From Thainema sp. (GTDB lineage Bacteria > Cyanobacteriota > Cyanobacteriia > Phormidesmidales > Phormidesmidaceae): a stretch of DNA of 64,000 nucleotides. The stretch's first letter is position 1, and each line of letters opens with the position of its first letter. Below are positions 1-64,000 of this stretch, piece after piece. The translations under genes and the position numbers were made by a program. The stretch covers positions 31,620 through 95,619 of the forward strand of contig JBQLZK010000021.1 in the NCBI GenBank assembly GCA_052168235.1. The letters run 5' to 3'. The notes under the pieces were generated by a model. It was not told where the DNA came from. It made no database searches and worked only from the letters and a program-made list of their open reading frames with translations.

Positions 1-1
1 T

Positions 2-1366
2 TCTTCCCCCATTAACCCCAGTGGCGTAACGTCTTTAACGACCAATACGCGTGGCTTTCAACCTGCAGGTGACATCTATATTACAGGTGAGCGCTTGCTG
101 GTTTCAGGGGGTGGGGCTTTGTCCTCGATCACATTTGGTGCAGGGGCTGGTGGGCAGGTCACCATTCGCAATCGTGAAACGACTGTAGTAGGAGATAACT
201 TTGGTGGTCTTTACAGCAATATCAGCGGTATCACATTTGGTACTGGCGATGCGGGAAGAGTCGCGTTAGAGACTCAACGATTGCGCATACTCGACGGTGG
301 TGCGATCGCAACTACATCTTGGCTTGTGGGACAGGGAGGCGATCTAGATATCAATGCCACAGAGTCCGTTCTGATCAGTGGGCAGGGCCAAAGTAATAAC
401 AGCAGCATCAATTCAGCCGTCATTCGGCCAGATCGGCTAATTCAGTTGCTCTTTGGCCTGCCTGATGTTCTAACCGCTGATGCTGGCAGCATCAATGTAA
501 CAACGCCAAGCTTATTGATAACGGACGGTGGAACAATCAGCGTTACTAATCGGGGTAGCGGTGATGGAGGGATGCTTGCGATCGCAACTGATCTCCTTTA
601 CCTCGATCGCCAGAGCAGCATTCAAGCTCAGACCACTTCAGGAGAAGGTGGAAACATCAACCTCCAAGCACAAAATGGGCTAATTATACGGAATGGGAGT
701 TTGATTAACGCCACTGCAGGCGGCGCAGGTAATGGCGGCAATATCACTATTGATGCGCCAGTAATTGTAGGACTAGAAAATAGTGACATTATTGCCAATG
801 CTGTTGAAGGTAACGGCGGGAACATCGATATCACAACTCAAGGCATCTTTGGTTTAGAGTTTCGCGACCAACTGACCCCTGAAAATGACATCACGGCTAG
901 CTCTCAGTTTGGGATAAGCGGCACGGTTCAAATCAGCTCCATCGATACTGATCCGAGTTCTGGTGTGATTGAACTGCCTGCCAACGTGGTAGACCCATCA
1001 CAGCAAATCGCCACAGGCTGTGCAGAGACTCAAGGCAGTCAGTTTGTCGCCACTGGACGCGGAGGTGTGCCGCAGAATCCGACCCAGCAGATAAACCGCG
1101 ATCGCACTTGGGAAGATGTCCGCGATCTTTCTGCTTATCGGCAATTAGAGAACGCTGAGCCTCCAGTTTTAACGACTACACCTAATCTCGTTGAAACCAC
1201 AAGCTGGCGTCGGAACGCTAATGGTCAGATTGAGTTGATTGCTGAGCAATCGGCTGTACCGCAATCGGCTTTTGCTACCTGTAGCGGTTCAGAGGTAAGC
1301 GGTTATTCCCCTAGCCACCGCGTAGCAACAGGGACAGCCACCATGACGAGCCAAGCCAGTTGGTGA
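2..1366 (+). CDS. Filamentous haemagglutinin family (TpsA-like) exoprotein, 5'-truncated by the window edge (copy 1)
   Basis: Frame is open from position 2. G/N/T-rich beta-helix repeats (GGNITI-type). C-terminal NSDIIANA..GGNI.ITTQGIFG and C..SQF.ATGRGG.P.NP motifs are shared with copies 2-4. Confidence 0.85.
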   Translation, partial: SSPINPSGVTSLTTNTRGFQPAGDIYITGERLLVSGGGALSSITFGAGAGGQVTIRNRETTVVGDNFGGLYSNISGITFGTGDAGRVALETQRLRILDGGAIATTSWLVGQGGDLDINATESVLISGQGQSNNSSINSAVIRPDRLIQLLFGLPDVLTADAGSINVTTPSLLITDGGTISVTNRGSGDGGMLAIATDLLYLDRQSSIQAQTTSGEGGNINLQAQNGLIIRNGSLINATAGGAGNGGNITIDAPVIVGLENSDIIANAVEGNGGNIDITTQGIFGLEFRDQLTPENDITASSQFGISGTVQISSIDTDPSSGVIELPANVVDPSQQIATGCAETQGSQFVATGRGGVPQNPTQQINRDRTWEDVRDLSAYRQLENAEPPVLTTTPNLVETTSWRRNANGQIELIAEQSAVPQSAFATCSGSEVSGYSPSHRVATGTATMTSQASW

Positions 1367-1530
1367 TTGGGAAGAATAAATCTGATTTTTTATCTAATTC
1401 TCAATGTTTATCACCGTAACTAGCAATTATTCGCCATCCAAGGGAAATATAAATTAAAGTTGCGCCTTACCAGGGTTAGGTTGATGAAAAGATGGATGAG
1501 TTGTTTCGAAAAGATACATATTGAAACGGT
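1367..1530 (+). repeat. Conserved intergenic/leader block repeated between FHA genes (also ~4042-4205 and ~6899-7062)
   Basis: Near-identical sequence TTGGGAAGAATAAATCTGATTTTT..CAAGGGAAATATAAA..GGGTTAGGTTGATGAAAAGATGGATGAGTTGTTTCG at three junctions. Confidence 0.9.
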
Positions 1531-4054
1531 TGCTGGTTTACTAATACCTATTGGATTGGGTTTGGTTTTTGGAACCCCCGCAAACGCTCAAGTAACACCT
1601 GACGGCACTCTATCCACTACCGTTTCTCGCACAGGCAGCAACTTTACCATCAACAACGGCAACCAAGTCGGCAATAATTTATTCCACAGCTTCAGCCAAT
1701 TTTCTGTGCCAACCAATGGAGCAGCTATCTTCAATAATGCTGCCGATGTGCAAACTATTTTTAGTCGAGTAACCGGGGGCAGTGTTTCCAATATTGATGG
1801 CCTCATTCAAACCAATGGCAATGCAAATTTGTTTCTGCTCAATTCAGCCGGAATTCTCTTTGGCCCCAATGCCAGTTTGAATGTCGGGGGCTCTTTCATT
1901 GCCAGCACCGCTGATAGTGTTGTGTTTGAGGATGGAGCACAGTTCAGTACCACAGACGTTGCTGCTGCGCCCTTGCTGACTGTAAATGTGCCAGTAGGGT
2001 TGCAGATGGGAAGCGATCCTGGCTCAATAATCGTGCAGGGCCCGGGCAATCAATTGCTCGATTTAACTGGTTTCGGTACGCCCAGTACTCTCAATACTCC
2101 TGCCGGTCTGCAAGTTGAAGCTAATCGGACACTCGCATTGATTGGTGGTGCCGTAAACTTCTCTGGCGGTGTTATTTCCACCAATGGTGGTGGGCATCTA
2201 GAAATAGGCAGTGTCAGCAATGGATCAGTTCGACTGACAGCTACACCTACGGGATGGGTGGGGGATTACTCTGCAGTGTCGCAGTTTAGCGATGTTCATC
2301 TGGCGCAAGACTCAATACTGAATACTAGCGGCAGTAATAGCTCCATCCAAATCCAAGGGCAAAACGTCAGTTTGACCGAAGGGTCTACTGCTTTGATCCA
2401 AAACTTTGGGCCTCAGTCTACCGGGGGAATTACAGTCAATGCTAGAGGCTCCCTTGACTTGGCGGGGAACACAACCAACGGTCAATTGGGAAGTTTGATC
2501 CAAATTAATAATTTCGGTACAGGCCAGACCGAAGATATTACTATTTCTGCGGCTCAGCTATCTCTCCGAGATGGGGCAAGAGTGCGAACGAACAGTGTTC
2601 AGAGTGCGGGCGGCAACATTACAGCAAATGTAACCGGTACAACCGAGATTAGCGGAATCAACCGCAACAACCCTGCCATTTATACTGCACTCGTAACATT
2701 TTCGCTTGGCAGTGGCAATGCAGGGGACATCAACGTGTCTACGGGTAATCTCAATCTTTTAGATTCTGGACAAATTACTTCTGTCGCTCTTAGTTCTGGA
2801 AACAGTGGCACCATCCAAGTCAATGCAACAGAGCAAATTGACATTGCAGGGTATAACCCTTTGGCATTTTATGAAAGTTCAGTGAGTACCTTTACTCAGG
2901 GGTCTGGTAATGCAAATAATGCAATCATCAACACCTCTAGATTAGTAATTCAGGATGGAGGCTCTCTAGGATCTTCTACCGTAGCCAGTGGTTCAGCCGG
3001 TAGCGTAGAAATTAACGCTTCAGAGTTTATCCACATCCAGGGGCGTGCGACTCAGGGTAATGGTGCCGGAACAATCTCTCGTATTTTTTCAAACGCTGAA
3101 CTTCTTAGCCCAGCCGCTCAAGCTGCTTTTGGGCTACCAGCTATTCCTGCCGGCAATGCAGGGTTCATTACCATCAATACCCCATCGCTACGCATTGCCG
3201 ATGGGGGTGCAGTAAGTGTCAAAAATGATGGTCCAGGGCTTGCAGGGAATGTACAGATTAATGCTGAATCTATGTTTCTGGAGCGTCAAAGCAGCATTAC
3301 TGCAGTAGCTCAGTCAGGAGAAGGGGGAAATCTTGTCTTTGACTTATCTGAGATACTATACCTAACCGATTTAAGCCAACTGAATGCTGAAGCTGGCGGG
3401 ACTGGCAATGGGGGCAATATTACTATTAACGTGCCGTTTATCGTCGGCTTGAACAACAGCGATATCATCGCTAATGCTGTTGAAGGAAATGGTGGCAAAA
3501 TTGACATCACGGCTCAAGGCATCTTTGGCCTAGAGTTTCGGGATGAACTAACGCCTGAAAGTGATATTACGGCTAGTTCTGAGTTCGGTGTCAGCGGTAC
3601 GGTTCAGATTAACTCTATCGATACTGATCCGAGTTCTGGTGTGATTGAACTGCCCGAGAATGTCGCAGACCCATCACAGCAAATTGCAACGGGCTGTGAA
3701 GAAACGCAAGGTAGTCAGTTCATTGCCACTGGACGCGGTGGTGTGCCCCAGAATCCCGCTCAGCAGGTAAACCGCGATCGCACTTGGGAAGATGTCCGCG
3801 ATCTCTCTGCTTACCGACAGTCTAGCAGCCCTGAACCGCCAGCCCCGGCGACCGTATCTAATTTGATTGAAACCACAAGCTGGCGTCGCAATGCTAATGG
3901 TCAGGTTGAACTGGTTGCTGAGCAATCAGCGATGCCGCAATCGGCTTTTGCCACCTGTAGCGGTTCAACGATGAACGGTCGTTTCCCTAGCCACAGCACA
4001 GTAACGGAGACAGCCACAATGACTAGCCAATCAGTTAGTAATTGGGAAGAATAA
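1484..4054 (+). CDS. Filamentous haemagglutinin N-terminal (TPS) domain exoprotein (copy 2)
   Basis: Signal peptide ending ANA-Q; TPS domain (NLFHSFSQF, SRVTGG, LFLLNSAGILFG); beta-helix repeats. ATG at 1484 preferred over TTG at 1460. Confidence 0.88.
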   Translation: MKRWMSCFEKIHIETVAGLLIPIGLGLVFGTPANAQVTPDGTLSTTVSRTGSNFTINNGNQVGNNLFHSFSQFSVPTNGAAIFNNAADVQTIFSRVTGGSVSNIDGLIQTNGNANLFLLNSAGILFGPNASLNVGGSFIASTADSVVFEDGAQFSTTDVAAAPLLTVNVPVGLQMGSDPGSIIVQGPGNQLLDLTGFGTPSTLNTPAGLQVEANRTLALIGGAVNFSGGVISTNGGGHLEIGSVSNGSVRLTATPTGWVGDYSAVSQFSDVHLAQDSILNTSGSNSSIQIQGQNVSLTEGSTALIQNFGPQSTGGITVNARGSLDLAGNTTNGQLGSLIQINNFGTGQTEDITISAAQLSLRDGARVRTNSVQSAGGNITANVTGTTEISGINRNNPAIYTALVTFSLGSGNAGDINVSTGNLNLLDSGQITSVALSSGNSGTIQVNATEQIDIAGYNPLAFYESSVSTFTQGSGNANNAIINTSRLVIQDGGSLGSSTVASGSAGSVEINASEFIHIQGRATQGNGAGTISRIFSNAELLSPAAQAAFGLPAIPAGNAGFITINTPSLRIADGGAVSVKNDGPGLAGNVQINAESMFLERQSSITAVAQSGEGGNLVFDLSEILYLTDLSQLNAEAGGTGNGGNITINVPFIVGLNNSDIIANAVEGNGGKIDITAQGIFGLEFRDELTPESDITASSEFGVSGTVQINSIDTDPSSGVIELPENVADPSQQIATGCEETQGSQFIATGRGGVPQNPAQQVNRDRTWEDVRDLSAYRQSSSPEPPAPATVSNLIETTSWRRNANGQVELVAEQSAMPQSAFATCSGSTMNGRFPSHSTVTETATMTSQSVSNWEE

Positions 4055-4157
4055 ATCTGATTTTTATCTAATTCTCAATGTTTATCACCGTAATTAGCAA
4101 TTATCCGTCATTCAAGGGAAATATAAAACACAGTTGTGTCTCACTAGGGTTAGGTTG

Positions 4158-6911
4158 ATGAAAAGATGGATGAGTTGTTTCGGCAAGACACATGTTGGGA
4201 CAGTTGCGGGGTTATTGATACCTGTTGGACTGAATTTAATTTGGGGAGTTTCTGCAAACGCTCAAGTAACCTCTGATGGCACTTTATCCACAACCGTTTC
4301 TCGCACAGGCAGCAACTTTACCATCAACAACGGCAGTCGAGTCGGCAATAATTTATTCCACAGCTTCAGCCAATTTTCTGTGCCCACCAATGGAGCAGCT
4401 ATCTTCAATAATGCTGCCGATGTACAAACCATTTTCAGCCGAGTAACCGGGGGCAGTGCTTCAAATATTGATGGCCTCATTCAAACCAATGGCAGTGCAA
4501 ATTTATTTCTGCTCAATTCAGCGGGCATTCTCTTTGGTCCCAATGCCCGTTTAGATATTAGCGGTTCGTTTGTTGCTAGTACCGCAAGTAGTGTCTTATT
4601 TGGCGATGGTGTTCAGTGGAGCACGACCAATACAGCCACGCCTCCATTGTTAACCGTTAGTGTTCCGGTAGGATTACAACTGGGGCCGAATGCAGGATCA
4701 ATTCAAGTCGAAGGGCCACCAGTACTAAATTCGTTTATTCCTCGTCCTCCAACTCTGACTGTCCCATCAGGAGAAACCTTGGCCTTAGTTACTGGACAAA
4801 TCGATATTGATAACGCAACCCTAACGGCTCCAGATGGGCAAATCGAACTGTGGGCTGTACAAGATGCTGAGGTGACGTTTAACAGTAGTCTCCGTAATTG
4901 GCGCTTGGTGAGTGAGATGGATCTAGCGAACTGGGGTACAGTTTCGCTACGACAAGCTTCGTTGGTGAATGCAAGTGGAACCGATGGTGGGGCCATCAAC
5001 ATCCGGGGATTAGGACTGACTGTGCAAGATGGATCAAACATTAGTTCGAATACCTTAGCGGGTCAAGGGAGAGGTATTACCGTTCAAACGACAGACTTTG
5101 TTGACCTGCTAGGAGCGTCACAGCCAAATCAGTTTTTCCCTGGTATTGGAACGTCTGTTGGAAGCATATTTGAGCCTCTAGCCATCGGGCGTGCAGGCAA
5201 CGTAACCGTCGAGACCGAGAACTTGCGATTGCGTAATGGAGCAGGACTTTTTTCCTCTTCGTCTGGTAACAATTCTCGAACAGGGGATATTGTTGTTCGA
5301 GCTTCAAACATTGAGGTTATCGGCTTCCAGCCCTTTTTATTGCAACCAACCTCCATTACTACTACGCTCTTTAGCGGTACCAACAATGAAAGTGGCAATA
5401 TTACTATTGAGTCTGATCGCATCCGTGTGCAAGATGGAGGACTGATCAGTACGTCTTTGCTGGCTTTTAGCCCTCTATTTCCTACGGTTGGAAGATCGGG
5501 TGATATTTCGATCCGAGCAACCGAAAGCTTCGAAATTGCGGGTTCGACACCTTTCAATGTGCTATCTGGGGTATCTACAGGCATTCAACCCTTTGCAGAA
5601 GGGCAGGCTGGAAACATCACAATTAATGCTGGACGGCTACAAATCTCTGATGGCGGATCTATTCGGAGTAGCTTAGCAGGAACAGGGCAAGCCGGAAGCA
5701 TTTCTATTCGAGCAACGGAGATAGCCGTTAGTGAACCGAAACTTGATGGCACCAGCAATTTACCCGGTGGCATTACCGTTGCTGTAGGAAGTAATGCAGT
5801 CGGCCCAGGTGGCAGTATCAATCTAACGGCTGATCGGCTATATGTCTTTGATGGTGGCCAGATTACATCTTCCAGCTTAGGACAAGGAACCGCCGGAAGC
5901 GTCAGCCTCCGGGTCAGAGATATTGATGTGCGAGGCATTTCCCCGTCTCAAATAAATGGCCAGTTCCTACCCAGTGAAATCACAGCCTCTTCGACAGGTG
6001 CCTTTGAGGCAGGCTCAGTCAATATCAGAGCCGATCGCTTACAGGTGCGTGACGGTGCTAAAGTAACCGTGAGCAATTTGGGGACTGGTGATGCCGGGAA
6101 CCTCAACGTTTGGGCTCGCAACGTCTTCTTGGATAACGGTGGCAGTCTACAAGCTGAAGTTAACGGCGGTGGGCAAGGAAATATTCGACTTCACATTGAT
6201 GACTTACTCGTGCTGCGAAACGGCAGCAACATCACCACCAATGCTCAAGGTGCGTCCACCGGAGGCAACATCTCTATCGATGCTGGATTTGTAATAGCGG
6301 TAGCCGATGAAAACAGTGACATCATCGCCAATGCTATTGAAGGCAATGGCGGTAACATCGACATCACCACTCAAGGTATCTTTGGCCTAGAGTTTCGGGA
6401 TGAACTAACGCCTGAAAGTGATATTACGGCTAGTTCCCAGTTCGGCGTCAGCGGCACGGTTCAGATCACCACCATCAACACCGACCCTAGTTCTGGCGTG
6501 ATTGAACTACCTGCTAACGTGACAGACCCGTCACAGCAAATTGCTACAGGCTGTGCAGAAACGCAAGGCAGTCAGTTCATTGCCACTGGACGCGGCGGCG
6601 TACCCCAGAATCCTACCCAGCAGGTCAACCGCGATCGCACTTGGGAGGATGTGCGTGACTTATCAGCATATCGACAGTCAGAGAACGCTGAGTCTCCAGC
6701 CCTGACGACCACATCTAATTTGGTTGAAACCACAAGTTGGCGTCGCAATGCTAATGGTCAGGTTGAGCTGATTGCTGAGCAATCGGCTATGCCGCAGTCG
6801 GCTTTTGCCACCTGTAGCGGTTCGGCAATGAACAGTCGTTCTCCCAACCACAGCACAGTGATTGAGGCAGCAGCCATAACGAGCCAAGCCGTTGGTGATT
6901 GGGAAGAATAA
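4158..6911 (+). CDS. Filamentous haemagglutinin N-terminal (TPS) domain exoprotein (copy 3)
   Basis: Same architecture as copy 2. ATG at 4158 (alternative TTG at 4134). Confidence 0.88.
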   Translation: MKRWMSCFGKTHVGTVAGLLIPVGLNLIWGVSANAQVTSDGTLSTTVSRTGSNFTINNGSRVGNNLFHSFSQFSVPTNGAAIFNNAADVQTIFSRVTGGSASNIDGLIQTNGSANLFLLNSAGILFGPNARLDISGSFVASTASSVLFGDGVQWSTTNTATPPLLTVSVPVGLQLGPNAGSIQVEGPPVLNSFIPRPPTLTVPSGETLALVTGQIDIDNATLTAPDGQIELWAVQDAEVTFNSSLRNWRLVSEMDLANWGTVSLRQASLVNASGTDGGAINIRGLGLTVQDGSNISSNTLAGQGRGITVQTTDFVDLLGASQPNQFFPGIGTSVGSIFEPLAIGRAGNVTVETENLRLRNGAGLFSSSSGNNSRTGDIVVRASNIEVIGFQPFLLQPTSITTTLFSGTNNESGNITIESDRIRVQDGGLISTSLLAFSPLFPTVGRSGDISIRATESFEIAGSTPFNVLSGVSTGIQPFAEGQAGNITINAGRLQISDGGSIRSSLAGTGQAGSISIRATEIAVSEPKLDGTSNLPGGITVAVGSNAVGPGGSINLTADRLYVFDGGQITSSSLGQGTAGSVSLRVRDIDVRGISPSQINGQFLPSEITASSTGAFEAGSVNIRADRLQVRDGAKVTVSNLGTGDAGNLNVWARNVFLDNGGSLQAEVNGGGQGNIRLHIDDLLVLRNGSNITTNAQGASTGGNISIDAGFVIAVADENSDIIANAIEGNGGNIDITTQGIFGLEFRDELTPESDITASSQFGVSGTVQITTINTDPSSGVIELPANVTDPSQQIATGCAETQGSQFIATGRGGVPQNPTQQVNRDRTWEDVRDLSAYRQSENAESPALTTTSNLVETTSWRRNANGQVELIAEQSAMPQSAFATCSGSAMNSRSPNHSTVIEAAAITSQAVGDWEE

Positions 6912-7015
6912 ATCCGATTTTTATCTAATTTTCAATGTTTTGTCACCGCAATTAGCAATTATTCGCTATTCAAGGGAAATATAAAACACAGTTGTGTCTC
7001 ACCAGGGTTAGATTG

Positions 7016-9814
7016 ATGAACAGATGGATGAGTTGTTTCGAGAAGATACATATCGAAACGATTGCGGGATTATTAGTACCTATTGGACTGAGTTTGGTTT
7101 GGGGAGTTTCTGTAAGTGCTCAAGTAACGCCTGACGGCACGCTGTCCACCACCGTTTCTCGTACAGGCAGCAGCTTTACCATCAACAACGGCAGTCGAGT
7201 TGGCAATAATTTATTCCACAGCTTTAGTCAATTTTCTGTGCCAACCAATGGAGCCGCTATCTTTAATAATGCTGCCAATGTGCAAACTATTTTCAGTCGA
7301 GTAACTGGGGGCAGCGCTTCCAATATTGATGGTTTGATTCAGACTAAAGGCAATGCTGACTTGTTTCTGCTCAATCCGTCTGGCATCCTCTTTGGCCCCA
7401 ATGCCAGCTTGAATATTGGAGGCTCCTTTGTTGCGAGTACAGCAGACAGCATTCTGTTTGACGATGGGACTCAGTTTAGTGCAACTAACACGACAGCTTC
7501 GCCATTGCTGACGGTGAGTGTTCCAGTGGGATTGCAACTGGGAGCTAATGCAGAGCCAATTCGCGTTGAAGGTATGCCCGCCAACAATTTCTTCTTTCGG
7601 ACGCCGACTTTGTCAATGCCATCAAATCAGATGTTGGCACTAATTGGGGGAACAGTCGATATCGACAGTGCCAACATTATTGTCCCGGATGGGCATGTGG
7701 AGCTGTGGGCACTGCAAAATGGCACGGTGGATATCCCAACCACAGGGAACTGGCAGTTATCAAGTTTGTCACCATCGCCCACATGGGGCGACGTTACGTT
7801 ACGACAATCCTCCTATATCAACGCCAGTGGGACAATGGGAGGCGCAATTAATATTCGAGGTCGTAGTTTAACCTTGCAAAATGGTTCGCATATAGAATCA
7901 TCTACATATGGCGTAAATAATCAAGGCCAGGGCATTAACGTTCAGACAACAGAATTTGTGGATGTGCTGGGTGCCTCTCATCCCGACAATTATCTCCTCG
8001 CAGGTCTCGCGACAAATGTGTCTGGTAGCGGAGCCACTGGCGGGAATATTCAGATTGATACTCAGCGGTTGCGCGTGAACACGGGGGCATGGATCTCTTC
8101 TATAACCTCCGGTACGAACCTATTCACCAGTCTTCCTGTTACGGACGCCAACACAGGCCAAATTATTATCCATGCTACTGATGTAGAGGTACAGGGGTAT
8201 AATCCAACGCCTAATGCCTTTGGCTATTCCGTCAGTGCGATCGCAACCATGATAACTGGGGGAGAACGGAATAACGGTGGTGCAATGATCATTGATGCTG
8301 ACAGGGTAAGGGTGCTAGACGGAGCACGTCTCACCACCGATGTCATTGGTCCGCTGATTGGTCCTCCTACACCGACCATTGGCAATGCTGGCAGCGTTGT
8401 TGTGACTGCAAGAGAAAGTTTAGAGATTCGTGGGACAAACCCCGCACAGTTTCACAGTGGGATCGCTAGCTCAATTCAACTCTTAGGGGTTGGAGAGGCG
8501 GGGGATATTGAGATCACTGCCGGACAACTTTCCCTGTCTAACGGTGGAACCATTACCAGTGGGGTTGCTGGTAATTCCATCGCTGCCAACGCAGGTCAAG
8601 GTGCGGCAGGTAATATTACCATTCGAGCCAATGATGTGCAGGTTAGCGATCCTATATTTGATCCCTTTTCTAGTTCTATCAGCGGTATCACCGTGTCATT
8701 AGGTCAGAACTCTACTGCTCAGGGAGGGAATATCAACCTAACTGCGAATCGTTTGCGAGTCTTTAACGGGGGGCAAATCACCTCGTCAAGCGAAGGCGAC
8801 GGGCCAGCCGGCAGCGTCAACCTCCGCGTCAGAGATATTGATGTGAAAGGGATTTCCTCATCTCAAGTGAATGGTCAGTTTCTCCCCAGTACCATCACCG
8901 CAGCCGCCAACTCTAGCTTTAATGCAGGCTCGGTCAATATCAGAGCTGATCGATTACAGGTGCGCGACGGGGCCGAAGTGACCGTTAGCAATTCCGGCAC
9001 AGGTGATGCGGGCAACCTCAATGTTTGGGCCCGCAATATCTTTTTGGATAACGGCGGCAGCCTGCAAGCTGAAGTCAACGGTGGTGGGCAAGGTAATATT
9101 CGACTCTACGTTGATGACTTACTCGTGCTGCGACACGGCAGTAGTATCACGACCAATGCTCAAGGGGCTTCCACCGGAGGCAACATCAGCATTGATGCTG
9201 GATTTGTAGTAGCAGTCGCTGATGAAAACAGCGATATCATCGCCAATGCGATTGAAGGCAACGGAGGGAACATTGACATCAACACTCAGGGCATCTTTGG
9301 TCTAGAGTTTCGCGACCAACTGACGCTTGAAAGTGATATCACAGCTAGTTCTCAGTTCGGTGTCAGCGGCACGGTTCAAATTAACACCATTAACACCGAT
9401 CCTAGTTCTGGCGTGATTGAGCTGCCCGAAGATGTAGCAGACCCATCGCAGCAAATTGCCACAGGCTGTACAGAAACGCAAGGCAGTCAGTTTATCGCCA
9501 CTGGACGCGGTGGTGTGCCGCAGAATCCGACTCAGCAGGTAAACCGCGATCGCACTTGGGAGGATGTCCGCGATCTCTCTGCTTATCGACAGTCGGAGAA
9601 CGCTGAGTCTCCAGCCCCGACGACTGTATCTAATCTGATTGAAACCACAAGCTGGCGTCGCAACGCCAACGGTCAGGTTGAACTGATTGCTGAGCAATCA
9701 GCTATCCAGCAATCAACTTTTGCCACCTGTAGCAGTCCAGCCATTAGGAGTGGCACATCCCAATCACAGCATAGTTATAGTGCAGCGACTGAAACAGCCA
9801 CAATAACTCGCTAA
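7016..9814 (+). CDS. Filamentous haemagglutinin N-terminal (TPS) domain exoprotein (copy 4)
   Basis: Same architecture, with the canonical NPSGI motif. ATG at 7016 (alternative TTG at 6992). Confidence 0.88.
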   Translation: MNRWMSCFEKIHIETIAGLLVPIGLSLVWGVSVSAQVTPDGTLSTTVSRTGSSFTINNGSRVGNNLFHSFSQFSVPTNGAAIFNNAANVQTIFSRVTGGSASNIDGLIQTKGNADLFLLNPSGILFGPNASLNIGGSFVASTADSILFDDGTQFSATNTTASPLLTVSVPVGLQLGANAEPIRVEGMPANNFFFRTPTLSMPSNQMLALIGGTVDIDSANIIVPDGHVELWALQNGTVDIPTTGNWQLSSLSPSPTWGDVTLRQSSYINASGTMGGAINIRGRSLTLQNGSHIESSTYGVNNQGQGINVQTTEFVDVLGASHPDNYLLAGLATNVSGSGATGGNIQIDTQRLRVNTGAWISSITSGTNLFTSLPVTDANTGQIIIHATDVEVQGYNPTPNAFGYSVSAIATMITGGERNNGGAMIIDADRVRVLDGARLTTDVIGPLIGPPTPTIGNAGSVVVTARESLEIRGTNPAQFHSGIASSIQLLGVGEAGDIEITAGQLSLSNGGTITSGVAGNSIAANAGQGAAGNITIRANDVQVSDPIFDPFSSSISGITVSLGQNSTAQGGNINLTANRLRVFNGGQITSSSEGDGPAGSVNLRVRDIDVKGISSSQVNGQFLPSTITAAANSSFNAGSVNIRADRLQVRDGAEVTVSNSGTGDAGNLNVWARNIFLDNGGSLQAEVNGGGQGNIRLYVDDLLVLRHGSSITTNAQGASTGGNISIDAGFVVAVADENSDIIANAIEGNGGNIDINTQGIFGLEFRDQLTLESDITASSQFGVSGTVQINTINTDPSSGVIELPEDVADPSQQIATGCTETQGSQFIATGRGGVPQNPTQQVNRDRTWEDVRDLSAYRQSENAESPAPTTVSNLIETTSWRRNANGQVELIAEQSAIQQSTFATCSSPAIRSGTSQSQHSYSAATETATITR

Positions 9815-10080
9815 ATGAACTGGTGATTTGAATTCTCTTTGGTTTTTCCATTTTCCATTTTAAAGATGAACAGTTTTATTACTGAAGATGGTAATTATTC
9901 GTTAATGAGGGGAAATCTAGATCAAGAAATTGATCCTGGAGGCAAATCGATGGAGTGGTGGTTCAGTGATTGCCCAAAGAGACAAACAAATTGGCAATGT
10001 TTAAAGCCTAATTACATAACTGACCAGTAATCTGTAGCCGATTAACGTGGCTAACTGTCAAACTACCTGCATAAACTCCT

Positions 10081-12663
10081 ATGATTTTGCGTTTTAAGCG
10101 ATCGCCGCTCTTTTATCTAATCCTTAGTATTTTAAGCCTGAGTCTGTCCCTTGCTCTGCCAACAGCGCGAGTACTCTCGGCAACACCCACGACTGCATCA
10201 TTTAGTATTTCAGCGGTTAGCAATTTATCTGCCAACTCATCCCAATCTTTACTAGAACAAGGCCGTAGCCTTTATCGAGCCGGGCAATTTGGAGACGCAA
10301 TTACTATCTGGCAGCAGGCCATTCAGCAGTATCAGAGTCAAGGCGATTCACTCAATCAGGCACTCGGCCTCAGCTATCTCTCGCTAGCTTATCAGGAGCT
10401 TTATCAGTGGGATGCAGCTCAACAGTCAATTGAGCAAAGCTTGGATCTGTTGCAAGCGGCTCAATCAACAGCAGATGCCATTTTGTGGGCACAGGCACTC
10501 AATACCCAAGCGAGCCTGCAGCTCAACACCGGCCAAGCCGAATTGGCGTTGGAAACCTGGCAGCAAGCGCAAACCTATTACGAACAAGCAGGGGATACCA
10601 GCGGTAGCTTAGGTAGCCAAATCAACCAGGCACAGGCATTACAGAGCTTGGGCTTCTATCGCCGCTCAAAACAGCAACTCGAATCGCTGGCTCAGCAACT
10701 AGAGGCAATGCCTGATGCAGATATGAAAGTTAGCGGATTGCGATCGCTAGGTTTATCTCTACAAATGATTGGCGATACAGTCGGCAGTCAGCAGGCATTG
10801 GAACAGAGTTTAGCGATCGCACAAGACATTGGTGCAACGGCGCAACTGAGCTCCATCTGGTTGAATTTGGGCAAAACGTCTGCTGACTTAGGCGATCCCG
10901 ACAGCGCGCTGTATTGCTTTGATCAGGCCGAGCAGGTCGCCGTGAATCCAGGAGAACAGTTACAGGCTCGATTGGATCGATTCAAGCTGTTTCTGGACTA
11001 TGACCTGCTGGATTTAGCGACACCGGAGGCCGCCACGATCCTTCAGCAGCTTCAGGCACTGCCACCGAATCATCTATCGCTCTATGCGGCGATCAACTTT
11101 ACCGCTGCGATTAACCAGATCGAAAATCCGGCTCAAGTTCTGCCGCTGAGCAATTTGTCGCAGTTGATGGCTACGACTATTCAATCGGCCCAGCAGAGCC
11201 AGGATGCTCAAGCAGAAGCCTATGCGCTGTACCAGTTAGGCCAACTTTATAAGCGGACTGAGCAGTGGGCAGACGCAAGACAGGTGACGCAGAAATCTCT
11301 CGATGTGGCTCGTCAGCTTCGAGCAGACCACATTATTTCTCAGTCAGCTTGGAGCTTGGGCCAAGTGTATCGCCAAGAAGGAAAGCGGACGGAAGCTATT
11401 AGCGCTTATACAGAAGCCGTCAATGCTTTAAAGGCTTTACGAACTGATTTAGCGTCCATTAATTCCGACGTTCAGTTTTCATTTCAGGAAAGTGTCGAGC
11501 CAGTCTATCGAGAACTAGTTGATTTGCTGCTTGATGGTCAGCCCAGTCAAACAGCTTTGTTAGAAGCCCGTGAATTGATTGAATCGCTTCAGGTGGCAGA
11601 ACTAGATGATTTCTTCCACGAAGCCTGTTTAGATGAAACCGAGCGGGTTGAGATTGACCAAGTTGATCCGGCAGCAACCGTCATTTATCCGATTATTCTG
11701 CCAGATCGCTTAGCCGTCATCCTTTCTGCGGCTGGAAAACCGCTGCACTACTATGAAACACCTGTGTCACAGGTAGAAATTGAGCAAACGTTAGACACGT
11801 TGCTAATTGGCCTCAATCCAGTTTCAGATGCCAAAGAACGCGATCGCGCTTCTCAGCAAGTATACAACTGGTTAATTCAACCGGCGGAAGCAGAGCAAAT
11901 TTTGACCGATACAAAAACATTGGTGTTTGTGTTAGATGGCCGCCTGCGTAATATTCCAATGGCGGCTCTATATGATGGCCAGAACTATTTGATTGAAAAA
12001 TATGCTGTTGCCCTTTCGCCAGGTTTACAGCTAATGGCTGCTCAGTCCCTCCAACCGAATCAAATTGACGCGATTGTGGGTGGTATTAGTCAATCCCATG
12101 AAGGCTTTAGTGCCTTACCTGCTGTTGAATCCGAAGTGCAAGAAATTTCAGAGATGGTGCCAGCTTCAGTTTTAATGAATCACGAATTTACTAGCGCTGC
12201 TCTGGCGAATCGCTTTAGAAATACAAATGCTAATGTGATTCACTTAGCGACTCATGGACAGTTTAGTTCTCGGCAAGAAGAAACCTTTCTCTTAACTTGG
12301 GATGGTCGAGTCAGCATTAAAGAACTATCGGAACTTCTAGAGAATCGCGGTAGTAAAGCCTCACAGCCGATTGAATTATTGGTTCTTAGTGCCTGTGATA
12401 CTGCTACTGGCGATGATCGGGCCGTACTTGGCTTAGCTGGCTTAGCGGTCAAATCAGGCGCTCGCTCAACGGTGGCTGCGCTTTGGCCTGTAAAGGATCG
12501 AGCTGCTGCTCAACTGATGACTCGTTTTTATGATCAGCTGCAACAGCAAGGTATGACGAAAGCTGAAGCACTACGTCAAGCTCAAATGTATCTCATTCAG
12601 CAAACTGACTTTAAAGATCCTTTCTTTTGGTCTGCCTTTGTTTTAGTGGGTAACTGGTTATAG
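10081..12663 (+). CDS. TPR-repeat CHAT domain protein (caspase/HetF-like clan CD protease) with N-terminal signal peptide
   Basis: Hydrophobic N-terminus and TPR-like helices. CHAT motifs VIHLATHGQF and LVLSACDTATGD give an intact His/Cys dyad. Ends PFFWSAFVLVGNWL. Confidence 0.92.
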   Translation: MILRFKRSPLFYLILSILSLSLSLALPTARVLSATPTTASFSISAVSNLSANSSQSLLEQGRSLYRAGQFGDAITIWQQAIQQYQSQGDSLNQALGLSYLSLAYQELYQWDAAQQSIEQSLDLLQAAQSTADAILWAQALNTQASLQLNTGQAELALETWQQAQTYYEQAGDTSGSLGSQINQAQALQSLGFYRRSKQQLESLAQQLEAMPDADMKVSGLRSLGLSLQMIGDTVGSQQALEQSLAIAQDIGATAQLSSIWLNLGKTSADLGDPDSALYCFDQAEQVAVNPGEQLQARLDRFKLFLDYDLLDLATPEAATILQQLQALPPNHLSLYAAINFTAAINQIENPAQVLPLSNLSQLMATTIQSAQQSQDAQAEAYALYQLGQLYKRTEQWADARQVTQKSLDVARQLRADHIISQSAWSLGQVYRQEGKRTEAISAYTEAVNALKALRTDLASINSDVQFSFQESVEPVYRELVDLLLDGQPSQTALLEARELIESLQVAELDDFFHEACLDETERVEIDQVDPAATVIYPIILPDRLAVILSAAGKPLHYYETPVSQVEIEQTLDTLLIGLNPVSDAKERDRASQQVYNWLIQPAEAEQILTDTKTLVFVLDGRLRNIPMAALYDGQNYLIEKYAVALSPGLQLMAAQSLQPNQIDAIVGGISQSHEGFSALPAVESEVQEISEMVPASVLMNHEFTSAALANRFRNTNANVIHLATHGQFSSRQEETFLLTWDGRVSIKELSELLENRGSKASQPIELLVLSACDTATGDDRAVLGLAGLAVKSGARSTVAALWPVKDRAAAQLMTRFYDQLQQQGMTKAEALRQAQMYLIQQTDFKDPFFWSAFVLVGNWL

Positions 12664-13118
12664 CATACAAAAGCCACAATGCAAGTTTAGATTCCTAATC
12701 AAATAGGAGCGATGAATCCGTGCTGAAATAGTTGCGATCGCAACAGGGACAAATTTGCCTAAACTCGATCAATAAATTTAGTTGATCAAGTTTAGATTGG
12801 ACAAATTCCTGTTTACTTAAAAAACATTGTTGTCGTTCGTTGATTTAGATCTCGTAAAAATACTCAGATTTGCGTAGTTTCTCTATGGTTCCGATGTGCG
12901 TAGTTGTCTATGTTACAAGTGTGTTCTCTGTTAATGATGTATCCGACAGCAAATCGTTGTTCTTAATCACTAATTTCAACCAATTTTGATTAGGAAATAA
13001 TGAGGAACTACCTGTTCGGAAAGGTTTTAGCGTGATGGATGTAGAGCCATTTTTATCATCTGCTCTATTTGTAATCGCTAGAGTTTTGTCCACATTAACC
13101 TTATCCAGGTATCACGTC

Positions 13119-14105
13119 ATGAAACGTCAACATCTGGCGAGTATGTTGAGCATTGTTGCTCTAATCGCGGGTGGTGTTTGTACCAGTGCTCAAGCTGTGA
13201 CATTTACACCCCCGACCACCAATCGGGCTCCAAGTCAAGCGACTGGCGGAGCATCGCGCGGGAGTTTCTTTATCCCTCCAGCTGACCAGGGTGCTCCGAA
13301 TCAAGCCACGGGTGGAGCCTCTCGTGGAGGCTTGTTTGTGCCTGCTGATGGTCAGCGGGCTCCTCGACAGGCAATGGGCGGAGCGTCACGCGGTGGTCTA
13401 TTTACACCTGCCGATGGCCAACGGGCTCCCCAGCATGCGGCTGGTGGAGCATCGCGCGGCGATCTGTTCACGCCTGCTGATAGTCAGCGGGCTCCCCAAC
13501 AGGCTGCTGGTGGGGCATCGCGTGTCGGCACCTACTATTTGAATCCATCAATGGTAGGGGCAGACGGCCCAGCCGCGATGATTGCGCTGACGCCTCAAAG
13601 CTACTACGGCACGACGGTGTCTGAGCGTCCCATGTTTCTGGTGTATCTGCCTGCATCCAATGCGGCGGAAGCCGTTTTTAGTCTGAAGGACGCAGCGGGC
13701 AATCTGCAATACCAGATGACGGTTCCGGTTGCCGGAGCTGTTGGTGTTGTGCCAATTCAATTGCCAGAAGATGCACCTGCCCTAGAAATTGGGGAAGACT
13801 ATCAGTGGTTAGTTGCACTCAAGGTCGATGGGCAGTTGGGGCCAAGCACGCCCTATGTCGATGGCTGGATTCAGCGGATTCAACCAAATGACGAGCTGGC
13901 AACGGCTCTGCAAGAGGGAGATGCCCTAGAACAGGCAACGGCTCTGGGTCAAGACGGTGTGTGGTATGACTGCGTGGCAATTCTTGCTTCGCTTTATGCC
14001 ACAGAGGCAGCGGATACGACCTTAACCCATCAGTGGGCAGAACTACTGTCCTCAGTTGGATTAGAAGCAATTGAAACAGCTCCCGTTTTAGCTTCTGTTC
14101 AATAG
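13119..14105 (+). CDS. DUF928 domain protein with signal peptide and five N-terminal GGASRG repeats
   Basis: GGASRG motifs, GTTVSERP.F.VY.P, Y.W..A, GWIQR and G.WYD motifs typical of DUF928. ATG at 13119 gives a good signal peptide (AQA-V). Confidence 0.85.
   Translation: MKRQHLASMLSIVALIAGGVCTSAQAVTFTPPTTNRAPSQATGGASRGSFFIPPADQGAPNQATGGASRGGLFVPADGQRAPRQAMGGASRGGLFTPADGQRAPQHAAGGASRGDLFTPADSQRAPQQAAGGASRVGTYYLNPSMVGADGPAAMIALTPQSYYGTTVSERPMFLVYLPASNAAEAVFSLKDAAGNLQYQMTVPVAGAVGVVPIQLPEDAPALEIGEDYQWLVALKVDGQLGPSTPYVDGWIQRIQPNDELATALQEGDALEQATALGQDGVWYDCVAILASLYATEAADTTLTHQWAELLSSVGLEAIETAPVLASVQ
13203..13523 (+). repeat. Five tandem ~66-bp (22-aa) coding repeats F.P.....AP.QA.GGASRG
   Basis: Read directly from the translation and the DNA. 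Confidence 0.92.
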
Positions 14106-14116
14106 ATTGGCTTACT

Positions 14117-14213
14117 CACATCTTGCACCTTGCATTTTAAGAAACCGAACAGGTTATTTTGCCGTCGCATCACGGCGGCAAAATAACCCTTCTGGGTTCT
14201 GGTGCAAGATGTG
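14117..14213. repeat. Nested inverted-repeat element (MITE-like or terminator)
   Basis: Outer IR CACATCTTGCACC (14117-14129) / GGTGCAAGATGTG (14201-14213); inner stem at 14152-14188. Confidence 0.7.
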
Positions 14214-14322
14214 CGCTCAGTAATGTCTAACGTCCAGTAGAAGTTGGTGAGTTATCCTTGCCAACTTCTTGGCCTAGCCCAACCCATATTCAATCAGCTC
14301 GCGATCGCTGTCTAGCAAAATT

Positions 14323-17148
14323 ATGTGGCGCAAGTTTCAGACTCTTCTTCAACGAACTCGTAGCGTACTGGTGATTACGCCCAGTGTGGCTTTGACTGTC
14401 ATTGTGGGTCAGTCATTTGGGTTGTTTAACCTACCGGAATGGAAGATCCGCGACGAGTGGGTGCGGTTGCGATCGCAAAATGTCGTAGCCGACGAGATTG
14501 TCATTGTCACAATTGATGAGCAGGATATTCAATCGGTCGGTAACTGGCCGGTTCCAGACTGGGCACTGGCGCAGCTACTGGAACAGATTCGGGCGCAAGA
14601 ACCGCGCAGCATCGGCCTGGATCTGTATCGCGATTTGCCGGAGGGCAGTGGCCACGAGCAGTTAGTTGAGATCTTTCAAACAACGCCTAATTTAATTGGA
14701 GTTGAGAAAATTACCGGGGAACGAGTTCCAGCGCCGCCCGCACTAAAAGAGCTCGACCAAGTGGGACTGGCAGATTTGGTGCTAGACAGCGATCGCAACG
14801 TGCGCCGCGCCCTGCTCACGGCTGGCGATGAGCAAGAGGACAACATCATCAAAGCTGGATTGGCTACCCGCGTTGCTCTCCAGTACCTGGAAGCCGAAAG
14901 TATCAGTTTAGAAAGCATTGATCCAGAGCAGCAGAAGTTTCAGTTGGGTCAACAAACTTATGTACCACTCAGCCGACAGGAAGCGGGCTACTCGAATGGG
15001 GATTTGGGCGGCTATCAGATTTTGCTGAACTGGCATGGCTCAGAAACTGCTTTCCAAACGGTTACCATGCGCGATGTGCTAGCAGGCAACGTGCCGTCGG
15101 ATTTAATGCGCGATCGCATGGTTTTTATTGGCTCGACCGCTTCGAGTACAAACGACTTTTTTGGCACTCCCTTTAGTTCCTCTTGGCTATTTGCCCAACG
15201 TCCAACACCTGGTGTCGTTGTTCATGCCAATATTGCCTACCAGCTCGTTCGCGGCGCACAGACGGGAACAGCGAATCTACGCGGCTTTTCCCGTGTCCCC
15301 TTTGCTGGCTGGATTTTACTCTGGTCTACTGTGGGGTCAGTTGGTAGCTGGTGGCTCTCAAGCGTGCAAGCGGGTAAATGGATTCCGGGCGGCAAAATCT
15401 TCTGGGCCAGCGTGGGCATTAATGGAGCACTACTGGTGGGCGGTTACGCCGGATTCTTGGGCGGTATTTTGATTCCCGTTAGTCCTGCATTGGTCGCATT
15501 GACTAGCAGCGTGATTGCCACGACAAACGCTCGCAAACAGCAAAAGCTAGAAGAAACCAACCAACAGCTCGAAATTGCTAACGCTCAGCTTCTGGACTAT
15601 TCCAAAACGCTGGAAGCCAAAGTAGAAGAGCGCACACACGAGCTAGTTCAAGCCAAACAAGCCGCTGATGCCGCCAACCAAGCCAAGAGCGAGTTCCTGG
15701 CCAATATGAGTCATGAGCTGCGCACGCCGCTCAACGGCATTTTGGGCTACGCCCAAATTCTAGAGCGCTCGCCAGCGCTCCGTCAGCAAGATCAAAAAGG
15801 GGTAGGCATTATCTATCAATGCGGCACCCACCTCCTGACGCTGATTAATGACATTCTGGATTTGTCAAAAATCGAAGCTCGCAAACTGGATTTATCACCC
15901 ACAAAGATTCATTTGCTGACGTTTTTGCATGGAGTGGCTGAAATCTGTCGCATTCGGGCCGAGCAAAAAGGTGTGTTCTTCAATATGGCCATGAACGATC
16001 GCCTACCGATGACGATTCAGGCCGATGAAAAGCGGCTGCGACAGGTTTTGATTAATCTGCTGGGAAACGCTATCAAGTTTACGGACAACGGCAAAGTCAC
16101 ATTCAAAATTGATGTCCTGCCCCAGGCTGCTCCGCCGCAAGACGAAGATGAACAGCAGGCCAATCAGCTTACCATCACGCTGCGCTTTCAAGTTGAAGAC
16201 ACTGGCATTGGCATGTCTGCCGATCAGATCGAAAAAATCTTTTTACCGTTTGAGCAGGTTGGTGAAGCTAGTCATCGCCCCGACGGTACTGGCTTGGGGC
16301 TAGCGATTAGCCAAAAAATCATCGCGCTGATGAGTAGTCAAATTCAGGTACAGAGCCGCTTAGGAGAAGGCAGCGTCTTCTGGTTTGACCTCAGTGTTCC
16401 AGTGTCCCGTGACTGGCAGGCCACAGAGCAGAACCCGACCCAACCCGTAATTGTAGGAATTCAAGGTCAATCCCCCAAAATCCTAATTATTGATGACGAT
16501 GCCAATCATCGTTCAATTTTGACGAAGCTGCTGCAGGACATCGGTTGTCAAACCCTTGCCGCCACAGACGGTGGTGAAGGATTAGCACAAGCTATGCAAC
16601 ATCAGCCCGATCTGATTGTGCTGGATTTGGCCATGCCTAATATGGATGGATTTGAGCTGATGATGAAGTTGCAGGCTAATTCAGACACTCAAGCCATTCC
16701 AATTATCGTGTCTAGTGCCAGCGTGTTTGAAGCAGACCGCGATCGCAGTTTGCAAGCTGGGGCACATACATTTCTGCCCAAACCGTTTCAAACCGATGAA
16801 CTACTCAATGCCATCAGCTCACTGCTGAATGTGGACTGGATCTATGCCGAAGTAATGCCACTGTCAACCTCTTTAATTCCTGATCCGCTGCCAGTACAGT
16901 CGTCTGCTCATCAACATAATCATCAACAGGATGAATGGGTCTTGCCTTCAGATGACGTTCTACAGCAGCTCTACCACCTGGCCATGATGGGCGACATTCC
17001 AGCGATTGAGCAGATTTTAGTGGACTTAACTCAACATTCACAGTTCGCTCCCTTTGTCGCTGAGTTACACAAGCTGGCCACTAACTTTCAAACTAAAAAA
17101 ATTCGCCAATTCCTCAAAGCTTTTGTCAAAACGGAGTCGCATCAGTAA
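14323..17148 (+). CDS. CHASE2-domain hybrid sensor histidine kinase (CHASE2-TM-HisKA-HATPase-REC)
   Basis: [24 protein letters not shown] and PGV.VHA (CHASE2); TM helices; [39 protein letters not shown] with DLAMP. Confidence 0.93.
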
Positions 17149-18539
17149 TGATTTCACATTCTTTCTCCCAGTCAACTTCCACGCTGAGTCAGGCTGCTCA
17201 ATGTGATGGATCACCGAATAGCTTAGTCACTGATGCCATACCGACTTCTGTGCATATTCTGCTGGTTGATGATAATCCAACCAATCTGAAAGTGCTGTCG
17301 GAAGCCATTCAAGGCTATGGTTGGAAAGCGTTAATGGCAACGGATGGTGAATCTGCGATTGAACAGGCTGAATATGCTAGTCCTGATTTGATTTTGCTGG
17401 ATGTGATGATGCCTGGTTTGAACGGGTTCGAAACCTGCCGCAGGCTAAAAGATAATCCCCTGACTCAAAATATTCCGATCATTTTTATGACCGCTTTATC
17501 GGATGCAAGAGATAAAGTGAAAGGGTTAGAAATGGGCGCGGTCGATTATGTAACTAAGCCATTTCAACAAGAAGAAGTCGTTGCTCGGTTGAAGCTGCAT
17601 CTGAAGCTATCTCATTTAACCCGCACACTTGAGCAACAGGTGCAAGAGCGTACCGCCAAATTAGCCCAATCCTTACAGCAATTACAGCAGGCGCAACTAA
17701 AGCTGGTACAAAGCGAAAAAATGTCTGCTTTAGGTAATTTGGTTGCGGGTGTCGCCCATGAAATCAATAATCCCGTAGGCTTTTTATCGGGCAATTTACA
17801 GCCAGCACAGGATTATGTCAGCGACCTAATGCGGCTAATTGATCTATATCAGCAAACCTATCCTGAACCCACACCTGAAATTCAGGATGAGCTAGAGGAT
17901 GTGGATCTGGACTATTTACGGGATGATTTGCCTAAGCTTCTACAGTCGATGCGAGTGGGAATTGAGCGTATCCACGGCATCAGCAACAGCCTTCGGACGT
18001 TCTCCCGTGCAGATAAGGACTACAAAGTTCCGTTTGATGTTCATGAAGGATTAGATAGTACGCTGCTAATCCTGAAGCATCGCCTGAAAGCCAATGATAA
18101 TCGGCCCGATATTGAGGTGGTTAAACACTATGGTGACTTGCCTAAAATTGACTGCTTTCCTGGCCAATTAAATCAGGTCTTTATGAATATCCTGGCCAAT
18201 GCAATTGATGCACTAGAAGAATCTAATGCTGAACGCAGCTTTGCCGACATTAAAGCCAATCCTAATCAAATTACTATCAGTACCCAATTAACGGACGATC
18301 AGCAGGCCGTTGTCATTCAGCTTCAAGATAACGGCATTGGCATCAGTGAGGAGGTCAAGCAGAAAATTTTTGATCACCTGTTTACGACTAAAGATGTGGG
18401 GAAGGGAACTGGACTGGGTTTAGCCATCTCTCAACAAATCGTTGTTGAACAGCACAACGGTTCGCTAGACGTCAAAGCGTCCCCAAATCAAGGCTCTGAA
18501 TTCACGATCACCTTGCCTGTTAAGGCTCTCAACTCTTAG
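17148..18539 (+). CDS. Response regulator-histidine kinase hybrid (REC-HisKA-HATPase)
   Basis: ILLVDD..LLDVMMP..KPF; GVAHEINNP; QVFMNILANAIDA; GTGLGL. TAATG stop/start overlap with the upstream kinase. Confidence 0.92.
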   Translation: MISHSFSQSTSTLSQAAQCDGSPNSLVTDAIPTSVHILLVDDNPTNLKVLSEAIQGYGWKALMATDGESAIEQAEYASPDLILLDVMMPGLNGFETCRRLKDNPLTQNIPIIFMTALSDARDKVKGLEMGAVDYVTKPFQQEEVVARLKLHLKLSHLTRTLEQQVQERTAKLAQSLQQLQQAQLKLVQSEKMSALGNLVAGVAHEINNPVGFLSGNLQPAQDYVSDLMRLIDLYQQTYPEPTPEIQDELEDVDLDYLRDDLPKLLQSMRVGIERIHGISNSLRTFSRADKDYKVPFDVHEGLDSTLLILKHRLKANDNRPDIEVVKHYGDLPKIDCFPGQLNQVFMNILANAIDALEESNAERSFADIKANPNQITISTQLTDDQQAVVIQLQDNGIGISEEVKQKIFDHLFTTKDVGKGTGLGLAISQQIVVEQHNGSLDVKASPNQGSEFTITLPVKALNS

Positions 18540-18697
18540 GTGACTCGTTGATACTGATTGATCACTATGCATTCACATTTGTCGGCAACCTGTTTCTTGC
18601 TGGTTGCCAGCTCGTTAGCCGCTCTGGCTAACAGATCTATCTCGGTGTCCAGGTAGTGACCCAATCTGGATGATGATAGGTAAATTTGAAAATTTAC

Positions 18698-18727
18698 TTG
18701 ACGAATTTAGAGACTTTACGGCATGAT
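18698..18727 (+). promoter_or_regulatory. Putative sigma70-type promoter of tRNA-Ala
   Basis: TTGACG (18698-18703), 18 nt spacer, CATGAT, about 15 nt upstream of the tRNA. Confidence 0.45.
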
Positions 18728-18742
18728 AGTAGACGCGTATAC

Positions 18743-18815
18743 GGGGCTATAGCGCAGTTGGTAGCGCATCTCAATGGCATTGAGAGGGTCAGCGGTTCGA
18801 ATCCGCTTAGCTCCA
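18743..18815 (+). tRNA. tRNA-Ala(GGC)
   Basis: GGGGCTA acceptor stem pairing with TAGCTCC, D arm, anticodon stem TCTCA/TGAGA with loop ATGGCAT, GGTTCGAATCC T arm. CCA end not encoded. Confidence 0.96.
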
Positions 18816-18859
18816 TTCTATTATTTTCTGCACCGCCGATTTTTACATCACGACTGTCG

Positions 18860-19999
18860 TTACGGCAAAGTCTGTGCTGCTGCATCTCGACTCGGCAATT
18901 GGAAGTAAAACGATGTGCCCGCATCAACCTCAGAAGCAACCCAAATATCTCCGCCATGACTGTCGACAATTTTCTTGCAGGTTGCCAATCCAATGCCGCT
19001 ACCGGGATACTTTTCAGTCGGGTGAAGGCGTTGAAAACCCTTGAAGATGTCCTGTAGATGTTCAGATGGAATACCGATGCCGTTGTCATGAACCGCGAAG
19101 CGCCAGTAGGTTTTGTCGTGGGGAGAAGCCGCGATCGCAATTTGGGGAATCACCTGAGCGTGAACAAACTTAATGGCGTTACTAATTAAATTTTGAAATA
19201 ACTGAACTAACTGCGTCTCGTTGCCGTAAATAGCCGGGAGGTCAGAACACTGCAAAACTGCGCCGCTTTCTCTCAAAGCAATATCGAGATTGCTGAGCGC
19301 TTGCGCTAACACAGCATTACCGTCTAACCAGGCAAACGCTTGTTCTTCATGCCCAAGTTGAGCGTAATCCAGCAGATTTTGAATTAATCGCTGCATGCGA
19401 TCGCAGGCGTTAACAATGTTGTTTAAGTACTCCTGGGCTGGAGTTTGAGCCAACTCTGGGAACTGAAGGGTGATGATTTTGGTGTAGCCTGTAATGCTTT
19501 GTAAAGGTTGCTGTAGGTCGTGGGACACGATATGAGCAAACTGCTCCAGCTCTTGATTAGAGCGGGCTAGCTCTTCATTCTGAGCCGTTAGCTGCCGCTG
19601 GAGTTCCTGCAGGCGGAGCTGATTTTCGACCCGGACGAGCACTTCAGCTTCTTGAAAAGGTTTAGTAATGTAGTCCGCTCCGCCGACAGAAAAGGCGTGC
19701 ACTTTGTCTAATGCATCATCCAGGGCACTGATAAAGATAATCGGAACAGCTTGCGTGTCTGGATCTTGTTTGAGCCGCAGGCAAACTTCATAACCATCCA
19801 TCTCCGGCATTTTGATATCCAGCAGAATCAAATCAGGCGCATCTGCTTTCACTGAAGCAAGAGCTTGAGCGCTATTCAAGGCTTTACGCACCTCGTAATT
19901 GTGCTGTGTCAGTATGGCCGACAACAACCGCAAATTATCTGGTGTATCATCGACAACTAGGATTTCTTTTTTAGACGGATTTGCTGGAAGATATGGCAT
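18860..19999 (-). CDS. Response regulator-histidine kinase (REC-HisKA-HATPase, Cph1-like kinase module)
   Basis: ILVVDD..LLDIKMP; FAHIVSHDLQQPL; LFQNLISNAIKF; GSGIGLA. Alternative TTG start at 20011. Confidence 0.9.
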   Translation of the reverse strand: MPYLPANPSKKEILVVDDTPDNLRLLSAILTQHNYEVRKALNSAQALASVKADAPDLILLDIKMPEMDGYEVCLRLKQDPDTQAVPIIFISALDDALDKVHAFSVGGADYITKPFQEAEVLVRVENQLRLQELQRQLTAQNEELARSNQELEQFAHIVSHDLQQPLQSITGYTKIITLQFPELAQTPAQEYLNNIVNACDRMQRLIQNLLDYAQLGHEEQAFAWLDGNAVLAQALSNLDIALRESGAVLQCSDLPAIYGNETQLVQLFQNLISNAIKFVHAQVIPQIAIAASPHDKTYWRFAVHDNGIGIPSEHLQDIFKGFQRLHPTEKYPGSGIGLATCKKIVDSHGGDIWVASEVDAGTSFYFQLPSRDAAAQTLP

Positions 20000-20028
20000 A
20001 AAGTAAATCAAGCGCGTAGTGCAATTGT

Positions 20029-23000
20029 TTAGCCCATTTTCATCAGTAACACAATCTGATCAAACTGAAATCGTTTTGCTAAATGAGCCAAAATTTTTGT
20101 CAAGGCTTCATGTTTAAGAGCAACTTGTTCAGTTAGCTGAAGAATCTTACGATCGGAACCTGTTAAAGCCGCTTGATGAACTTGCTGTCGCCACTGCAGC
20201 GAGACTCGATCTAGATCTTCTTTTACAGCATTGAAAAGGGGCTCCATCTCATCCAGCGAATGATTAGAGGCATCAAATAACGCGACGTTAAACTTCGAGA
20301 ATTCAATTGTTTCAGGATCAAGCACAGACGGTGGAACGTCGAATTCGCTTGATGTAGCGGTGGTGGTCTGAATCGCTGTATTATCTATTACTGCCGATGG
20401 CCCACTTGCGCCGTTACTGGCAATTGTCCAAAAATTAAATTTAAACAAGCTACCGTGATTTAATGCGCTGTGAACAGTGATATCTCCTCCCATCAAGTTA
20501 ATAAATTGGCGAGCCAGCGCCAATCCCAAACCATTCCCTTGACTCGCTTTCCGTCCGGCTTCTGCTTGGGTAAAGGGTGCAAAAACGTTATTTAATTCTT
20601 TAGGCTCAATGCCCTGGCCCGTATCTTCAATCTCAGCCCAAAGGTTGAAGCGATAGTCTGTTTGGTTAACAGGAACTTGAGCCTGGATTCCCATGCGTAA
20701 TGTGATACTGCCAATCTGAGTAAATTTGATGGCATTATTTAATAAATTAAACAGTATTTGGCGCAGCTTGCCTTGATCGGTCGTGATGGATTGGGGCAGT
20801 TGCGGATCAATTTCGAACGATAAGCTCAGTCTTTTTTGGGCAGCTGCGATCGCAACTTTCGCTTCAATATCCACTAACAGCTCACGTAAATTAAAACGAG
20901 TTGGAACTAGCTGATTGGGGCCAGAGTCGAGGCGGGCAATCGTCAGCACATCATTAATGCGATTGAGTAAATAGCGGCCATTGCGATGGATGATATCAAT
21001 GTATTCTTTGTGCTCCGCTGTAATTACCGTTTCGGCAGTGTCGGTATCTTCTTTGGCTTCATTGCCTAAAATTTCGCTGAATCCCAAAATGGCGTTCAGC
21101 GGCGTCCGCAGTTCATGGCTGATGTTAGCCAGAAATTCGGTTTTGGCTTGGTTGGCGGATTCTGCTGCTGTCTTAGCTTGAGCCAGTTCTAGAGCCTGTT
21201 GGCGAGTTTGTTCCAAAAGCTCTGCATGCTGCAGTGCAACGCCCAGTTGGCTGGTAATGTGAAGCACGAGGTTAACCTCTTCCGGTTTCCACTGGCGCGG
21301 TGCAGTATTTTGATAATTGGCCAGCAGTCCCCAAAGCCGCCCACCCACAAAAATGGGAACCGTGAGGTAAGCCCGCACCTGAAAATGGCGAAGCAGGTTG
21401 AGGTAGCAGTCGTCTAGCTTGGCCTGCTGGATATCGGCAATGCAGCTATAGGGTTTGCCTCGAGCATAGTGTCCCTCCTGAGACGTTTGAAAATAGGTAT
21501 CCCTTTCGAAGATAAAACGCTGGTTCCAATGTTGAATACTGCATGTCTGGGAGGTTACGGCTTCGCTCGGCAAATGAGGAGTCTGGGAGAACGTTGGGAT
21601 GAGGGTATCCCAAGCTGGAGCGGCGGATTCGGAGACAAAACAGCCGCTCCAGTCGGAGTTAAAGCGATAAATCAGAGTGCGATCGCAGTTCAACAGGTGG
21701 CGTAGTTCACGGGTAGTTGTGGTAAAAATTTGCTCAACCTCCAGTGTTTGGCGCATCTGTTCAACCAGTTGATGCGTCAAGTGTTCTCGCCGCCAGTTTT
21801 GATGGAGTTCTACTTCAGCTTGACAATTTTCCAGATGCAGTGAAAGAGAGGCAGCGGCAGCTTCTAACAGCATAATTTCAGCGGCATCCCATAGCCGAGC
21901 GGTTTGGCAGTTATCAAACCCAATCGTGCCCCAAAATTGCCCTTTTACCATTAACGGCAACACCAGAATAGCCAGAATGTCCTGCGAGTCTAGAATGGCT
22001 TGATCAGAAGCGGGCAAATCGCAAACCAGGCTGTTGATTGGCTGTCCCAGGGACAAACGTTGAAACCACTGCGGCGACAACTGATCATAGGAGAGGTTTT
22101 GCAGCAGCGAGTTATCGATTTGAGGCAGGATACCCGCTGCACACCACTCCAGCCGCTGGCTCATCAGTCGCTCATCGTGGTTTTCAAATAGATAGGCTCG
22201 TGACGCGCCTGCCGTTTCTCCAAGCTGGCTCAAAACGGTCTGATAAACCAATTTAAGTTTAGCCAGTTGGGACTCTAAACTGAGCCGGGTTGGCTGCGCC
22301 CCACAGTCCGATGAGTCGTCCAAATCACGGGACATCAAGTAATGGCCAGAGGCCAATAGCTGCTGCTGAATCGAAACCACAACAGACAGATAGCGCTCTT
22401 GCCGGACTAACAGCGCTTCCATTTCCTTGTAGTGCGTGACATCCCGCTGAATCCCAAAGTGGCCCATAATCTGGCCTTGGTCGTTATACAGACAGGTGTA
22501 ATACCCTTCAATCCACAGAGTTGCACCATCGCTAAATCGCCGCTCTTCGGTGACTGTGCTCATGATGCCGACGTTGAAAAAGCGCCTCCACACCTCTTTC
22601 CCGTAGTCCAGATCGTGGGCAAAAAAGTCAACAGGCGTAGTGCCTAAAATGTCCTCATGGCTTACACCATACTGCTCTAGAAATGCGTCGTTGACTTTAG
22701 TAATGCGTTGATGAACAAAGGCATAGTCAATGGCAGCAGCTTGGTCAGTGTCGTCATTCCAGGTCAACGGCTCATCCAGCATCATCAGAAAAAAGCCATC
22801 TTGAGCTTCTTCAAAGATCTGTTCGAGCAGACTGGGGGTGTGTTCTCGACAAGAAATACGTAGGAGTTGCCATTTACTCACGACTCCTAGAAAGGAGCTG
22901 CCAGGAGCTGCTACGGGTAAATAATCAACCTGATACGCTTCAAAGTAACCAATGAGTTGCTCAATGGAGAGGGATGTGTTTGGCTGAATGCACGGTAAAT

Positions 23001-23277
23001 GACGCACCATAACGTGCTCAACCGTCAGGGCAGTCAGGCTATTAGCCGTTATATTGCCAACCGTTGCGTCGTTAGTCGTTGTGGTGATGGCTTGCAGTAG
23101 TTGCTTCGGAAAGACGGCTCCGAGTAGCTGAATATCGCCATTAGCATTCGTTTCCGTAATCCATAGCGCCGTGAAGTGGGTCTGCCTCATAACTGCGATC
23201 GCAGTTTGTAGAGACGCTGTACGCTCTATCGTCGGAGGATGATAGTCAATGGCTTGAGATAAGAAACGATCCAGCAT
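20029..23277 (-). CDS. CBS-PAS-GAF-GAF(cyanobacteriochrome-like) sensor histidine kinase
   Basis: Degenerate CBS pair, PAS, GAF (GFDNC..R.W), second GAF ([28 protein letters not shown]), [13 protein letters not shown] and HATPase. Alternative start at 23325. Confidence 0.88.
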
Positions 23278-23589
23278 GTCTTTACTAGCACAACGAATAT
23301 CATATGATGGCCCAACGATTGGCAAGTTTCTTGATGCAATCCCAATTAATGAGCGACTTTAAATCTGACCTAAAATTGTGAACCAGCAATCTAATTTAGG
23401 CAAACAATTACGATTATTAATTTATTAGGTATTAGGTTTTCCAGCCACTGGCAAATTCGCTGATCAATCTTGTTATTTTAGTTTTGACTACTGGAGAAAT
23501 TCACCAGCTTTCGAATCCAATTCAAGTAATAACTGAATAACTAGCCAACTTTGACTTATGCTGCTGAATGAATTATTCTTATTACTGAA

Positions 23590-26500
23590 TCAGCTATTTT
23601 TTAAACCGCTAATTTTCAGGATTTCCATAATAGATGTGAATTGAAAAGTTTGCGCCCAATAGATTAGCATTTGTGCCAAGTTTGATTTTTGATCCGGTAA
23701 CATCTCAATCAGCTGGAAAATTCGTTCATCTGATCCTTTGACTGCAGCCTGTTGCAGAGACTGAATCCACGTTTCAGGCATAGATGGTAAGACCGTTGCC
23801 AATTCGAGCACGAGTTGATCGACAGTTGGCTGTTCAGGTGCGACCTCAAAACTAGTGGTTGTTGGATAACGTAAATCTGCGATCGCGCATGAGTCTGTTT
23901 TATAGAGATAACGAACGGGTAAATATTCGGCAATTGTCTGAAAAATTTGCTTAGCCTGAAACGGCTTTCGAATGAAGTCATCACATCCGGCTACCAAGAC
24001 TCGATTTCGCTCTTCTTCAAACGCATTGGCTGTCAAGCCAACAATAATTGGCGAGGGTGATAGTGCGGCGGCCTTAATTTGACGAGTTGCTTCATACCCA
24101 TCCATTCTTGGCATCCGCATATCCATCCAAATCAGATGAGGCTGCCAACTGTGAGCAAGTTCGACAGCAGCTAAGCCATCTTCTGCCGTTTTAACTGTGA
24201 ACCCAGCGGCTTCGAGCATGCGCACGAGCAGCAAGCGATTAGCGGGTTGGTCTTCAACCACTAATAGTCGGTAAGCGGGCTGCCCCGGAGCTAATCGTTC
24301 AACTACGGCATCAGTCGCAACTGAAGGCGGACTCACGGGTAAATCAACCACTAAAGCTTGGATTGCAAAGGAGAATGTTGAACCTTGACTCAGTGAGGTT
24401 TGAACGTGAATGACACCTCCCATCAGTTGAACAAACTGCTGGCTAATTGATAATCCCAGCCCAGTCCCTTCGCGAGATTGATGTCCGGCAGTTGTCTGCG
24501 TAAATGGAGCAAAAAGTGTTTTTAGCTCATCTGGCGCAATTCCTGGGCCTGTATCTTCTACCGCGAATGATATGAATATAGGAGAAGATTGTGAAATCAT
24601 TGTGACGATTTCTGGATTATTGGCCAAATTGACCGTTAAGTGATCAACTTCCTGCCTGGTAGTTAGTTTCACTCGCAAATTGACATGGCCCTGCTGAGTA
24701 AATTTCACCGCATTACTCAGCAAGTTAATTAATACCTGACGTAACTTATTTTCATCTGTTTCAATATAACGTGGAACATTAGATGCACAGTCAATAGTCA
24801 GAGATATATTTTTGTTTTTTGCCCGCAGCAAAAACATATTTTCGAGGCTTTGCAGCAAAGCATATAGATCAAATGGTTGAGGCGTAAACGAGATTTTGCC
24901 AGCCTCAATTTTGGACATTTCAAGCACATCGTTAATCAACGTCAGCAGATGTTCTCCACTGCGGTAAACAATGTCTAAATATTCATGCGTTGTTTGATCA
25001 ACTTTCCCCTCTCCTAAGAGGAGTTGGGTAAAACCCAAAATCGAATTTAATGGGGTGCGGAACTCATGGCTAATGTTGGCTAAAAACTCGCTCTTGGCCC
25101 GATTGGCTGCATCCGCACTTTCCCGTGCTTGCTGTAACTCATTTTCAAAGGTTTGTCGCTCTAGCTCTGCGCCAGCTCGGGCCGCAAAAATCTTTAGGAT
25201 GAGCTCACGCTGCTGTTCAGTGAGCATCGGTCGATCATCAAGCACAGCCAAATGTCCAATCACCTGATTATTTGAATTAGTCAGCGGTACGCCAAAATAA
25301 CTGCAAACTCCCCACTCAGCAAATATCGGAAACTGTGGATATAGCGATTGCAGATTGCGTTCATGAAAAACAGTGTGTCCGTCTAAAACCTTTTCACAAG
25401 GTGATCCGCTTAAATCCAGTTCACAATTTGCCCCAAAGCTATCCTTTTGCCAAAAGGCCAGCGTGCGGACACGTTTCTTTTCTGTACCAATGGTTTGGGT
25501 AATGAGGGCATATCGAACCTGGAGCACATCGGCCAGGTAACGAACCAAGGAGCGGAAAAATTGGCTGCCCGTTTTAGCTGCAGTTCGTTCAAAAATGAGC
25601 CGCAGAGCCTGTTCTTGATACTTGAGATCGGTGATATCTTCCGCAATGCCGACTACCCGATCAACATGCCCCGCATCGTCACAAATTGGAAAAGCGCGAT
25701 CGCGAATCCAGCGAGTGGTGCCGTCAGGCCGAATAATCCGATATTCTTCATCGTAGCTTTCACCCTTAGCCTGCTTTGCCACGATTCGCTTGATATCTTG
25801 AGAATGAATGGCAGCCTGCCAAACCTGGGCATCCTGTAGCACCATGCTGCACGGACGGCCCCAGATCGCTTCATAGGCCGGCGACATATAGGTAAATTGC
25901 TGTTGGGACGGTTCTAAGATCCAAAAAATATTTTCAATATGTTCTGCAAGCTGCCTAAACCGAGCCTCGCTTTCCCGCAGTGCCATTTCCGCTTGCTGCC
26001 GCTGTTGTTCAATTTGATAGGAACAAATAAACTTACCGATGCTTTGAGCCATCAGCTCAATAATTTCGCGTTCATGCCCTTCAAACCCTTCTGAGCGAAT
26101 GTCTTGTGAGAAAAAACATAAACTGCCGTAAATCTGCTCATTAACAAAAATAGGTGTGCTAATAAAGGACTCAATCTTAAATGCTTGATAAATTGGGTGT
26201 TGCTCTATGCCCGGAATGCTGCCGAGATGTGAGTACGTAACGGTTTGTCGAGTTCGAATCGCTTCAGCACAGAACGTATCTTCTAAATCACAGCTAAAAC
26301 CAGGGGAGAAACCGCTTAGGCCAGTCTCTATCGCCTGAATCGTGTACTGACTTTGCTGGATAGAGCTAATCACGCCACCCGCAAACTTCATAGTTTGGCA
26401 ACCTGTCTTTAGATAATCCTCAAACAGTTCGTCGAAACTCTCAAACTGCCTCAGTCCTAGACGATGAAGCTGTTTGAGGTTGTGGCTAAATTTTTGAAGG

Positions 26501-27774
26501 GTTTGAGAGGTTTTAACTAACTTTTGCTCGTTAGCTTTGCGAGATGTGATATCTCGGTATTGCCACAAGTGACCCTGGAACCGATCGCCCGACAGGATGG
26601 GTAAATAGTCTCGCTCCAAAATTCGCCCGTCTGCCAGCACAATTTCCTCGGCCACAACGGGTTGGCGATTTTCCAAAATCTGATTAATCCGCTGAATGGC
26701 CTGATCTGGATAGGCAAATAGGGTTGCACCTTGGGCCACCATTTGTTCGCAGTCCAGTCCTAGCAGTTCTGAAGGAGTCAGATCAACACCAAATAGATCG
26801 CAAAATAGCTGATTACTTAAAACAATTTTTCGATGTTCATTCTCCACTAAAATGCCAGCTTGCAAGCTACAAATCAGTGTGGATAATCGAGAACTGGTTC
26901 GACTGAGATGTTCTTCTGATGCCTTGCGATTCGTGATGTCTCGACAGATACCAATTAGTCCCAGCAACTTTCCCTGCGGATCTTCAATCGGTATCTTATA
27001 GGTATCCAACGAGCGTTTACTTTGGTCAGGGAAGATAGCAAGTTCTTCGTACCGGAGCGGTACACGGCGAGTTAGAACCTGCCGATCTCGCGCTTGAATT
27101 TGCCGAGCCGCTGATGGTGAAAATAGGTCGGCATCCGTTTGGCACAAAATACTCTGTTGGGCACGTCCCGTAAAGGTTTGGAATGCTTGGTTCCAAAGAA
27201 TGTATTGCCCCTTAGAATTTTTGTAGAAAATAAAATCTGGAATTGCGTCGATTAGATTGCGTAAGAGGTTCCGCTCTCGGCTCAAGTCTGCTTGAACACA
27301 TTTGCGATCGCGGATTTCCTGTTGAAGTTGCTGATTTTGAGTCGCTAAAAGCTGCTGCTGCTGCTGAAGCTGTCGCTGCAAATGTAGAAGCCGCATCTGA
27401 TGCCGCACCCGTGCTAGCACCTCTTCCGATTGAAACGGTTTGGTAATATAGTCGCTTCCACCCACCTCAAAAGCTTTTACCTTATCTCGACCATCCTGTA
27501 GAGCGCTGAGAAAAATAATTGGAATGTCTTGAGTGTTTCGGTTTTCTTTTAGCCGTTGACACAGCTCATACCCATCCATTTTAGGCATTCGAATATCCAG
27601 CAAAATCAAGTCGGGTAAATTTCGCTGAATTGCCATCAACGCAAGGCTAGCACTCGGAGACAGCTGAACACTATATCCCTGCTCAGACAACAAGTCCGCC
27701 AATAGAGACAAATTAGCTGGCTTATCATCAATAATCAAAATAGACGTTGGTTGGAGTATGGTGTCAGAACTCAC
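23590..27774 (-). CDS. Multi-sensor hybrid histidine kinase (REC-PAS-PAS-GAF-PAS-GAF-HisKA-HATPase-REC)
   Basis: N-terminal REC (LLDIRMP), PAS/PAC ending RDIT, GAF domains, [20 protein letters not shown]-terminal REC (WMDMRMP). Confidence 0.92.
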
Positions 27775-27987
27775 GAGGCTACTGCTGAGTACTTAATTAA
27801 AACCACTAAGCTACTGTAACTTTAGGAGCATCAAACGCTTTTCCTGACTCATCCTTGCATCTTATCCAATAATCACAGACCTAAGTCAGCCCTTGTCGTT
27901 ATATCATAACGACCCAAGTTTACTTTGGAAGTTCAATGCAATATACAAGCCTAGCGACTGGTGCGACCCAAAACTACGCCACCTCAG

Positions 27988-28001
27988 TATTACCCATTTC
28001 C
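27988..28001 (-). promoter_or_regulatory. GGAAATGGGTAATA motif, copy 1 (possible SigF/SigJ-type promoter)
   Basis: Exact 14-bp match to 32590-32603; both copies lie upstream of minus-strand signalling genes. Confidence 0.45.
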
Positions 28002-28125
28002 ATAATCAAACTATCAAATAAATTAAAACTTCTTAAAATCAAAACATCATTTTAGGGGCAGTATTCAAAAAAGCCGATATTAATCACCATACCTCCATCA
28101 AAGCTTTATTTATTTCTTATCAAAT

Positions 28126-29178
28126 TCATATACCTTTCAGTAAAAATTGAGCAGCCGCCAAACTATCAACTGGCATAGAGAAGTGATAGCCCTGCATCTT
28201 CCTACAACCAATTTGCTTCATCTTGTCTAGTTGCGCTGGTGTTTCAATTCCCTCGGCAATTACATCTAAATTCAAACGAGATGCTAGAGCTAAAATTGCT
28301 TCACTCATAACCCAATTTTGATTGGAAATAAACGATCGATCAATTTTGATAGCATCAAATGGAAAATCTTGTAGTCGAGCCAAAGAAGAATAGCCAGTAC
28401 CAAAATCATCAATATAAAACTTGACGCCCAGTTCTTTTAGTTTGACGATATTTTCCAACGCTTTATTTTGATTACCAATCAAAAAGCTTTCAGTTATTTC
28501 TAGCTTTAAAGTATTAGGAATAATCGTATAGTCAGATAATATATCTTTGACCTTTAAACATAAATCAGGCTCCGACAACTGGCTGGATGAAAGATTAATA
28601 CTCATCATAATCGGCGCATCGTGGCAAAATCCTGCTTGCCAGTCTTGTAACTGCTGACAAGCCATTCTTAGTAAATAAAGCTCCAGTTCTTTAATTTGAC
28701 CAGTCTTTTCGGACAGGGGAATAAAAGTTGTAGGTGAAATCAGTCCTTGAGTAGGATGCTGCCATCGAGCCAGAGCTTCAAATCCAATAATCCTATTATC
28801 TAGTACAGAAATAATTGGTTGGTAATTCAGAAAGAACTCCCGACGCTTTAATCCACCTGCAATATCTTTTTCTAGCTTGAAGTTTTCTATATCTTCAGCA
28901 GACAATATGGCTGGAAGTAAATCAGGATGGTGCTCAAGAAAATCAACCAGGCGAGTTAAACGATCGGCCCCACCAATTGCAAGTTTTAAAAGTTTCAATC
29001 CATCGTCCGATAAGTTGCCAAACTGCTCGTAATCTAAAAGCTTCAGAACGCCCTGAATAGAAGTAAGAGGTGTGCGCATTTCATGACAAATAAGGCTGGT
29101 GATTTCTTCAATCTGCTCAACATTGTTGTTTGAGATGGTTGAACCAGCAGACAACGGTAATACAGTAGAATGCAACAT
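28126..29178 (-). CDS. HisKA-EAL domain protein (putative c-di-GMP phosphodiesterase)
   Basis: CHEMRTPLTSIQG (HisKA) followed by YQPI..GFEALARW, INLS, LEITES, DDFGTGYSSL, IKIDRSF, AEGIE and QGY. Confidence 0.9.
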   Translation of the reverse strand: MLHSTVLPLSAGSTISNNNVEQIEEITSLICHEMRTPLTSIQGVLKLLDYEQFGNLSDDGLKLLKLAIGGADRLTRLVDFLEHHPDLLPAILSAEDIENFKLEKDIAGGLKRREFFLNYQPIISVLDNRIIGFEALARWQHPTQGLISPTTFIPLSEKTGQIKELELYLLRMACQQLQDWQAGFCHDAPIMMSINLSSSQLSEPDLCLKVKDILSDYTIIPNTLKLEITESFLIGNQNKALENIVKLKELGVKFYIDDFGTGYSSLARLQDFPFDAIKIDRSFISNQNWVMSEAILALASRLNLDVIAEGIETPAQLDKMKQIGCRKMQGYHFSMPVDSLAAAQFLLKGI

Positions 29179-29326
29179 GGTGGCGTATAAAATTGTTTTT
29201 TTCAGTAAAATACCAATAAATAAAGTAACAGCCGTTAAGATAATAGAAAGTTAGCGATACCTGTAGCTTAGGCTATAATTTAAAGCATCTCTATCAGCAA
29301 CAAGTTTAAAATAGCGCTTCCACAAA

Positions 29327-29647
29327 TTAGTTATTTCCCAAGTTTGCAGCAACGCAATCATTTAATGCACTTAAACTATTATCTTTAGAGTGTTGGTTTG
29401 TAGCGAGCATAGATACGGCTCGCAGACTTATCCATAATGTGTATCCAGACGCAGAAACCGTAATACAAACTTTCGCATCTGCCGTTGAAAGTTCGCAGCC
29501 GTCCCTATAAGCATCCAAACGGCTGTCCAAATCATAGCTTTTAACCTGGGTATAGAGTTCATTGCTAAACAACATACCTCTTTGGATGCCTTCATCCCAA
29601 TATGCAAATAGAGTGATTAAATTTTCTGAAACGACTGTAGGGAGCAT
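29327..29647 (-). CDS. Small cyanobacterial hypothetical protein
   Basis: Clean ORF within a co-oriented cluster; the MLP.VV.E...F.YW...IQ.GM....ELY pattern looks like a real protein. Confidence 0.65.
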   Translation of the reverse strand: MLPTVVSENLITLFAYWDEGIQRGMLFSNELYTQVKSYDLDSRLDAYRDGCELSTADAKVCITVSASGYTLWISLRAVSMLATNQHSKDNSLSALNDCVAANLGNN

Positions 29648-29833
29648 AATCAAAGATAACTAGAGGCTAGGGGTAAGCCTGCGTAATTTTCTACAGTAAA
29701 ATATATTTGAACAATGTGACAAATTTGTGACGCCCGGATGGGATACAGCAACCGATGAGGAGATATAGAAGTACAGTCCGTTCCTATTCAAGGTACGGGG
29801 CATGATTTATAGCGATTCCACTTAAGAGTAAGA

Positions 29834-29882
29834 GAACGAGAGAGGAGAGTGCCTCAGGATGAGGCACTCTCCTCTCTCGTTC
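29834..29882. repeat. Perfect inverted repeat, 23-bp arms, 3-nt loop
   Basis: GAACGAGAGAGGAGAGTGCCTCA-GGA-TGAGGCACTCTCCTCTCTCGTTC. Confidence 0.9.
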
Positions 29883-29926
29883 GTATCTAGAACCGCTACA
29901 TAAAAGAGTTGTAAGAAATAAACCAA

Positions 29927-30322
29927 TTAAACCATATTTAAATTAGTCCATCCTAGTATGGACTCGATTTGTTCACCTAATAAACCTGGATCAAAAGGTT
30001 TAATCAAAATTCCTTGTGCGCCAAGATAGAAAAAATCTTCTTGAATAGCCTTTTTCACCGTAGCGGTTAGTAAAATAACCGGAATAACTTGAGTTTCTGG
30101 ATAACTTTTCAAGCTTTTAAGTGTAGCCAACCCATTCATTATAGGCATCAGTACATCTAATAAAATTGCATCTGGCCTTTCTTCCAGCGCGATCCTCACC
30201 CCTTCATCGCCCGATCCAGCAGATACAATATCCCAATGCTTTGTAATTTTCAGGCTAAGCTTAGCAACCTCGCGAATATCAGGCTCATCATCAATAATCA
30301 AAATTTTTCTTTGAGCTGTCAT
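29927..30322 (-). CDS. Single-domain response regulator (CheY-like)
   Basis: ILIIDDEPD, LLDVLMP, LLTA, KPFDP. Confidence 0.92.
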   Translation of the reverse strand: MTAQRKILIIDDEPDIREVAKLSLKITKHWDIVSAGSGDEGVRIALEERPDAILLDVLMPIMNGLATLKSLKSYPETQVIPVILLTATVKKAIQEDFFYLGAQGILIKPFDPGLLGEQIESILGWTNLNMV

Positions 30323-30557
30323 ACTGTTAGATCGTTAATAGCTGCATTGGTCAACTGACTTGGGCTGAGATTTTTTAGAATAATCAAACAATGTATTATT
30401 ATCGTAGCCACACTGATTGGGATACTGGAAATTCCGAAAACGTTTGTTAGATTGTTCATCTGTCTCAATTCAAATAGTAATGGCGATAAAATAGGAGACA
30501 AATGAACGACAGATAATATTAGTATCTACTGTAGAATAATTTCACAGATTCAATCAG

Positions 30558-32525
30558 CTATTTAGAAACACCGATCAATTTTCTTTGTACTAATCGGCTA
30601 CGACGTATTTTGTTAAGCAAGCGAGTAGCGAGTGCTTTATATTCAAAGGGTTTAGTGATATAGTCATCCGCTCCAGAGCTATAGACCTGCTGAAGCGTCC
30701 TACAATCACTTTGAGCACTTAAAAATACAATAGGTAGAGCATCCCACTGGCAGTCGCTACGAATAACTCGGCAAAGCTCAATTCCTCTAATCCTAGGCAT
30801 TTCAACATCCAATAACACGAGATCTGGTTTAGTTTGAGGCAACGTATTCCATAACTGTTCAGGATTGCTCAGAGCTGTCACTTGTATACCCCAGCGCGAA
30901 AGTTGTTGCTCAAGCGCTCTAAGTACCATTAAGTCATCATCAACTGCTAAAACGTGGTAATGGGTGGGAAAATAGCAACTACATTTCTCAAGCATCTTAT
31001 CCAAAAGGTGTTGAGCTGTTACGGATGGGGATAGAAAAGTGTATTGACAAGAACGAGCTAGCTTTAAACGCACCTGAAATGTGTTTTGACAAGACAAAAT
31101 GAATATTAATAAATCGGGAAAAGCTTCAGACACTTTCTCTAGAAAAGACGAGATCGGTACCATATTGGCAAAGCCTACTATGTCTAGGAGTAACACATCA
31201 GGGGGCCGTTGAGCTAAGCGATGGACAAACTGTTGTTGGGCCTGATCAAGATCCGTTACTTGAGTAATCTGTAATGTTTTAGGTGCAATATCAACTAATG
31301 CTCTTATTAATTCATCCGAAGTAGAAACAACTAAAAGCGAAATCATCTGTTGTTCGAGACAATCAGAAAAAATTGCATTTATCCGGATTCCGCTTTCGAT
31401 TTGGCAGGCTGACGGAATTTTATTTACTTTTATAAGCACAGCCTCTAGATTTTGGCTGAGTTGTGAAATCCATTTGCAAAGCTGACATGGATTTGAAATA
31501 ACTGAGGATTGGCTGAGACATGTCTCAATTTTCTTACTAAGGTTAGATTCTTCCTGCAAGCCAAACATCCCCAGAGAACCAACAAGTTTATGAGCAGCTT
31601 GTTGTGCCTGCTGATGCAGTGTACTGGGTAAAGCACCTATCTCTTGCAGTGTCTCAGCGGCTTCCTGCAAAGTGGCCAGACGAGCAGCAATTACATCACT
31701 AAATTGACTCAAAGTTGCGATCGCAGCTGCTCTAGCCGCTTCGACTTTTTCGTTTACAGCTATAGATGCAGTTGATAAATTGCTGTCTTGATCGGCTCGA
31801 TCAGCTGAATTAATCGCATCAGTGCTCTCAGCACTCGCTGCAATCAATTGATCAGGAGGTGGCATCAAGCGATAGCCCATGCCATATACGTTTTCGATAA
31901 CATCTTCAGCCCCAGCCGATTTTAACTTGCGGCGCAACCGTTTAATATGGGTACGAATGGTTTCATCACCTGGCGTTTCGTCAAATCCCCAAAGTCTTTC
32001 TAGTAGCATAGCGTTGCTGAAAATTCTCTGTGGATTACGGAGAAACAGCTCTAATAGACCGTACTCTTTGGGTGATAGCGTAATCTCTTGGTCAGCTAAG
32101 GTAATCTGGCAGGTGCTTGGGTTTAGCTGCAACGTGCCCCACTGTAAAATCGGAGCGGTTGTTTCCCGTGGTCGGCGTAAGAGTGCTCTAATGCGAGCCG
32201 TCAGTTCTTCAGTTGTGCAGGGCTTCACGACATAGTCATCAGCACCGGAATCAAGTCCTATAACTTTAGAGTGAGCATCATCTTGGGCCGTTAAGAGTAA
32301 AATAGCTCCCTTATAATCAGCATCACGCAACTGTCGACACAGTGAAATGCCGTCTAATCCTGGCAGATTGATATCCAGGACAATCAAATCATACAAAGTG
32401 GCTTGAGCATATTCCCAACCTTGTTCTCCATCTGTGACTGATTCAACGGTATAGTTTTGGCAGGCCAGGCTAGTGGCTATAGCGGCTATAAAGATTTCAT
32501 CATCTTCAACTAAGAGAATTTTCAT
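30558..32525 (-). CDS. RcaC-like multidomain response regulator (REC-wHTH-Hpt-pseudoREC-REC)
   Basis: MKILLVEDD REC; OmpR-type wHTH (LSPKEYGLLELFLRNP, IRTHIKRLRRKL, VYGMGY); Hpt AHKLVGSLG; C-terminal REC LLDVEMP. Alternative start at 32555. Confidence 0.88.
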   Translation of the reverse strand: MKILLVEDDEIFIAAIATSLACQNYTVESVTDGEQGWEYAQATLYDLIVLDINLPGLDGISLCRQLRDADYKGAILLLTAQDDAHSKVIGLDSGADDYVVKPCTTEELTARIRALLRRPRETTAPILQWGTLQLNPSTCQITLADQEITLSPKEYGLLELFLRNPQRIFSNAMLLERLWGFDETPGDETIRTHIKRLRRKLKSAGAEDVIENVYGMGYRLMPPPDQLIAASAESTDAINSADRADQDSNLSTASIAVNEKVEAARAAAIATLSQFSDVIAARLATLQEAAETLQEIGALPSTLHQQAQQAAHKLVGSLGMFGLQEESNLSKKIETCLSQSSVISNPCQLCKWISQLSQNLEAVLIKVNKIPSACQIESGIRINAIFSDCLEQQMISLLVVSTSDELIRALVDIAPKTLQITQVTDLDQAQQQFVHRLAQRPPDVLLLDIVGFANMVPISSFLEKVSEAFPDLLIFILSCQNTFQVRLKLARSCQYTFLSPSVTAQHLLDKMLEKCSCYFPTHYHVLAVDDDLMVLRALEQQLSRWGIQVTALSNPEQLWNTLPQTKPDLVLLDVEMPRIRGIELCRVIRSDCQWDALPIVFLSAQSDCRTLQQVYSSGADDYITKPFEYKALATRLLNKIRRSRLVQRKLIGVSK

Positions 32526-32589
32526 TGCGCTGACTAAATTAGCGATTTGAGCCACCTATTGGCTACAGAAAACAAGAGATTCTGGTTTA

Positions 32590-32603
32590 TATTACCCATT
32601 TCC
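32590..32603 (-). promoter_or_regulatory. GGAAATGGGTAATA motif, copy 2
   Basis: Exact match to 27988-28001; about 65 nt upstream of the RcaC-like ATG. Confidence 0.45.
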
Positions 32604-32712
32604 TACAACCAAAATATTTTTCTTGCCCTATTACGACGCTACCGCTTAAAGAAAATAGCATATTGTTTGGCAAGCCCTGCTTTGTGCGGCTTGCCAAACA
32701 ATATGCGGCCTA

Positions 32713-33630
32713 TTACGGCAATTCCACGGATGTGGGTTTAGCAATATGCGGTAGGCCCCAACCCAACTTTTCTCGAAGCACACGGAAAAACTCCGGCTGC
32801 TGCAAACGAACAAATCGAGCTATGTATTTTGAGCGAACTACCATGACGCGATCACCCGCCGAAATATAGCAGCCTGCATTACCATCCACCACCATCACTA
32901 ACTGCTGCGGATTGGCCGAATAGACAGTGACAGGTTCGCTATCCGGAAAAACTAATGCCCGCGACGCTAACGAATGGGGACAAATTGGAATCAGCTGCAT
33001 CACAGATACACCAGGTGCAATCACTGGGCCACCTGCCGATAGAGAATAGGCAGTTGATCCTGTAGGCGTTGAAATAATCACCCCATCTGCCGCAATATCA
33101 ACAGGTGCATGGTTTCCGATCGCAACTTCAAAATGGCACATGCTGGTCAGCGGTTCACGATGAAGCACCATTTCATTCAAACAAAGAGCTTCCCATACCA
33201 GCTTGTCCTGTTGCCACACTTCAACCGTCAGCATGGCTCGCTCTTCTAGCTGAAATGAACCAGCCAAAACCTGTTCAATGGCCTGGGGCAACTGATTAAG
33301 GTACGTTTCTGTCAAAAAACCCATGTGCCCTGTATTAACAGTCAGCAGAGGAATATCGACAGGAGCAAGCTGACGGCAGGCAGACAGCACCGTACCGTCA
33401 CCACCCAGCACAATCGCAAACTCCATATCAGAGTCAAAGTGGGGAGGAGTGAGACTTTCGATCGGCGTGTGGCAAATTGGTCGCTCAGGGCTGGAGTAGC
33501 CAAGAATGCCGCCAATTCCCGTTGCCACGTGAGTATCCCAACCGTCCGCCTTGAGACGAGTTGCTAAGTCTTGAGCGGCTCGGCAAGCAATAGGTTTAAC
33601 GTCGTTGTAGATAATGCCAGCTTTCGGCAC
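32713..33630 (-). CDS. nadK: NAD(+) kinase
   Basis: GGDGT, NE motif, [20 protein letters not shown]. Confidence 0.95.
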
Positions 33631-33768
33631 ATTCAGCGTCCGCAGGTCGATTTACTGAAAGATACAATAGCACTTCTATGCCTTGCTATTGTATCGAAGG
33701 GGGTAGATTCTTGAGAACAAAAGCTGCACAGCAGCTCTCTTAGAACTTCCTTGGATTGGCAAAAAGAG

Positions 33769-34731
33769 CTAGAAGGGAAACTTCTTCTTTCTGGACTTGC
33801 CGCTCTCATAATTCAGTTCCTTTAGTTTTCTCATAATACGACTAAAGTACTCTTGCAAATACTCTTCCAGCGTCGTTGTTTCCTTTGGATCAATCTGGAA
33901 GACCTCATAGACTTCCTCCATGGGGGCATCCAGAGGTTTACCGGTAGCAACAACTTCCGTAAAAGCCAGCCGATCGGCTAGATTTTGTCCCCACTGGAAA
34001 AAGCGAGCCACGCGCCGTACACCTCGCAGTAGGCCAAGCGGCATTTGAGAAATCTTAGCGGTCTGCCCAGATAATCGTTCGCATAGACGAATAATTTCGT
34101 ACGCTGTCCAAGCACGTGTGCCAACAAGAGGAAATGAGCGATTTTCAGTCTCAGGAATTGAGAGCGCCTTAACCGCAAACTTGGCAATATCCTGAGTGTT
34201 CATATAAGCCGTAGGTGCTGTCTCACCTGTGACCCACACCGCCTGATTCTCCAGGATAGGAATTGCATACTGACCAATCAACCCCTGAAGGAAACCACAG
34301 GGCTTGAGAATCGTGTATTTGAGACCCGATTCAGCCAAGAAGTCCTCAGTGCAGTGCTTGATATCCATCAGCGGCACATCTGGAAACTTCTCAGAATTGA
34401 GGATTGAGATGAAGACAAAGCGCTCAACCTTCGCTTCAGATGCAGCTTGGATTAAATTAACTTTGCCCTCCCAATCAACCTGACGAATGGAGAGGGAATC
34501 TGTTGGTCGAGCTGTTGCAGCATCAATTACAGCCGTCACGCCTTCAAATGCAGGTGGGAGGGTTTCAGGCTGGCAGAGGTCAGCTTTAACCAACTCTGCG
34601 CCCCATTCCCGGAGGAACGCGGCTCGGCGAAAACTTCGCACGAGACAGCGCACCTGATATCCCTCATCAAGAGCATGACGGGCAATTTGCCTTCCTAATG
34701 TGCCAGTCGCACCAACGATTAGTAAAGTCAT
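33769..34731 (-). CDS. ycf39: Ycf39/HCF244 atypical SDR, PSII assembly factor
   Basis: GATGTLGRQ, FLREWGAELV, VDWEGKVNLIQAA, LIGQYAIPILE and DRLAF are the hallmarks of Ycf39. Confidence 0.9.
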   Translation of the reverse strand: MTLLIVGATGTLGRQIARHALDEGYQVRCLVRSFRRAAFLREWGAELVKADLCQPETLPPAFEGVTAVIDAATARPTDSLSIRQVDWEGKVNLIQAASEAKVERFVFISILNSEKFPDVPLMDIKHCTEDFLAESGLKYTILKPCGFLQGLIGQYAIPILENQAVWVTGETAPTAYMNTQDIAKFAVKALSIPETENRSFPLVGTRAWTAYEIIRLCERLSGQTAKISQMPLGLLRGVRRVARFFQWGQNLADRLAFTEVVATGKPLDAPMEEVYEVFQIDPKETTTLEEYLQEYFSRIMRKLKELNYESGKSRKKKFPF

Positions 34732-35049
34732 GAGGGATAAAGATGTTTTCTAAACGTAAACTTTTGATAAGATTTTATCAGAAAGCAGCGGCAAACTTCT
34801 CATAAAATTGCCGGAATTTGAAAAATTTGTTTACGACCTCTACCACTATTCGGTACAGAGCGACCTGTTGAGGGTAAGCACCTGCTGCCAAATTCCTCCT
34901 GTAGCAGTCGCCACATCAGTTAAGACATTAAGAAACAAAGAAAGCTCTTGAAGCCTGAGGTTGGCGAGGTTGGACCTCAACTGACCGCAGTCTGTCAAGA
35001 GCTTTCTGCGTACGTGCAAGTGCTGTTAATTAGGAAAGGATTACCCTAT

Positions 35050-35154
35050 TTATTCTTCGCCACCCTGGAGTCGCAGCATTAGGAAACCGACTCCTAGCCC
35101 AACCAAAATCAGCGTGAATGATAGAATTGCCGCGTTAAAAATTTCTCCGCCCAT
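35050..35154 (-). CDS. petM: Cytochrome b6f subunit PetM (missed by the ORF track)
   Basis: Manual translation MGGEIFNAAILSFTLILVGLGVGFLMLRLQGGEE*; AAGGAG RBS upstream. Confidence 0.93.
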   Translation of the reverse strand: MGGEIFNAAILSFTLILVGLGVGFLMLRLQGGEE

Positions 35155-35322
35155 CGGTTTAAAGATTCTCCTTATTTAGTGGTCATTAACTTAGCGATTT
35201 ATGAGTGGTGCAAGACCCTCAACCCTTTTAGTACTCTGATTTTTGATTTGCTGCTAAGTTCCGTCGCTAAGTATTTTAGAACAGTTTGATCCCCTTATTG
35301 GAATGCACCTTGCGGATCGCGG

Positions 35323-37920
35323 TTATTCCTTAGTCGATGAGTTGCCTGCTGCGGGTTCTGGAGGAGGTGGACTCTTGGGAGGTGCAGGTATAGCAGGCTC
35401 TGGCGGTGGCGCAACGGGTGCGGGAGCCGTCGGTGGTGGTGGCTCAACAGCAGCAGGGGCCACCGGTGCAGGGGCCGTTGGTGGCATTGGAATCGGCTCA
35501 GGAGCAGCAGGTGCTGGGTCAGGTGCAGGAGGTGGAGCAGGTTCAGCGTTGCTACCGCCGGATGGAGGAGCAGGTTCCTGACTGGCCGGAGCTGGTGTTT
35601 GAGGTGGAGCTTTGGGGGTGCTGAGATCGCGTTCTGGCGTTGGCACTTTGTCCCGATTAGAACTGCCGCTGCGCTGGGATGAGGAACCAGAAGAGCGACT
35701 GCGATCGCGTTCTTCACCCCCACCGGAATAGCCAGAAGACTCTGACTCATCCTCATCGCTCGACGAGTAGGAACGGCTGCGACTCGGCGTGTCGTCATCG
35801 TCGTCATCGTCGCTGCTGCTAGAACTCGCTTTTGCCGCTGTTACCCGACCGGGCTTGACGGGCTGAGCTTCAATCGTGCCTTCGCGGTTCAGGTTAGGAC
35901 GTTCAGGAAAATCTTCTACTTCCATGCCGTCAACAACATCCCGCATAAACAGCCGCCAGGTCGCTGCTGCCGTGCTGCTAGCGCCCCAGGTGGGACTGCT
36001 GTCGTCATTACCCAGCCACACGCCTGTCACAACTTGAGGGATGTAGCCAACAAACCATAGATCTCGATTGCGCTCAGACGTACCGGTTTTACCGGCAACG
36101 GGGCGATCAATTGCGGCTCGGCTACCCGTACCGCCCTGCACAACCCCTTGCAGCATCCAGGTGACGATTGCCGCTGATTCAGCATCAACGGCCCGCTCTG
36201 GCTTCAATTCGTCAGAGGCATCGTAAATCACGTCGCCATAGCGATTGTAAATCTTCAAAATTGCCCGAGGCTTGTGGTGCATACCTTCCGCCGCCAGGGT
36301 GCCATAGGCCCCAGTCAGCTCCAGTAGAGTAACCTCAGACGCACCCAGAGCCAGCGAGTAGGTTGGCAGCAGCTCAGATTCAACGCCCATCCGGTTGGCC
36401 ATGTCGATGACGGTTTGAAAGCCAACATCGACTAGAACCTTAACGGCCACGATGTTCACTGATTTGGTTAGGGCTTCCCGCATTGAGACGTTGCCGCTGT
36501 AGCTGCCGCCGTAGTTTTTCGGTTCATAGCCATCTACAACATACTTGGCATCAGCGTAAGTTTTGTAGGGGGAAAAGCCAGCTGCGATCGCAGTTGTATA
36601 CACAAAAGCTTTGAACGTCGAACCCGGTTGGCGCTGGGCTTGGGTGGCGCGGTTGAACTGGCTGTCACCAAACTCGGTGCCACCGGCTAGGGCTTTAATC
36701 TGCCCGTTACGCGGATCAATCGAAACTAAAGCAGCCTGTTCAAAACGTTGTCCGCCTCCCCAACGATCAACGGCTTCCTTCACGACTTCTTCCGCCTTCT
36801 GCTGCCAGACCGGATTCATGGTCGTTTCGACAGTCAGACCGCCCACCTCAATCTCTTCAGGAGAGAGAATTTCGTTTAGCTGCTGCTGGACATAAGAGGT
36901 GAAGTACGGGTGGGAGCTATAGAGATTTTTAGGCGCACTATGGTTGAGGTCAAGCGGAGACGCAACAGCCTGATCTGCCTCTGCGGCTGAGATAAAGCCA
37001 TCTGCTTCCATCCGGCGCAAGACTAAGTTACGCCGCGTTAGAGCTGCGTCCGGATTGACCATCGGCGAATATTCGCTGGGTGCTGGTGCTAAGCCTGCAA
37101 TCATCGCCATTTCAGGCAAGGTGAGCTGATCGACTGGCTTGCTGAAGTAGACCCAAGCAGCATCAGCCACGCCGTAGGCTCCCGATCCTAAATACACCAG
37201 ATTAAGATAGCGCTCTAGAATACTGGCTTTGCTCAGATCACGCTCAATCTTGCGAGCTAGCATCACTTCTCGCAGTTTCCGCTCATAGGTGCGATCCTGA
37301 TCGAGAAAGACAATCCGAGCCAGCTGCTGCGTGATGGTGCTCGCACCTTCAACCACCTCACGCTCTCGTAGGTTGGCATAAGCAGCACGGGCAATACCTT
37401 GAAAATCTATGCCTCTATGGTCATAAAAACGGCGATCTTCCGATGCAATAAATGCCTGTGCCATCTGTTCAGGCATATTGTCGAAGGTGACCTTATCGCG
37501 GGTAGCCGGACCAATGTACTGCAAGACCGAACCGTCTGCAGCCTTAATCGTCATCGTGCCATCGCGAGCGTAGCTATTGACTTCCGCGACATCAGGCAGA
37601 TTGGCTTCAAGCGTGGAAACGTAGCGGTAGGCTTGAGTGCTTGAGCTGGTCACCACAGCTCCCATCGCCATCAAAATCCACAGTCCCCAGCGCTGATAAA
37701 TTGGCTTGCGGGGTCGCAAGAAGCGGCGACCATCCCGACGCCTCTTACCAGAGGGAACATTACCAGCGGGAACATTACCTGTGTTCTCTGTGTCCTCAGC
37801 AGAAGCAGATGATGAATCAACGGACTTTGGCCGTGCAGGCGTCATAGAGGATTCCATCGCCTGATGAGCGTCGTTTGTTGATGAGGATGAGTTCCTCAAG
37901 CGTGAAATAAAATTTGCCAC
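35323..37920 (-). CDS. Class A penicillin-binding protein (PBP1A family) with S/D- and P/A-rich tail
   Basis: EDRRFYDH, GASTITQQL, RKLRE and YLN (transglycosylase); QPGSTFK, SVN and KTG (transpeptidase). Confidence 0.93.
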   Translation of the reverse strand: MANFISRLRNSSSSTNDAHQAMESSMTPARPKSVDSSSASAEDTENTGNVPAGNVPSGKRRRDGRRFLRPRKPIYQRWGLWILMAMGAVVTSSSTQAYRYVSTLEANLPDVAEVNSYARDGTMTIKAADGSVLQYIGPATRDKVTFDNMPEQMAQAFIASEDRRFYDHRGIDFQGIARAAYANLREREVVEGASTITQQLARIVFLDQDRTYERKLREVMLARKIERDLSKASILERYLNLVYLGSGAYGVADAAWVYFSKPVDQLTLPEMAMIAGLAPAPSEYSPMVNPDAALTRRNLVLRRMEADGFISAAEADQAVASPLDLNHSAPKNLYSSHPYFTSYVQQQLNEILSPEEIEVGGLTVETTMNPVWQQKAEEVVKEAVDRWGGGQRFEQAALVSIDPRNGQIKALAGGTEFGDSQFNRATQAQRQPGSTFKAFVYTTAIAAGFSPYKTYADAKYVVDGYEPKNYGGSYSGNVSMREALTKSVNIVAVKVLVDVGFQTVIDMANRMGVESELLPTYSLALGASEVTLLELTGAYGTLAAEGMHHKPRAILKIYNRYGDVIYDASDELKPERAVDAESAAIVTWMLQGVVQGGTGSRAAIDRPVAGKTGTSERNRDLWFVGYIPQVVTGVWLGNDDSSPTWGASSTAAATWRLFMRDVVDGMEVEDFPERPNLNREGTIEAQPVKPGRVTAAKASSSSSDDDDDDDTPSRSRSYSSSDEDESESSGYSGGGEERDRSRSSGSSSQRSGSSNRDKVPTPERDLSTPKAPPQTPAPASQEPAPPSGGSNAEPAPPPAPDPAPAAPEPIPMPPTAPAPVAPAAVEPPPPTAPAPVAPPPEPAIPAPPKSPPPPEPAAGNSSTKE

Positions 37921-38384
37921 GTTATCGCCTCACACGCCATCAAAAACACCACGATCTAAAACAGGGTAAACCTGCTAAATCATTTCATCAATGAGTCTCA
38001 TCAATGAAAAAACGAATCAAATTCATCTCGGGATCACGTACCTTTATAGGACTTTATACGCAGAAAGACCAATTTGGCTACTTTTTAAATTAAATTGCGA
38101 TCGCACTACAGCTCAACAATTTATCCAGATTCCTTGAAAAATAAAGTGTTTCCCCTTTGTTTTGAGAAAAAGAAAAATTCAAAATTGACAATAAACTTTG
38201 CGGACTACTCTTAGATTTCTTTTAGATTTTTAAATTTCGTTTCGAGCTGCTCTTAGAGTTCTATGTATAGGGTTCCAGAATGGATGGTTCTTAAAAGGCA
38301 TGATGTCAGTCAGTTAGTAAGCTCACCTCACAACAAGCATCATTAGCAGCGTCATTATCTGAATGCACTATCCTCAAATGTTCG

Positions 38385-38429
38385 AAAGAGTTGTGAAAAG
38401 TAAATCCACTCTACTTCTCACAACTCTTT
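38385..38429. terminator. Stem-loop downstream of chlG
   Basis: AAAGAGTTGTGAAAAGTA / TACTTCTCACAACTCTTT inverted repeat. Confidence 0.5.
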
Positions 38430-38517
38430 TAGGATGCTTTAGGAGACTGCTGAATTTGCTACATTGATTTGGAAAATACTAGCGCTCAGTAGCAGAAATT
38501 TAAACAGCACTGGGATA

Positions 38518-39561
38518 CTAGACACCCGCATGTCCAAGTGCTAAAGCAGTGACCAACATGCCAAAAACGAGAAATGGCTGAGCACTAGCCTGATATTTCA
38601 CGTCGTTTTCTAGCGGATCGCGTAGAAAATACATGTCTTGAAACGTAATCTGAGGAATGACCAGCAAAATCAGCAGCACTGCATAGAGATTTTGCTGAAT
38701 ATTCATCAAATAGCCTGCAATTCCCAGTTGAAAAATATCGATCATCAGCACGCAAATCCAAGCCGCTGTGCCGATACCAAACATTACAGGCAGAGACTTG
38801 AGCCCCAATCGGCGATCGCCTTCAACGCTCTTGAAGTCGTTGACGACCGCAATCCCTAGACCCGCGAAGCTGTAAATCAGCGTCAGTACCACAATCGTGG
38901 GATTCAAATCGCCAAAGAGTGCATGACCCGCCCACCAGGGTAGAGCAATATAGCTGGCACCTAGAGCATAGTTACCTAACCAGCCATTTTGCTTCAGCTT
39001 CAGCGGTGGAGCCGAGTAAATATAGGAGATGAACGAACCACCAATGGCCAAAACGGTGATCGTCGGAAACTCATGACCCGCCCACGTATCTAAGCCATAG
39101 GCCAAGGCGATACCTGCAACCAGCAGGACTAAAATTTGGGTGACAACCTGCGGAATAGAAATCGCGCCGGAGGGAATGGGACGATAGGGTTCGTTGATCG
39201 CATCAATTTCGCGATCGTAAAAGTCGTTGAGCGTTTGGGTGTAGCCCGTGAGCAGTGGCCCGGATAGCAACATACAGGCTGCCGCAATCAGGACATACTC
39301 AAATTTCCAAACGTATCCGCCGGAAGAAGCTGCACCGCAGACCACACCCCAAATCAGGGGAATCCAGGTAATCGGCTTCATCAACTGGAGGCGAATTTTC
39401 CAGATGGAGGTTTCGCCCGGTTCAGCCCCTTTCATACCCAGCATCTGACGAGTTTTGCTGCCCCGCTTAGCCGTTGCCTCAGTGGTTGCAGCAGTCGTCG
39501 ATTCGGGGGTGACAGTAGAGGTGGACTCTTGAGAACGTTCAGGAGTATTGGATTCAGTCAT
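38518..39561 (-). CDS. chlG: Chlorophyll synthase
   Basis: WKIRLQLMKPITWIPLIWG, NDFYDREIDAINEPYRPIPSG, NDFKSVEGD. Confidence 0.97.
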   Translation of the reverse strand: MTESNTPERSQESTSTVTPESTTAATTEATAKRGSKTRQMLGMKGAEPGETSIWKIRLQLMKPITWIPLIWGVVCGAASSGGYVWKFEYVLIAAACMLLSGPLLTGYTQTLNDFYDREIDAINEPYRPIPSGAISIPQVVTQILVLLVAGIALAYGLDTWAGHEFPTITVLAIGGSFISYIYSAPPLKLKQNGWLGNYALGASYIALPWWAGHALFGDLNPTIVVLTLIYSFAGLGIAVVNDFKSVEGDRRLGLKSLPVMFGIGTAAWICVLMIDIFQLGIAGYLMNIQQNLYAVLLILLVIPQITFQDMYFLRDPLENDVKYQASAQPFLVFGMLVTALALGHAGV

Positions 39562-39686
39562 AGCGCCTAACTGCCTAGCAGCAATTCAATCTTAGAACGA
39601 TGGTGATGATATTTAGGTCATGCTTTTATAGGGTATGGCATAGCTACTACCCTACAAAAACGGATAAACCCGTGATTTCTGATGAA

Positions 39687-40787
39687 CTAGAACGAAATAA
39701 TTAAGTAGCCATCTTGGAATTTGGCTCCAGTGACTTGGCGACCACTGAGTCCATCAGGTAGCCACAAATTGCGGCGCTGATCGCCAGCCTCAATGGTCAC
39801 TTCTGGCCCGTACTGGGTCAACTTGACCTGTCGCTTATCGAAACTGGGCAAGAACAGCCGCACCTGCTTGCTGGCCGTATCAATCGTTACTGGCTTAGGT
39901 GCTTGTGCCGCTTTGGAAAAGTCGGGTAGGGCACTGATTAGCGGCTGCCAGTCTACATCAGATTGGGTGGGGATGGCGCTGATGGGCAAGGGAGCAAAGG
40001 GAGCAGTGTCAATTTGAGTATTGCTAGATTGATTGAGCAGAACACCGCCCACCGTTAAGCCTACCTGCTGGGCACTACCCCATAGATAAGCTGCAGTTGC
40101 GATCGCAACTGGATCGTCGGTCGTCACCAGATAAGCCGCGACGCGATTGGGATCGGTAACTGCTTTTTTGCCGTCATCCAGGATGTTGTTCATCTCGTTG
40201 GTCGGCTGCTGGTTGAAGATATCGTTGCCCGACCAGTTGACGTTCAGCACCGCACTGCTGACGGGTTGAATAAACGGAGAGAGCGATCTCCAAAATTCCG
40301 ATTCTGTGAACACTTTACGGAAGCGACGCACATACCAGCTCAGAATTTCGGGCATCCCCAACATGCGCAGCGTGGCCTGATCGCCCGCTCCGTCGTACAC
40401 AATTACGTCGTAACGGTTGCTGGCATCGTATTCCCGTAGCGCATTGAGGGCGAGCGCGCTGTCCATACCGGGCAGCACCCCAAGTTCCTGGCCATAGACC
40501 TCTTTGAAGAAAGGCGTTTTGACGTATTGAGCTTCTAGCTTCTTGACTTCTTCCCAACTGCGCTCCAGCAGCGTGGCTGAGCGGAACTGCACGGCCTGTA
40601 GATTCGGTTCTACCTCTTGTGGATCAACGCCTAGCTCAGTGTTGAGCATCAGCCCTAATCCGGGACCAGCGCTTTGACTGGCCAGGAGAACCCGTTTTCC
40701 CTGCTGGGCAAAGTGTTTGGCCGCTGCGATCGCAAGTGTGGTGCGTCCGGTGCCGCCTTTTCCCAAGAATGTCAGAATAAAAGCCAT
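39687..40787 (-). CDS. ArsA/Get3-family ATPase with C-terminal alpha-crystallin-like domain
   Basis: [10 protein letters not shown]-loop, [18 protein letters not shown]-terminal [24 protein letters not shown]. Confidence 0.88.
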
Positions 40788-41022
40788 AACTTAATTCAAT
40801 ATGTGACCTGATAGGGATCGCTGCCGATACAGCGCTTCTCATACGGGTGGGTCACAAGCCTGTTTTTCACCGAAGGCGAGAAACAAGTTTATAAACCTCA
40901 CTCGGTTAAGAGCCGCAGTATTTGTACCCAATAAAAAATCGGCAAGGATGGAGCCTCAGCAAAATCGCTTGCCTCAACTTCTACCTTGCCGTGAATTAAA
41001 GGGCAAAGCAACTAGCCGATGG

Positions 41023-41214
41023 TTAGACAGACGCTAACTCATCCTCAAAAAACCAAGTCGTGAACTTATCGTCGAATTGAACGATAACCCCAATTTCTTT
41101 GCCATCCAAAACCCGATAGTCCCGGATCATGCCGGTTTGTCCTAGGCGATTGATGATATCTTGCGAAACCCGATCCCGAAGGCGACAAACTTTTACTTTC
41201 TGACCAATTTCCAT
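41023..41214 (-). CDS. petP: Cytochrome b6f subunit PetP (DUF2862)
   Basis: MEIGQKVKV.RLRDRV...TWFFEDEL signature. Confidence 0.85.
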   Translation of the reverse strand: MEIGQKVKVCRLRDRVSQDIINRLGQTGMIRDYRVLDGKEIGVIVQFDDKFTTWFFEDELASV

Positions 41215-41438
41215 GACTGCGTTTTATGAAATAAACCTGCGTAATCTCGTCGTTCTGTAAAACTCAGCGCTTGTAAAAGTTCCAGAACTTTCGAGAGTAT
41301 ACCGTAATGGGTATCCTTTATTGAATGTCTCTACCGCTATTTATGCACAGATTGCTGAACCATTGAATCGCAGGTCAAGGCTTTGGCACAGCATTCACTT
41401 GGGTTTACAAGCTTGCTTGGGCATTGCTGATTTTAGGA

Positions 41439-41481
41439 ATGAATTGGGATGTAGGAGCAGGGTCCCTCCATCCCAATTCAT
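41439..41481. repeat. Inverted repeat downstream of the porin gene
   Basis: ATGAATTGGGATG (41439-41451) / CATCCCAATTCAT (41469-41481), with imperfect outer arms. Confidence 0.6.
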
Positions 41482-41528
41482 CCCCAGATTAAGCAACCCC
41501 TGCTGATATTTGTACGGGTTTGCTGAAA

Positions 41529-43592
41529 TTAGAAGGTTAATGCGGTGCGCAATACGCCCACCACCGCCGTGTCGTTACCGCTGTAGCCTTCGGGGTTAAA
41601 GACGGCAAATATACCCGGCGTTAGGGTGATGTTATCCGATACGCGGAAACTAATATATCCTTCCAAGTGATAAGGTTCAGCATTCTCTGGATTAAACGCA
41701 ACACCGCCGATGCTGTCCCGATGGAGAGGTTGCCCAAACAGAATGCCAGCACTATTGCCTTCATCGAAAATGTCTTGCAGATGCAATCCGACCATCCAAT
41801 TGATAAAGTTGGTACTCGCATCAACATCGACCAAATCAGCAAAAATATAAGCGCCCGAGGCTACAAACGAGACGTCATCTAAAAAGCGCCAGTTGAGCGT
41901 CGCGCCCAGCGAGTTGAGCTGAATCCCTTCATTCGCGATCGCTAAGACGGGATTTCCTCCCACCGCTGCGAGTTGGGCGGCATTGGGATCGAACAAGATG
42001 GAACCGATGTCAGAACTGCTTAGGCCCGTACCCAGAATATTGATCTGGTGATAGCTATGGGCGTAGTTCAGGCCAAATTGCAGACGATCGGATGGCGTGA
42101 GGGTTAGCTGGGCGGTGGCTACATAGCTCCCACCAAATAAGCCTGCACCCAATGGTGTGCCACCCGTCAGCCCTTGGTTACTGGTAAGGGGTGCATTGAC
42201 ACTGCCATAGAGTGCCGTCAGATTGACTGAATCGGCAATATTCCAGATAAATCCGCCCGCAGAGGCCAGTCCCGTTCCGGATGTGCCGCCCGATACGCGA
42301 ACTGCTGCATTGTAGGGGGCAAAGCGGGAAAGCGCGCCCTGTGTGTCATTGGCAAAGGGGCTAACTGCGGGAAAGGCGTCCGTTACTTCAGCATTTGTCC
42401 CAACAAAAAACGTGACATCATCCAAGAAGCTGGGAAAGACATAAAGCAGCTTGTACAGACGCAGATCGTTAGGGTTGAGGGGAGTCAGGGTCTGAGGATT
42501 GGTGCCTGGAAACTGCGGCTCGAACCCAAGGCGGACTGTACTTGCGTTCAGCGAGAGCGGATCGGAATAGCCCAGCGTGCCCTGGATGCTATTGGGATCC
42601 CCGAGGAAATTGTAAGCCTGTAAGCCCGTAATTAGCAGATCCTGTCCGGTGAAGCTAGTTGTCAAATTCAAACGCAACCGATAGTTCAGTCCAACCTGAG
42701 TATCATTGCCGGGTGTGCCGCCAGTGTTGCTGAGAATTCCAGGTGTGGCCTCAGGTTCTCCGGCACCGGGATAGGCTCCCGTTGCGCCAGCCAGCCCCAA
42801 GATGAGTTGTCCACTCAATTGAGTGGTGGTTGAGAATTGATTCGCTTCAACTTCAGCAACTCGCGTTTCCAGTGCATCTACCCGTCCCCGTATGGTCGCT
42901 AGTTCCGCCGTGAATTGCTCTTGTAGTGCCCGAATAGTATCGAGGTCTGTGTCTGTAACTCCACCCGTACCCGTAATTTCGAGAATCCGATCTAAACAAG
43001 CATTGAGACCTGCCGCAAACTCATACCGAGTTAAGCTACGATCGCCCCGATAGGTTCCGTCTGGGTATCCGGCAATGCAGCCATAACGCTCGACCAGGGA
43101 TTGCAAGGCTTGAAAGGCCCAATCCGTAGGCTGAACATCTGAAAGCTGGGAGACTGACGTGACCTGCGCCATTGGGTCAGTCGGAGAACTCTCCATCGCG
43201 ATGGCTTGGGGTTCTGTTGATCCAGAGGGCTGAGGAATTGCCCAATCAATCCTTTCTGGCAATGCTGGTAATTCCGCAATCTGTGGCTGAGAAATGGAAT
43301 CCGGTTGTGGCCGAGCTTCAGACGGTAATGCCGCTTTTTCGCCCCCTTCTCTGATGCTGATCTGGTCGTTTAGGGCATTGAGATTGGCATTCGAATTAAG
43401 GTGTTGTTCGAATAAGCTATCTGCTGTAGTTGTCGGTAACGCATCTAGACTCGCATGAGTCGGAATTAGCTCTTCTCGATAAGCTATCTGGGTGTCTTTA
43501 GCGAGGGCTTCATTTGCCCATACAACATTTAGTAACGAATATGCGATCGCAATTTGCCAGCGACAGAATCGTAAATCCTTGAACACAGTCAA
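41529..43592 (-). CDS. Cyanobacterial SLH-domain/OprB-type outer membrane porin (iron uptake porin family)
   Basis: QVTSVSQLSDVQPTDWAFQALQSLVERYGCIAGYPD SLH, coiled coil, NQFSTTT, C-terminal Phe. Confidence 0.93.
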   Translation of the reverse strand: MTVFKDLRFCRWQIAIAYSLLNVVWANEALAKDTQIAYREELIPTHASLDALPTTTADSLFEQHLNSNANLNALNDQISIREGGEKAALPSEARPQPDSISQPQIAELPALPERIDWAIPQPSGSTEPQAIAMESSPTDPMAQVTSVSQLSDVQPTDWAFQALQSLVERYGCIAGYPDGTYRGDRSLTRYEFAAGLNACLDRILEITGTGGVTDTDLDTIRALQEQFTAELATIRGRVDALETRVAEVEANQFSTTTQLSGQLILGLAGATGAYPGAGEPEATPGILSNTGGTPGNDTQVGLNYRLRLNLTTSFTGQDLLITGLQAYNFLGDPNSIQGTLGYSDPLSLNASTVRLGFEPQFPGTNPQTLTPLNPNDLRLYKLLYVFPSFLDDVTFFVGTNAEVTDAFPAVSPFANDTQGALSRFAPYNAAVRVSGGTSGTGLASAGGFIWNIADSVNLTALYGSVNAPLTSNQGLTGGTPLGAGLFGGSYVATAQLTLTPSDRLQFGLNYAHSYHQINILGTGLSSSDIGSILFDPNAAQLAAVGGNPVLAIANEGIQLNSLGATLNWRFLDDVSFVASGAYIFADLVDVDASTNFINWMVGLHLQDIFDEGNSAGILFGQPLHRDSIGGVAFNPENAEPYHLEGYISFRVSDNITLTPGIFAVFNPEGYSGNDTAVVGVLRTALTF

Positions 43593-44060
43593 TCCTCACA
43601 CAACAGCAGTAAATTTGGAACACAACTGATCTGGGACACAACTGTTGATACAGCCGTGTATCCAGACCAATTCAATACAGAGCTCTACGACACTTTCATG
43701 ACACACGAGCACAAAAAACACGACAGGATTTGCTCCCACTTCAAGTCATAAAGTGGAACAGTTTGCTGTAATTTGTGCCGGGTAATAGTTGATGTCTAGG
43801 TTGACAATTCACTGCCCAAGACGTGCCTGAATTGTCAGACTAGCTAATGTCGATTAGGCAATCGGCTGCCTCTTGTTTGATTAGCTATCTTTAGCTAACT
43901 TCTCTCTGTTGAAGCTGATGCTATCATGCAGTCTTATAAGTTCATTTTTAGATTGTTAAATCCAATGATTTGTTTTTGTGATTTATAAATTTATTTCGTG
44001 GATATGAATAGATTGAGGTTTTGTGTGTTGTTCAGCGTTTAGAGGTGAGGGGCTGTAGAG

Positions 44061-44220
44061 GCTGTAAAGGAGTTAGCCGTTAATGAAATCGGTAGGGGCG
44101 AATGGTAATTCGCCCATTAGATAGCTGTAGGGGAGTTAGGCCGTTAATGAAATCGGTAGGGGCGAATGGCATTCGCCCTAGTGTCATGTGTTCGGTAGGG
44201 GGGGAATGCCATCGCTCTAA
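44061..44220. repeat. Cluster of GTAG-type REP-like hairpins in ~63-bp direct repeats
   Basis: Two near-identical units (44061-44115 and 44124-44178), each ending GTAGGGGCGAATGG(T)(A/C)ATTCGCCC, plus a degenerate third unit. Confidence 0.75.
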
Positions 44221-44685
44221 TGGTTTTGTACGAATGGCGTTCCCGTTAGATAGCGCAGGGGCAGGTGCAGAGCAAAACTGTAGCGAATGTATCAATCTTT
44301 AGTTTTAATAAAGATCTACGTTTTTGGCAGAGAACGCGGTAGATATAGAACATACAGATGAGTACACACCTTCCTAATGGTTCAGTGAGTCTACGCATAG
44401 TCTGTTTGGGTGCGGTAACTAGATCGCAACCTGAAACGAGCCTAGATAACAAGCTTAGACTGTCTGTAGATATTGCTGGATGATAATCCCTGACTTCGGT
44501 TAGGGATATTTTTTGTGTCGATGCAGCGGTACTAGAGTGGTCTACTTTAGCCTAGCGCTGTCTCGAGTCTGTCTCAGATTTAGTAACGGAACTCTGACAT
44601 CCTGAATGAGTCGATAGAGTTGGGATAGTTAAACGCTGGAGTTGATTGTGAATCAGTTGGACTCCTATTAAGGTTTGGGTTATCT

Positions 44686-46392
44686 ATGACTCTTCGTAAT
44701 TCTCTGCATCACATTTTGGGTTCCTACCGCTCATCGCAACGCTTAGCCTCAACGCTACTGCTGGGCGGCTTTTTAACATTGAGTGTGGGTGAACAGGCTG
44801 GTTTTGCGGCTGTGCGATCGCACTTAACAGATACAGCGACACGGCCTGAGCTGATTGCTAAAGGGCGAGGCTTTCCCATGTCACAGCGCAATCGCATGAT
44901 TCCAGCCAGCCTAGAAGCACAAATTAAAGCTCGAATCCGGGCAGAATACGACATCAATCCGTCGCGGCTGCGGGTCAGTGAAGCCGAGCGCGAAACCTGG
45001 TCAGATAGTTGCTTAGGCTTAGGCGGTCCGGCTGAAATCTGCGCCTTTGTCATGACGCCAGGGTGGCGGGTGACGATGACCGCTGGGGACAGTACATGGA
45101 TTTATCGCACCGATGAGTCCGGTAATTCAATCCGGCTGGAATCAACCACGTTTAATGAGACCCCCAATAATTCGGATCGTCCGAATGGTCGTTTGCCGAA
45201 TCAGGTTGAGCGGCGAGTCTATGAGTATGTCGCTCAGGAAGCGGGTACTTCGCGCCTACGCATCACCAATTCCAGTGCGGAAGAGTGGCCGGACATGTGT
45301 TTGGGCGTTCCCAATCCGGTTGAACTCTGTGCTCCAGCGGTTACTCCCGGTTGGCGCGTAACTGTGACCGATGGGGATGAAGAGTGGACGGTACGCACCA
45401 ATGCCAACGCAACTGAAATTCGCCTAGAGCCGGAAGTCGTCAATTCTGGCTTACCGGATAGCATCCGCGATCGCATTTTCGAGCGAGTTTATTCTGAGAA
45501 TGATGTAATCGCTGTCCAAGTGTTTGATGCTAGTCAGGAAACCTGGAGCGATAGCTGTTTAGGCTTGGGGCAACCTTATGAAGGCTGTTTACAGGCACTG
45601 GTTCCGGGTTGGCGAGTTGAAGTTACCGATGGCCAACGCACGTGGATTTATCGGACAGATGAAACAGGTGACAGTATCCGCTTGGAAGAGCAAACTGCCA
45701 CAAGTCAGCTCCCAGAAATGGTTGAGACGCGGGTGCTGGAAGCTGCCGCTGCCGAAACGGGTCAGCCAGCCAGCCAGTTCACCATCACCGACTTCACCTC
45801 TCGGACGTGGGACGGCTGTATGGGAGTGGCTAGCCCAATGACGGCCTGTACGATGATCGCGATTTCAGGCTGGCAGGTCGTCATCACCGATCAGACTCAA
45901 ACGTGGATATACCATACCAATTTTGATGGAACTGACATTCGGCTAAATGACATCGTTGGTGTTGAACAAGCCGATGTCACGATTCAAATCATGCCCGATG
46001 CCTCTCTCCCGCAACCGATTGAAGAAGAAATCTTTCGAGTCAGCATGAGCGGTGGCTTTGCCGGTATGGATACCGCAACCGTTCTACTCGCAAATGGTCG
46101 CGTTATTCAGTACGCTGCTGGCCCCAACCAGCCTGAAACCCGTACTGTCTTGACTCAGGTTTCGCCCGCTGCGATCGCACAATTTCAGGATATCGTCGCG
46201 TCCCACCAGCTCAATCGCTTTCATCGTCTGAACTACCAGCCAACTCACAGCGTTGCAGATACGTTCACGGTGACGGTTTCCACCGCAATGGGTGGCGTGA
46301 CCCAATACGATGATTCTATTGCTGGCCAACTGCCCGACGATTTGCAGGCCATTATGCAGGCTTGGCAGAATTTGACGACAGCAACACGCTAA
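44686..46392 (+). CDS. Secreted hypothetical protein with four W-x-D-x-C-x-G...C...GW repeats and a C-terminal SGGFAG domain
   Basis: N-terminal hydrophobic segment; four ~80-90-aa repeats visible in the translation. Confidence 0.8.
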   Translation: MTLRNSLHHILGSYRSSQRLASTLLLGGFLTLSVGEQAGFAAVRSHLTDTATRPELIAKGRGFPMSQRNRMIPASLEAQIKARIRAEYDINPSRLRVSEAERETWSDSCLGLGGPAEICAFVMTPGWRVTMTAGDSTWIYRTDESGNSIRLESTTFNETPNNSDRPNGRLPNQVERRVYEYVAQEAGTSRLRITNSSAEEWPDMCLGVPNPVELCAPAVTPGWRVTVTDGDEEWTVRTNANATEIRLEPEVVNSGLPDSIRDRIFERVYSENDVIAVQVFDASQETWSDSCLGLGQPYEGCLQALVPGWRVEVTDGQRTWIYRTDETGDSIRLEEQTATSQLPEMVETRVLEAAAAETGQPASQFTITDFTSRTWDGCMGVASPMTACTMIAISGWQVVITDQTQTWIYHTNFDGTDIRLNDIVGVEQADVTIQIMPDASLPQPIEEEIFRVSMSGGFAGMDTATVLLANGRVIQYAAGPNQPETRTVLTQVSPAAIAQFQDIVASHQLNRFHRLNYQPTHSVADTFTVTVSTAMGGVTQYDDSIAGQLPDDLQAIMQAWQNLTTATR

Positions 46393-46418
46393 TTCTCCTT
46401 GCTAGTGATGCCGATTTA

Positions 46419-46461
46419 ACGCCACAAGCTGGAGGGTTCTGAACCCTCCAGCTTGTGGCGT
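46419..46461. terminator. Perfect inverted repeat, 21-bp arms
   Basis: ACGCCACAAGCTGGAGGGTTC-T-GAACCCTCCAGCTTGTGGCGT between convergent genes. Confidence 0.75.
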
Positions 46462-46483
46462 ATTTGGTTGATATTGGATTAAG

Positions 46484-46546
46484 AAGCCAATCTATTGTTT
46501 GTGAAAGGCTGGCTTTGCCAGCCTTTCACAAACAATAGATTGGCTT
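46484..46546. repeat. Perfect inverted repeat, 30-bp arms, 3-nt loop
   Basis: AAGCCAATCTATTGTTTGTGAAAGGCTGGC-TTT-GCCAGCCTTTCACAAACAATAGATTGGCTT. Confidence 0.9.
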
Positions 46547-46560
46547 TTAGCCAGACTTAT

Positions 46561-47331
46561 TTATGCTGCGATCGCACGTAGCTGATTCGCCAACCAGTCT
46601 GCTGCTTCCAAGGGAATGAGATGACCCACTTGCTGAGTTGTAATCAGATCGGCATCAGGTAGGATATCCAGCACATCGCTTTGAATCGTGTCAAACGGAA
46701 TCACCGGGTCATCTTCAGAGGCAATCACGGTCAAGGGTACAGAAATCTGTGCCACCTGATCGGCAATGGAATGATTCATGCCGTCTAGCAGCCACCAGCG
46801 CCAAGCGGAGTTGTCTACCGTCACGTGGGTTTGGATTGCGAGTTCATGCTGATCAGAGCGAAGAGACTGCTGGGTTGCATTCGTAACCGTTGTTTTGGCG
46901 TTGTCTCGGCTGGGGTGATTGTTCAGTAATCGCTCCTTTTCTTCGGCAGGCATCGGTTCCTGTGTCGGAGGTGAGGGGGCAACGAGGATGATTTGGGAGG
47001 GTGTGCGATCGCAACTTGCTGCAATTTGCAGTGCAATCTTGCCGCCCATTGAATGGCCTATAAGAATGTAGTCTTCAATCTCCAGCCGAGCCAGTTCCTG
47101 GCAAACATCATCGGCATATGCTTGGAGGGACGGTTGATCGAGTGCAGCTCGACCACCAAATCCCGGCAGGTGAATGGCAACACAGCGATAGTCCAGTAGC
47201 TGTTCGGCTACCCACTGCCAGCTCGTGGCTGCTCCACCAAAATAGTGCAGGAACACCAGCGTTTTAGGAGTGCTGTCTTGTTTGTTATTCGTCCATTCGA
47301 CGGTGGATGAAGTTTGAACGCCAGTTGTCAT
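46561..47331 (-). CDS. Alpha/beta fold hydrolase
   Basis: LVFLHYFGG, LPGFG, GHSMGG nucleophile elbow, D and GH catalytic residues. Confidence 0.9.
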   Translation of the reverse strand: MTTGVQTSSTVEWTNNKQDSTPKTLVFLHYFGGAATSWQWVAEQLLDYRCVAIHLPGFGGRAALDQPSLQAYADDVCQELARLEIEDYILIGHSMGGKIALQIAASCDRTPSQIILVAPSPPTQEPMPAEEKERLLNNHPSRDNAKTTVTNATQQSLRSDQHELAIQTHVTVDNSAWRWWLLDGMNHSIADQVAQISVPLTVIASEDDPVIPFDTIQSDVLDILPDADLITTQQVGHLIPLEAADWLANQLRAIAA

Positions 47332-47379
47332 ATTTTCCTTAACGTGCGGTAGTGATAGGAAGTCCGCTTAAAACCCGAT

Positions 47380-47432
47380 AATTTATTTTTGATGGACGCT
47401 TGGCTAGGCCAAGCGTCCATCAAAAATAAATT
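47380..47432. repeat. Perfect inverted repeat, 25-bp arms, 3-nt loop
   Basis: AATTTATTTTTGATGGACGCTTGGC-TAG-GCCAAGCGTCCATCAAAAATAAATT. Confidence 0.9.
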
Positions 47433-47556
47433 GGGTTCTGATACAGGGACTTGAGGTGAATCACGAAAAGTGCGATCGCAACTCGATTTTTTCTCTTCCG
47501 CATCATAAAAGGACTACTGGAATCTAAGGCTCTGCCGAAAGTAAGGACAGTCGCTG

Positions 47557-48621
47557 CTACCACTTATCCGCTGATTGCTGAGCCAGAAATCGCTTCATCT
47601 CTCGCATGGTCTGGTAAATCTCCGGCAGCTTTGTGTAGGCAATGATCACTCTGCGCCACATTTTATTGGGCATGGCGGGCGCACCGGACACAATCGACTT
47701 CGCTTCGGTAATGTCCTTATGTAAACCCGATTGAGCCGTGATCATCACCCCATCGGCGACCGTCACATCGTTACTGACCCCAACCTGTCCGCCAATGAAG
47801 ACGCCATTACCGATGGTGACACGACCGGATAAACCCACCAGGGACGACATGGCGCAGCTTTGGCCAACTTTGCAACCGTGACCAATCTGCACCAGATTAT
47901 CCAGCTTAGTATTCCGACCAATCCGGGTTTCGCCGACCGCAGGCCGATCAATCGTTGTATTGCAGCCGATTTCTACGTTGTCTTCCAGCACCACATAGCC
48001 CGACTGATGCATCTTGACCAGTCCCTGAGGCGAGGGCACAAAGCCGAACCCTTCGGAGCCGACGACTGCGCCCGCATGAATTACGCAGTCTGCCCCGATT
48101 TGGCTGCGTTCTTGAATCACGCAGTTGGCGTGGAGCACAGTGCGATCGCCAATGGTGGCATCGGGATACACCGTCACATTGGGATGAATACACACGCTAT
48201 CACCAATCACGGCTCTGGGCTGAATCACAGAGTGAGGGCCAATGTAAACGTTCTTGCCAACAGTCGCTGTGGGATGAATGACTGCGGAAGGATGAATTTC
48301 TGGCTCTGGCTGATAGGGCTGATAGAAGCAGGCAATGGTGTGAGCAAACATCAAACGCGGATCGGCGACCGTCAGCCAAGCGATACCGCGTTCAGTGGCC
48401 TGGGTTAATAACGCTTCATTTTGGGGCAGAATAAGAGCGCTCGCTGTGGTTGTCCCCACACATTTGGCGTATTTCTCCCCTTCGATATAGCTGATGGTGC
48501 CCGCTGCGGCCTCACTGACTGCTGCCACACCCTGAAGTTCAGGATCGAGATTGGCATCCTGTGCAAGGCTGCTGTGCTGCACGTCAACGCCGAGAGATTG
48601 AACCAGTTCGCTAAATTTCAT
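47557..48621 (-). CDS. lpxD: UDP-3-O-(3-hydroxyacyl)glucosamine N-acyltransferase
   Basis: Hexapeptide repeats, GSEGFGF, VEIGCNTTIDR, KLDNLVQIGH. Confidence 0.95.
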   Translation of the reverse strand: MKFSELVQSLGVDVQHSSLAQDANLDPELQGVAAVSEAAAGTISYIEGEKYAKCVGTTTASALILPQNEALLTQATERGIAWLTVADPRLMFAHTIACFYQPYQPEPEIHPSAVIHPTATVGKNVYIGPHSVIQPRAVIGDSVCIHPNVTVYPDATIGDRTVLHANCVIQERSQIGADCVIHAGAVVGSEGFGFVPSPQGLVKMHQSGYVVLEDNVEIGCNTTIDRPAVGETRIGRNTKLDNLVQIGHGCKVGQSCAMSSLVGLSGRVTIGNGVFIGGQVGVSNDVTVADGVMITAQSGLHKDITEAKSIVSGAPAMPNKMWRRVIIAYTKLPEIYQTMREMKRFLAQQSADKW

Positions 48622-48922
48622 CCTGTCTGCATATCTGCAATTTGACAGACATCAGCATAGCCCATTGGGCCTGCCGTAGTGATTAGGTGATGATTTTTTG
48701 TTGTATAAGCCTTACCCGAATAATGAACATCTACAACAGCCTTTATAGTCTCAAACCCCTCTACCCCCCTTCACTCTTCACTCCTCTCGCCTCACGTTCT
48801 AGGGCAAACAGGTCAATCATAAGTAAAGCTGATTTTTTAAAAACGATATTTGTGTCACACCTTATATTACGGGCTGTTAATATTGAAGTTACATTTCGAA
48901 ACGCCAAGTTTGGTAAAGCGCC

Positions 48923-49738
48923 ATGATCTTCGCTCCGGCATCTGATTACGAACAACATTACGCCCTTTCTCAGCGAATGAAGTGGGTTCTACAACCGGGA
49001 ACAGTAGTATTCTGTGACTTCGATGGCCCAATTGTGGACGTTTCAGAGCGCTACTACCAGACCTATCGGCTCAGCTTAGCTGAAACATTTGCTCAGTATT
49101 TGACTAGGGGTGAACGGCTCCATCTGTCGCTGCTGACAAAAGAACGGTTTTGGCAACTGAAGTGCGATCGCACACCGGATATTGAAATTGCAGCTCAGTC
49201 CGGTCTACAGGGGGAGCAAATTGACCTGTTTTTGCAGCAGGTACAGCAAATCGTCAATCGGCCTGCACTACTGCATCAGGATGAAATCCAACCAGGCGTA
49301 CGCTGGGCACTGTCTCATCTCTGCAATCGCGGTATTCAGGTCGTGCTGGTAACGCTACGTCAGCAGCAGCAGGTGGAATCCATCGTTCACGCTGCCGGGC
49401 TGGCCCCTGCATTCAGCGGTATCTTTGGAGCACAGGATGATCAGGCGGCCTATCAGAATCATGCTGATCATAAAACAGCGCTTTTGGAAGATGCGATCGC
49501 ACATGCCCAGCGTCAGGGTTGGCGTCCGGGCTGGATGATTGGCGATACGGAAGCAGATGTGCTGGCCGGACAAGCATTGAACATTCCAACGGTTTCGCTC
49601 ACCTGCGGCATCCGCAGTCGCCTGTATTTGGAGCAGTTCCAGCCAGATTTAATTCATCAGAATTTGCTATCTGCCGTTCACTATCTGCTGGGCTATCGAA
49701 TTCGAACTGCGATGCCTGCACTGTCTTACGCTGGTTAG
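48923..49738 (+). CDS. HAD family hydrolase
   Basis: FCDFDGPIVDVSERYY (motif I), VTLR, K, MIGDTEAD. Confidence 0.88.
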   Translation: MIFAPASDYEQHYALSQRMKWVLQPGTVVFCDFDGPIVDVSERYYQTYRLSLAETFAQYLTRGERLHLSLLTKERFWQLKCDRTPDIEIAAQSGLQGEQIDLFLQQVQQIVNRPALLHQDEIQPGVRWALSHLCNRGIQVVLVTLRQQQQVESIVHAAGLAPAFSGIFGAQDDQAAYQNHADHKTALLEDAIAHAQRQGWRPGWMIGDTEADVLAGQALNIPTVSLTCGIRSRLYLEQFQPDLIHQNLLSAVHYLLGYRIRTAMPALSYAG

Positions 49739-49745
49739 TCGTGTG

Positions 49746-49802
49746 ATTCAATATTTTTTGTTGGGTCAAGGCTCAGCCTTGACCCAACAAAAAATATTGA
49801 AT
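49746..49802. terminator. Perfect inverted repeat, 28-bp arms, between convergent genes
   Basis: ATTCAATATTTTTTGTTGGGTCAAGGCT-C-AGCCTTGACCCAACAAAAAATATTGAAT. Confidence 0.8.
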
Positions 49803-49805
49803 TAG

Positions 49806-50519
49806 TTAGAAGCTGTGAAAAGTTTCAAAGCGAATCTGCTGGGGACAGGCACCAAGTGCGATCGCACAATGCTGTAGTTCAATCGTGCGCCGATTAACTG
49901 CACAGATATCAATATCAAACTGTGCCAAATCAAGTTCGGCTTGCGTCAGCACGTCTTCCGGTGTTTGCTGAAAAATGGGTACATACTGAAACTGTGGCCA
50001 GATTTGGCTGAGAGCCTGTAGCTCATCCCAATAGGGAAGCTGATCGGTCGTTTCCGGATTCGCTTGAATCAGCCAGACCGGATGAAAGAATTTCGTTTCG
50101 TAGAGCCAGTCAAGCTGACTTTTAATCGGAGCGATCCCAGATCCTTCTGCCAAATACAGTCGAGGGCGAAGGGGCGGTCGATCCAGCGTCAACAGACCGT
50201 AGGGGCCACGCGCTGCAATCGTGCCGCCCACGGGAATGTCTTGCAGATAAGCCGAACTCCAGCCCACCCGCGAGACGCAAAGTTCTACCTCGGGGCAGTT
50301 CGAGGGCGACGATGACATGGAATAAATTTTGCTGAACTGGCGACCCTCGCGCTCAAATTTGGGCCAAATCGCCTGTCCTGGCAGAAACGAAAAATCAGGC
50401 TGATCCAACCGCAGGCGAATCGCCTTAATCGTCGGCGTCAGCCAGCGAGATTCTAGCACCGTCGCGATGCAATCCATTGGCATCGTCGGGCGCAGCGTTT
50501 GAATAATTTCCATCATCAC
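49806..50519 (-). CDS. FAD/NAD(P)-binding oxidoreductase (ferredoxin-NADP reductase-like)
   Basis: F.PGQ, K-I-Y-S-M-S-S (RxYS-like), GWSSAYL, GPYG, A-EGSGIAP, C-terminal FETF. Confidence 0.85.
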   Translation of the reverse strand: MMMEIIQTLRPTMPMDCIATVLESRWLTPTIKAIRLRLDQPDFSFLPGQAIWPKFEREGRQFSKIYSMSSSPSNCPEVELCVSRVGWSSAYLQDIPVGGTIAARGPYGLLTLDRPPLRPRLYLAEGSGIAPIKSQLDWLYETKFFHPVWLIQANPETTDQLPYWDELQALSQIWPQFQYVPIFQQTPEDVLTQAELDLAQFDIDICAVNRRTIELQHCAIALGACPQQIRFETFHSF

Positions 50520-50557
50520 CTTTACCTGTGCATCGCAGGATGTAAGTGGCTAAGCAA

Positions 50558-50760
50558 TCGGCAGGCATTCTGACTCCAGAAGGTTTTGAGTTTGTAGCGA
50601 CTTGTTTTGTACGTTCTATACACGAAACAAGTCGCTCTCCATTTCTGTCACAGCTGCGGCACAGCGCCGGATTTGCACCGGACTTTCCCTAGATAGCTTT
50701 TACGTTGATCCACATCGAGATCAAGCTGTCTGATTTGGGCTGATCCCCCAAATCACCGAG
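50558..50760 (-). ncRNA. Cobalamin (B12) riboswitch
   Basis: Minus strand reads CGGT...AGGGAAAGTCCGGTGCAAATCCGGCGCTGTGCCGCAGCTGTGA...GAGTCAGAATGCCTGCCGA (core plus B12 box), about 40 nt upstream of the oxidoreductase start. Confidence 0.9.
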
Positions 50761-50900
50761 TAGCGCTTGGCTATTGTAGCGTGGCAGACACCGAATTAAG
50801 GCACAAGATGTAGGAATTTCTGCCATTTCATTACCCAAGGTTCGTTACACTGCGAATGGATATGGTTATCGCTCTGTTACTATTTCTGTTCACCTGCGGC

Positions 50901-52115
50901 ATGTCTTCAACCCATCAGCATTTACATCTCTGTCGTGCGATCGCAGATCGTATCGCCAACCATGCGGATCAGCGGATTCCGTTTACGGACTACATGGACT
51001 TGGCGCTCTATCATCCGGATTATGGCTACTACGCTACGAATCAGGCGCAGATTGGTGTGGGAGGCGATTTTTTTACCTCACCGCACTTAGGAAAGGATTT
51101 TGGTGAGCTACTGGCAGAGCAATTAGTCGATATGTGGCAGGTGATGGGACAGCCACAGCCGTTTTCGCTGGTAGAAATGGGCGCAGGTCAAGGTTTACTG
51201 GCGGTTGATATTCTGCGGTATCTCAACGAGCGCCATCCAGAGTTTTTTGCCTGCATTGACTACGTCATTATCGAAAAAGCCGCCGGACTGATTGCCGACC
51301 AGCAGCGCCGACTGAAGCGGCTCATTGACCAGGGATTTCCGATTCGCTGGACGGACTGGCAGGCTCTGCCGTCTAACTCTATCGTTGGCTGCTGCTTTTC
51401 CAATGAGCTGGTGGATGCTTTTCCGGTACATCTGGTAACGATCAAGCAGGGTGAACTTCAGGAAATCTACGTCACGCTGGTGGATTTAGAGGCCGATATT
51501 CCGCAGTTCATTGAGATTGTGGGCGAACTCTCTACGCCGAAACTGCGCGAGTATTTTGAGCTGGTTGGGGTGCAGATTCCCACTGAGCGTTATCCAGAGG
51601 GCTTCCGCAGCGAGGTCAATTTGGCGGCACTGGACTGGATCGAAACCGTGTGCGATCGCATCCAGCAGGGCTATTTACTAACGATTGACTATGGCTATCC
51701 TGCTGACCGCTACTACAGTCCCTATCGCGATCAGGGCACGCTCCAGTGCTATTACCAGCACAGCCACCACGATGATCCCTACATTTACGTTGGTCAGCAG
51801 GATATTACGGCTCATGTGGACTTCACCGCGCTAGAAAATCAGGGCGAGCGCTGCGGTTTATACACCGTGGGCACGACTCAGCAAGCGATGTTTTTAATGG
51901 CGTTGGGTCTAGGCGATCGGATTGCCAATTTGTCCAACATGGATGAAACCGACACCTACTCCCTACGCGAACTTTTACGGCGACGGCAAGCCCTACATGA
52001 TTTAATGAATCCGATGGGACTAGGGAATTTTGGCGTTTTGGTGCAAAGTAAAGGCTTGAGCGCAGCCCAGCAGCAGCAGGCACTGAAGGGACTGACGATT
52101 CCACCGTTGATGTAA
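50901..52115 (+). CDS. SAM-dependent methyltransferase, MidA/NDUFAF7 family
   Basis: YM..ALY.P..GYY, GDFFTSP, EMGAGQG, SNELVDAFPVH, IDYG, QDITAHVDF. Alternative start at 50856. Confidence 0.92.
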   Translation: MSSTHQHLHLCRAIADRIANHADQRIPFTDYMDLALYHPDYGYYATNQAQIGVGGDFFTSPHLGKDFGELLAEQLVDMWQVMGQPQPFSLVEMGAGQGLLAVDILRYLNERHPEFFACIDYVIIEKAAGLIADQQRRLKRLIDQGFPIRWTDWQALPSNSIVGCCFSNELVDAFPVHLVTIKQGELQEIYVTLVDLEADIPQFIEIVGELSTPKLREYFELVGVQIPTERYPEGFRSEVNLAALDWIETVCDRIQQGYLLTIDYGYPADRYYSPYRDQGTLQCYYQHSHHDDPYIYVGQQDITAHVDFTALENQGERCGLYTVGTTQQAMFLMALGLGDRIANLSNMDETDTYSLRELLRRRQALHDLMNPMGLGNFGVLVQSKGLSAAQQQQALKGLTIPPLM

Positions 52116-52117
52116 TT

Positions 52118-52174
52118 CAATTTAATGGTTGAGTAAAAGGTCGCGATGCGACCTTTTACTCAACCATTAAATTG
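52118..52174. repeat. Perfect inverted repeat, 27-bp arms, 3-nt loop
   Basis: CAATTTAATGGTTGAGTAAAAGGTCGC-GAT-GCGACCTTTTACTCAACCATTAAATTG. Confidence 0.9.
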
Positions 52175-52200
52175 GTTTTGATGCAGAGAACAATATAACA

Positions 52201-52527
52201 ATGCTAAGTAAAGAAAGTTTATTTGCCCTATCGCTGTTTCCCTATCTGGGATTTCTCTGGTTTCTGACGCGGTCGGGTCAGACGCCGCGACTGGCGCTGA
52301 TTGGATTTTATGGAACGCTCGTGTTCGTCGCTGTTACGATTCCGGCGGGGATTTATGCTCAGGTTGCCTTTGGTGAGCAGTTGGCTAATGTGGACTGGCT
52401 GCACGGTGGGGCTGAGGTTTTCTTAACGCTATCGAATATTTTGGTCGTCCTCGGTTTTCGGCAAGCGATTCAGCAAAAGCGGGGGAAAGTGGCTTCATCT
52501 AAAGTGGATCGGTCTACGGTGGGGTAG
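52201..52527 (+). CDS. DUF3593 family membrane protein
   Basis: LFALSLFPYLGFL, FVAVTIPAG, LANVDWLHGGAE.FLTLSN. Confidence 0.8.
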   Translation: MLSKESLFALSLFPYLGFLWFLTRSGQTPRLALIGFYGTLVFVAVTIPAGIYAQVAFGEQLANVDWLHGGAEVFLTLSNILVVLGFRQAIQQKRGKVASSKVDRSTVG

Positions 52528-52592
52528 GTCTAGGGCGTGAGAGTGTGAGGCGTGAGGAGTAAAGCGATCAGGTGAAGGATCAATAGATTTAG

Positions 52593-52853
52593 ATGAGTGA
52601 GTCAACAATTACGGTTACGGTTAAGCTGTTTGCGGCTTATCAGGAGGCGTATGGGATGCCTGAGCTGCAGATGGAACTGCCGCCGGGGACGACAGTTGTG
52701 CAGGTGTGCGATCGCATTCTTACAGAACATCCCGAATTAGACAATCTGCGAAAAATCACTCGGTTTGGCGTCAACTTACAGTTTGCTGAACCAGATACCG
52801 TTTTGCACAATGGAGATGAGGTGGTTCTAATTCCACCCGTCAGCGGCGGTTAA
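52593..52853 (+). CDS. moaD: Molybdopterin synthase sulfur carrier subunit (MoaD/ThiS)
   Basis: VKLFA, GDEVVLIPPVSGG C-terminus. Confidence 0.9.
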   Translation: MSESTITVTVKLFAAYQEAYGMPELQMELPPGTTVVQVCDRILTEHPELDNLRKITRFGVNLQFAEPDTVLHNGDEVVLIPPVSGG

Positions 52854-52867
52854 GTTGGAGTAGGCCT

Positions 52868-53851
52868 ATGGATATCGGTCAGCATTGTCGCAGCTTAATT
52901 CAGCAAGCGTCTAGTTTTCATCCGCTCTATGGCGATCGCTTGGCCAATCACCTGCCGATGGTTCTAATTGCAATGCAGCAAATGGGAGCAGACGACACAG
53001 CTCTGACTCAGTATTACCACGCCTATATCTCGAAGCTTCAGGTTGTTAATTCAGAAAAAAGCAGATTTATACAGGACTTTGTAGCCACAGAACATCTCGG
53101 CAATCGCGATCGCTTCAATGATTTTTCTACCTTTTTCCATCAGGAAATCGCGAAATCAGGCAAGTCAGCGGTTTTACAGGAATGGTTGCCGCTTTTAATG
53201 CCGGGGGTTGCGGCTTCTGCTTTTCATGCGCTAATTCGACTGGCATATGCGGTTGAGGCCGATCTTGATTCCGAAATTGCCATTGCGCTGGCTTATTGGG
53301 CTGCTGAGTTTCAGCCTCTGGGTTCTGTAGGGCAAACAACCAGCGAATCCATTATCGATATTGCGGTTCGTCTGGGGCCAATTGGAGCCGAGCATCAATT
53401 TCAGCCGGGCATTATTGTTGACCGGATGAATGAAATTAAAGAACTCAGCACCTTCCAATCAGCGATTTATCAGCCCGAACAGCTATGTTTAGACGATATC
53501 CGGCAGCTTTGTATTGCCGCTTATCTGCAAACGGGTGATTTCACGCTGCTCCATGCCGTAACGAGTACGCACGCATTTCGGGTCATTTTGCCGTACCAAT
53601 CCAATCCAGAATTGGCGCTGCGATATCACTGGCAGGCAATCTTGGTTGCCTATCTCAGTACAGGGTTGCTTCTCAATCCGGATAATCAGGATGCTCCGAC
53701 ACATCAGCAAGACTGGTCATCCTGTTTTACCAATGCGATCGCATCTCGAAATGATCATCAAATTAAGCTGACGTATACCTGCTGGCGCGAGTTCGAGCAA
53801 TCTCACGCGGCCCAATATCTGCGAGCCGCTCATCAAGTTAACCATCGATAA
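52868..53851 (+). CDS. Questin oxidase family protein (DUF4243-like)
   Basis: LANHLPM.L.A, AFHALIRLAYA, FTLLHAVTS.HA, DHQIKL. Confidence 0.75.
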   Translation: MDIGQHCRSLIQQASSFHPLYGDRLANHLPMVLIAMQQMGADDTALTQYYHAYISKLQVVNSEKSRFIQDFVATEHLGNRDRFNDFSTFFHQEIAKSGKSAVLQEWLPLLMPGVAASAFHALIRLAYAVEADLDSEIAIALAYWAAEFQPLGSVGQTTSESIIDIAVRLGPIGAEHQFQPGIIVDRMNEIKELSTFQSAIYQPEQLCLDDIRQLCIAAYLQTGDFTLLHAVTSTHAFRVILPYQSNPELALRYHWQAILVAYLSTGLLLNPDNQDAPTHQQDWSSCFTNAIASRNDHQIKLTYTCWREFEQSHAAQYLRAAHQVNHR

Positions 53852-53862
53852 TTGTGAGAATT

Positions 53863-54672
53863 CTACTGGCCCAGATACGCTTCTAGTACTTCTTGGTTAT
53901 TTTGAATTTCGGTTGGTGTGCCATCGGCTAGGTTGCGACCTTCTGCCAGCACCCAAACGCGATCGCACAATGACATGATCACATCCATATTGTGCTCGAT
54001 CACTAAAAACGTTAGGCCCTGACGATTCCACTCAACAATGTGTTCGCAAATTTGCTTAATTAGGGTGGGGTTGACTCCGGCGGCGGGTTCATCCAGCAAA
54101 ATCAGCTTGGGCTGCACCATCAGCGCCCGCGCAATTTCCAGCAGCTTGCGCTGCCCGCCAGAGAGTGCGCCTGCATAGTTTTGGGCCATGTGAGCTAGAC
54201 CGACAGATTCTAGAATTTCTTGGGCGCGATCGCGCAGTTGGCGCTCTTCGGCCAAAATTTTGCTGGGCTGGAACATGGCTGTCCAGAAATGCTCACCTGC
54301 CTGGTGTTGCGCCGCCAGCAGCATGTTTTCCAGCACCGACATACGCGACAGCACCCGCGCCACTTGGAAGGTGCGTACCATGCCCTTTTGGGCAATTTGA
54401 TGGGACTGCAGGTTTTGAATTTGCCTACCGTCAAAGAGCACCGTACCCGAATCCGGCTGAATAAAGTTGGACAGCAGATTAAACAGCGTCGTTTTGCCCG
54501 CCCCATTTGGCCCAATCAAGCCCGTAATGCTGCCTTGGGGTACTTCAATTGTGGCCTGATCGACGGCGCGAATGCCGCCAAAGCTTTTGCTCAAATTGGT
54601 GGCCTGAAGCAGCAGCGGCGCAGATTGAATATCGGGCTGAGAATTGGAAGGTTGGGTATGGGTGTCTGCCAT
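53863..54672 (-). CDS. natA: Neutral/branched-chain amino acid ABC transporter ATP-binding subunit (LivG/NatA-like)
   Basis: GPNGAGKTT, RTFQ, LSGGQRKLLE, LLDEPAAG, IEHNM, AYLG. Confidence 0.8.
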   Translation of the reverse strand: MADTHTQPSNSQPDIQSAPLLLQATNLSKSFGGIRAVDQATIEVPQGSITGLIGPNGAGKTTLFNLLSNFIQPDSGTVLFDGRQIQNLQSHQIAQKGMVRTFQVARVLSRMSVLENMLLAAQHQAGEHFWTAMFQPSKILAEERQLRDRAQEILESVGLAHMAQNYAGALSGGQRKLLEIARALMVQPKLILLDEPAAGVNPTLIKQICEHIVEWNRQGLTFLVIEHNMDVIMSLCDRVWVLAEGRNLADGTPTEIQNNQEVLEAYLGQ

Positions 54673-54735
54673 TGTCCAGTATTTTGTCGAAAATCCCTTA
54701 ATTGGTTAGGTTGGTCTAATCGGTTAGAAATCTCT

Positions 54736-54763
54736 GTATAGGCGAATGGCCATTCGCCTATAC
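54736..54763. repeat. 28-bp perfect palindrome related to the REP-like units at 44.1 kb
   Basis: GTATAGGCGAATGG|CCATTCGCCTATAC. Confidence 0.8.
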
Positions 54764-54811
54764 GTAACGTCTACCCTATCTACACATTTTCTGTAAGTAC
54801 TTAGTAACAAT

Positions 54812-56134
54812 TTATCGATTCAGCGATAGCTCGTCCTTATTGCCCAAGATACCCTGCGGTCGCAAAATCATCAGCACCATCAGGATCAGACCGATGATCA
54901 TCACGCGATAGGCTCCTAGGATGTCAGCGGCACTGGGAGGAATCAGGTCACCGATATAAAACCGCGTCAGCGTATCATAAGCCCAGAAGATCGTCGCACC
55001 CAGCAACGTACCTGGATTGCTGCCTGCTCCACCCAGGACAACGATAATCCAGGCGTTAAAGGTGGTCAGCGGCTGGAAATTATCGGGATAAATCGTTGTC
55101 AGCTGCCAAGCGTAGAGGGAACCCGCGAGTCCTGCAATGATGCCGCCCAGCATCAGCGACTGGAGTTTGTACCAAAACACGTTCTTACCCAGCGCTTTGG
55201 CGACTTCCTCGTCCTCACGAATCGATTTGAGTACCCGTCCCCAAGGCGATTTCACTAACCACTCTAGCCGCCAGAATACCAGCGCAACCAGCAGGACGGA
55301 GATCAGCATGAGACCTGTCTTAACCGGATTGCGCGTGTAGTTATACAGCGCAGAAGCGGCCAAGCTGTAGACCCAGAGGCCAAAGCCGGAGATCGCCAAA
55401 ATGCTAATCAGTGATAAACCCGTGTTCCAGGCTGGGACACGCTTGGGTAGCTGGGCGGCAATCCAGGCGTAAATGCCGCCAACGACAGCAACGCCGACCA
55501 GCAGGAGCAGTAAGGCAAGCTGAGTTTGTAAGGTACTATCTGCACCTTCTAGCATGGCCTGAACGCCGCGAGAGACACCATACAGCAATAGTCCCAGCGT
55601 GGCTAAATAGACTAAAACTGCAATGCCGCTTTGTGCGATCGCAGCTGTCGGTGTTTGCCGCAGCCGCTTACCGATCCAGCGCCACAGGTTCCAGAGGCCC
55701 AGTCCGACAACAATGGTCAGGAGTCCAATCATGATGACGCGGACGAACCAGCTTGGCTCAATGCCTTCTAGCGGAATGGGGTAGCGCTGGACGCCAAAGG
55801 GGCCACGGGTAATTTCTTCTTCGTTGAGGACGACGAGGCGAATGATTTCGGCCACGCCGATGGTGACAATCGCCAAATAGTCTTCTCGCAGCCGCAGGGT
55901 GGAAATGCCGATCAGTAAACCGAGCAGGGCAGCCAGGATAACGCCGACTGCGATCGCAATTATGATGGGCACGCCGTTGAGGCTCAAAAGCGCTGTGGCA
56001 TAGGCACCAACGGTCATAAACGCCACATGGCCAAAGTTAATCAGCCCGGTAAAGCCCCACTGGAGGTTTAGTCCCAGCGCAAACAGGGCAAAGGTAGCCG
56101 TAAAGATAATCAGTGAGACAATATAGCCTTCCAT
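54812..56134 (-). CDS. natC: Neutral/branched-chain amino acid ABC transporter permease (LivM/NatC-like)
   Basis: LGLNLQWGFTGLINFGH, LRLREDYLAIVT, SPWGRVLKSIREDE, RPQGILG. ATG at 56134. Confidence 0.8.
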   Translation of the reverse strand: MEGYIVSLIIFTATFALFALGLNLQWGFTGLINFGHVAFMTVGAYATALLSLNGVPIIIAIAVGVILAALLGLLIGISTLRLREDYLAIVTIGVAEIIRLVVLNEEEITRGPFGVQRYPIPLEGIEPSWFVRVIMIGLLTIVVGLGLWNLWRWIGKRLRQTPTAAIAQSGIAVLVYLATLGLLLYGVSRGVQAMLEGADSTLQTQLALLLLLVGVAVVGGIYAWIAAQLPKRVPAWNTGLSLISILAISGFGLWVYSLAASALYNYTRNPVKTGLMLISVLLVALVFWRLEWLVKSPWGRVLKSIREDEEVAKALGKNVFWYKLQSLMLGGIIAGLAGSLYAWQLTTIYPDNFQPLTTFNAWIIVVLGGAGSNPGTLLGATIFWAYDTLTRFYIGDLIPPSAADILGAYRVMIIGLILMVLMILRPQGILGNKDELSLNR

Positions 56135-56568
56135 GAGCAATGGCCATGAACAATGGAATGAGACAACAGGATATTTGTCCAAACTCGCAGGTATCCAGTT
56201 AGGTTGAAGACAATCTTGCCGAGATTCTCCTCACCTGTGGCTGGACGCTGGACGCGCAATGAGGCGATTCTATCCTATTGTGCGGCGTCCCTCGTATCTC
56301 TCATTACTCTTCCGATTCTTAAATTCCCCTATGGTTCGAGGAAAGTCTGGGACACTATTCTCTAAACTTTAGTCAAAGTCACATTTTGCACTGGAAAAAC
56401 CAAAGGGCATTCTGAGATCGCGCGGCGACCAGAAAATCTGGGTTCTTAATGGGCAAGGTGCAAGGTGTAAGTCAATCCAATCCAACAGTGGATTTTGGCA
56501 TTTTTTGTCGGATTTGAAGGAAAAATCCGATACGATTTTGAACGAACGTTTTCCTAGGATCACCGTTT

Positions 56569-58155
56569 ATGGATGCTGCGACGCTCTGGCAACGCTATCA
56601 AGACTGGCTCTACTACGACGAGACCCTGAATCTCTATGTCGATATCAGCCGCATGCGGTTTGATGATGATTTTGTACAACAACTGAGTCCAAAGTTGGCA
56701 CAAGCGTTCAAGGATATGGATGCTTTGGAAGCAGGTGCGATCGCAAATCCAGATGAAGACCGGATGGTGGGCCACTATTGGCTGCGCGATGCCGATTTAG
56801 CACCTAATGACGAGCTAAAGCACGACATCGTTGACACCCTGGAGCGAATCGAGAGCTTTGTCCAGAAAGTCCACAGCGGCGTCATTTCCCCCCCCCAAGG
56901 CGGCAAATTCACGGATATTCTATCGATTGGGATTGGTGGTTCGGCCCTTGGCCCTCAGTTTGTCGCTCAGGCATTGGGGCCACAAAATGCACCGATGCAG
57001 ATCCACTTCATTGACAACACCGATCCGGCTGGCATTGACCAGACGCTAGAGTCCATCAAAGATCGGCTGTCGAAAACGCTGGTGATCACGATTTCCAAAT
57101 CGGGCGGTACGCCAGAAACCCGCAACGGCATGTTGGAAGTGCAGGCGGCTTATCAGAAAGCTGGGCTGGATTTTGCCCGTCATGCGATCGCGACCACTGG
57201 CATTGGCAGCAAGCTAGAGCAAATCGCCAAGTCCCAGGGCTGGCTAGCAACGTTCCCGATGCACGATTGGGTGGGAGGCCGCACGTCGGAACTGTCGGCG
57301 GTCGGACTCTTACCTGCGGCTTTGCAGGGCATCGACATCCGGGCCATGCTGGAGGGGGCAAAGCAAATGGATGCCCTAACCCGTGTGCATAACCTGAAGC
57401 GCAATCCGGCTGCGCTGCTGGCGCTGTCCTGGTACTACGCCACGAGCGGCAAAGGCGAGAAAGACATGGTGCTGCTGCCCTACAAAGATAATTTGATCCT
57501 GCTGAGCCGCTATTTGCAGCAGTTGGTGATGGAATCCCTCGGTAAAGAAAAAGATCTAGATGGCAACACCGTGCATCAAGGCATCGCCGTTTACGGAAAT
57601 AAGGGAAGTACCGACCAGCACGCCTACGTGCAGCAGTTGCGGGAAGGGGTGCCCAATTTCTTCCTGACCTTTATCGAAGTATTGCGCGATCGCAACGGCA
57701 AATCCATTGAAGTCGAAGACGGCGTCACCAGCGGCGACTACCTTTCGGGCCTGCTACAGGGAACACGGCGGGCGCTCTACGAGAATGCTCGTGATTCGAT
57801 TACGATCACCATTCCCGAAGTAAATGAGCGGCAAATTGGAGCACTAATCGCACTCTATGAACGAGCTGTCGGGCTATACGGCTTTCTGGTCAATGTCAAT
57901 GCTTATCACCAACCCGGAGTTGAAGCGGGTAAGAAAGCGGCGGCATCGGTGCTCGACCTTCAGCGGCAGATCATGACAGTTCTGCGGCAGTCAAAGGAAC
58001 CTCTGCCTCTGGCCACACTTGCGGCCAAAGCGAATGCTGCCGATCAGGTTGAATCGGTGTATTTGACGATCCGCCACTTAGCAGCCAATGAGCGGGGCGT
58101 GACGCTTGATGGCAATCCGGGTGATCCCAGTTCACTTCAGGTTAGTCTGGCGTAA
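56569..58155 (+). CDS. pgi: Glucose-6-phosphate isomerase
   Basis: [45 protein letters not shown]. Confidence 0.97.
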
Positions 58156-58497
58156 ATCAAGTGATGGGCATTGTGTTGGATCGCCAACCAACTTGGGTAC
58201 TCTATATGCCGAAACCTTCATCATTCAGTGGTAGCACTTAGTGAATGATTTGTCGTCTGGGCTCTGTCTATCTCGTCAACCGTCAGGATCTTGTAAAGGG
58301 CTGTCCATCGTTAATTTGATTGAAGTTATTTCCCATTGCTGGATTGCGTTCTTTAAGCTAAATGATAGAGAGCGTTACAGAATCAATCATGTAACAATCT
58401 CAATTAAACCCTTGTTGAACGCTGGTACTCGGTCGCAACAGCCCAGTATGACCAGCATAAATGGGGTGAAAAATGTTCAGAGGCTAGCCTAGACTGT

Positions 58498-59169
58498 ATG
58501 CCCTTAACCATTCTTGTCGCAGATGACGATTTGGGAACCCGAATCGCGATCACCGACTATCTTGAGCTGTCCGGATACCTCGTTATCAGCGCTCAGGATG
58601 GTCGGGAAGCACTGGGTATGGTAACGGAACATCAGCCGCACCTAATGATTACGGACATCACGATGCCGCACATGGATGGCTACGAACTCGTGCGGCAAGT
58701 TCGACAAAAACCGTTTTTCCGCCTGCTGCCTGTTATTTTCCTCACGGCACGTACCAATACGGAGGAACGGATTCGCGCTTACCAAATTGGCTGTGATGCC
58801 TATCTGCCCAAACCGTTTGATTTAGACGAATTAGGTGCAGTCGTCCGTAACTTGTTAGAGCGATCGCAACTGATCCAAGCGGCTTGGATCAGCCAAATGC
58901 CGCTCTCCGATCAGCAAGCCCTGATGGCAAGTTCTCAAGAATTAGCTGCGATCGCAGATGAAGAAGCGGCTCAGTTGGATCTCACCTCGCGAGAACAGGA
59001 AGTCCTGGCGCTACTTTCAGATGGATTATCCAATGCCCAAATTGGCGATGGCTTACATTTAAGTCCCCGCACCGTCGAAAAATACGTCAGTAGCCTGCTT
59101 CGCAAAACCGAGACCAGTAATCGAGCTGAACTTGTCCGTTATGCCATTGATCACCATCTGGTGACCTAA
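58498..59169 (+). CDS. NarL/LuxR-family response regulator
   Basis: REC (ADDD, TDITMP, KPF) plus LuxR HTH (LTSREQEVL..GLSN..I...L.LSPRTVEKY). Confidence 0.92.
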   Translation: MPLTILVADDDLGTRIAITDYLELSGYLVISAQDGREALGMVTEHQPHLMITDITMPHMDGYELVRQVRQKPFFRLLPVIFLTARTNTEERIRAYQIGCDAYLPKPFDLDELGAVVRNLLERSQLIQAAWISQMPLSDQQALMASSQELAAIADEEAAQLDLTSREQEVLALLSDGLSNAQIGDGLHLSPRTVEKYVSSLLRKTETSNRAELVRYAIDHHLVT

Positions 59170-59179
59170 ATTAAGCATC

Positions 59180-59224
59180 AAATAACGCCGTTGTCGCCGC
59201 AATGCGGCGACAACGGCGTTATTT
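59180..59224. terminator. Perfect inverted repeat, 22-bp arms, likely bidirectional terminator
   Basis: AAATAACGCCGTTGTCGCCGCA-A-TGCGGCGACAACGGCGTTATTT followed by a T-run, between convergent genes. Confidence 0.8.
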
Positions 59225-59270
59225 TTCAAAAAAGAATTAGCTAAAAATCAGCTAATTCTCTCCGAATCGC

Positions 59271-59618
59271 CTACAGTACGCGGAAAATGAAGGGGTACTT
59301 GTAAACGCTATTGGGTTCCGTGATACTCTTGACAATCGCTAGAATTGGCAGAATCAGCTGCGCGATGAACAAGATTCCCAATAATGGCCAACCAATCAAA
59401 ACCCAGGTCAAGATGCCAAAAATGATGCTGTAGACCCAAACATTCAGGTGAAAGTTAAGGGCTTCGCGGGAGTTTTCCTTTACCACTGGATCATCTGAGA
59501 GGAGCATGACCGCAACGGGGACTCCGGCAGAAAGCAATAACTGGCTGAAGAAGATGGAGCCGTGACTTACGGCAGAGAGTATTTTACGCTTGTCAATATC
59601 GTAATTAATGTTTTCCAT
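59271..59618 (-). CDS. DUF4870 (Tic20-like) membrane protein
   Basis: LSA..H, D..VKEN..EALNF, Y.YPFI. Confidence 0.8.
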   Translation of the reverse strand: MENINYDIDKRKILSAVSHGSIFFSQLLLSAGVPVAVMLLSDDPVVKENSREALNFHLNVWVYSIIFGILTWVLIGWPLLGILFIAQLILPILAIVKSITEPNSVYKYPFIFRVL

Positions 59619-59678
59619 TAGCGCCTATCCTTCTTAAAATCACAGGCATAAGCCTATCGCCGTTGCCTTATAGTTCTG

Positions 59679-60107
59679 ATGATAACTGCACCAAGTTCTA
59701 CATCGAGTTCGGCTTCCCACCCCTGGTCAACCGGCCATCTGTTTCAGAGCCCAGGTTGCCACTTTACCTATCGGGTGATTGGTCCCTGCTGCCGATTGTT
59801 TGACCGCGAACAACTTCCCTGGCCCTGCTGTCGATTGCAGTGGCGGGGCAAAGAACCGAGCTGGCGGCGCATTGGCCGACGCTTTGTGGTGGATATGGCA
59901 ACGCGTCGCCATCCATCCTACAGCGTCGAGATTGTCGGCCAAGCGGAAACTGCCGAATGCGTCGTGATGACGGTATACACGCAGCCTTTGTCGGCAGAAG
60001 TCCGTAACTGGTGGTACACCAAACGAGTCACAGAAGGTACATCAGACCACGCTCATCCTCCTCATGCAGTAGAAGTCGAAGCTCAGCAATTGTTTTTGTT
60101 GGAATAA
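59679..60107 (+). CDS. Hypothetical protein, cyanobacterial type
   Basis: ORF with CCRLFDREQLPWPCCRLQWRGKEPSWRR motif, divergent from DUF4870. Confidence 0.65.
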   Translation: MITAPSSTSSSASHPWSTGHLFQSPGCHFTYRVIGPCCRLFDREQLPWPCCRLQWRGKEPSWRRIGRRFVVDMATRRHPSYSVEIVGQAETAECVVMTVYTQPLSAEVRNWWYTKRVTEGTSDHAHPPHAVEVEAQQLFLLE

Positions 60108-60750
60108 TTTTGAATTAATGTGACTTCTTCCCCACACAATCTCATTAATATCAAAAGCTAAGTTTTGTAGATCGAACTCCTACACGTTCAACCTCAACTT
60201 GATTTATTTGAAAATATTACAAAATTGTTGATTATTTTTATACAACAGCAACTATTCGATCAAAAATAATTTTTCATTCAATGAAGCTAATTCCTCTTGA
60301 ACTGTAATTGTGCAAAGTTACAGCAAATTCGCAGAGAAAGGTTTATTCTCAACACAGTGAACCGAGCAATAATAAATTAACGGTTGCATCTTATGGGTGG
60401 TGGTAATTGTGCCGAAAGCGACAGTATGACGGCAAGCTGCCCTGCAATGCACAGCACTTGCTAAATAGACTTACCCTCACATCCTAGGCCAACATCCAGA
60501 AGATCGATTTTGTTGTCGCGATGCGGCAGCCAAATAACCTCTTTGGATTTTCAATTTTCAAGGTGCAAAATGGGAGTACCTCAATACCAATTAGCAAACA
60601 ACAGTATCAGCGGTCTTGGCATTCTTTAGTTTTTGTTCGTATCAATCATTTTGTTGCTCGGCAGCTTATTGAAATGGGAAGTCCTCCCATACCCAAACAA
60701 GTGTTGAAAACTTAAACGTGTTGGTAAACGTCATACGGCATATACTTTTT

Positions 60751-60780
60751 CCCGCTACGATAAACCCCGCTACGACAAAC
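60751..60780 (+). repeat. Tandem 15-bp repeat upstream of the invertase
   Basis: CCCGCTACGATAAAC CCCGCTACGACAAAC. Confidence 0.75.
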
Positions 60781-60797
60781 ACAATGAGGTTGGAGCA

Positions 60798-62231
60798 TTG
60801 AGCGAACGGTCATTAATCCTGGAAGAACAGGCTTGGAATATTCTTGAACAGTCGATTATGCATTATCAAGGGCAGCCGGTTGGCACGGTTGCGGCGCTTG
60901 ATTCAGAGGCATTAGCACTGAACTATGACCAGTGTTTTGTGCGGGACTTTGTGGCTCCTGCGCTGGTCTTTTTGGTGAAAGGGCGATCGCAAATTGTCCG
61001 CAATTTTTTAGAAGAAACGCTGCGCCTCCAGCCCAAAACGCTCCAGCTTGACTGCACTCGACCCAGTCGAGGGCTGATGCCCGCTAGCTTCAAGATTCAG
61101 GCCAGCGATAATCATGAGTATCTAGTGGCCGACTTTGGTGATCACGCGATTGGACGGGTGGCTCCGGCAGATTCGGGATTATGGTGGATTTTTCTGCTGC
61201 GGGCCTATGCGATCGCAACTGGTGATCTGGATTTTGTGCGGCAGCGGGATGTGCAGGAATGTATTCGGCTAATTCTCCAGCTCTGTCTGGGCACGCGGTT
61301 TGATACCTATCCGATGCTGCTAGTTCCGGACGGAGCCAGCATGATCGACCGCCGGATGGGCACCTACGGCCATCCGCTGGATATTCAGTCGCTGTTTCAC
61401 GCGGCTCTGCGAGCCAGTTTGGAACTGCTGGTGCCGGATGATGAGCAAAATGAGCCGCTGATTCTGGCGGTGAAAAGCCGAATTGATCCCCTGGTGCGGG
61501 AACTGCACGATCACTACTGGCTCGACCCAGAGCGGCTGAATATTATTTACCGTTTTCATGTGGAAGAGTACGGTGAAGAAGCGCTGAATGAGTTCAATAT
61601 TTATCCCGATTCGATTCCGTTTTATCACCTGGCGAAGTGGATTCCAGACGCAGGTGGATATTTGGCCGGAAATCTTGGCCCGTCTCAGTTAGATACGCGT
61701 TTTTTTGCCATCGGGAATTTGCTGGCCATTATGTCGTCGCTGGCAGATCAGCGGCAGTGCCATCGAATTTTGAATTTGATTGAGCTGCGCTGGGATGATT
61801 TGGTCGGTCACATGCCGATGAAGCTGTGCTATCCGGCGATGGTGGATTTGGAATGGCGAATTGTGACCGGGGCTGACCCAAAGAATCGGCCTTGGTCGTA
61901 TCACAATGGCGGCAACTGGCCGATGCTGCTGTGGCTGCTGACGGCAGCGGCGCTGAAAATGAAGCGGGGCGAACTGGCTTATCATGCGATCGCAATTGCC
62001 GAACGCCGTTTGTTAGAAGATCAGTGGCCAGAATATTACGATGGCCCGGACGGTCGGCTGATCGGTAAGGAATCGCGCAAGAACCAAATCTGGAGTATTG
62101 CGGGCTATTTACTCGCGAGAGAACTCACGATCAATCCGGATCATCTCAAACTGATGACGTTTGACGTAGGCGAGCCGCTGACGCCGCTGATGTCGGCTGG
62201 GGCGGAAGCGGATCAGCCGATGCAACCGTAG
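60798..62231 (+). CDS. Alkaline/neutral invertase (GH100)
   Basis: LNYDQCFVRDF, GLMPASFK, ADFG..AIGRV.P.DSGLWW, MIDRRMG, WSYHNGG, WPEYYDG. Confidence 0.95.
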   Translation: MSERSLILEEQAWNILEQSIMHYQGQPVGTVAALDSEALALNYDQCFVRDFVAPALVFLVKGRSQIVRNFLEETLRLQPKTLQLDCTRPSRGLMPASFKIQASDNHEYLVADFGDHAIGRVAPADSGLWWIFLLRAYAIATGDLDFVRQRDVQECIRLILQLCLGTRFDTYPMLLVPDGASMIDRRMGTYGHPLDIQSLFHAALRASLELLVPDDEQNEPLILAVKSRIDPLVRELHDHYWLDPERLNIIYRFHVEEYGEEALNEFNIYPDSIPFYHLAKWIPDAGGYLAGNLGPSQLDTRFFAIGNLLAIMSSLADQRQCHRILNLIELRWDDLVGHMPMKLCYPAMVDLEWRIVTGADPKNRPWSYHNGGNWPMLLWLLTAAALKMKRGELAYHAIAIAERRLLEDQWPEYYDGPDGRLIGKESRKNQIWSIAGYLLARELTINPDHLKLMTFDVGEPLTPLMSAGAEADQPMQP

Positions 62232-63123
62232 CCCGGAAGAATTCAAACTCTTGAGGCGTATGGGGGTAGTAAGACACGGCTAGCTGGGTGGGAATCGTTA
62301 ATCCTTCGATGGTGGATTCTTCGCTAGCTCGCATGCAGAAGGGAACGTAATCGAATTTGGAGTTGGCGGTTCGTGAAGGAGTCGGTTGGGCATTAGGAGT
62401 TGAGAGTTGAGGCCTGATAGTCTCGCTGGTGTTGAGATCATTGCGTTTTTGGTCGCTCCAGCGCAGCATGTGGGCCTGTTGCACTCGGCCTTGAGCATCA
62501 ATTTGAAGGGTGATTGTAATTGGCTCATCCAGCAGCATCCAACTGGCTTGGATGGTTGAATCGTCAATCGCTTGCCACTGAACGCCAAACTGAGGCAGTA
62601 ACGCAGTCGGCAGCCACACCGACTCTAGCGCTAATCGTCCCAGTGCTGAACGCAGCGTATCGCCGCTACTGGCCTGTGCGACTGGAACGAGCCCCCACAG
62701 GAAAAATTGGATTCGACCAGATTGCTGCAGCACATCACAGATGTCCGCTCCGGAAAACCGAATCAGTCCATTTTTCACACTGGCCTGCCAGACTAAACCT
62801 TGCCACGGAGCCAGAATTTGTCGGGCCTCCATCGCCATCCACGGTGCATCAGCCTTTAGCCGAAACTGGCCGTACATCTTCAGTTCAATCGCTCTGGCTA
62901 GAGGAGTGCCAGGTGCGATCGCATGTCGGAAGTAGCGCTGAACGGGTTCGGGTAAGTCTTGAATCTGCTGCTCGCCGAACTGTTCCGGCAGCGGTGGTAT
63001 CCGGAGCGACTGCCAGGTTTGCTGCACGTTCTGCTGATCAATGCTGCGTTTGGCAACTAAGACACCCAATCCCGATCCGCCAATCAGCAGCGGTAACCAA
63101 ATGAAGGGAGACATCATTCTCAC
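62146..63123 (-). CDS. Membrane-anchored hypothetical protein (DUF6544-like)
   Basis: N-terminal TM; LPEPVQRYF, M.G.FRL, R...E..W.PTAL, V.W...D. Confidence 0.7.
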   Translation of the reverse strand: MRMMSPFIWLPLLIGGSGLGVLVAKRSIDQQNVQQTWQSLRIPPLPEQFGEQQIQDLPEPVQRYFRHAIAPGTPLARAIELKMYGQFRLKADAPWMAMEARQILAPWQGLVWQASVKNGLIRFSGADICDVLQQSGRIQFFLWGLVPVAQASSGDTLRSALGRLALESVWLPTALLPQFGVQWQAIDDSTIQASWMLLDEPITITLQIDAQGRVQQAHMLRWSDQKRNDLNTSETIRPQLSTPNAQPTPSRTANSKFDYVPFCMRASEESTIEGLTIPTQLAVSYYPHTPQEFEFFRATVASADPLPPQPTSAASAARLRQTSSV

Positions 63124-63388
63124 CTCGTCATACTTGCAATCATCACAGGCTTTAAGTTGAAGTGTCGCCTAAGTATTTATCCTTACTTTTATATTCTAAC
63201 GAGATGCGATCGCGCCGATCTCAATTGCGCTACACATTACGCCACACAATATACGCTACATCTGAAGCTTCATCGCTCCGCTGCTCCCCTGCCCTAATTC
63301 CCACCATACAGGCTCAACTCATCACAATGGCATTCAGTTCCGGTAGTGGCAAAATGAAGACAACTGCCAGGTTCAATGAGGAACCGCT

Positions 63389-63940
63389 ATGACCGTAACC
63401 ACAGCAAAATGGACATTGGACGATTACCATCGAATGATTGAAGCGGGCATTCTGGAAGGGCGGCAGGTTGAGCTGCTGAATGGAGAAATTGTGGAGATGC
63501 CGCCAGAAGGGGAACCTCACGCTTACTATAGCCACACCACCGCGAAATATTTAGAACGGTTACTTGGCGATCGCGTTGCGATTCGGCAGGGCAACCCGAT
63601 TACGATTCCTGAAGTCCAGTCGGAACTAGAACCCGATATTGCTGTCGTGCAGCCGTTGGGTCGGGAATACCTTCAGCACCATCCCTACCCTCAAAATGTT
63701 TTTTGGCTGATTGAGTTTGCAGATTCCAGTTTGAATAAGGATTTAGAGCCAAAAGCCAATGTTTACGCTGCGGCAAATATTCCAGAATATTGGGTCGTTA
63801 ACCTCCGCAAAATGGAACTGATCGTCTTCCGCGAACCGCACAATGGTAGCTATCAGTCTCAAAATGCTCATACGCAAGGAATGCTTTCTCCATTAGCGTT
63901 TCCAGATATTGCGATTTCAGTCACAGGCGCACTGGCATAG
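63389..63940 (+). CDS. Uma2 family (PD-(D/E)xK) endonuclease
   Basis: WT.DDYHRM, VELLNGEIVEM.P, EPD, LIE.ADSSL..D...K...YA...IPEYWVVNL. Confidence 0.92.
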   Translation: MTVTTAKWTLDDYHRMIEAGILEGRQVELLNGEIVEMPPEGEPHAYYSHTTAKYLERLLGDRVAIRQGNPITIPEVQSELEPDIAVVQPLGREYLQHHPYPQNVFWLIEFADSSLNKDLEPKANVYAAANIPEYWVVNLRKMELIVFREPHNGSYQSQNAHTQGMLSPLAFPDIAISVTGALA

Positions 63941-64000
63941 CTAAACTGGGCACTGGTCGTCTAGAGGGTGATTGCTAAAATGGATGTGATGCATTGGTTT

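Follow-up and report, generated by a model that had tools for sequence, protein, structure and literature searches.

The stretch of Thainema sp. DNA analysed here, referred to as the window, comprises 64,000 nucleotides, and its positions 2-18539 hold a co-oriented run of genes for four TpsA-like exoproteins, a TPR-CHAT putative exported protease, a DUF928 protein, a CHASE2 hybrid histidine kinase and a REC-HisKA-HATPase kinase (Table 1). The run of at least four TpsA-like genes proposed in the initial annotation was confirmed and extended, as the array on the contig comprises five genes (C21:27516-41433), of which four lie in the window and the fifth upstream of it. TpsA no. 2 starts upstream of the window at C21:30433 and carries its TPS domain at C21:30547-31314; its in-window frame (2-1366) gave no Pfam match and was matched by a custom HMM of the conserved TpsA C-terminal module. 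The three complete TpsA genes in the window match both TIGR01901 and PF05860 (E 1e-62 to 1e-64). TpsA no. 3, whose translation more likely begins at an ATG eight codons inside the listed frame, is built of a signal peptide, the TPS domain, a beta-helix middle that is variable and the conserved C-terminal module, and the TpsA signal peptides end with ANA/SAQ.

Table 1. Genes and features of the locus (window coordinates).
Feature	Position	Strand	Basis
TpsA no. 2, C-terminal 454 residues	2..1366	+	open frame running off window start
TpsA no. 3, 864 aa as listed	1460..4054	+	PF05860 E 2.6e-62; TIGR01901; alignment
TpsA no. 4, 925 aa	4134..6911	+	PF05860 E 8.8e-63; alignment
TpsA no. 5, 940 aa	6992..9814	+	PF05860 E 1.1e-64; alignment
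TPR-CHAT putative exported protease, 860 aa	10081..12663	+	PF12770 E 5.5e-64 and TPR families
CHAT domain	11845-12654
CHAT dyad His725	12253-12255
CHAT dyad Cys772	12394-12396
DUF928 protein, 328 aa from ATG	13119..14105	+	PF06051 E 1.1e-50; repeats; structure model
DUF928 signal peptide	13119-13196
Five tandem ~22-residue units with GGASR	about 13197-13535
DUF928 domain	13509-14087		172 bits (Pfam cut-off 26)
CHASE2 hybrid histidine kinase, 941 aa	14323..17148	+	Pfam; structure model pLDDT 90.9
Predicted periplasmic CHASE2 domain	14389-15339		PF05226 E 1.5e-60, residues 23-339
TAATG stop/start overlap	17146-17150
REC-HisKA-HATPase kinase, 463 aa	17148..18539	+	Pfam; sequence at 17141-17155

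In the TPR-CHAT protein, a signal-like segment at the N-terminus is followed by TPR repeats and the CHAT domain, and the catalytic His and Cys are invariant in all 23 aligned TPR-CHAT proteins, in line with the initial description of a signal-peptide CHAT protein with an intact dyad. Residue 59 is the first from which the orthologues can be aligned. With a rough criterion that we devised (K/R and then a hydrophobic stretch), a signal-like N-terminus is assigned to 20 of 23 TPR-CHAT and 67 of 73 DUF928 proteins, and the remainder are mostly apparent wrong choices of the start codon. Likewise, the DUF928 frame is listed from 13032, and the ATG given in Table 1 is the likely start, which yields a classical signal peptide ending with AQA. 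This protein, too, turned out as first described, a repeat protein with a signal peptide; it has five tandem motifs containing Arg. An Arg motif directly after the signal peptide is found in 64 of 73 DUF928 proteins and is immediately followed by Cys in 57 of the 73. Six proteins with five to seven copies of the motif lack this Cys, and all of them are encoded in operons with CHAT and a hybrid kinase; as the six form one clade, their link to CHAT counts as a single evolutionary event.

The CHASE2 kinase gene follows the DUF928 gene after 218 bp. The order of its domains is a TM helix, the CHASE2 domain, three TM helices, HisKA, HATPase and REC, and in the structure model helices comprising residues 2-31 and 324-348 lie on either side of an alpha/beta domain. 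An Hpt domain was not detected in the 102-residue tail with Pfam at E values up to 1; more distant relatives (L019, L023) possess one. The translational coupling suggested for the REC-kinase is reflected by the overlap of its start with the stop codon of the CHASE2 kinase gene, and the REC-kinase is kept downstream of the CHASE2 kinase at six related loci (L010, L011, L065, L028, L035, L038). The initial annotation further proposed that CHAT, DUF928 and the CHASE2 domain meet in the periplasm. The export signals of the first two and the position of CHASE2 between TM helices are in place, and such a meeting is therefore plausible.

A TpsB partner of the ShlB/FhaC type, which was to be sought upstream, is missing from the contig: a profile search with PF03865 (ShlB family) revealed no such gene here, and the three TpsB genes of the genome are located on other contigs (C54, C4, C50). 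The orthologous locus L028 contains one TpsB gene beside the operon. NsrA, an outer-membrane protein to which we return below, bears a possible likeness to TpsB.

The five TpsA paralogues are 29-45% identical in their middles versus 82-92% in their C-terminal ~200 residues. Recent gene conversion was considered as an explanation for the conserved ends and rejected, since the DNA identity in this region (0.74-0.92) is not above the protein identity. The C-terminal module occurs in 10 of the 15 TPS proteins of the genome regardless of their location and is thus no marker of this pathway; Pfam returned nothing useful for it and NCBIfam holds no name. A likeness between its TGRGG.P motif and the DUF928 motif was dropped, as the motif is too short to be tested.

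The strong divergence of the middles would fit inter-cell conflict or kin recognition, where CHAT or the variable TpsA proteins hit neighbouring cells, DUF928 serves as a protective periplasmic inhibitor and CHASE2 reports the attack. In addition, predicted conflict systems often contain domains of the CHAT-like and caspase-like kinds (PMC8195603), and the genome contains 34 CHAT matches. However, the C-termini of the TpsA proteins are conserved and not polymorphic, so that the array lacks the CdiA-like pattern of a variable C-terminal toxin with an immunity gene, and immunity genes would not fit into the spacers of 79-100 nt that separate the TpsA genes. Moreover, PADLOC yielded weak, partial single-domain matches only, and DUF928 tracks CHASE2 rather than CHAT, as detailed below. 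We regard a role in conflict as very improbable.

Five of the eight DUF928 genes in this genome adjoin one of its 18 CHASE2 genes. Of the 49 DUF928 genes in five complete genomes, 33 have a CHASE2 domain at a distance of no more than 2 kb, whereas random placement (2000 runs) gave a mean of 0.59 pairs and a maximum of 5. The families concerned are large (34 CHAT, 18 CHASE2, 15 TPS and 8 DUF928 matches in this genome), which might bring such genes together by chance; yet the excess of pairs over random placement, along with the orthology of the block across genera, refutes this explanation, and its probability is negligible. The recurrence of the neighbourhood in cyanobacteria, stated in the initial annotation and recommended there for statistical analysis, is therefore far above chance. 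A locus search with a single protein retrieved only two close relatives; the five-gene block is orthologous at five sampled loci (L010, L011, L065, L028, L035; 56-78% identity), and it is found in at least five other genera.

Conversely, 32 of the 66 CHASE2 genes in the complete genomes are paired with DUF928, and the unpaired genes (16 of 49 for DUF928, 34 of 66 for CHASE2) count against a module built on this pair. A sample of 60 DUF928 loci, taken from 24 genera, includes 40 with a CHASE2 gene within 1.5 kb, in 35 of these on the same strand, as compared to 14 of the 60 with CHAT. At 29 of the 40 paired loci no CHAT gene lies within 3 kb; hence, the core pair can do without CHAT, and cleavage by CHAT is not the general mode of action of DUF928 and CHASE2. 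The 38 paired CHASE2 proteins comprise 14 cyclases, 9 hybrid kinases, 9 proteins with an N-terminal CHAT-like domain, 2 GGDEF and 2 GGDEF-EAL proteins, 1 protein kinase and 1 protein without an output domain. Thus, the constant core of the module is the DUF928-CHASE2 pair, which is combined with six kinds of cytoplasmic output.

The two families also mirror each other in their phylogeny. The DUF928 clades track the output class of the partner, requiring 20 changes on the tree as opposed to 39.6 after shuffling, with none of 200 shuffles as low. The distance matrices of DUF928 and CHASE2 correlate with a Mantel r of 0.65 (null maximum 0.18), and 17 of the 38 pairs share their nearest neighbour between the two families, where 1.0 is expected; linked genes are, however, co-inherited, so that mirrored trees arise even without physical contact. 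We consider that DUF928 probably binds CHASE2.

The remaining genes of the locus behave differently, as TPR-CHAT and TpsA are additions mainly of one DUF928 clade. In the clade that holds the window, a TPR-CHAT gene is present in 16 of 18 rows and a TpsA gene in 12 of 18, whereas at the other sampled loci each is found in 7 of 45. This enrichment speaks against the view that the TpsA array is an adhesin locus that by chance stands next to a CHAT-DUF928-CHASE2 signalling operon of three to four genes, and so do the fusion of TPS with TPR-CHAT and the recurrence of the order TpsA-CHAT-DUF928-CHASE2 at a paralogous locus elsewhere in this genome (C18), in Pantanalinema and in three further genomes (G029, G002, G008). 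On the other hand, a TPS gene lies within 10 kb at only 16 of the 60 sampled DUF928 loci, the last TpsA gene is separated from the TPR-CHAT gene by 267 bp, and the C-terminal TpsA module is generic. We judge unrelated neighbours to be a rather improbable explanation.

Alternatively, CHAT could be the protease for maturation or release of the TpsA proteins, with DUF928-CHASE2 as a separate sensor that regulates the secretion genes or is merely co-regulated. The trimming of Bordetella FhaB by a dedicated protease provides a precedent. Consistently, TpsA-TpsB-TPR-CHAT trios devoid of DUF928 and CHASE2 recur (the C50 locus and L054), two TPS-TPR-CHAT fusions with frames of 1891 and 1717 aa are encoded in this genome, and there is a TpsA-response regulator-CHASE2 operon with neither CHAT nor DUF928 (C45). 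Against this view, TPR-CHAT is located directly upstream of DUF928-CHASE2 in the 16 clade rows, of which four (L024, L041, L048, L065) lack a TpsA gene within the fetched DNA, and the TpsA proteins have no known cleavage site. This alternative appears unlikely to us. At the C25 locus of the same genome, a caspase-CHASE2 gene is adjoined by a DUF928 gene and a TPS-TPR-CHAT fusion.

Several described systems resemble parts of the locus. DUF928 itself is a family of 7881 clusters at 50% identity that is named in a single paper, as judged by full-text search, and for which NCBIfam has no name; in a profile search of 1.84 billion proteins, the best 150 matches listed were all strong. The structure model combines an Ig-like sandwich with a helical domain (pLDDT >90 at residues 150-322), and its best structural match is MtxA (PDB 4Z29), a periplasmic protein of magnetotactic bacteria. 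A search of all PDB sequences with the DUF928 profile did not retrieve 4Z29 at E values up to 10. [quoted passage not shown] MtxA and DUF928 thus share the signal peptide, the Ig-like and helical domains and the position of the gene directly before that of a CHASE2 receptor (PMC4439547). The mtx cluster of magnetotactic bacteria likewise includes a Sel1/TPR-type protein (PMC5088516). In contrast to DUF928, MtxA has an extra N-terminal domain, apparently lacks the Arg motif and shows no similarity at the sequence level; moreover, the output in the mtx cluster is an adenylate/guanylate cyclase instead of a kinase, and neither a CHAT protease nor TpsA has been reported there.

A dedicated exported protein next to a CHASE2 kinase is also known from betaproteobacteria, where, in the excerpt available, the kinases adjoin an exported LysM-FecR protein, as in the BiofilmReg operon encoding a response regulator, LysM-FecR and a CHASE2 histidine kinase (PMC5192318). 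As depicted there, this operon differs from the present locus in that it contains LysM-FecR in place of DUF928 and a response regulator, which has no counterpart here, while protease and TpsA genes do not form part of it. In Sinorhizobium meliloti, the accounts at hand state that the CHASE2 cyclases (CyaK, CyaD1, CyaD2) react to a peptidic signal and depend on NsrA, a beta-barrel protein of the outer membrane (PMC7529298, PMC13001267), which argues for an input via the envelope and not for a free small ligand. The signal in that pathway is, however, a foreign basic protein (uL2), and the same partial accounts report no DUF928, CHAT or TpsA.

Caspase-like proteins have been connected to CHASE2 before. 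In the EACC2-caspase-CHASE2 systems (ECF sigma, DUF1822), CHASE2 provides a caspase-like protein with its extracytoplasmic sensor (Kaur et al. 2021, in the parts available), and 9 of the 38 CHASE2 proteins paired with DUF928 belong to this type. As far as these parts go, the caspase-like domain is fused to CHASE2 on the cytoplasmic side, as opposed to the separate exported protease and the kinase output found here, and DUF928 and TpsA receive no mention (Kaur et al. 2021).

Taken together, these data are compatible with the locus being a copy of an envelope signalling module conserved in cyanobacteria, in which CHAT and the filaments feed a DUF928-CHASE2 core, a reading to which we give about an even chance. 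DUF928 would be the Sec-exported periplasmic partner of the CHASE2 domain, acting as co-sensor or regulator, and CHASE2 would drive the cytoplasmic output fused to it, which in this case is a hybrid kinase that may pass its phosphate on to the overlapping REC-kinase. TPR-CHAT, a caspase-like protein of clan CD, and the TpsA filaments with their variable middles and constant ends would represent further inputs to this core in the clade of the present locus. Most likely, the signal would arise from an event at the surface filament or the filament's C-terminal end and pass to the TPR-CHAT protease, which may act on the N-terminal Arg motifs of DUF928; the altered engagement of DUF928 with CHASE2 would in turn switch the kinase. 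That CHAT cleaves anything at all along this route is a tentative proposition, somewhat doubtful in our view. No description of the module or of its mechanism came up in our literature searches, in agreement with the initial annotation.

The removal of a small periplasmic protein that binds a sensor kinase by a periplasmic protease is an established way to switch signalling, as in CpxP-DegP-CpxA and ExoR-ExoS/ChvI; these systems differ from the present one in that they belong to unrelated families and comprise neither a clan CD protease nor a secreted filament. A more specific version of the module follows Craspase, the type III-E CRISPR gRAMP with TPR-CHAT/Csx29. Its published descriptions, to the extent available, give the order TPR then CHAT, as observed here, and a protease that is activated by a bound partner and introduces one cut into the dedicated substrate Csx30, thereby eliciting a downstream response; a similar logic is proposed for the present locus. 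By analogy, the state of the filament might activate CHAT, which might cut after the Arg of the GGASR units, and the freed peptides or the trimmed DUF928 might represent the CHASE2 ligand, with the five to seven tandem units resembling a multi-copy propeptide. Craspase is cytoplasmic and RNA-guided, whereas the TPR-CHAT protein described here carries an export signal and its gene has no Cas family among its neighbours, which are TpsA, DUF928 and kinase genes. Furthermore, Craspase is not known to cut after Arg, and the P1 preference of CHAT proteases is not fixed, which weighs against the module as proposed. Extracytoplasmic signalling of the Craspase type is a possibility to which we assign a low probability.

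The CHASE2 domain was reportedly defined by Zhulin et al. in 2003. Its input is still called unknown in one study (PMC5192318). About half of the CHASE2 receptors in five complete cyanobacterial genomes (32/66) come with a dedicated candidate periplasmic protein. As DUF928 shares the modelled fold and the gene context of MtxA, a protein from an unrelated phylum, DUF928/MtxA-type proteins are testable candidates for the input or the co-receptor of CHASE2. Moreover, the locus places exported caspase-like CHAT proteases, as well as the numerous TpsA proteins of cyanobacteria, in a first functional context.

The domains named in the initial annotation were all detected at the locus, which lies on contig C21 of the 7.54 Mb Thainema sp. 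assembly (the window being C21:31620-95619), and the stop codon of the CHASE2 kinase gene overlaps the start of the REC-kinase gene in the sequence TAATG. On the contig, the TpsA genes form an array of five tandem genes (C21:27516-41433), upstream of which chlorophyll genes (NifH-like, DUF5331 and nitrogenase-component-like) are located. Convergent to the module, a second signalling operon (window 18860-32555, minus strand) encodes a REC-kinase, a CBS-PAS-GAF-kinase, a REC-PAS-GAF-kinase-REC protein (1394 aa), a HisKA-EAL protein and an unusual REC-Trans_reg_C-Hpt-REC protein of 665 residues; it is not retained next to the module in orthologous loci. A 568-residue open frame at window 44686-46392 (plus strand) has no Pfam match at E values up to 1e-5.

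Genes of the module, DUF928-CHASE2 pairs and CHAT paralogues in the genome of Thainema sp. (positions refer to the window unless a contig, C, is named)
Feature	Location	Strand	Remarks
TpsA tail (further gene)	2-1366	+	open frame
TpsA, TPS secretion domain	1460-4054	+	Pfam
TpsA, TPS secretion domain	4134-6911	+	Pfam
TpsA, TPS secretion domain	6992-9814	+	Pfam
TPR + CHAT	10081-12663	+	Pfam
DUF928	13032-14105	+	Pfam; likely start ATG 13119; signal peptide ends AQA
CHASE2-HisKA-HATPase-REC	14323-17148	+	Pfam
REC-HisKA-HATPase	17148-18539	+	Pfam
DUF928-CHASE2 pair	window		output hybrid kinase
DUF928-CHASE2 pair	C18		output GGDEF; order TpsA, TPR-CHAT, DUF928, CHASE2 as in window
DUF928-CHASE2 pair	C46		output GGDEF-EAL; short CHAT protein next
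DUF928-CHASE2 pair	C22		output protein kinase
DUF928-CHASE2 pair	C25		output N-terminal CHAT-like; beside DUF1822 and 1890-residue TPS-TPR-CHAT fusion
Strong CHAT matches	C33, starts 792, 6410, 10740, 16761, 19437, 22475, 29726	+

Of 121 sampled genomes of the phylum, 39 contain DUF928 (PF06051); excluding the Thainema genome (G000), it is present in 38 of 45 genomes of the Thainema class and in 0 of 75 outside it. From 150 listed matches out of 227 for DUF928, the best-scoring loci were drawn (up to three per genome, one genome from each of 24 genera), and the resulting 60 loci, comprising about 9.6 kb on each side, were scanned with HMMs made from the domains of the Thainema genome itself. 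CHASE2 was found within 1.5 kb of DUF928 in 40 loci, 35 of them with both on the same strand, and 21 of the 24 genomes contain at least one pair. A strong CHAT match within 3 kb was observed in 14 of the 60 loci, TPS within 10 kb in 16 and ShlB within 10 kb in 6. This sample is biased to high-scoring DUF928 genes; the unbiased count, comprising all hits in five complete genomes, placed a CHASE2 domain within 2 kb of 33 of 49 DUF928 genes and a DUF928 gene within 2 kb of 32 of 66 CHASE2 genes, whereas random placement yielded 0.59 pairs on average and at most 5 (2000 trials). The neighbourhood, which the initial annotation gave as recurrent in cyanobacteria, recurs there far beyond chance. The outputs of 38 paired CHASE2 proteins are diverse (14 cyclase, 9 hybrid-kinase, 9 N-terminal CHAT-like, 2 GGDEF, 2 GGDEF-EAL, 1 protein-kinase and 1 without output domain). 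Tandem DUF928 gene pairs occur as well, and some proteins of 474-543 residues contain two DUF928 domains (loci L013, L017, L034, L052 and L055; proteins P0001-P0004).

The Thainema genome itself yielded matches to 8 DUF928, 18 CHASE2, 34 CHAT and 15 TPS domains, and five of the eight DUF928 genes are immediate neighbours of CHASE2 genes whose outputs all differ. The C25 locus (L003, G000:C25:44000-63999) further encodes an 801-aa CHAT-like-CHASE2 fusion and a protein of 301 residues that weakly matches a sigma factor. The gene for a 518-aa NF038122-family metalloprotease directly precedes the paralogous C18 operon (L004:15492-17048, minus strand). TpsA, TpsB, TPR-CHAT and Peptidase_C14-DUF4384 genes follow in a row without DUF928 on C50 (L009, G000:C50:38000-57957, at 4380-14549), so that a complete two-partner secretion pair is accompanied by two distinct caspase-type proteins. 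The C45 locus (L072, G000:C45:17000-33000, at 5841-12406, minus strand) combines a 1187-aa TpsA with a response regulator of the REC-GerE type and a CHASE2 protein of 637 residues without recognised output domain, a TpsA-CHASE2 link lacking DUF928 and CHAT. Moreover, C33:792-50000 holds an array of CHAT paralogues, with at least seven strong matches within 31 kb and three weak ones.

On the DUF928-domain tree, the partner output class changes 20 times versus 39.6 times upon shuffling, and none of 200 shuffles was as low. Distances within DUF928 and within the CHASE2 partners are correlated (r 0.65; null maximum 0.18), and for 17 of 38 pairs the nearest relative is identical in both families, with 1.0 expected. 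The DUF928-CHASE2 pair is a stable partnership that is inherited as a unit; since linked genes mirror each other without contact, this co-inheritance proves partnership, not binding. All ten kinase-partnered DUF928 proteins fall into a single clade (18 rows, support 87), where the cluster includes a TPR-CHAT gene in 16 and a TpsA gene in 12 cases, as compared with 7 each in the other 45 sampled loci. The block of CHAT, DUF928, CHASE2 kinase and REC kinase is whole in the nearest relatives of the window (L010 and L011 from Pantanalinema, L065, L028 and L035; 56-78% identity), with TpsA beside it in all of these loci except L065 and TpsB in L028.

Identity among the five TpsA paralogues is about 89% in the TPS domain and 82-92% in the C-terminal ~200 residues, but only 29-45% in the middle. 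Recent gene conversion could homogenise the ends; however, their DNA identity (0.74-0.92) is not above the protein identity, which rules this out and indicates that the ends are kept by selection. The C-terminal module was matched by an HMM in ten frames of the genome, all of them TPS proteins and one adjoining a TpsB gene; it belongs to these TpsA proteins in general. This conserved C-terminus, together with the short intergenic spacers (79-100 nt), speaks against a reading of the array as CdiA-type toxins. The TpsB/ShlB partner that was to be sought upstream of the window was not found there on the contig; the three ShlB-family genes of the genome are all on contigs other than C21.

DUF928 proteins usually carry one copy of a GG[AG][ST]RG-type motif after the signal peptide (64 of 73 proteins), followed by a Cys (57 of 73), and a second, nearly invariant Cys inside the domain. 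The window protein contains five tandem ~22-residue units that each include GGASR, and both Cys are absent from it as well as from the five further proteins that have 5-7 units. Together, these proteins make up a single clade of six, pointing to one evolutionary event. Two or three motif copies were found in other clades. In the AlphaFold model (73-sequence alignment) the repeats are disordered, and residues 150-322 (pLDDT above 90) form a sandwich of eight strands and, after it, four helices. The best structural match of this model is MtxA. According to PMC4439547, this protein of magnetotactic bacteria has a signal peptide, its gene directly precedes one for a CHASE2 cyclase, and its deletion is described as causing no phenotype.

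The high-confidence CHASE2 model (pLDDT 90.9, pTM 0.89) shows an alpha/beta domain between long helices; a wide search of the PDB, dominated by the helices, gave no clear match. The intact His/Cys dyad of CHAT noted initially is borne out by His725 and Cys772, invariant in all 23 aligned TPR-CHAT proteins (alignment A4: the 20 CHAT proteins encoded close to DUF928 in the sampled loci, the window protein and two paralogues from its genome). By eye, all 20 have a basic-then-hydrophobic N-terminus, and 20 of the 23 pass a crude rule of our own for signal-like N-termini. The orthologues can be aligned only from residue 59 on, which fits a cleaved export signal.

Taken together, the exported DUF928 protein and the extracytoplasmic CHASE2 sensor domain are a conserved, co-inherited pair, to which one clade has added secreted filaments and an exported protease whose catalytic residues are intact; TPS-TPR-CHAT fusions link this protease with the secretion pathway. 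As a co-sensor or regulator, DUF928 probably binds CHASE2, the protease might act on the exposed Arg motifs of DUF928 or on TpsA, the filaments would supply surface input, and the hybrid kinase would signal to the overlapping REC-kinase. However, 29 of 40 DUF928-CHASE2 pairs lack a CHAT gene in their vicinity and this locus has no TpsB gene, which argues against the full chain.

In the open-access literature searched, DUF928 is named only in PMC5587647, which mentions that CHASE2 and DUF928 are clustered in Nostoc punctiforme and that a DUF928 protein of Synechocystis responds to acid stress. Kaur et al. (PMC8195603) predicted caspase-CHASE2 fusions with a sigma factor and DUF1822; the available portion of that article mentions neither DUF928 nor TpsA. 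In line with the initial annotation, which knew of no described mechanism, no account of the cyanobacterial DUF928/CHAT/CHASE2/TPS module was found in this literature. Betaproteobacterial CHASE2 kinases have a LysM-FecR partner protein (PMC5192318), Sinorhizobium meliloti senses a peptidic signal through NsrA and CHASE2 cyclases (PMC7529298, PMC13001267), and the TPR-CHAT protein of Craspase is described as a partner-activated, single-substrate signalling protease. These parallels favour a CHASE2 input in the form of a protein over a free small ligand, and the module would be of a known kind, namely sensors that have an accessory protein in the periplasm and may be under proteolytic control.

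What the first reader, a model, noticed from the sequence alone, without database searches (positions are those of the whole stretch)
13203..13523. DUF928 carries five tandem 22-aa GGASR-G repeats, resembling a polyprotein peptide precursor
Seen: FTPPTTNRAPSQATGGASRG / SFFIPPADQGAPNQATGGASRG / GLFVPADGQRAPRQAMGGASRG / GLFTPADGQRAPQHAAGGASRG / DLFTPADSQRAPQQAAGGASRV, placed between the signal peptide and the folded domain. GGASR is invariant in protein although its codons differ, which points to selection at the protein level. Inference: these are repeated Arg-specific cleavage sites for the adjacent CHAT protease, releasing several ~22-aa peptides (signal amplification), or a multivalent bait/inhibitor region.
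Basis: partly seen in the sequence, partly recalled or inferred. Interest (0 to 1): 0.75.

Follow-up and report, generated by a model that had tools for sequence, protein, structure and literature searches.

The report
Amplified arginine motif in exported DUF928 protein
An exported cyanobacterial protein carries five copies of a short, flexible, arginine-ending motif that its relatives carry once; it lies between a caspase-like protease gene and a membrane sensor gene whose signal is unknown, so the motif is a testable candidate for what that protease cuts and that sensor reads.

Summary
Window 13203-13526 encodes five tandem units (20, 22, 22, 22, 22 aa). Each ends in GGASR written with different codons. 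They start two residues after the predicted signal-peptide cut of a DUF928 protein (true start ATG 13119).

The units are not a new element. They are tandem copies of the N-terminal arm motif (F-x-P-P...A-P...G-G-x-S/T-R-G) that most DUF928 proteins carry once, usually followed by a Cys.

All 120 listed near relatives, from filamentous cyanobacteria, carry 3-9 units. Arg is kept in 594 of 596 independently anchored units.

AlphaFold gives the repeats pLDDT 31-52, and the single motif of a paralogue is also below 50. This points to a flexible linear motif, not a fold.

The order TPR-CHAT > DUF928 > CHASE2 kinase holds in 7 of 8 multi-copy loci examined. Family-wide, CHASE2 is the commoner neighbour (92 against 53 of 142).

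One cyanobacterial CHAT protease, HetF, is known to cut after Arg (PMC9457339). Cleavage here, release of peptides, and binding to CHASE2 remain untested; the complex predictor was unavailable.

This scan noted the same repeat earlier in another genome (e1-3068404). My six literature searches found no published description.

The parts
13119..14105 (+). DUF928 gene (328 aa, stop included); the likely start is ATG 13119, not the GTG 13032 given by the ORF lister
13119..13196 (+). predicted Sec signal peptide, aa 1-26, with an AQA|V cut site (judged by eye; no predictor was run)
   Evidence: consensus of 72 relatives
13203..13262 (+). repeat unit 1 (20 aa, FTPPTTNRAPSQATGGASRG)
13263..13328 (+). 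repeat unit 2 (22 aa)
13329..13394 (+). repeat unit 3 (22 aa)
13395..13460 (+). repeat unit 4 (22 aa)
13461..13526 (+). repeat unit 5 (22 aa; ends GGASR-V and leads into the conserved VGTYYLNP)
13527..14102 (+). linker plus folded DUF928 body: a beta-sandwich followed by a helical bundle, pLDDT 88 or more from about aa 150; MtxA-C-terminal-like
10081..12663 (+). exported TPR-CHAT caspase-like protease (860 aa). It has a signal-peptide-like N-terminus and the HLATHG and LSACDT motifs (their role as the catalytic His and Cys is recalled knowledge of the family)
14323..17148 (+). CHASE2 hybrid histidine kinase (CHASE2-HisKA-HATPase-receiver)
17148..18539 (+). receiver-histidine kinase whose start overlaps the stop of the CHASE2 kinase; a likely phosphorelay partner (inference)
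2..9814 (+). four of five tandem TpsA-like genes (TPS secretion domain): 2-1366 (3' part only), 1460-4054, 4134-6911 and 6992-9814. Each has a C-terminal C...F-x-A-T-G-R-G-G-V-P-x-N-P motif

Best explanation
The five units are tandem amplifications of the exposed N-terminal arm motif of the DUF928 family. After signal-peptide removal the protein sits in the periplasm. It then consists of a flexible tail of five near-identical linear motifs (about G-x-L-F-T-P-x-x-G-x-x-A-P-x-Q-A-T-G-G-A-S-R) attached to an Ig-like plus helical body.

Each unit is an independent recognition site. Its invariant Arg is most likely the residue after which the co-operonic exported TPR-CHAT protease cuts. The processing state of DUF928, meaning the trimmed body and/or the 21-22-aa peptides that end in GGASR, would then be read by the adjacent CHASE2 hybrid kinase. 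Extra copies would give more sites or more product per molecule.

Shown here:
- the repeats and selection on them;
- their origin from the family's single motif;
- predicted disorder;
- conserved gene order;
- near-universal Arg.

Inferred, not shown:
- export (signal peptides judged by eye);
- cleavage after Arg by this CHAT protease;
- sensing by CHASE2.
For: 1. All five units keep GGASR with synonymous codon changes.
2. All 120 listed near relatives (of 638 hits) carry 3-9 units, mostly at 22-aa spacing (19-23; gaps of 44 mark a degenerate unit): 3 units in 5 proteins, 4 in 40, 5 in 47, 6 in 22, 7 in 5, 9 in 1.
3. Of 596 units anchored on F-x-P alone, 569 have R at +18 and 25 have it one residue off because of an indel. 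Only 2 lost it.
4. Six of the 7 other DUF928 paralogues in this genome carry one related motif right after the signal peptide.
5. Among the 150 listed 50%-identity representatives, 79 carry one copy and 41 carry two or more.
6. In 136 full-length DUF928 ORFs from sampled cyanobacterial genomes, 117 have [3 of 4 small residues]-R-x(1-9)-C. Nine of the 19 exceptions are the repeat type.
7. A profile of the unit hits only DUF928 paralogues among all ORFs of this genome.
8. AlphaFold2 gives the repeats pLDDT 31-52 and the body 88 or more. In the single-copy paralogue, GGASR (aa 60-64) overlaps the only segment below 50 (aa 61-64). Both fit an exposed linear motif.
9. The order TPR-CHAT > DUF928(xN) > CHASE2 holds in 7 of 8 multi-copy loci examined, counting the window's own.
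10. The CHAT protease HetF cuts PatU3 after R117, and R117A/D/H abolish cleavage (PMC9457339, passages read).
11. The body resembles MtxA (PDB 4Z29: Foldseek E 1.9e-6; VIA Z 9.6, 148 residues aligned). The mtxA gene is followed by a CHASE2 adenylate cyclase gene (PMC4439547 Introduction).
Against: - No data on cleavage, released peptides or binding exist here.
- Conservation spans the whole unit, not just P4-P1.
- The residue after the last Arg is V or L in 89% of relatives, against G in 95% of inner units, so the last site differs.
- Family-wide, CHAT lies within 9.5 kb of only 53 of 142 DUF928 ORFs, against 92 for CHASE2. In 51 loci CHASE2 is present without CHAT. One 5-unit locus (L025) has no CHAT nearby.
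- These genomes hold many CHAT genes (21 ORFs match the CHAT-domain query in this genome), so adjacency is not specificity.
- Units contain further, non-conserved Arg or Lys residues.
- HetF is a cytoplasm-facing enzyme acting on a different substrate.
Confidence: 0.45

Rival explanations
1. Uncut multivalent ligand. The arm motif is a docking peptide for the periplasmic CHASE2 domain (or for the TPR part of the CHAT protein). Five copies raise avidity or bridge several receptor molecules. No peptide is released.
For: - CHASE2 is the commonest neighbour of DUF928: 92 of 142 loci, and 12 of 12 loci with two or more units.
- Counts of DUF928 and CHASE2 nearly match in five small genomes (1,1,1,3,2 against 1,1,1,3,3), while CHAT counts do not (7,4,5,7,3).
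- The whole 22-aa unit is conserved without spacers, as expected of a binding epitope.
- The motif is disordered.
- The MtxA-like protein pairs with a CHASE2 cyclase in another phylum.
Against: - An invariant Arg flanked by small residues next to an Arg-type protease gene is what a cut site looks like.
- TPR-CHAT is kept directly upstream in 7 of 8 multi-copy loci.
- No binding test could be run.
Confidence: 0.3
2. Decoy or buffer substrate. The repeats compete with the real substrates of CHAT, perhaps the neighbouring TpsA proteins, whose C-termini carry T-G-R-G-G. Copy number would set the threshold of protease activity.
For: - All five TpsA paralogues in this genome's array (four of them in the window) have C...F-x-A-T-G-R-G-G-V-P-x-N-P about 100 aa from the C-terminus.
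- 52 of 64 TPS-domain ORFs longer than 500 aa in the sampled loci have G-R/K-G-G in their second half.
- Both motifs are small-small-R-G.
Against: - Two 5-unit loci have no TpsA within about 14.5 kb upstream, and TpsA number does not follow unit number.
- The similarity between the two motifs is short and was not tested statistically.
- Some G-R-G-G matches lie in Gly-rich beta-helix sequence.
Confidence: 0.1
3. Passive spacer. The repeats are a low-complexity linker that expands by slippage and only holds the DUF928 body away from the membrane or its partner.
For: - Copy number varies from 3 to 9.
- 33 of 120 relatives hold at least two identical units, and units are more alike within a protein (78%) than between proteins (70%). 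These are signs of ongoing duplication.
- The region is predicted disordered.
Against: - About 13 of the 22 positions are conserved at 75-100% across 120 relatives from several cyanobacterial groups.
- Arg is kept in 594 of 596 units.
- Synonymous differences accumulate in the invariant core.
- The same motif is kept as a single copy family-wide.
Confidence: 0.05
4. Structural repeat. The units fold together into a regular stack, such as a beta-solenoid or polyproline-like rod.
For: The spacing is 22 aa in most relatives. The model draws a short strand at Q-A-T in each unit.
Against: pLDDT is 31-52 over all units with a 72-sequence alignment. The single motif of the paralogue is also the least confident part of its model. 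The composition (A 19%, G 18%, P 11%) is typical of disordered segments.
Confidence: 0.03

Closest known systems
Single-motif DUF928 proteins (Pfam PF06051), e.g. the paralogue at G000:C18 (L007:1468-2211, minus strand) in the same genome
   Same: Same family (172.4 bits). Both are exported and carry the same arm motif (FTPPQTGAPGGTSGGASRG in the paralogue). The neighbourhood is also the same: TpsA, TPR-CHAT, DUF928, CHASE2.
   Different: The window protein has five motif copies instead of one. It lacks both the Cys that follows the motif and the Cys in the body (K235 in its place).
MtxA of Magnetospirillum gryphiswaldense (MGR_0208; PDB 4Z29; PMC4439547)
   Same: Both are periplasmic proteins whose C-terminal part is an Ig-like sandwich plus a TPR-like helical bundle. 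MtxA is the best structural match to both models (Foldseek E 1.9e-6, TM 0.51 on the target; VIA Z 9.6, rmsd 4.3 A, 148 of 169 residues aligned). mtxA is followed by a CHASE2-domain adenylate cyclase gene.
   Different: Identity in the structural alignments is 13-15%. The paper predicts MtxA residues 25-110 to be mainly beta-strand, not a repeat tail. The mtxA deletion had no phenotype. FN3/Ig-like chains score nearly as high (Z up to 9.0), so homology is likely but not proven.
HetF-PatU3 of Anabaena PCC 7120 (PMC9457339)
   Same: HetF is a cyanobacterial CHAT-domain protease with TPRs. It cuts its specific substrate after an Arg (R117|S118), and Arg substitutions block cleavage.
   Different: In that study the CHAT domain alone was assayed, on a cell-division and heterocyst regulator with a single site. 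There is no repeat and no CHASE2 partner. Nothing shows that the window's CHAT protease shares this specificity.
Polyprotein peptide precursors such as yeast alpha-factor precursor cut by Kex2 (recalled from general knowledge, not from a call)
   Same: A signal peptide is followed by tandem copies of a conserved peptide, each bounded by a basic-residue processing site, with a receptor encoded by the same organism.
   Different: Those are eukaryotic secretory-pathway systems with spacer peptides and dibasic sites. Here there are no spacers, the basic residue is single, the compartment is the periplasm and the protease would be caspase-like. No released peptide has been seen.
LapG-LapD control of LapA/CdrA in Pseudomonas (recalled; lead from earlier scan note e1-3127309)
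   Same: A periplasmic cysteine protease, a membrane receptor and a large secreted adhesin or two-partner-secretion protein work as one envelope module.
   Different: LapG is a transglutaminase-like protease that cuts at a di-alanine motif. LapD senses cytoplasmic c-di-GMP. That system has no DUF928-like partner or repeat tail. Not tested here.

Membership tests
DUF928 (Pfam PF06051) | Match to the family profile above the curated cut-off | tested here: met
   E 1.1e-50, 172.4 bits against a cut-off of 26, profile positions 2-184 of 184. Same result in the whole-genome search.
DUF928 (canonical form, as seen here) | One N-terminal arm motif ending in small-small-x-R, followed within 1-9 residues by a Cys, plus a second Cys in the body | tested here: not met
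   The motif is present five times, but both Cys are absent. Among representatives, 66 of 79 single-copy proteins have both Cys and 37 of 42 multi-copy proteins have neither. This is a distinct sub-form of the family.
MtxA-like periplasmic proteins (PDB 4Z29) | Ig-like beta-sandwich followed by a TPR-like helical bundle, encoded next to a CHASE2 receptor gene | tested here: met
   Best structural match by two aligners. A CHASE2 kinase gene lies 217 bp downstream. The paper states that mtxA is followed by a CHASE2 cyclase gene. Sequence-level homology was not shown.
Polyprotein peptide precursor | Export signal followed by tandem copies of one conserved peptide | tested here: met
   The signal peptide was judged by eye and from the consensus of relatives.
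Polyprotein peptide precursor | Unit boundaries are cut by a dedicated protease and free peptides exist | not testable with these tools
   This needs an in vitro cleavage assay and peptidomics. The only support is the conserved Arg and the HetF precedent.
Polyprotein peptide precursor | A receptor that binds the released peptide | not tested
CHAT-protease substrate (HetF/PatU3 type) | An essential Arg at the cut site, in the same compartment as the protease | tested here: inconclusive
   Arg is kept in 594 of 596 units. Both proteins begin with signal-peptide-like sequences, but no predictor was run and no cleavage was shown.
RiPP precursor | Peptide-modifying enzymes encoded next to the precursor | tested here: not met
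   The neighbours are TPS-domain, TPR-CHAT and CHASE2 or histidine-kinase proteins only. The NCBIfam hit of the CHAT protein to the RiPP TPR protein HaaT scores 45.5 bits against a cut-off of 1125, which is generic TPR similarity.
Structural solenoid-type repeat | Units predicted to fold into a confident regular stack | tested here: not met
   pLDDT is 31-52 across all five units. A low score does not prove disorder.

The most novel reading that the evidence does not exclude
DUF928 of this sub-family is a periplasmic multi-copy signal-peptide precursor. The exported caspase-like CHAT protease would cut after each invariant Arg and free three to nine nearly identical 21-22-residue peptides ending in GGASR. 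These peptides would be the long-sought ligand of the CHASE2 sensor domain, so protease activity at the envelope is converted, with amplification, into a phosphorelay signal. This would be the first bacterial polyprotein-type peptide hormone precursor and the first ligand for a CHASE2 receptor.
Probability: 0.15. Interest if true: 0.9.

Novelty: new variant of a known kind. Interest (0 to 1): 0.6.

Why it matters
CHASE2 is a widespread extracytoplasmic sensor domain. It was defined in 2003 (Zhulin et al., as cited in PMC8195603). I know of no established ligand for it (recalled), and my CHASE2 searches turned up none. DUF928 is its commonest neighbour in cyanobacteria and has no known function.

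The repeat sub-family singles out one short, invariant, exposed peptide as the working part of DUF928. It also supplies a natural series of 3 to 9 copies. That turns a vague gene-neighbourhood association into direct experiments:
- synthetic 22-mers against purified CHAT protease and against the CHASE2 domain;
- Arg-to-Ala and copy-number variants in a tractable Nostoc or Anabaena strain.

If cleavage and sensing hold, this links caspase-like proteolysis outside the cytoplasm to two-component signalling in multicellular cyanobacteria.

Tried and rejected
- Unit number does not follow the number of adjacent TpsA genes. Loci with 5, 5, 5, 5 and 7 units have 0, 0, 3, 5 and at least 5 TpsA genes; the window has 5 and 5. 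Unit number also does not follow the length of the TPR-CHAT protein (851-865 aa for 5-7 units).
- I tried to test whether motif presence goes with CHAT or with CHASE2. The question is moot because the motif is near-universal (117 of 136). My strict regex and the unit profile had wrongly called many variants (GGAKRG, GGTHRG, GGGRRG...) motif-free.
- Phyletic test in five small genomes: all five have DUF928, CHAT and CHASE2, so nothing can be separated.
- The link between Cys loss and multi-copy state is strong in counts. It rests on one or two clades, and the independent-pairs test had no power (6 pairs, median p 1).
- One or two origins of the multi-copy state: two clades each have 99% SH-aLRT support, but holding them together is not rejected (AU p 0.339; the groups were named after seeing the tree).
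- The search for related loci with a diverse alignment failed because no stretch was conserved enough. I used the genome search plus fetch from genomes instead.
- Complex prediction (CHASE2 periplasmic domain with mature DUF928) was not available and nothing was folded.
- The PDB sequence search gave only designed beta-propellers (Bagel, Cake) with no significant stretch, over aa 248-283 of the body. I treat these as spurious. The CHASE2 domain has no solved relative by sequence.
- NCBIfam has no model for the protein.
- The promoter and terminator scan of 12500-14500 gave 0 promoter-like sites and 3 terminator-like sites, no more than in shuffles.
- Sequencing runs: one metatranscriptome holds two 151-nt contigs (12939-13089 and 13094-13243). 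Contigs in an RNA library do not show transcription, and the DNA contigs break inside the repeats, so no copy-number variant could be read.
- The search for longer, fused forms gave one protein, P0391: a TPR region joined to a 9-unit DUF928. It may be a deletion product.
- Literature: 'DUF928' gave 1 unrelated paper; 'PF06051' gave 0; 'GGASRG' gave 1 unrelated paper; 'CHASE2'+'CHAT' gave 11 papers, of which 2 looked relevant by title or abstract and I read one passage in one of them (PMC8195603); 'CHASE2'+ligand+periplasmic+cyanobacteria gave 4. Subscription journals are not covered.

Full report
**What is there.** The window carries a co-directional block:
- TpsA-like genes with a TPS secretion domain: 2-1366 (3' part), 1460-4054, 4134-6911 and 6992-9814. 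A fifth lies just upstream of the window in the genome.
- A TPR-CHAT protein (10081-12663; CHAT 5.5e-64).
- A DUF928 protein (13119-14105; 1.1e-50).
- A CHASE2 hybrid histidine kinase (14323-17148; CHASE2 1.5e-60).
- A receiver-kinase (17148-18539).

By best hits, the organism is a filamentous cyanobacterium. The closest named records are Leptolyngbya and Pantanalinema, at 70-77% identity.

From ATG 13119 the protein starts with a Sec-type signal peptide (judged by eye). The 72-sequence alignment starts at the same Met. Two residues after the predicted cut come five units of 20, 22, 22, 22 and 22 aa (nt 13203-13526), each ending in GGASR. The pentapeptide is written with different codons in different units. 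Unit pairs differ at 12-24 of 60 nt, with 4-10 synonymous codon differences per pair, so the copies are old and kept by selection on the protein. Tandem Repeats Finder sees the three youngest copies (period 66, score 212). In 10,000 shuffles of the mature protein, a 5-mer recurred three or more times only 9 times, against 5 observed.

**The units are amplified copies of a family-wide motif.** This genome has eight DUF928 paralogues. Six of the other seven carry one related motif right after their signal peptide (for example LPGRREGGGTRGSC and FTPPQTGAPGGTSGGASRGDGVC), each followed by a Cys.

A search of 1.84 billion representatives found 4016 relatives. Of the best 150, a strict pattern counts 79 with one copy, 41 with two to eight copies, and 30 with none; the last class includes fragments and variant motifs.

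I also sampled 120 fetched loci from 38 other cyanobacterial genomes plus this genome. One hundred places came from the top of the list, and 20 were picked for long reading frames. Of 136 full-length DUF928 ORFs there, 117 have [at least 3 of 4 small residues]-R-x(1-9)-C just before the body. The residue after R is G in 74 of those 117, and 9 of the 19 exceptions are the repeat type. Within this genome, a profile of the unit hits only DUF928 proteins.

**The repeat sub-family is large and strict.** All 120 listed near relatives (of 638 hits), mainly Nostoc, Calothrix, Tolypothrix and Aulosira with a few Leptolyngbya, Pantanalinema and Desertifilum, carry 3-9 units, mostly at 22-residue spacing (19-23; gaps of 44 mark a degenerate unit): 3 units in 5 proteins, 4 in 40, 5 in 47, 6 in 22, 7 in 5, and 9 in 1.

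The logo shows conservation along the whole unit: F, T and P at the start, then G, A-P, Q-A-T and GGASR-G. There is no variable spacer. The last unit is followed by V or L, not G, and then by the conserved G-T-Y-Y-L-N-P.

To avoid circularity I anchored units on F-x-P only. Of 596 anchors, 569 have R at +18 and 25 have it shifted by a one-residue indel. Two have lost it, one to Y and one to P.

Units are somewhat more alike within a protein (78%) than between proteins (70%), and 33 of 120 proteins hold identical units. Duplication is therefore ongoing while the core stays fixed.

**Cysteine loss goes with amplification, but as few events.** Among the representatives plus the window protein:
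- 66 of 79 single-copy proteins have both the Cys after the motif and a Cys in the body;
- 37 of 42 multi-copy proteins have neither. The window protein has K235 at the body position.

That these two Cys form a disulfide is my inference. The multi-copy proteins fall into two well-supported clades: a GGASR type that holds the window protein, and a GGGSR/GGGTR type. Their union as one clade is not rejected (AU p 0.339; groups named after seeing the tree), and the independent-pairs test has no power. The association may therefore reflect only one or two events.

**Structure.**
- AlphaFold2 with 72 relatives gives the five units pLDDT 31-52 and the body (about aa 150-328) 88 or more: a seven-strand sandwich plus four helices.
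- In the single-copy paralogue, GGASR (aa 60-64) overlaps the only segment below 50 (aa 61-64). In both forms the motif is an exposed, flexible element, not part of the fold.
- The body's best structural match is the C-terminal domain of MtxA (PDB 4Z29): Foldseek E 1.9e-6, and VIA Z 9.6 with 148 of 169 residues aligned across both sub-domains. Plain FN3/Ig domains reach Z 9.0.
- The MtxA paper says mtxA encodes a periplasmic protein, is followed by a CHASE2 adenylate cyclase gene, and gives no phenotype when deleted (PMC4439547: abstract, sections 15 and 17, and passages).

**Partners.**
- In eight multi-copy loci, counting the window's own, the order TPR-CHAT > DUF928 > CHASE2 holds in seven. 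One 5-unit locus has CHASE2 but no CHAT nearby.
- Over all 142 DUF928 ORFs sampled, a CHASE2 gene lies within 9.5 kb of 92 and a CHAT gene within 9.5 kb of 53. CHASE2 is present alone in 51, CHAT alone in 12, both in 41, and neither in 38. These are lower bounds: the profiles were home-made, some loci end at contig ends, and the first 20 loci were fetched mostly upstream.
- In five small genomes the numbers of DUF928 and CHASE2 genes nearly match (1,1,1,3,2 against 1,1,1,3,3), while CHAT counts do not (7,4,5,7,3).

So DUF928 is first of all a CHASE2 companion, and the repeat sub-family adds a fixed TPR-CHAT.

**Precedent for Arg.** HetF, the founding cyanobacterial CHAT protease, cuts PatU3 between R117 and S118, and R117A/D/H abolish cleavage. 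The authors note an Arg preference in related clan CD peptidases (PMC9457339, passages read). The window's CHAT protein keeps HLATHG and LSACDT; that these hold the catalytic His and Cys is recalled knowledge of the family. A 2021 survey lists caspase-domain proteins fused to CHASE2 (PMC8195603, one passage).

**Reading.**
- Most likely (0.45): each unit is a recognition site whose Arg is cut by the exported CHAT protease, and the CHASE2 kinase reads the result.
- Main rival (0.3): an uncut multivalent docking tail for CHASE2 or the TPR domain.
- Also possible: a decoy for CHAT that competes with the TpsA C-terminal T-G-R-G-G motif (0.1).
- A passive spacer (0.05) or a structural repeat (0.03) fits the conservation and the models poorly.

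The binding test I planned could not be run.

**Novelty.** Other notes describe the CHAT-DUF928-CHASE2 module in at least 24 genomes. I tested the main claims independently here. Six full-text searches found no published description of DUF928, its motif or the repeats. Subscription journals and bioRxiv supplements are not covered. I class the finding as a new variant of a known, uncharacterised family.

Noticed in passing
window 2-9814, plus G000:C21:27516-30329 upstream of the window: Five tandem TpsA-like paralogues share a near-identical C-terminal region: D-P-S-Q-Q-I-A-T-G-C-x-E-T-Q-G-S-Q-F-I/V-A-T-G-R-G-G-V-P-Q-N-P, about 100 aa before the stop. A similar C...F-x-V-T-G-R-G-G-L-P-x-x-P motif recurs in most TpsA-like ORFs of the sampled loci (52 of 64 have G-R/K-G-G in the second half). 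No TpsB (ShlB/FhaC) gene was looked for.
   Followed up: partly
G000:C25:50148-55820 and G000:C12:52518-57668; loci L081, L086, L087, L106: These are single ORFs of 1338-1891 aa with an N-terminal TPS secretion domain and a C-terminal CHAT domain, so the protease itself would be a two-partner-secretion passenger. All six lack the T-G-R-G-G motif.
   Followed up: partly
protein P0391 (678 aa, metagenomic): A TPR region like the N-terminal half of the TPR-CHAT protein is joined directly to a 9-unit DUF928 tail and body, with no CHAT domain and no DUF928 signal peptide. It is either a natural fusion linking the two proteins or a deletion product.
   Followed up: no
proteins P0141 (543 aa) and P0144 (519 aa); Each of these proteins is made of two complete DUF928 modules in tandem (arm motif, Cys, body, twice).
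   Followed up: no
window 12871-12923: A 25-bp tandem repeat (2.1 copies, score 62) lies in the 455-bp gap between the CHAT and DUF928 genes.
   Followed up: no
window 14106-14322, especially 14113-14213: In the gap between the DUF928 and CHASE2 genes, metagenome contigs of three runs break, carry loose ends or skip 49 bases. This suggests a short dispersed repeat or a variable element.
   Followed up: no
genomes G023, G115, G117, G119, G113: The numbers of DUF928 and CHASE2 genes nearly match (1/1, 1/1, 1/1, 3/3, 2/3), while CHAT genes are more numerous. In the control genomes, Synechococcus elongatus has CHASE2 but no DUF928 match.
   Followed up: partly
loci L051 and L067: These DUF928 proteins have two diverged arm motifs (K-P-P-I-D...G-A-A-T-R) and still have the Cys after the second. 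They may be an intermediate between the single-copy and repeat forms.
   Followed up: no
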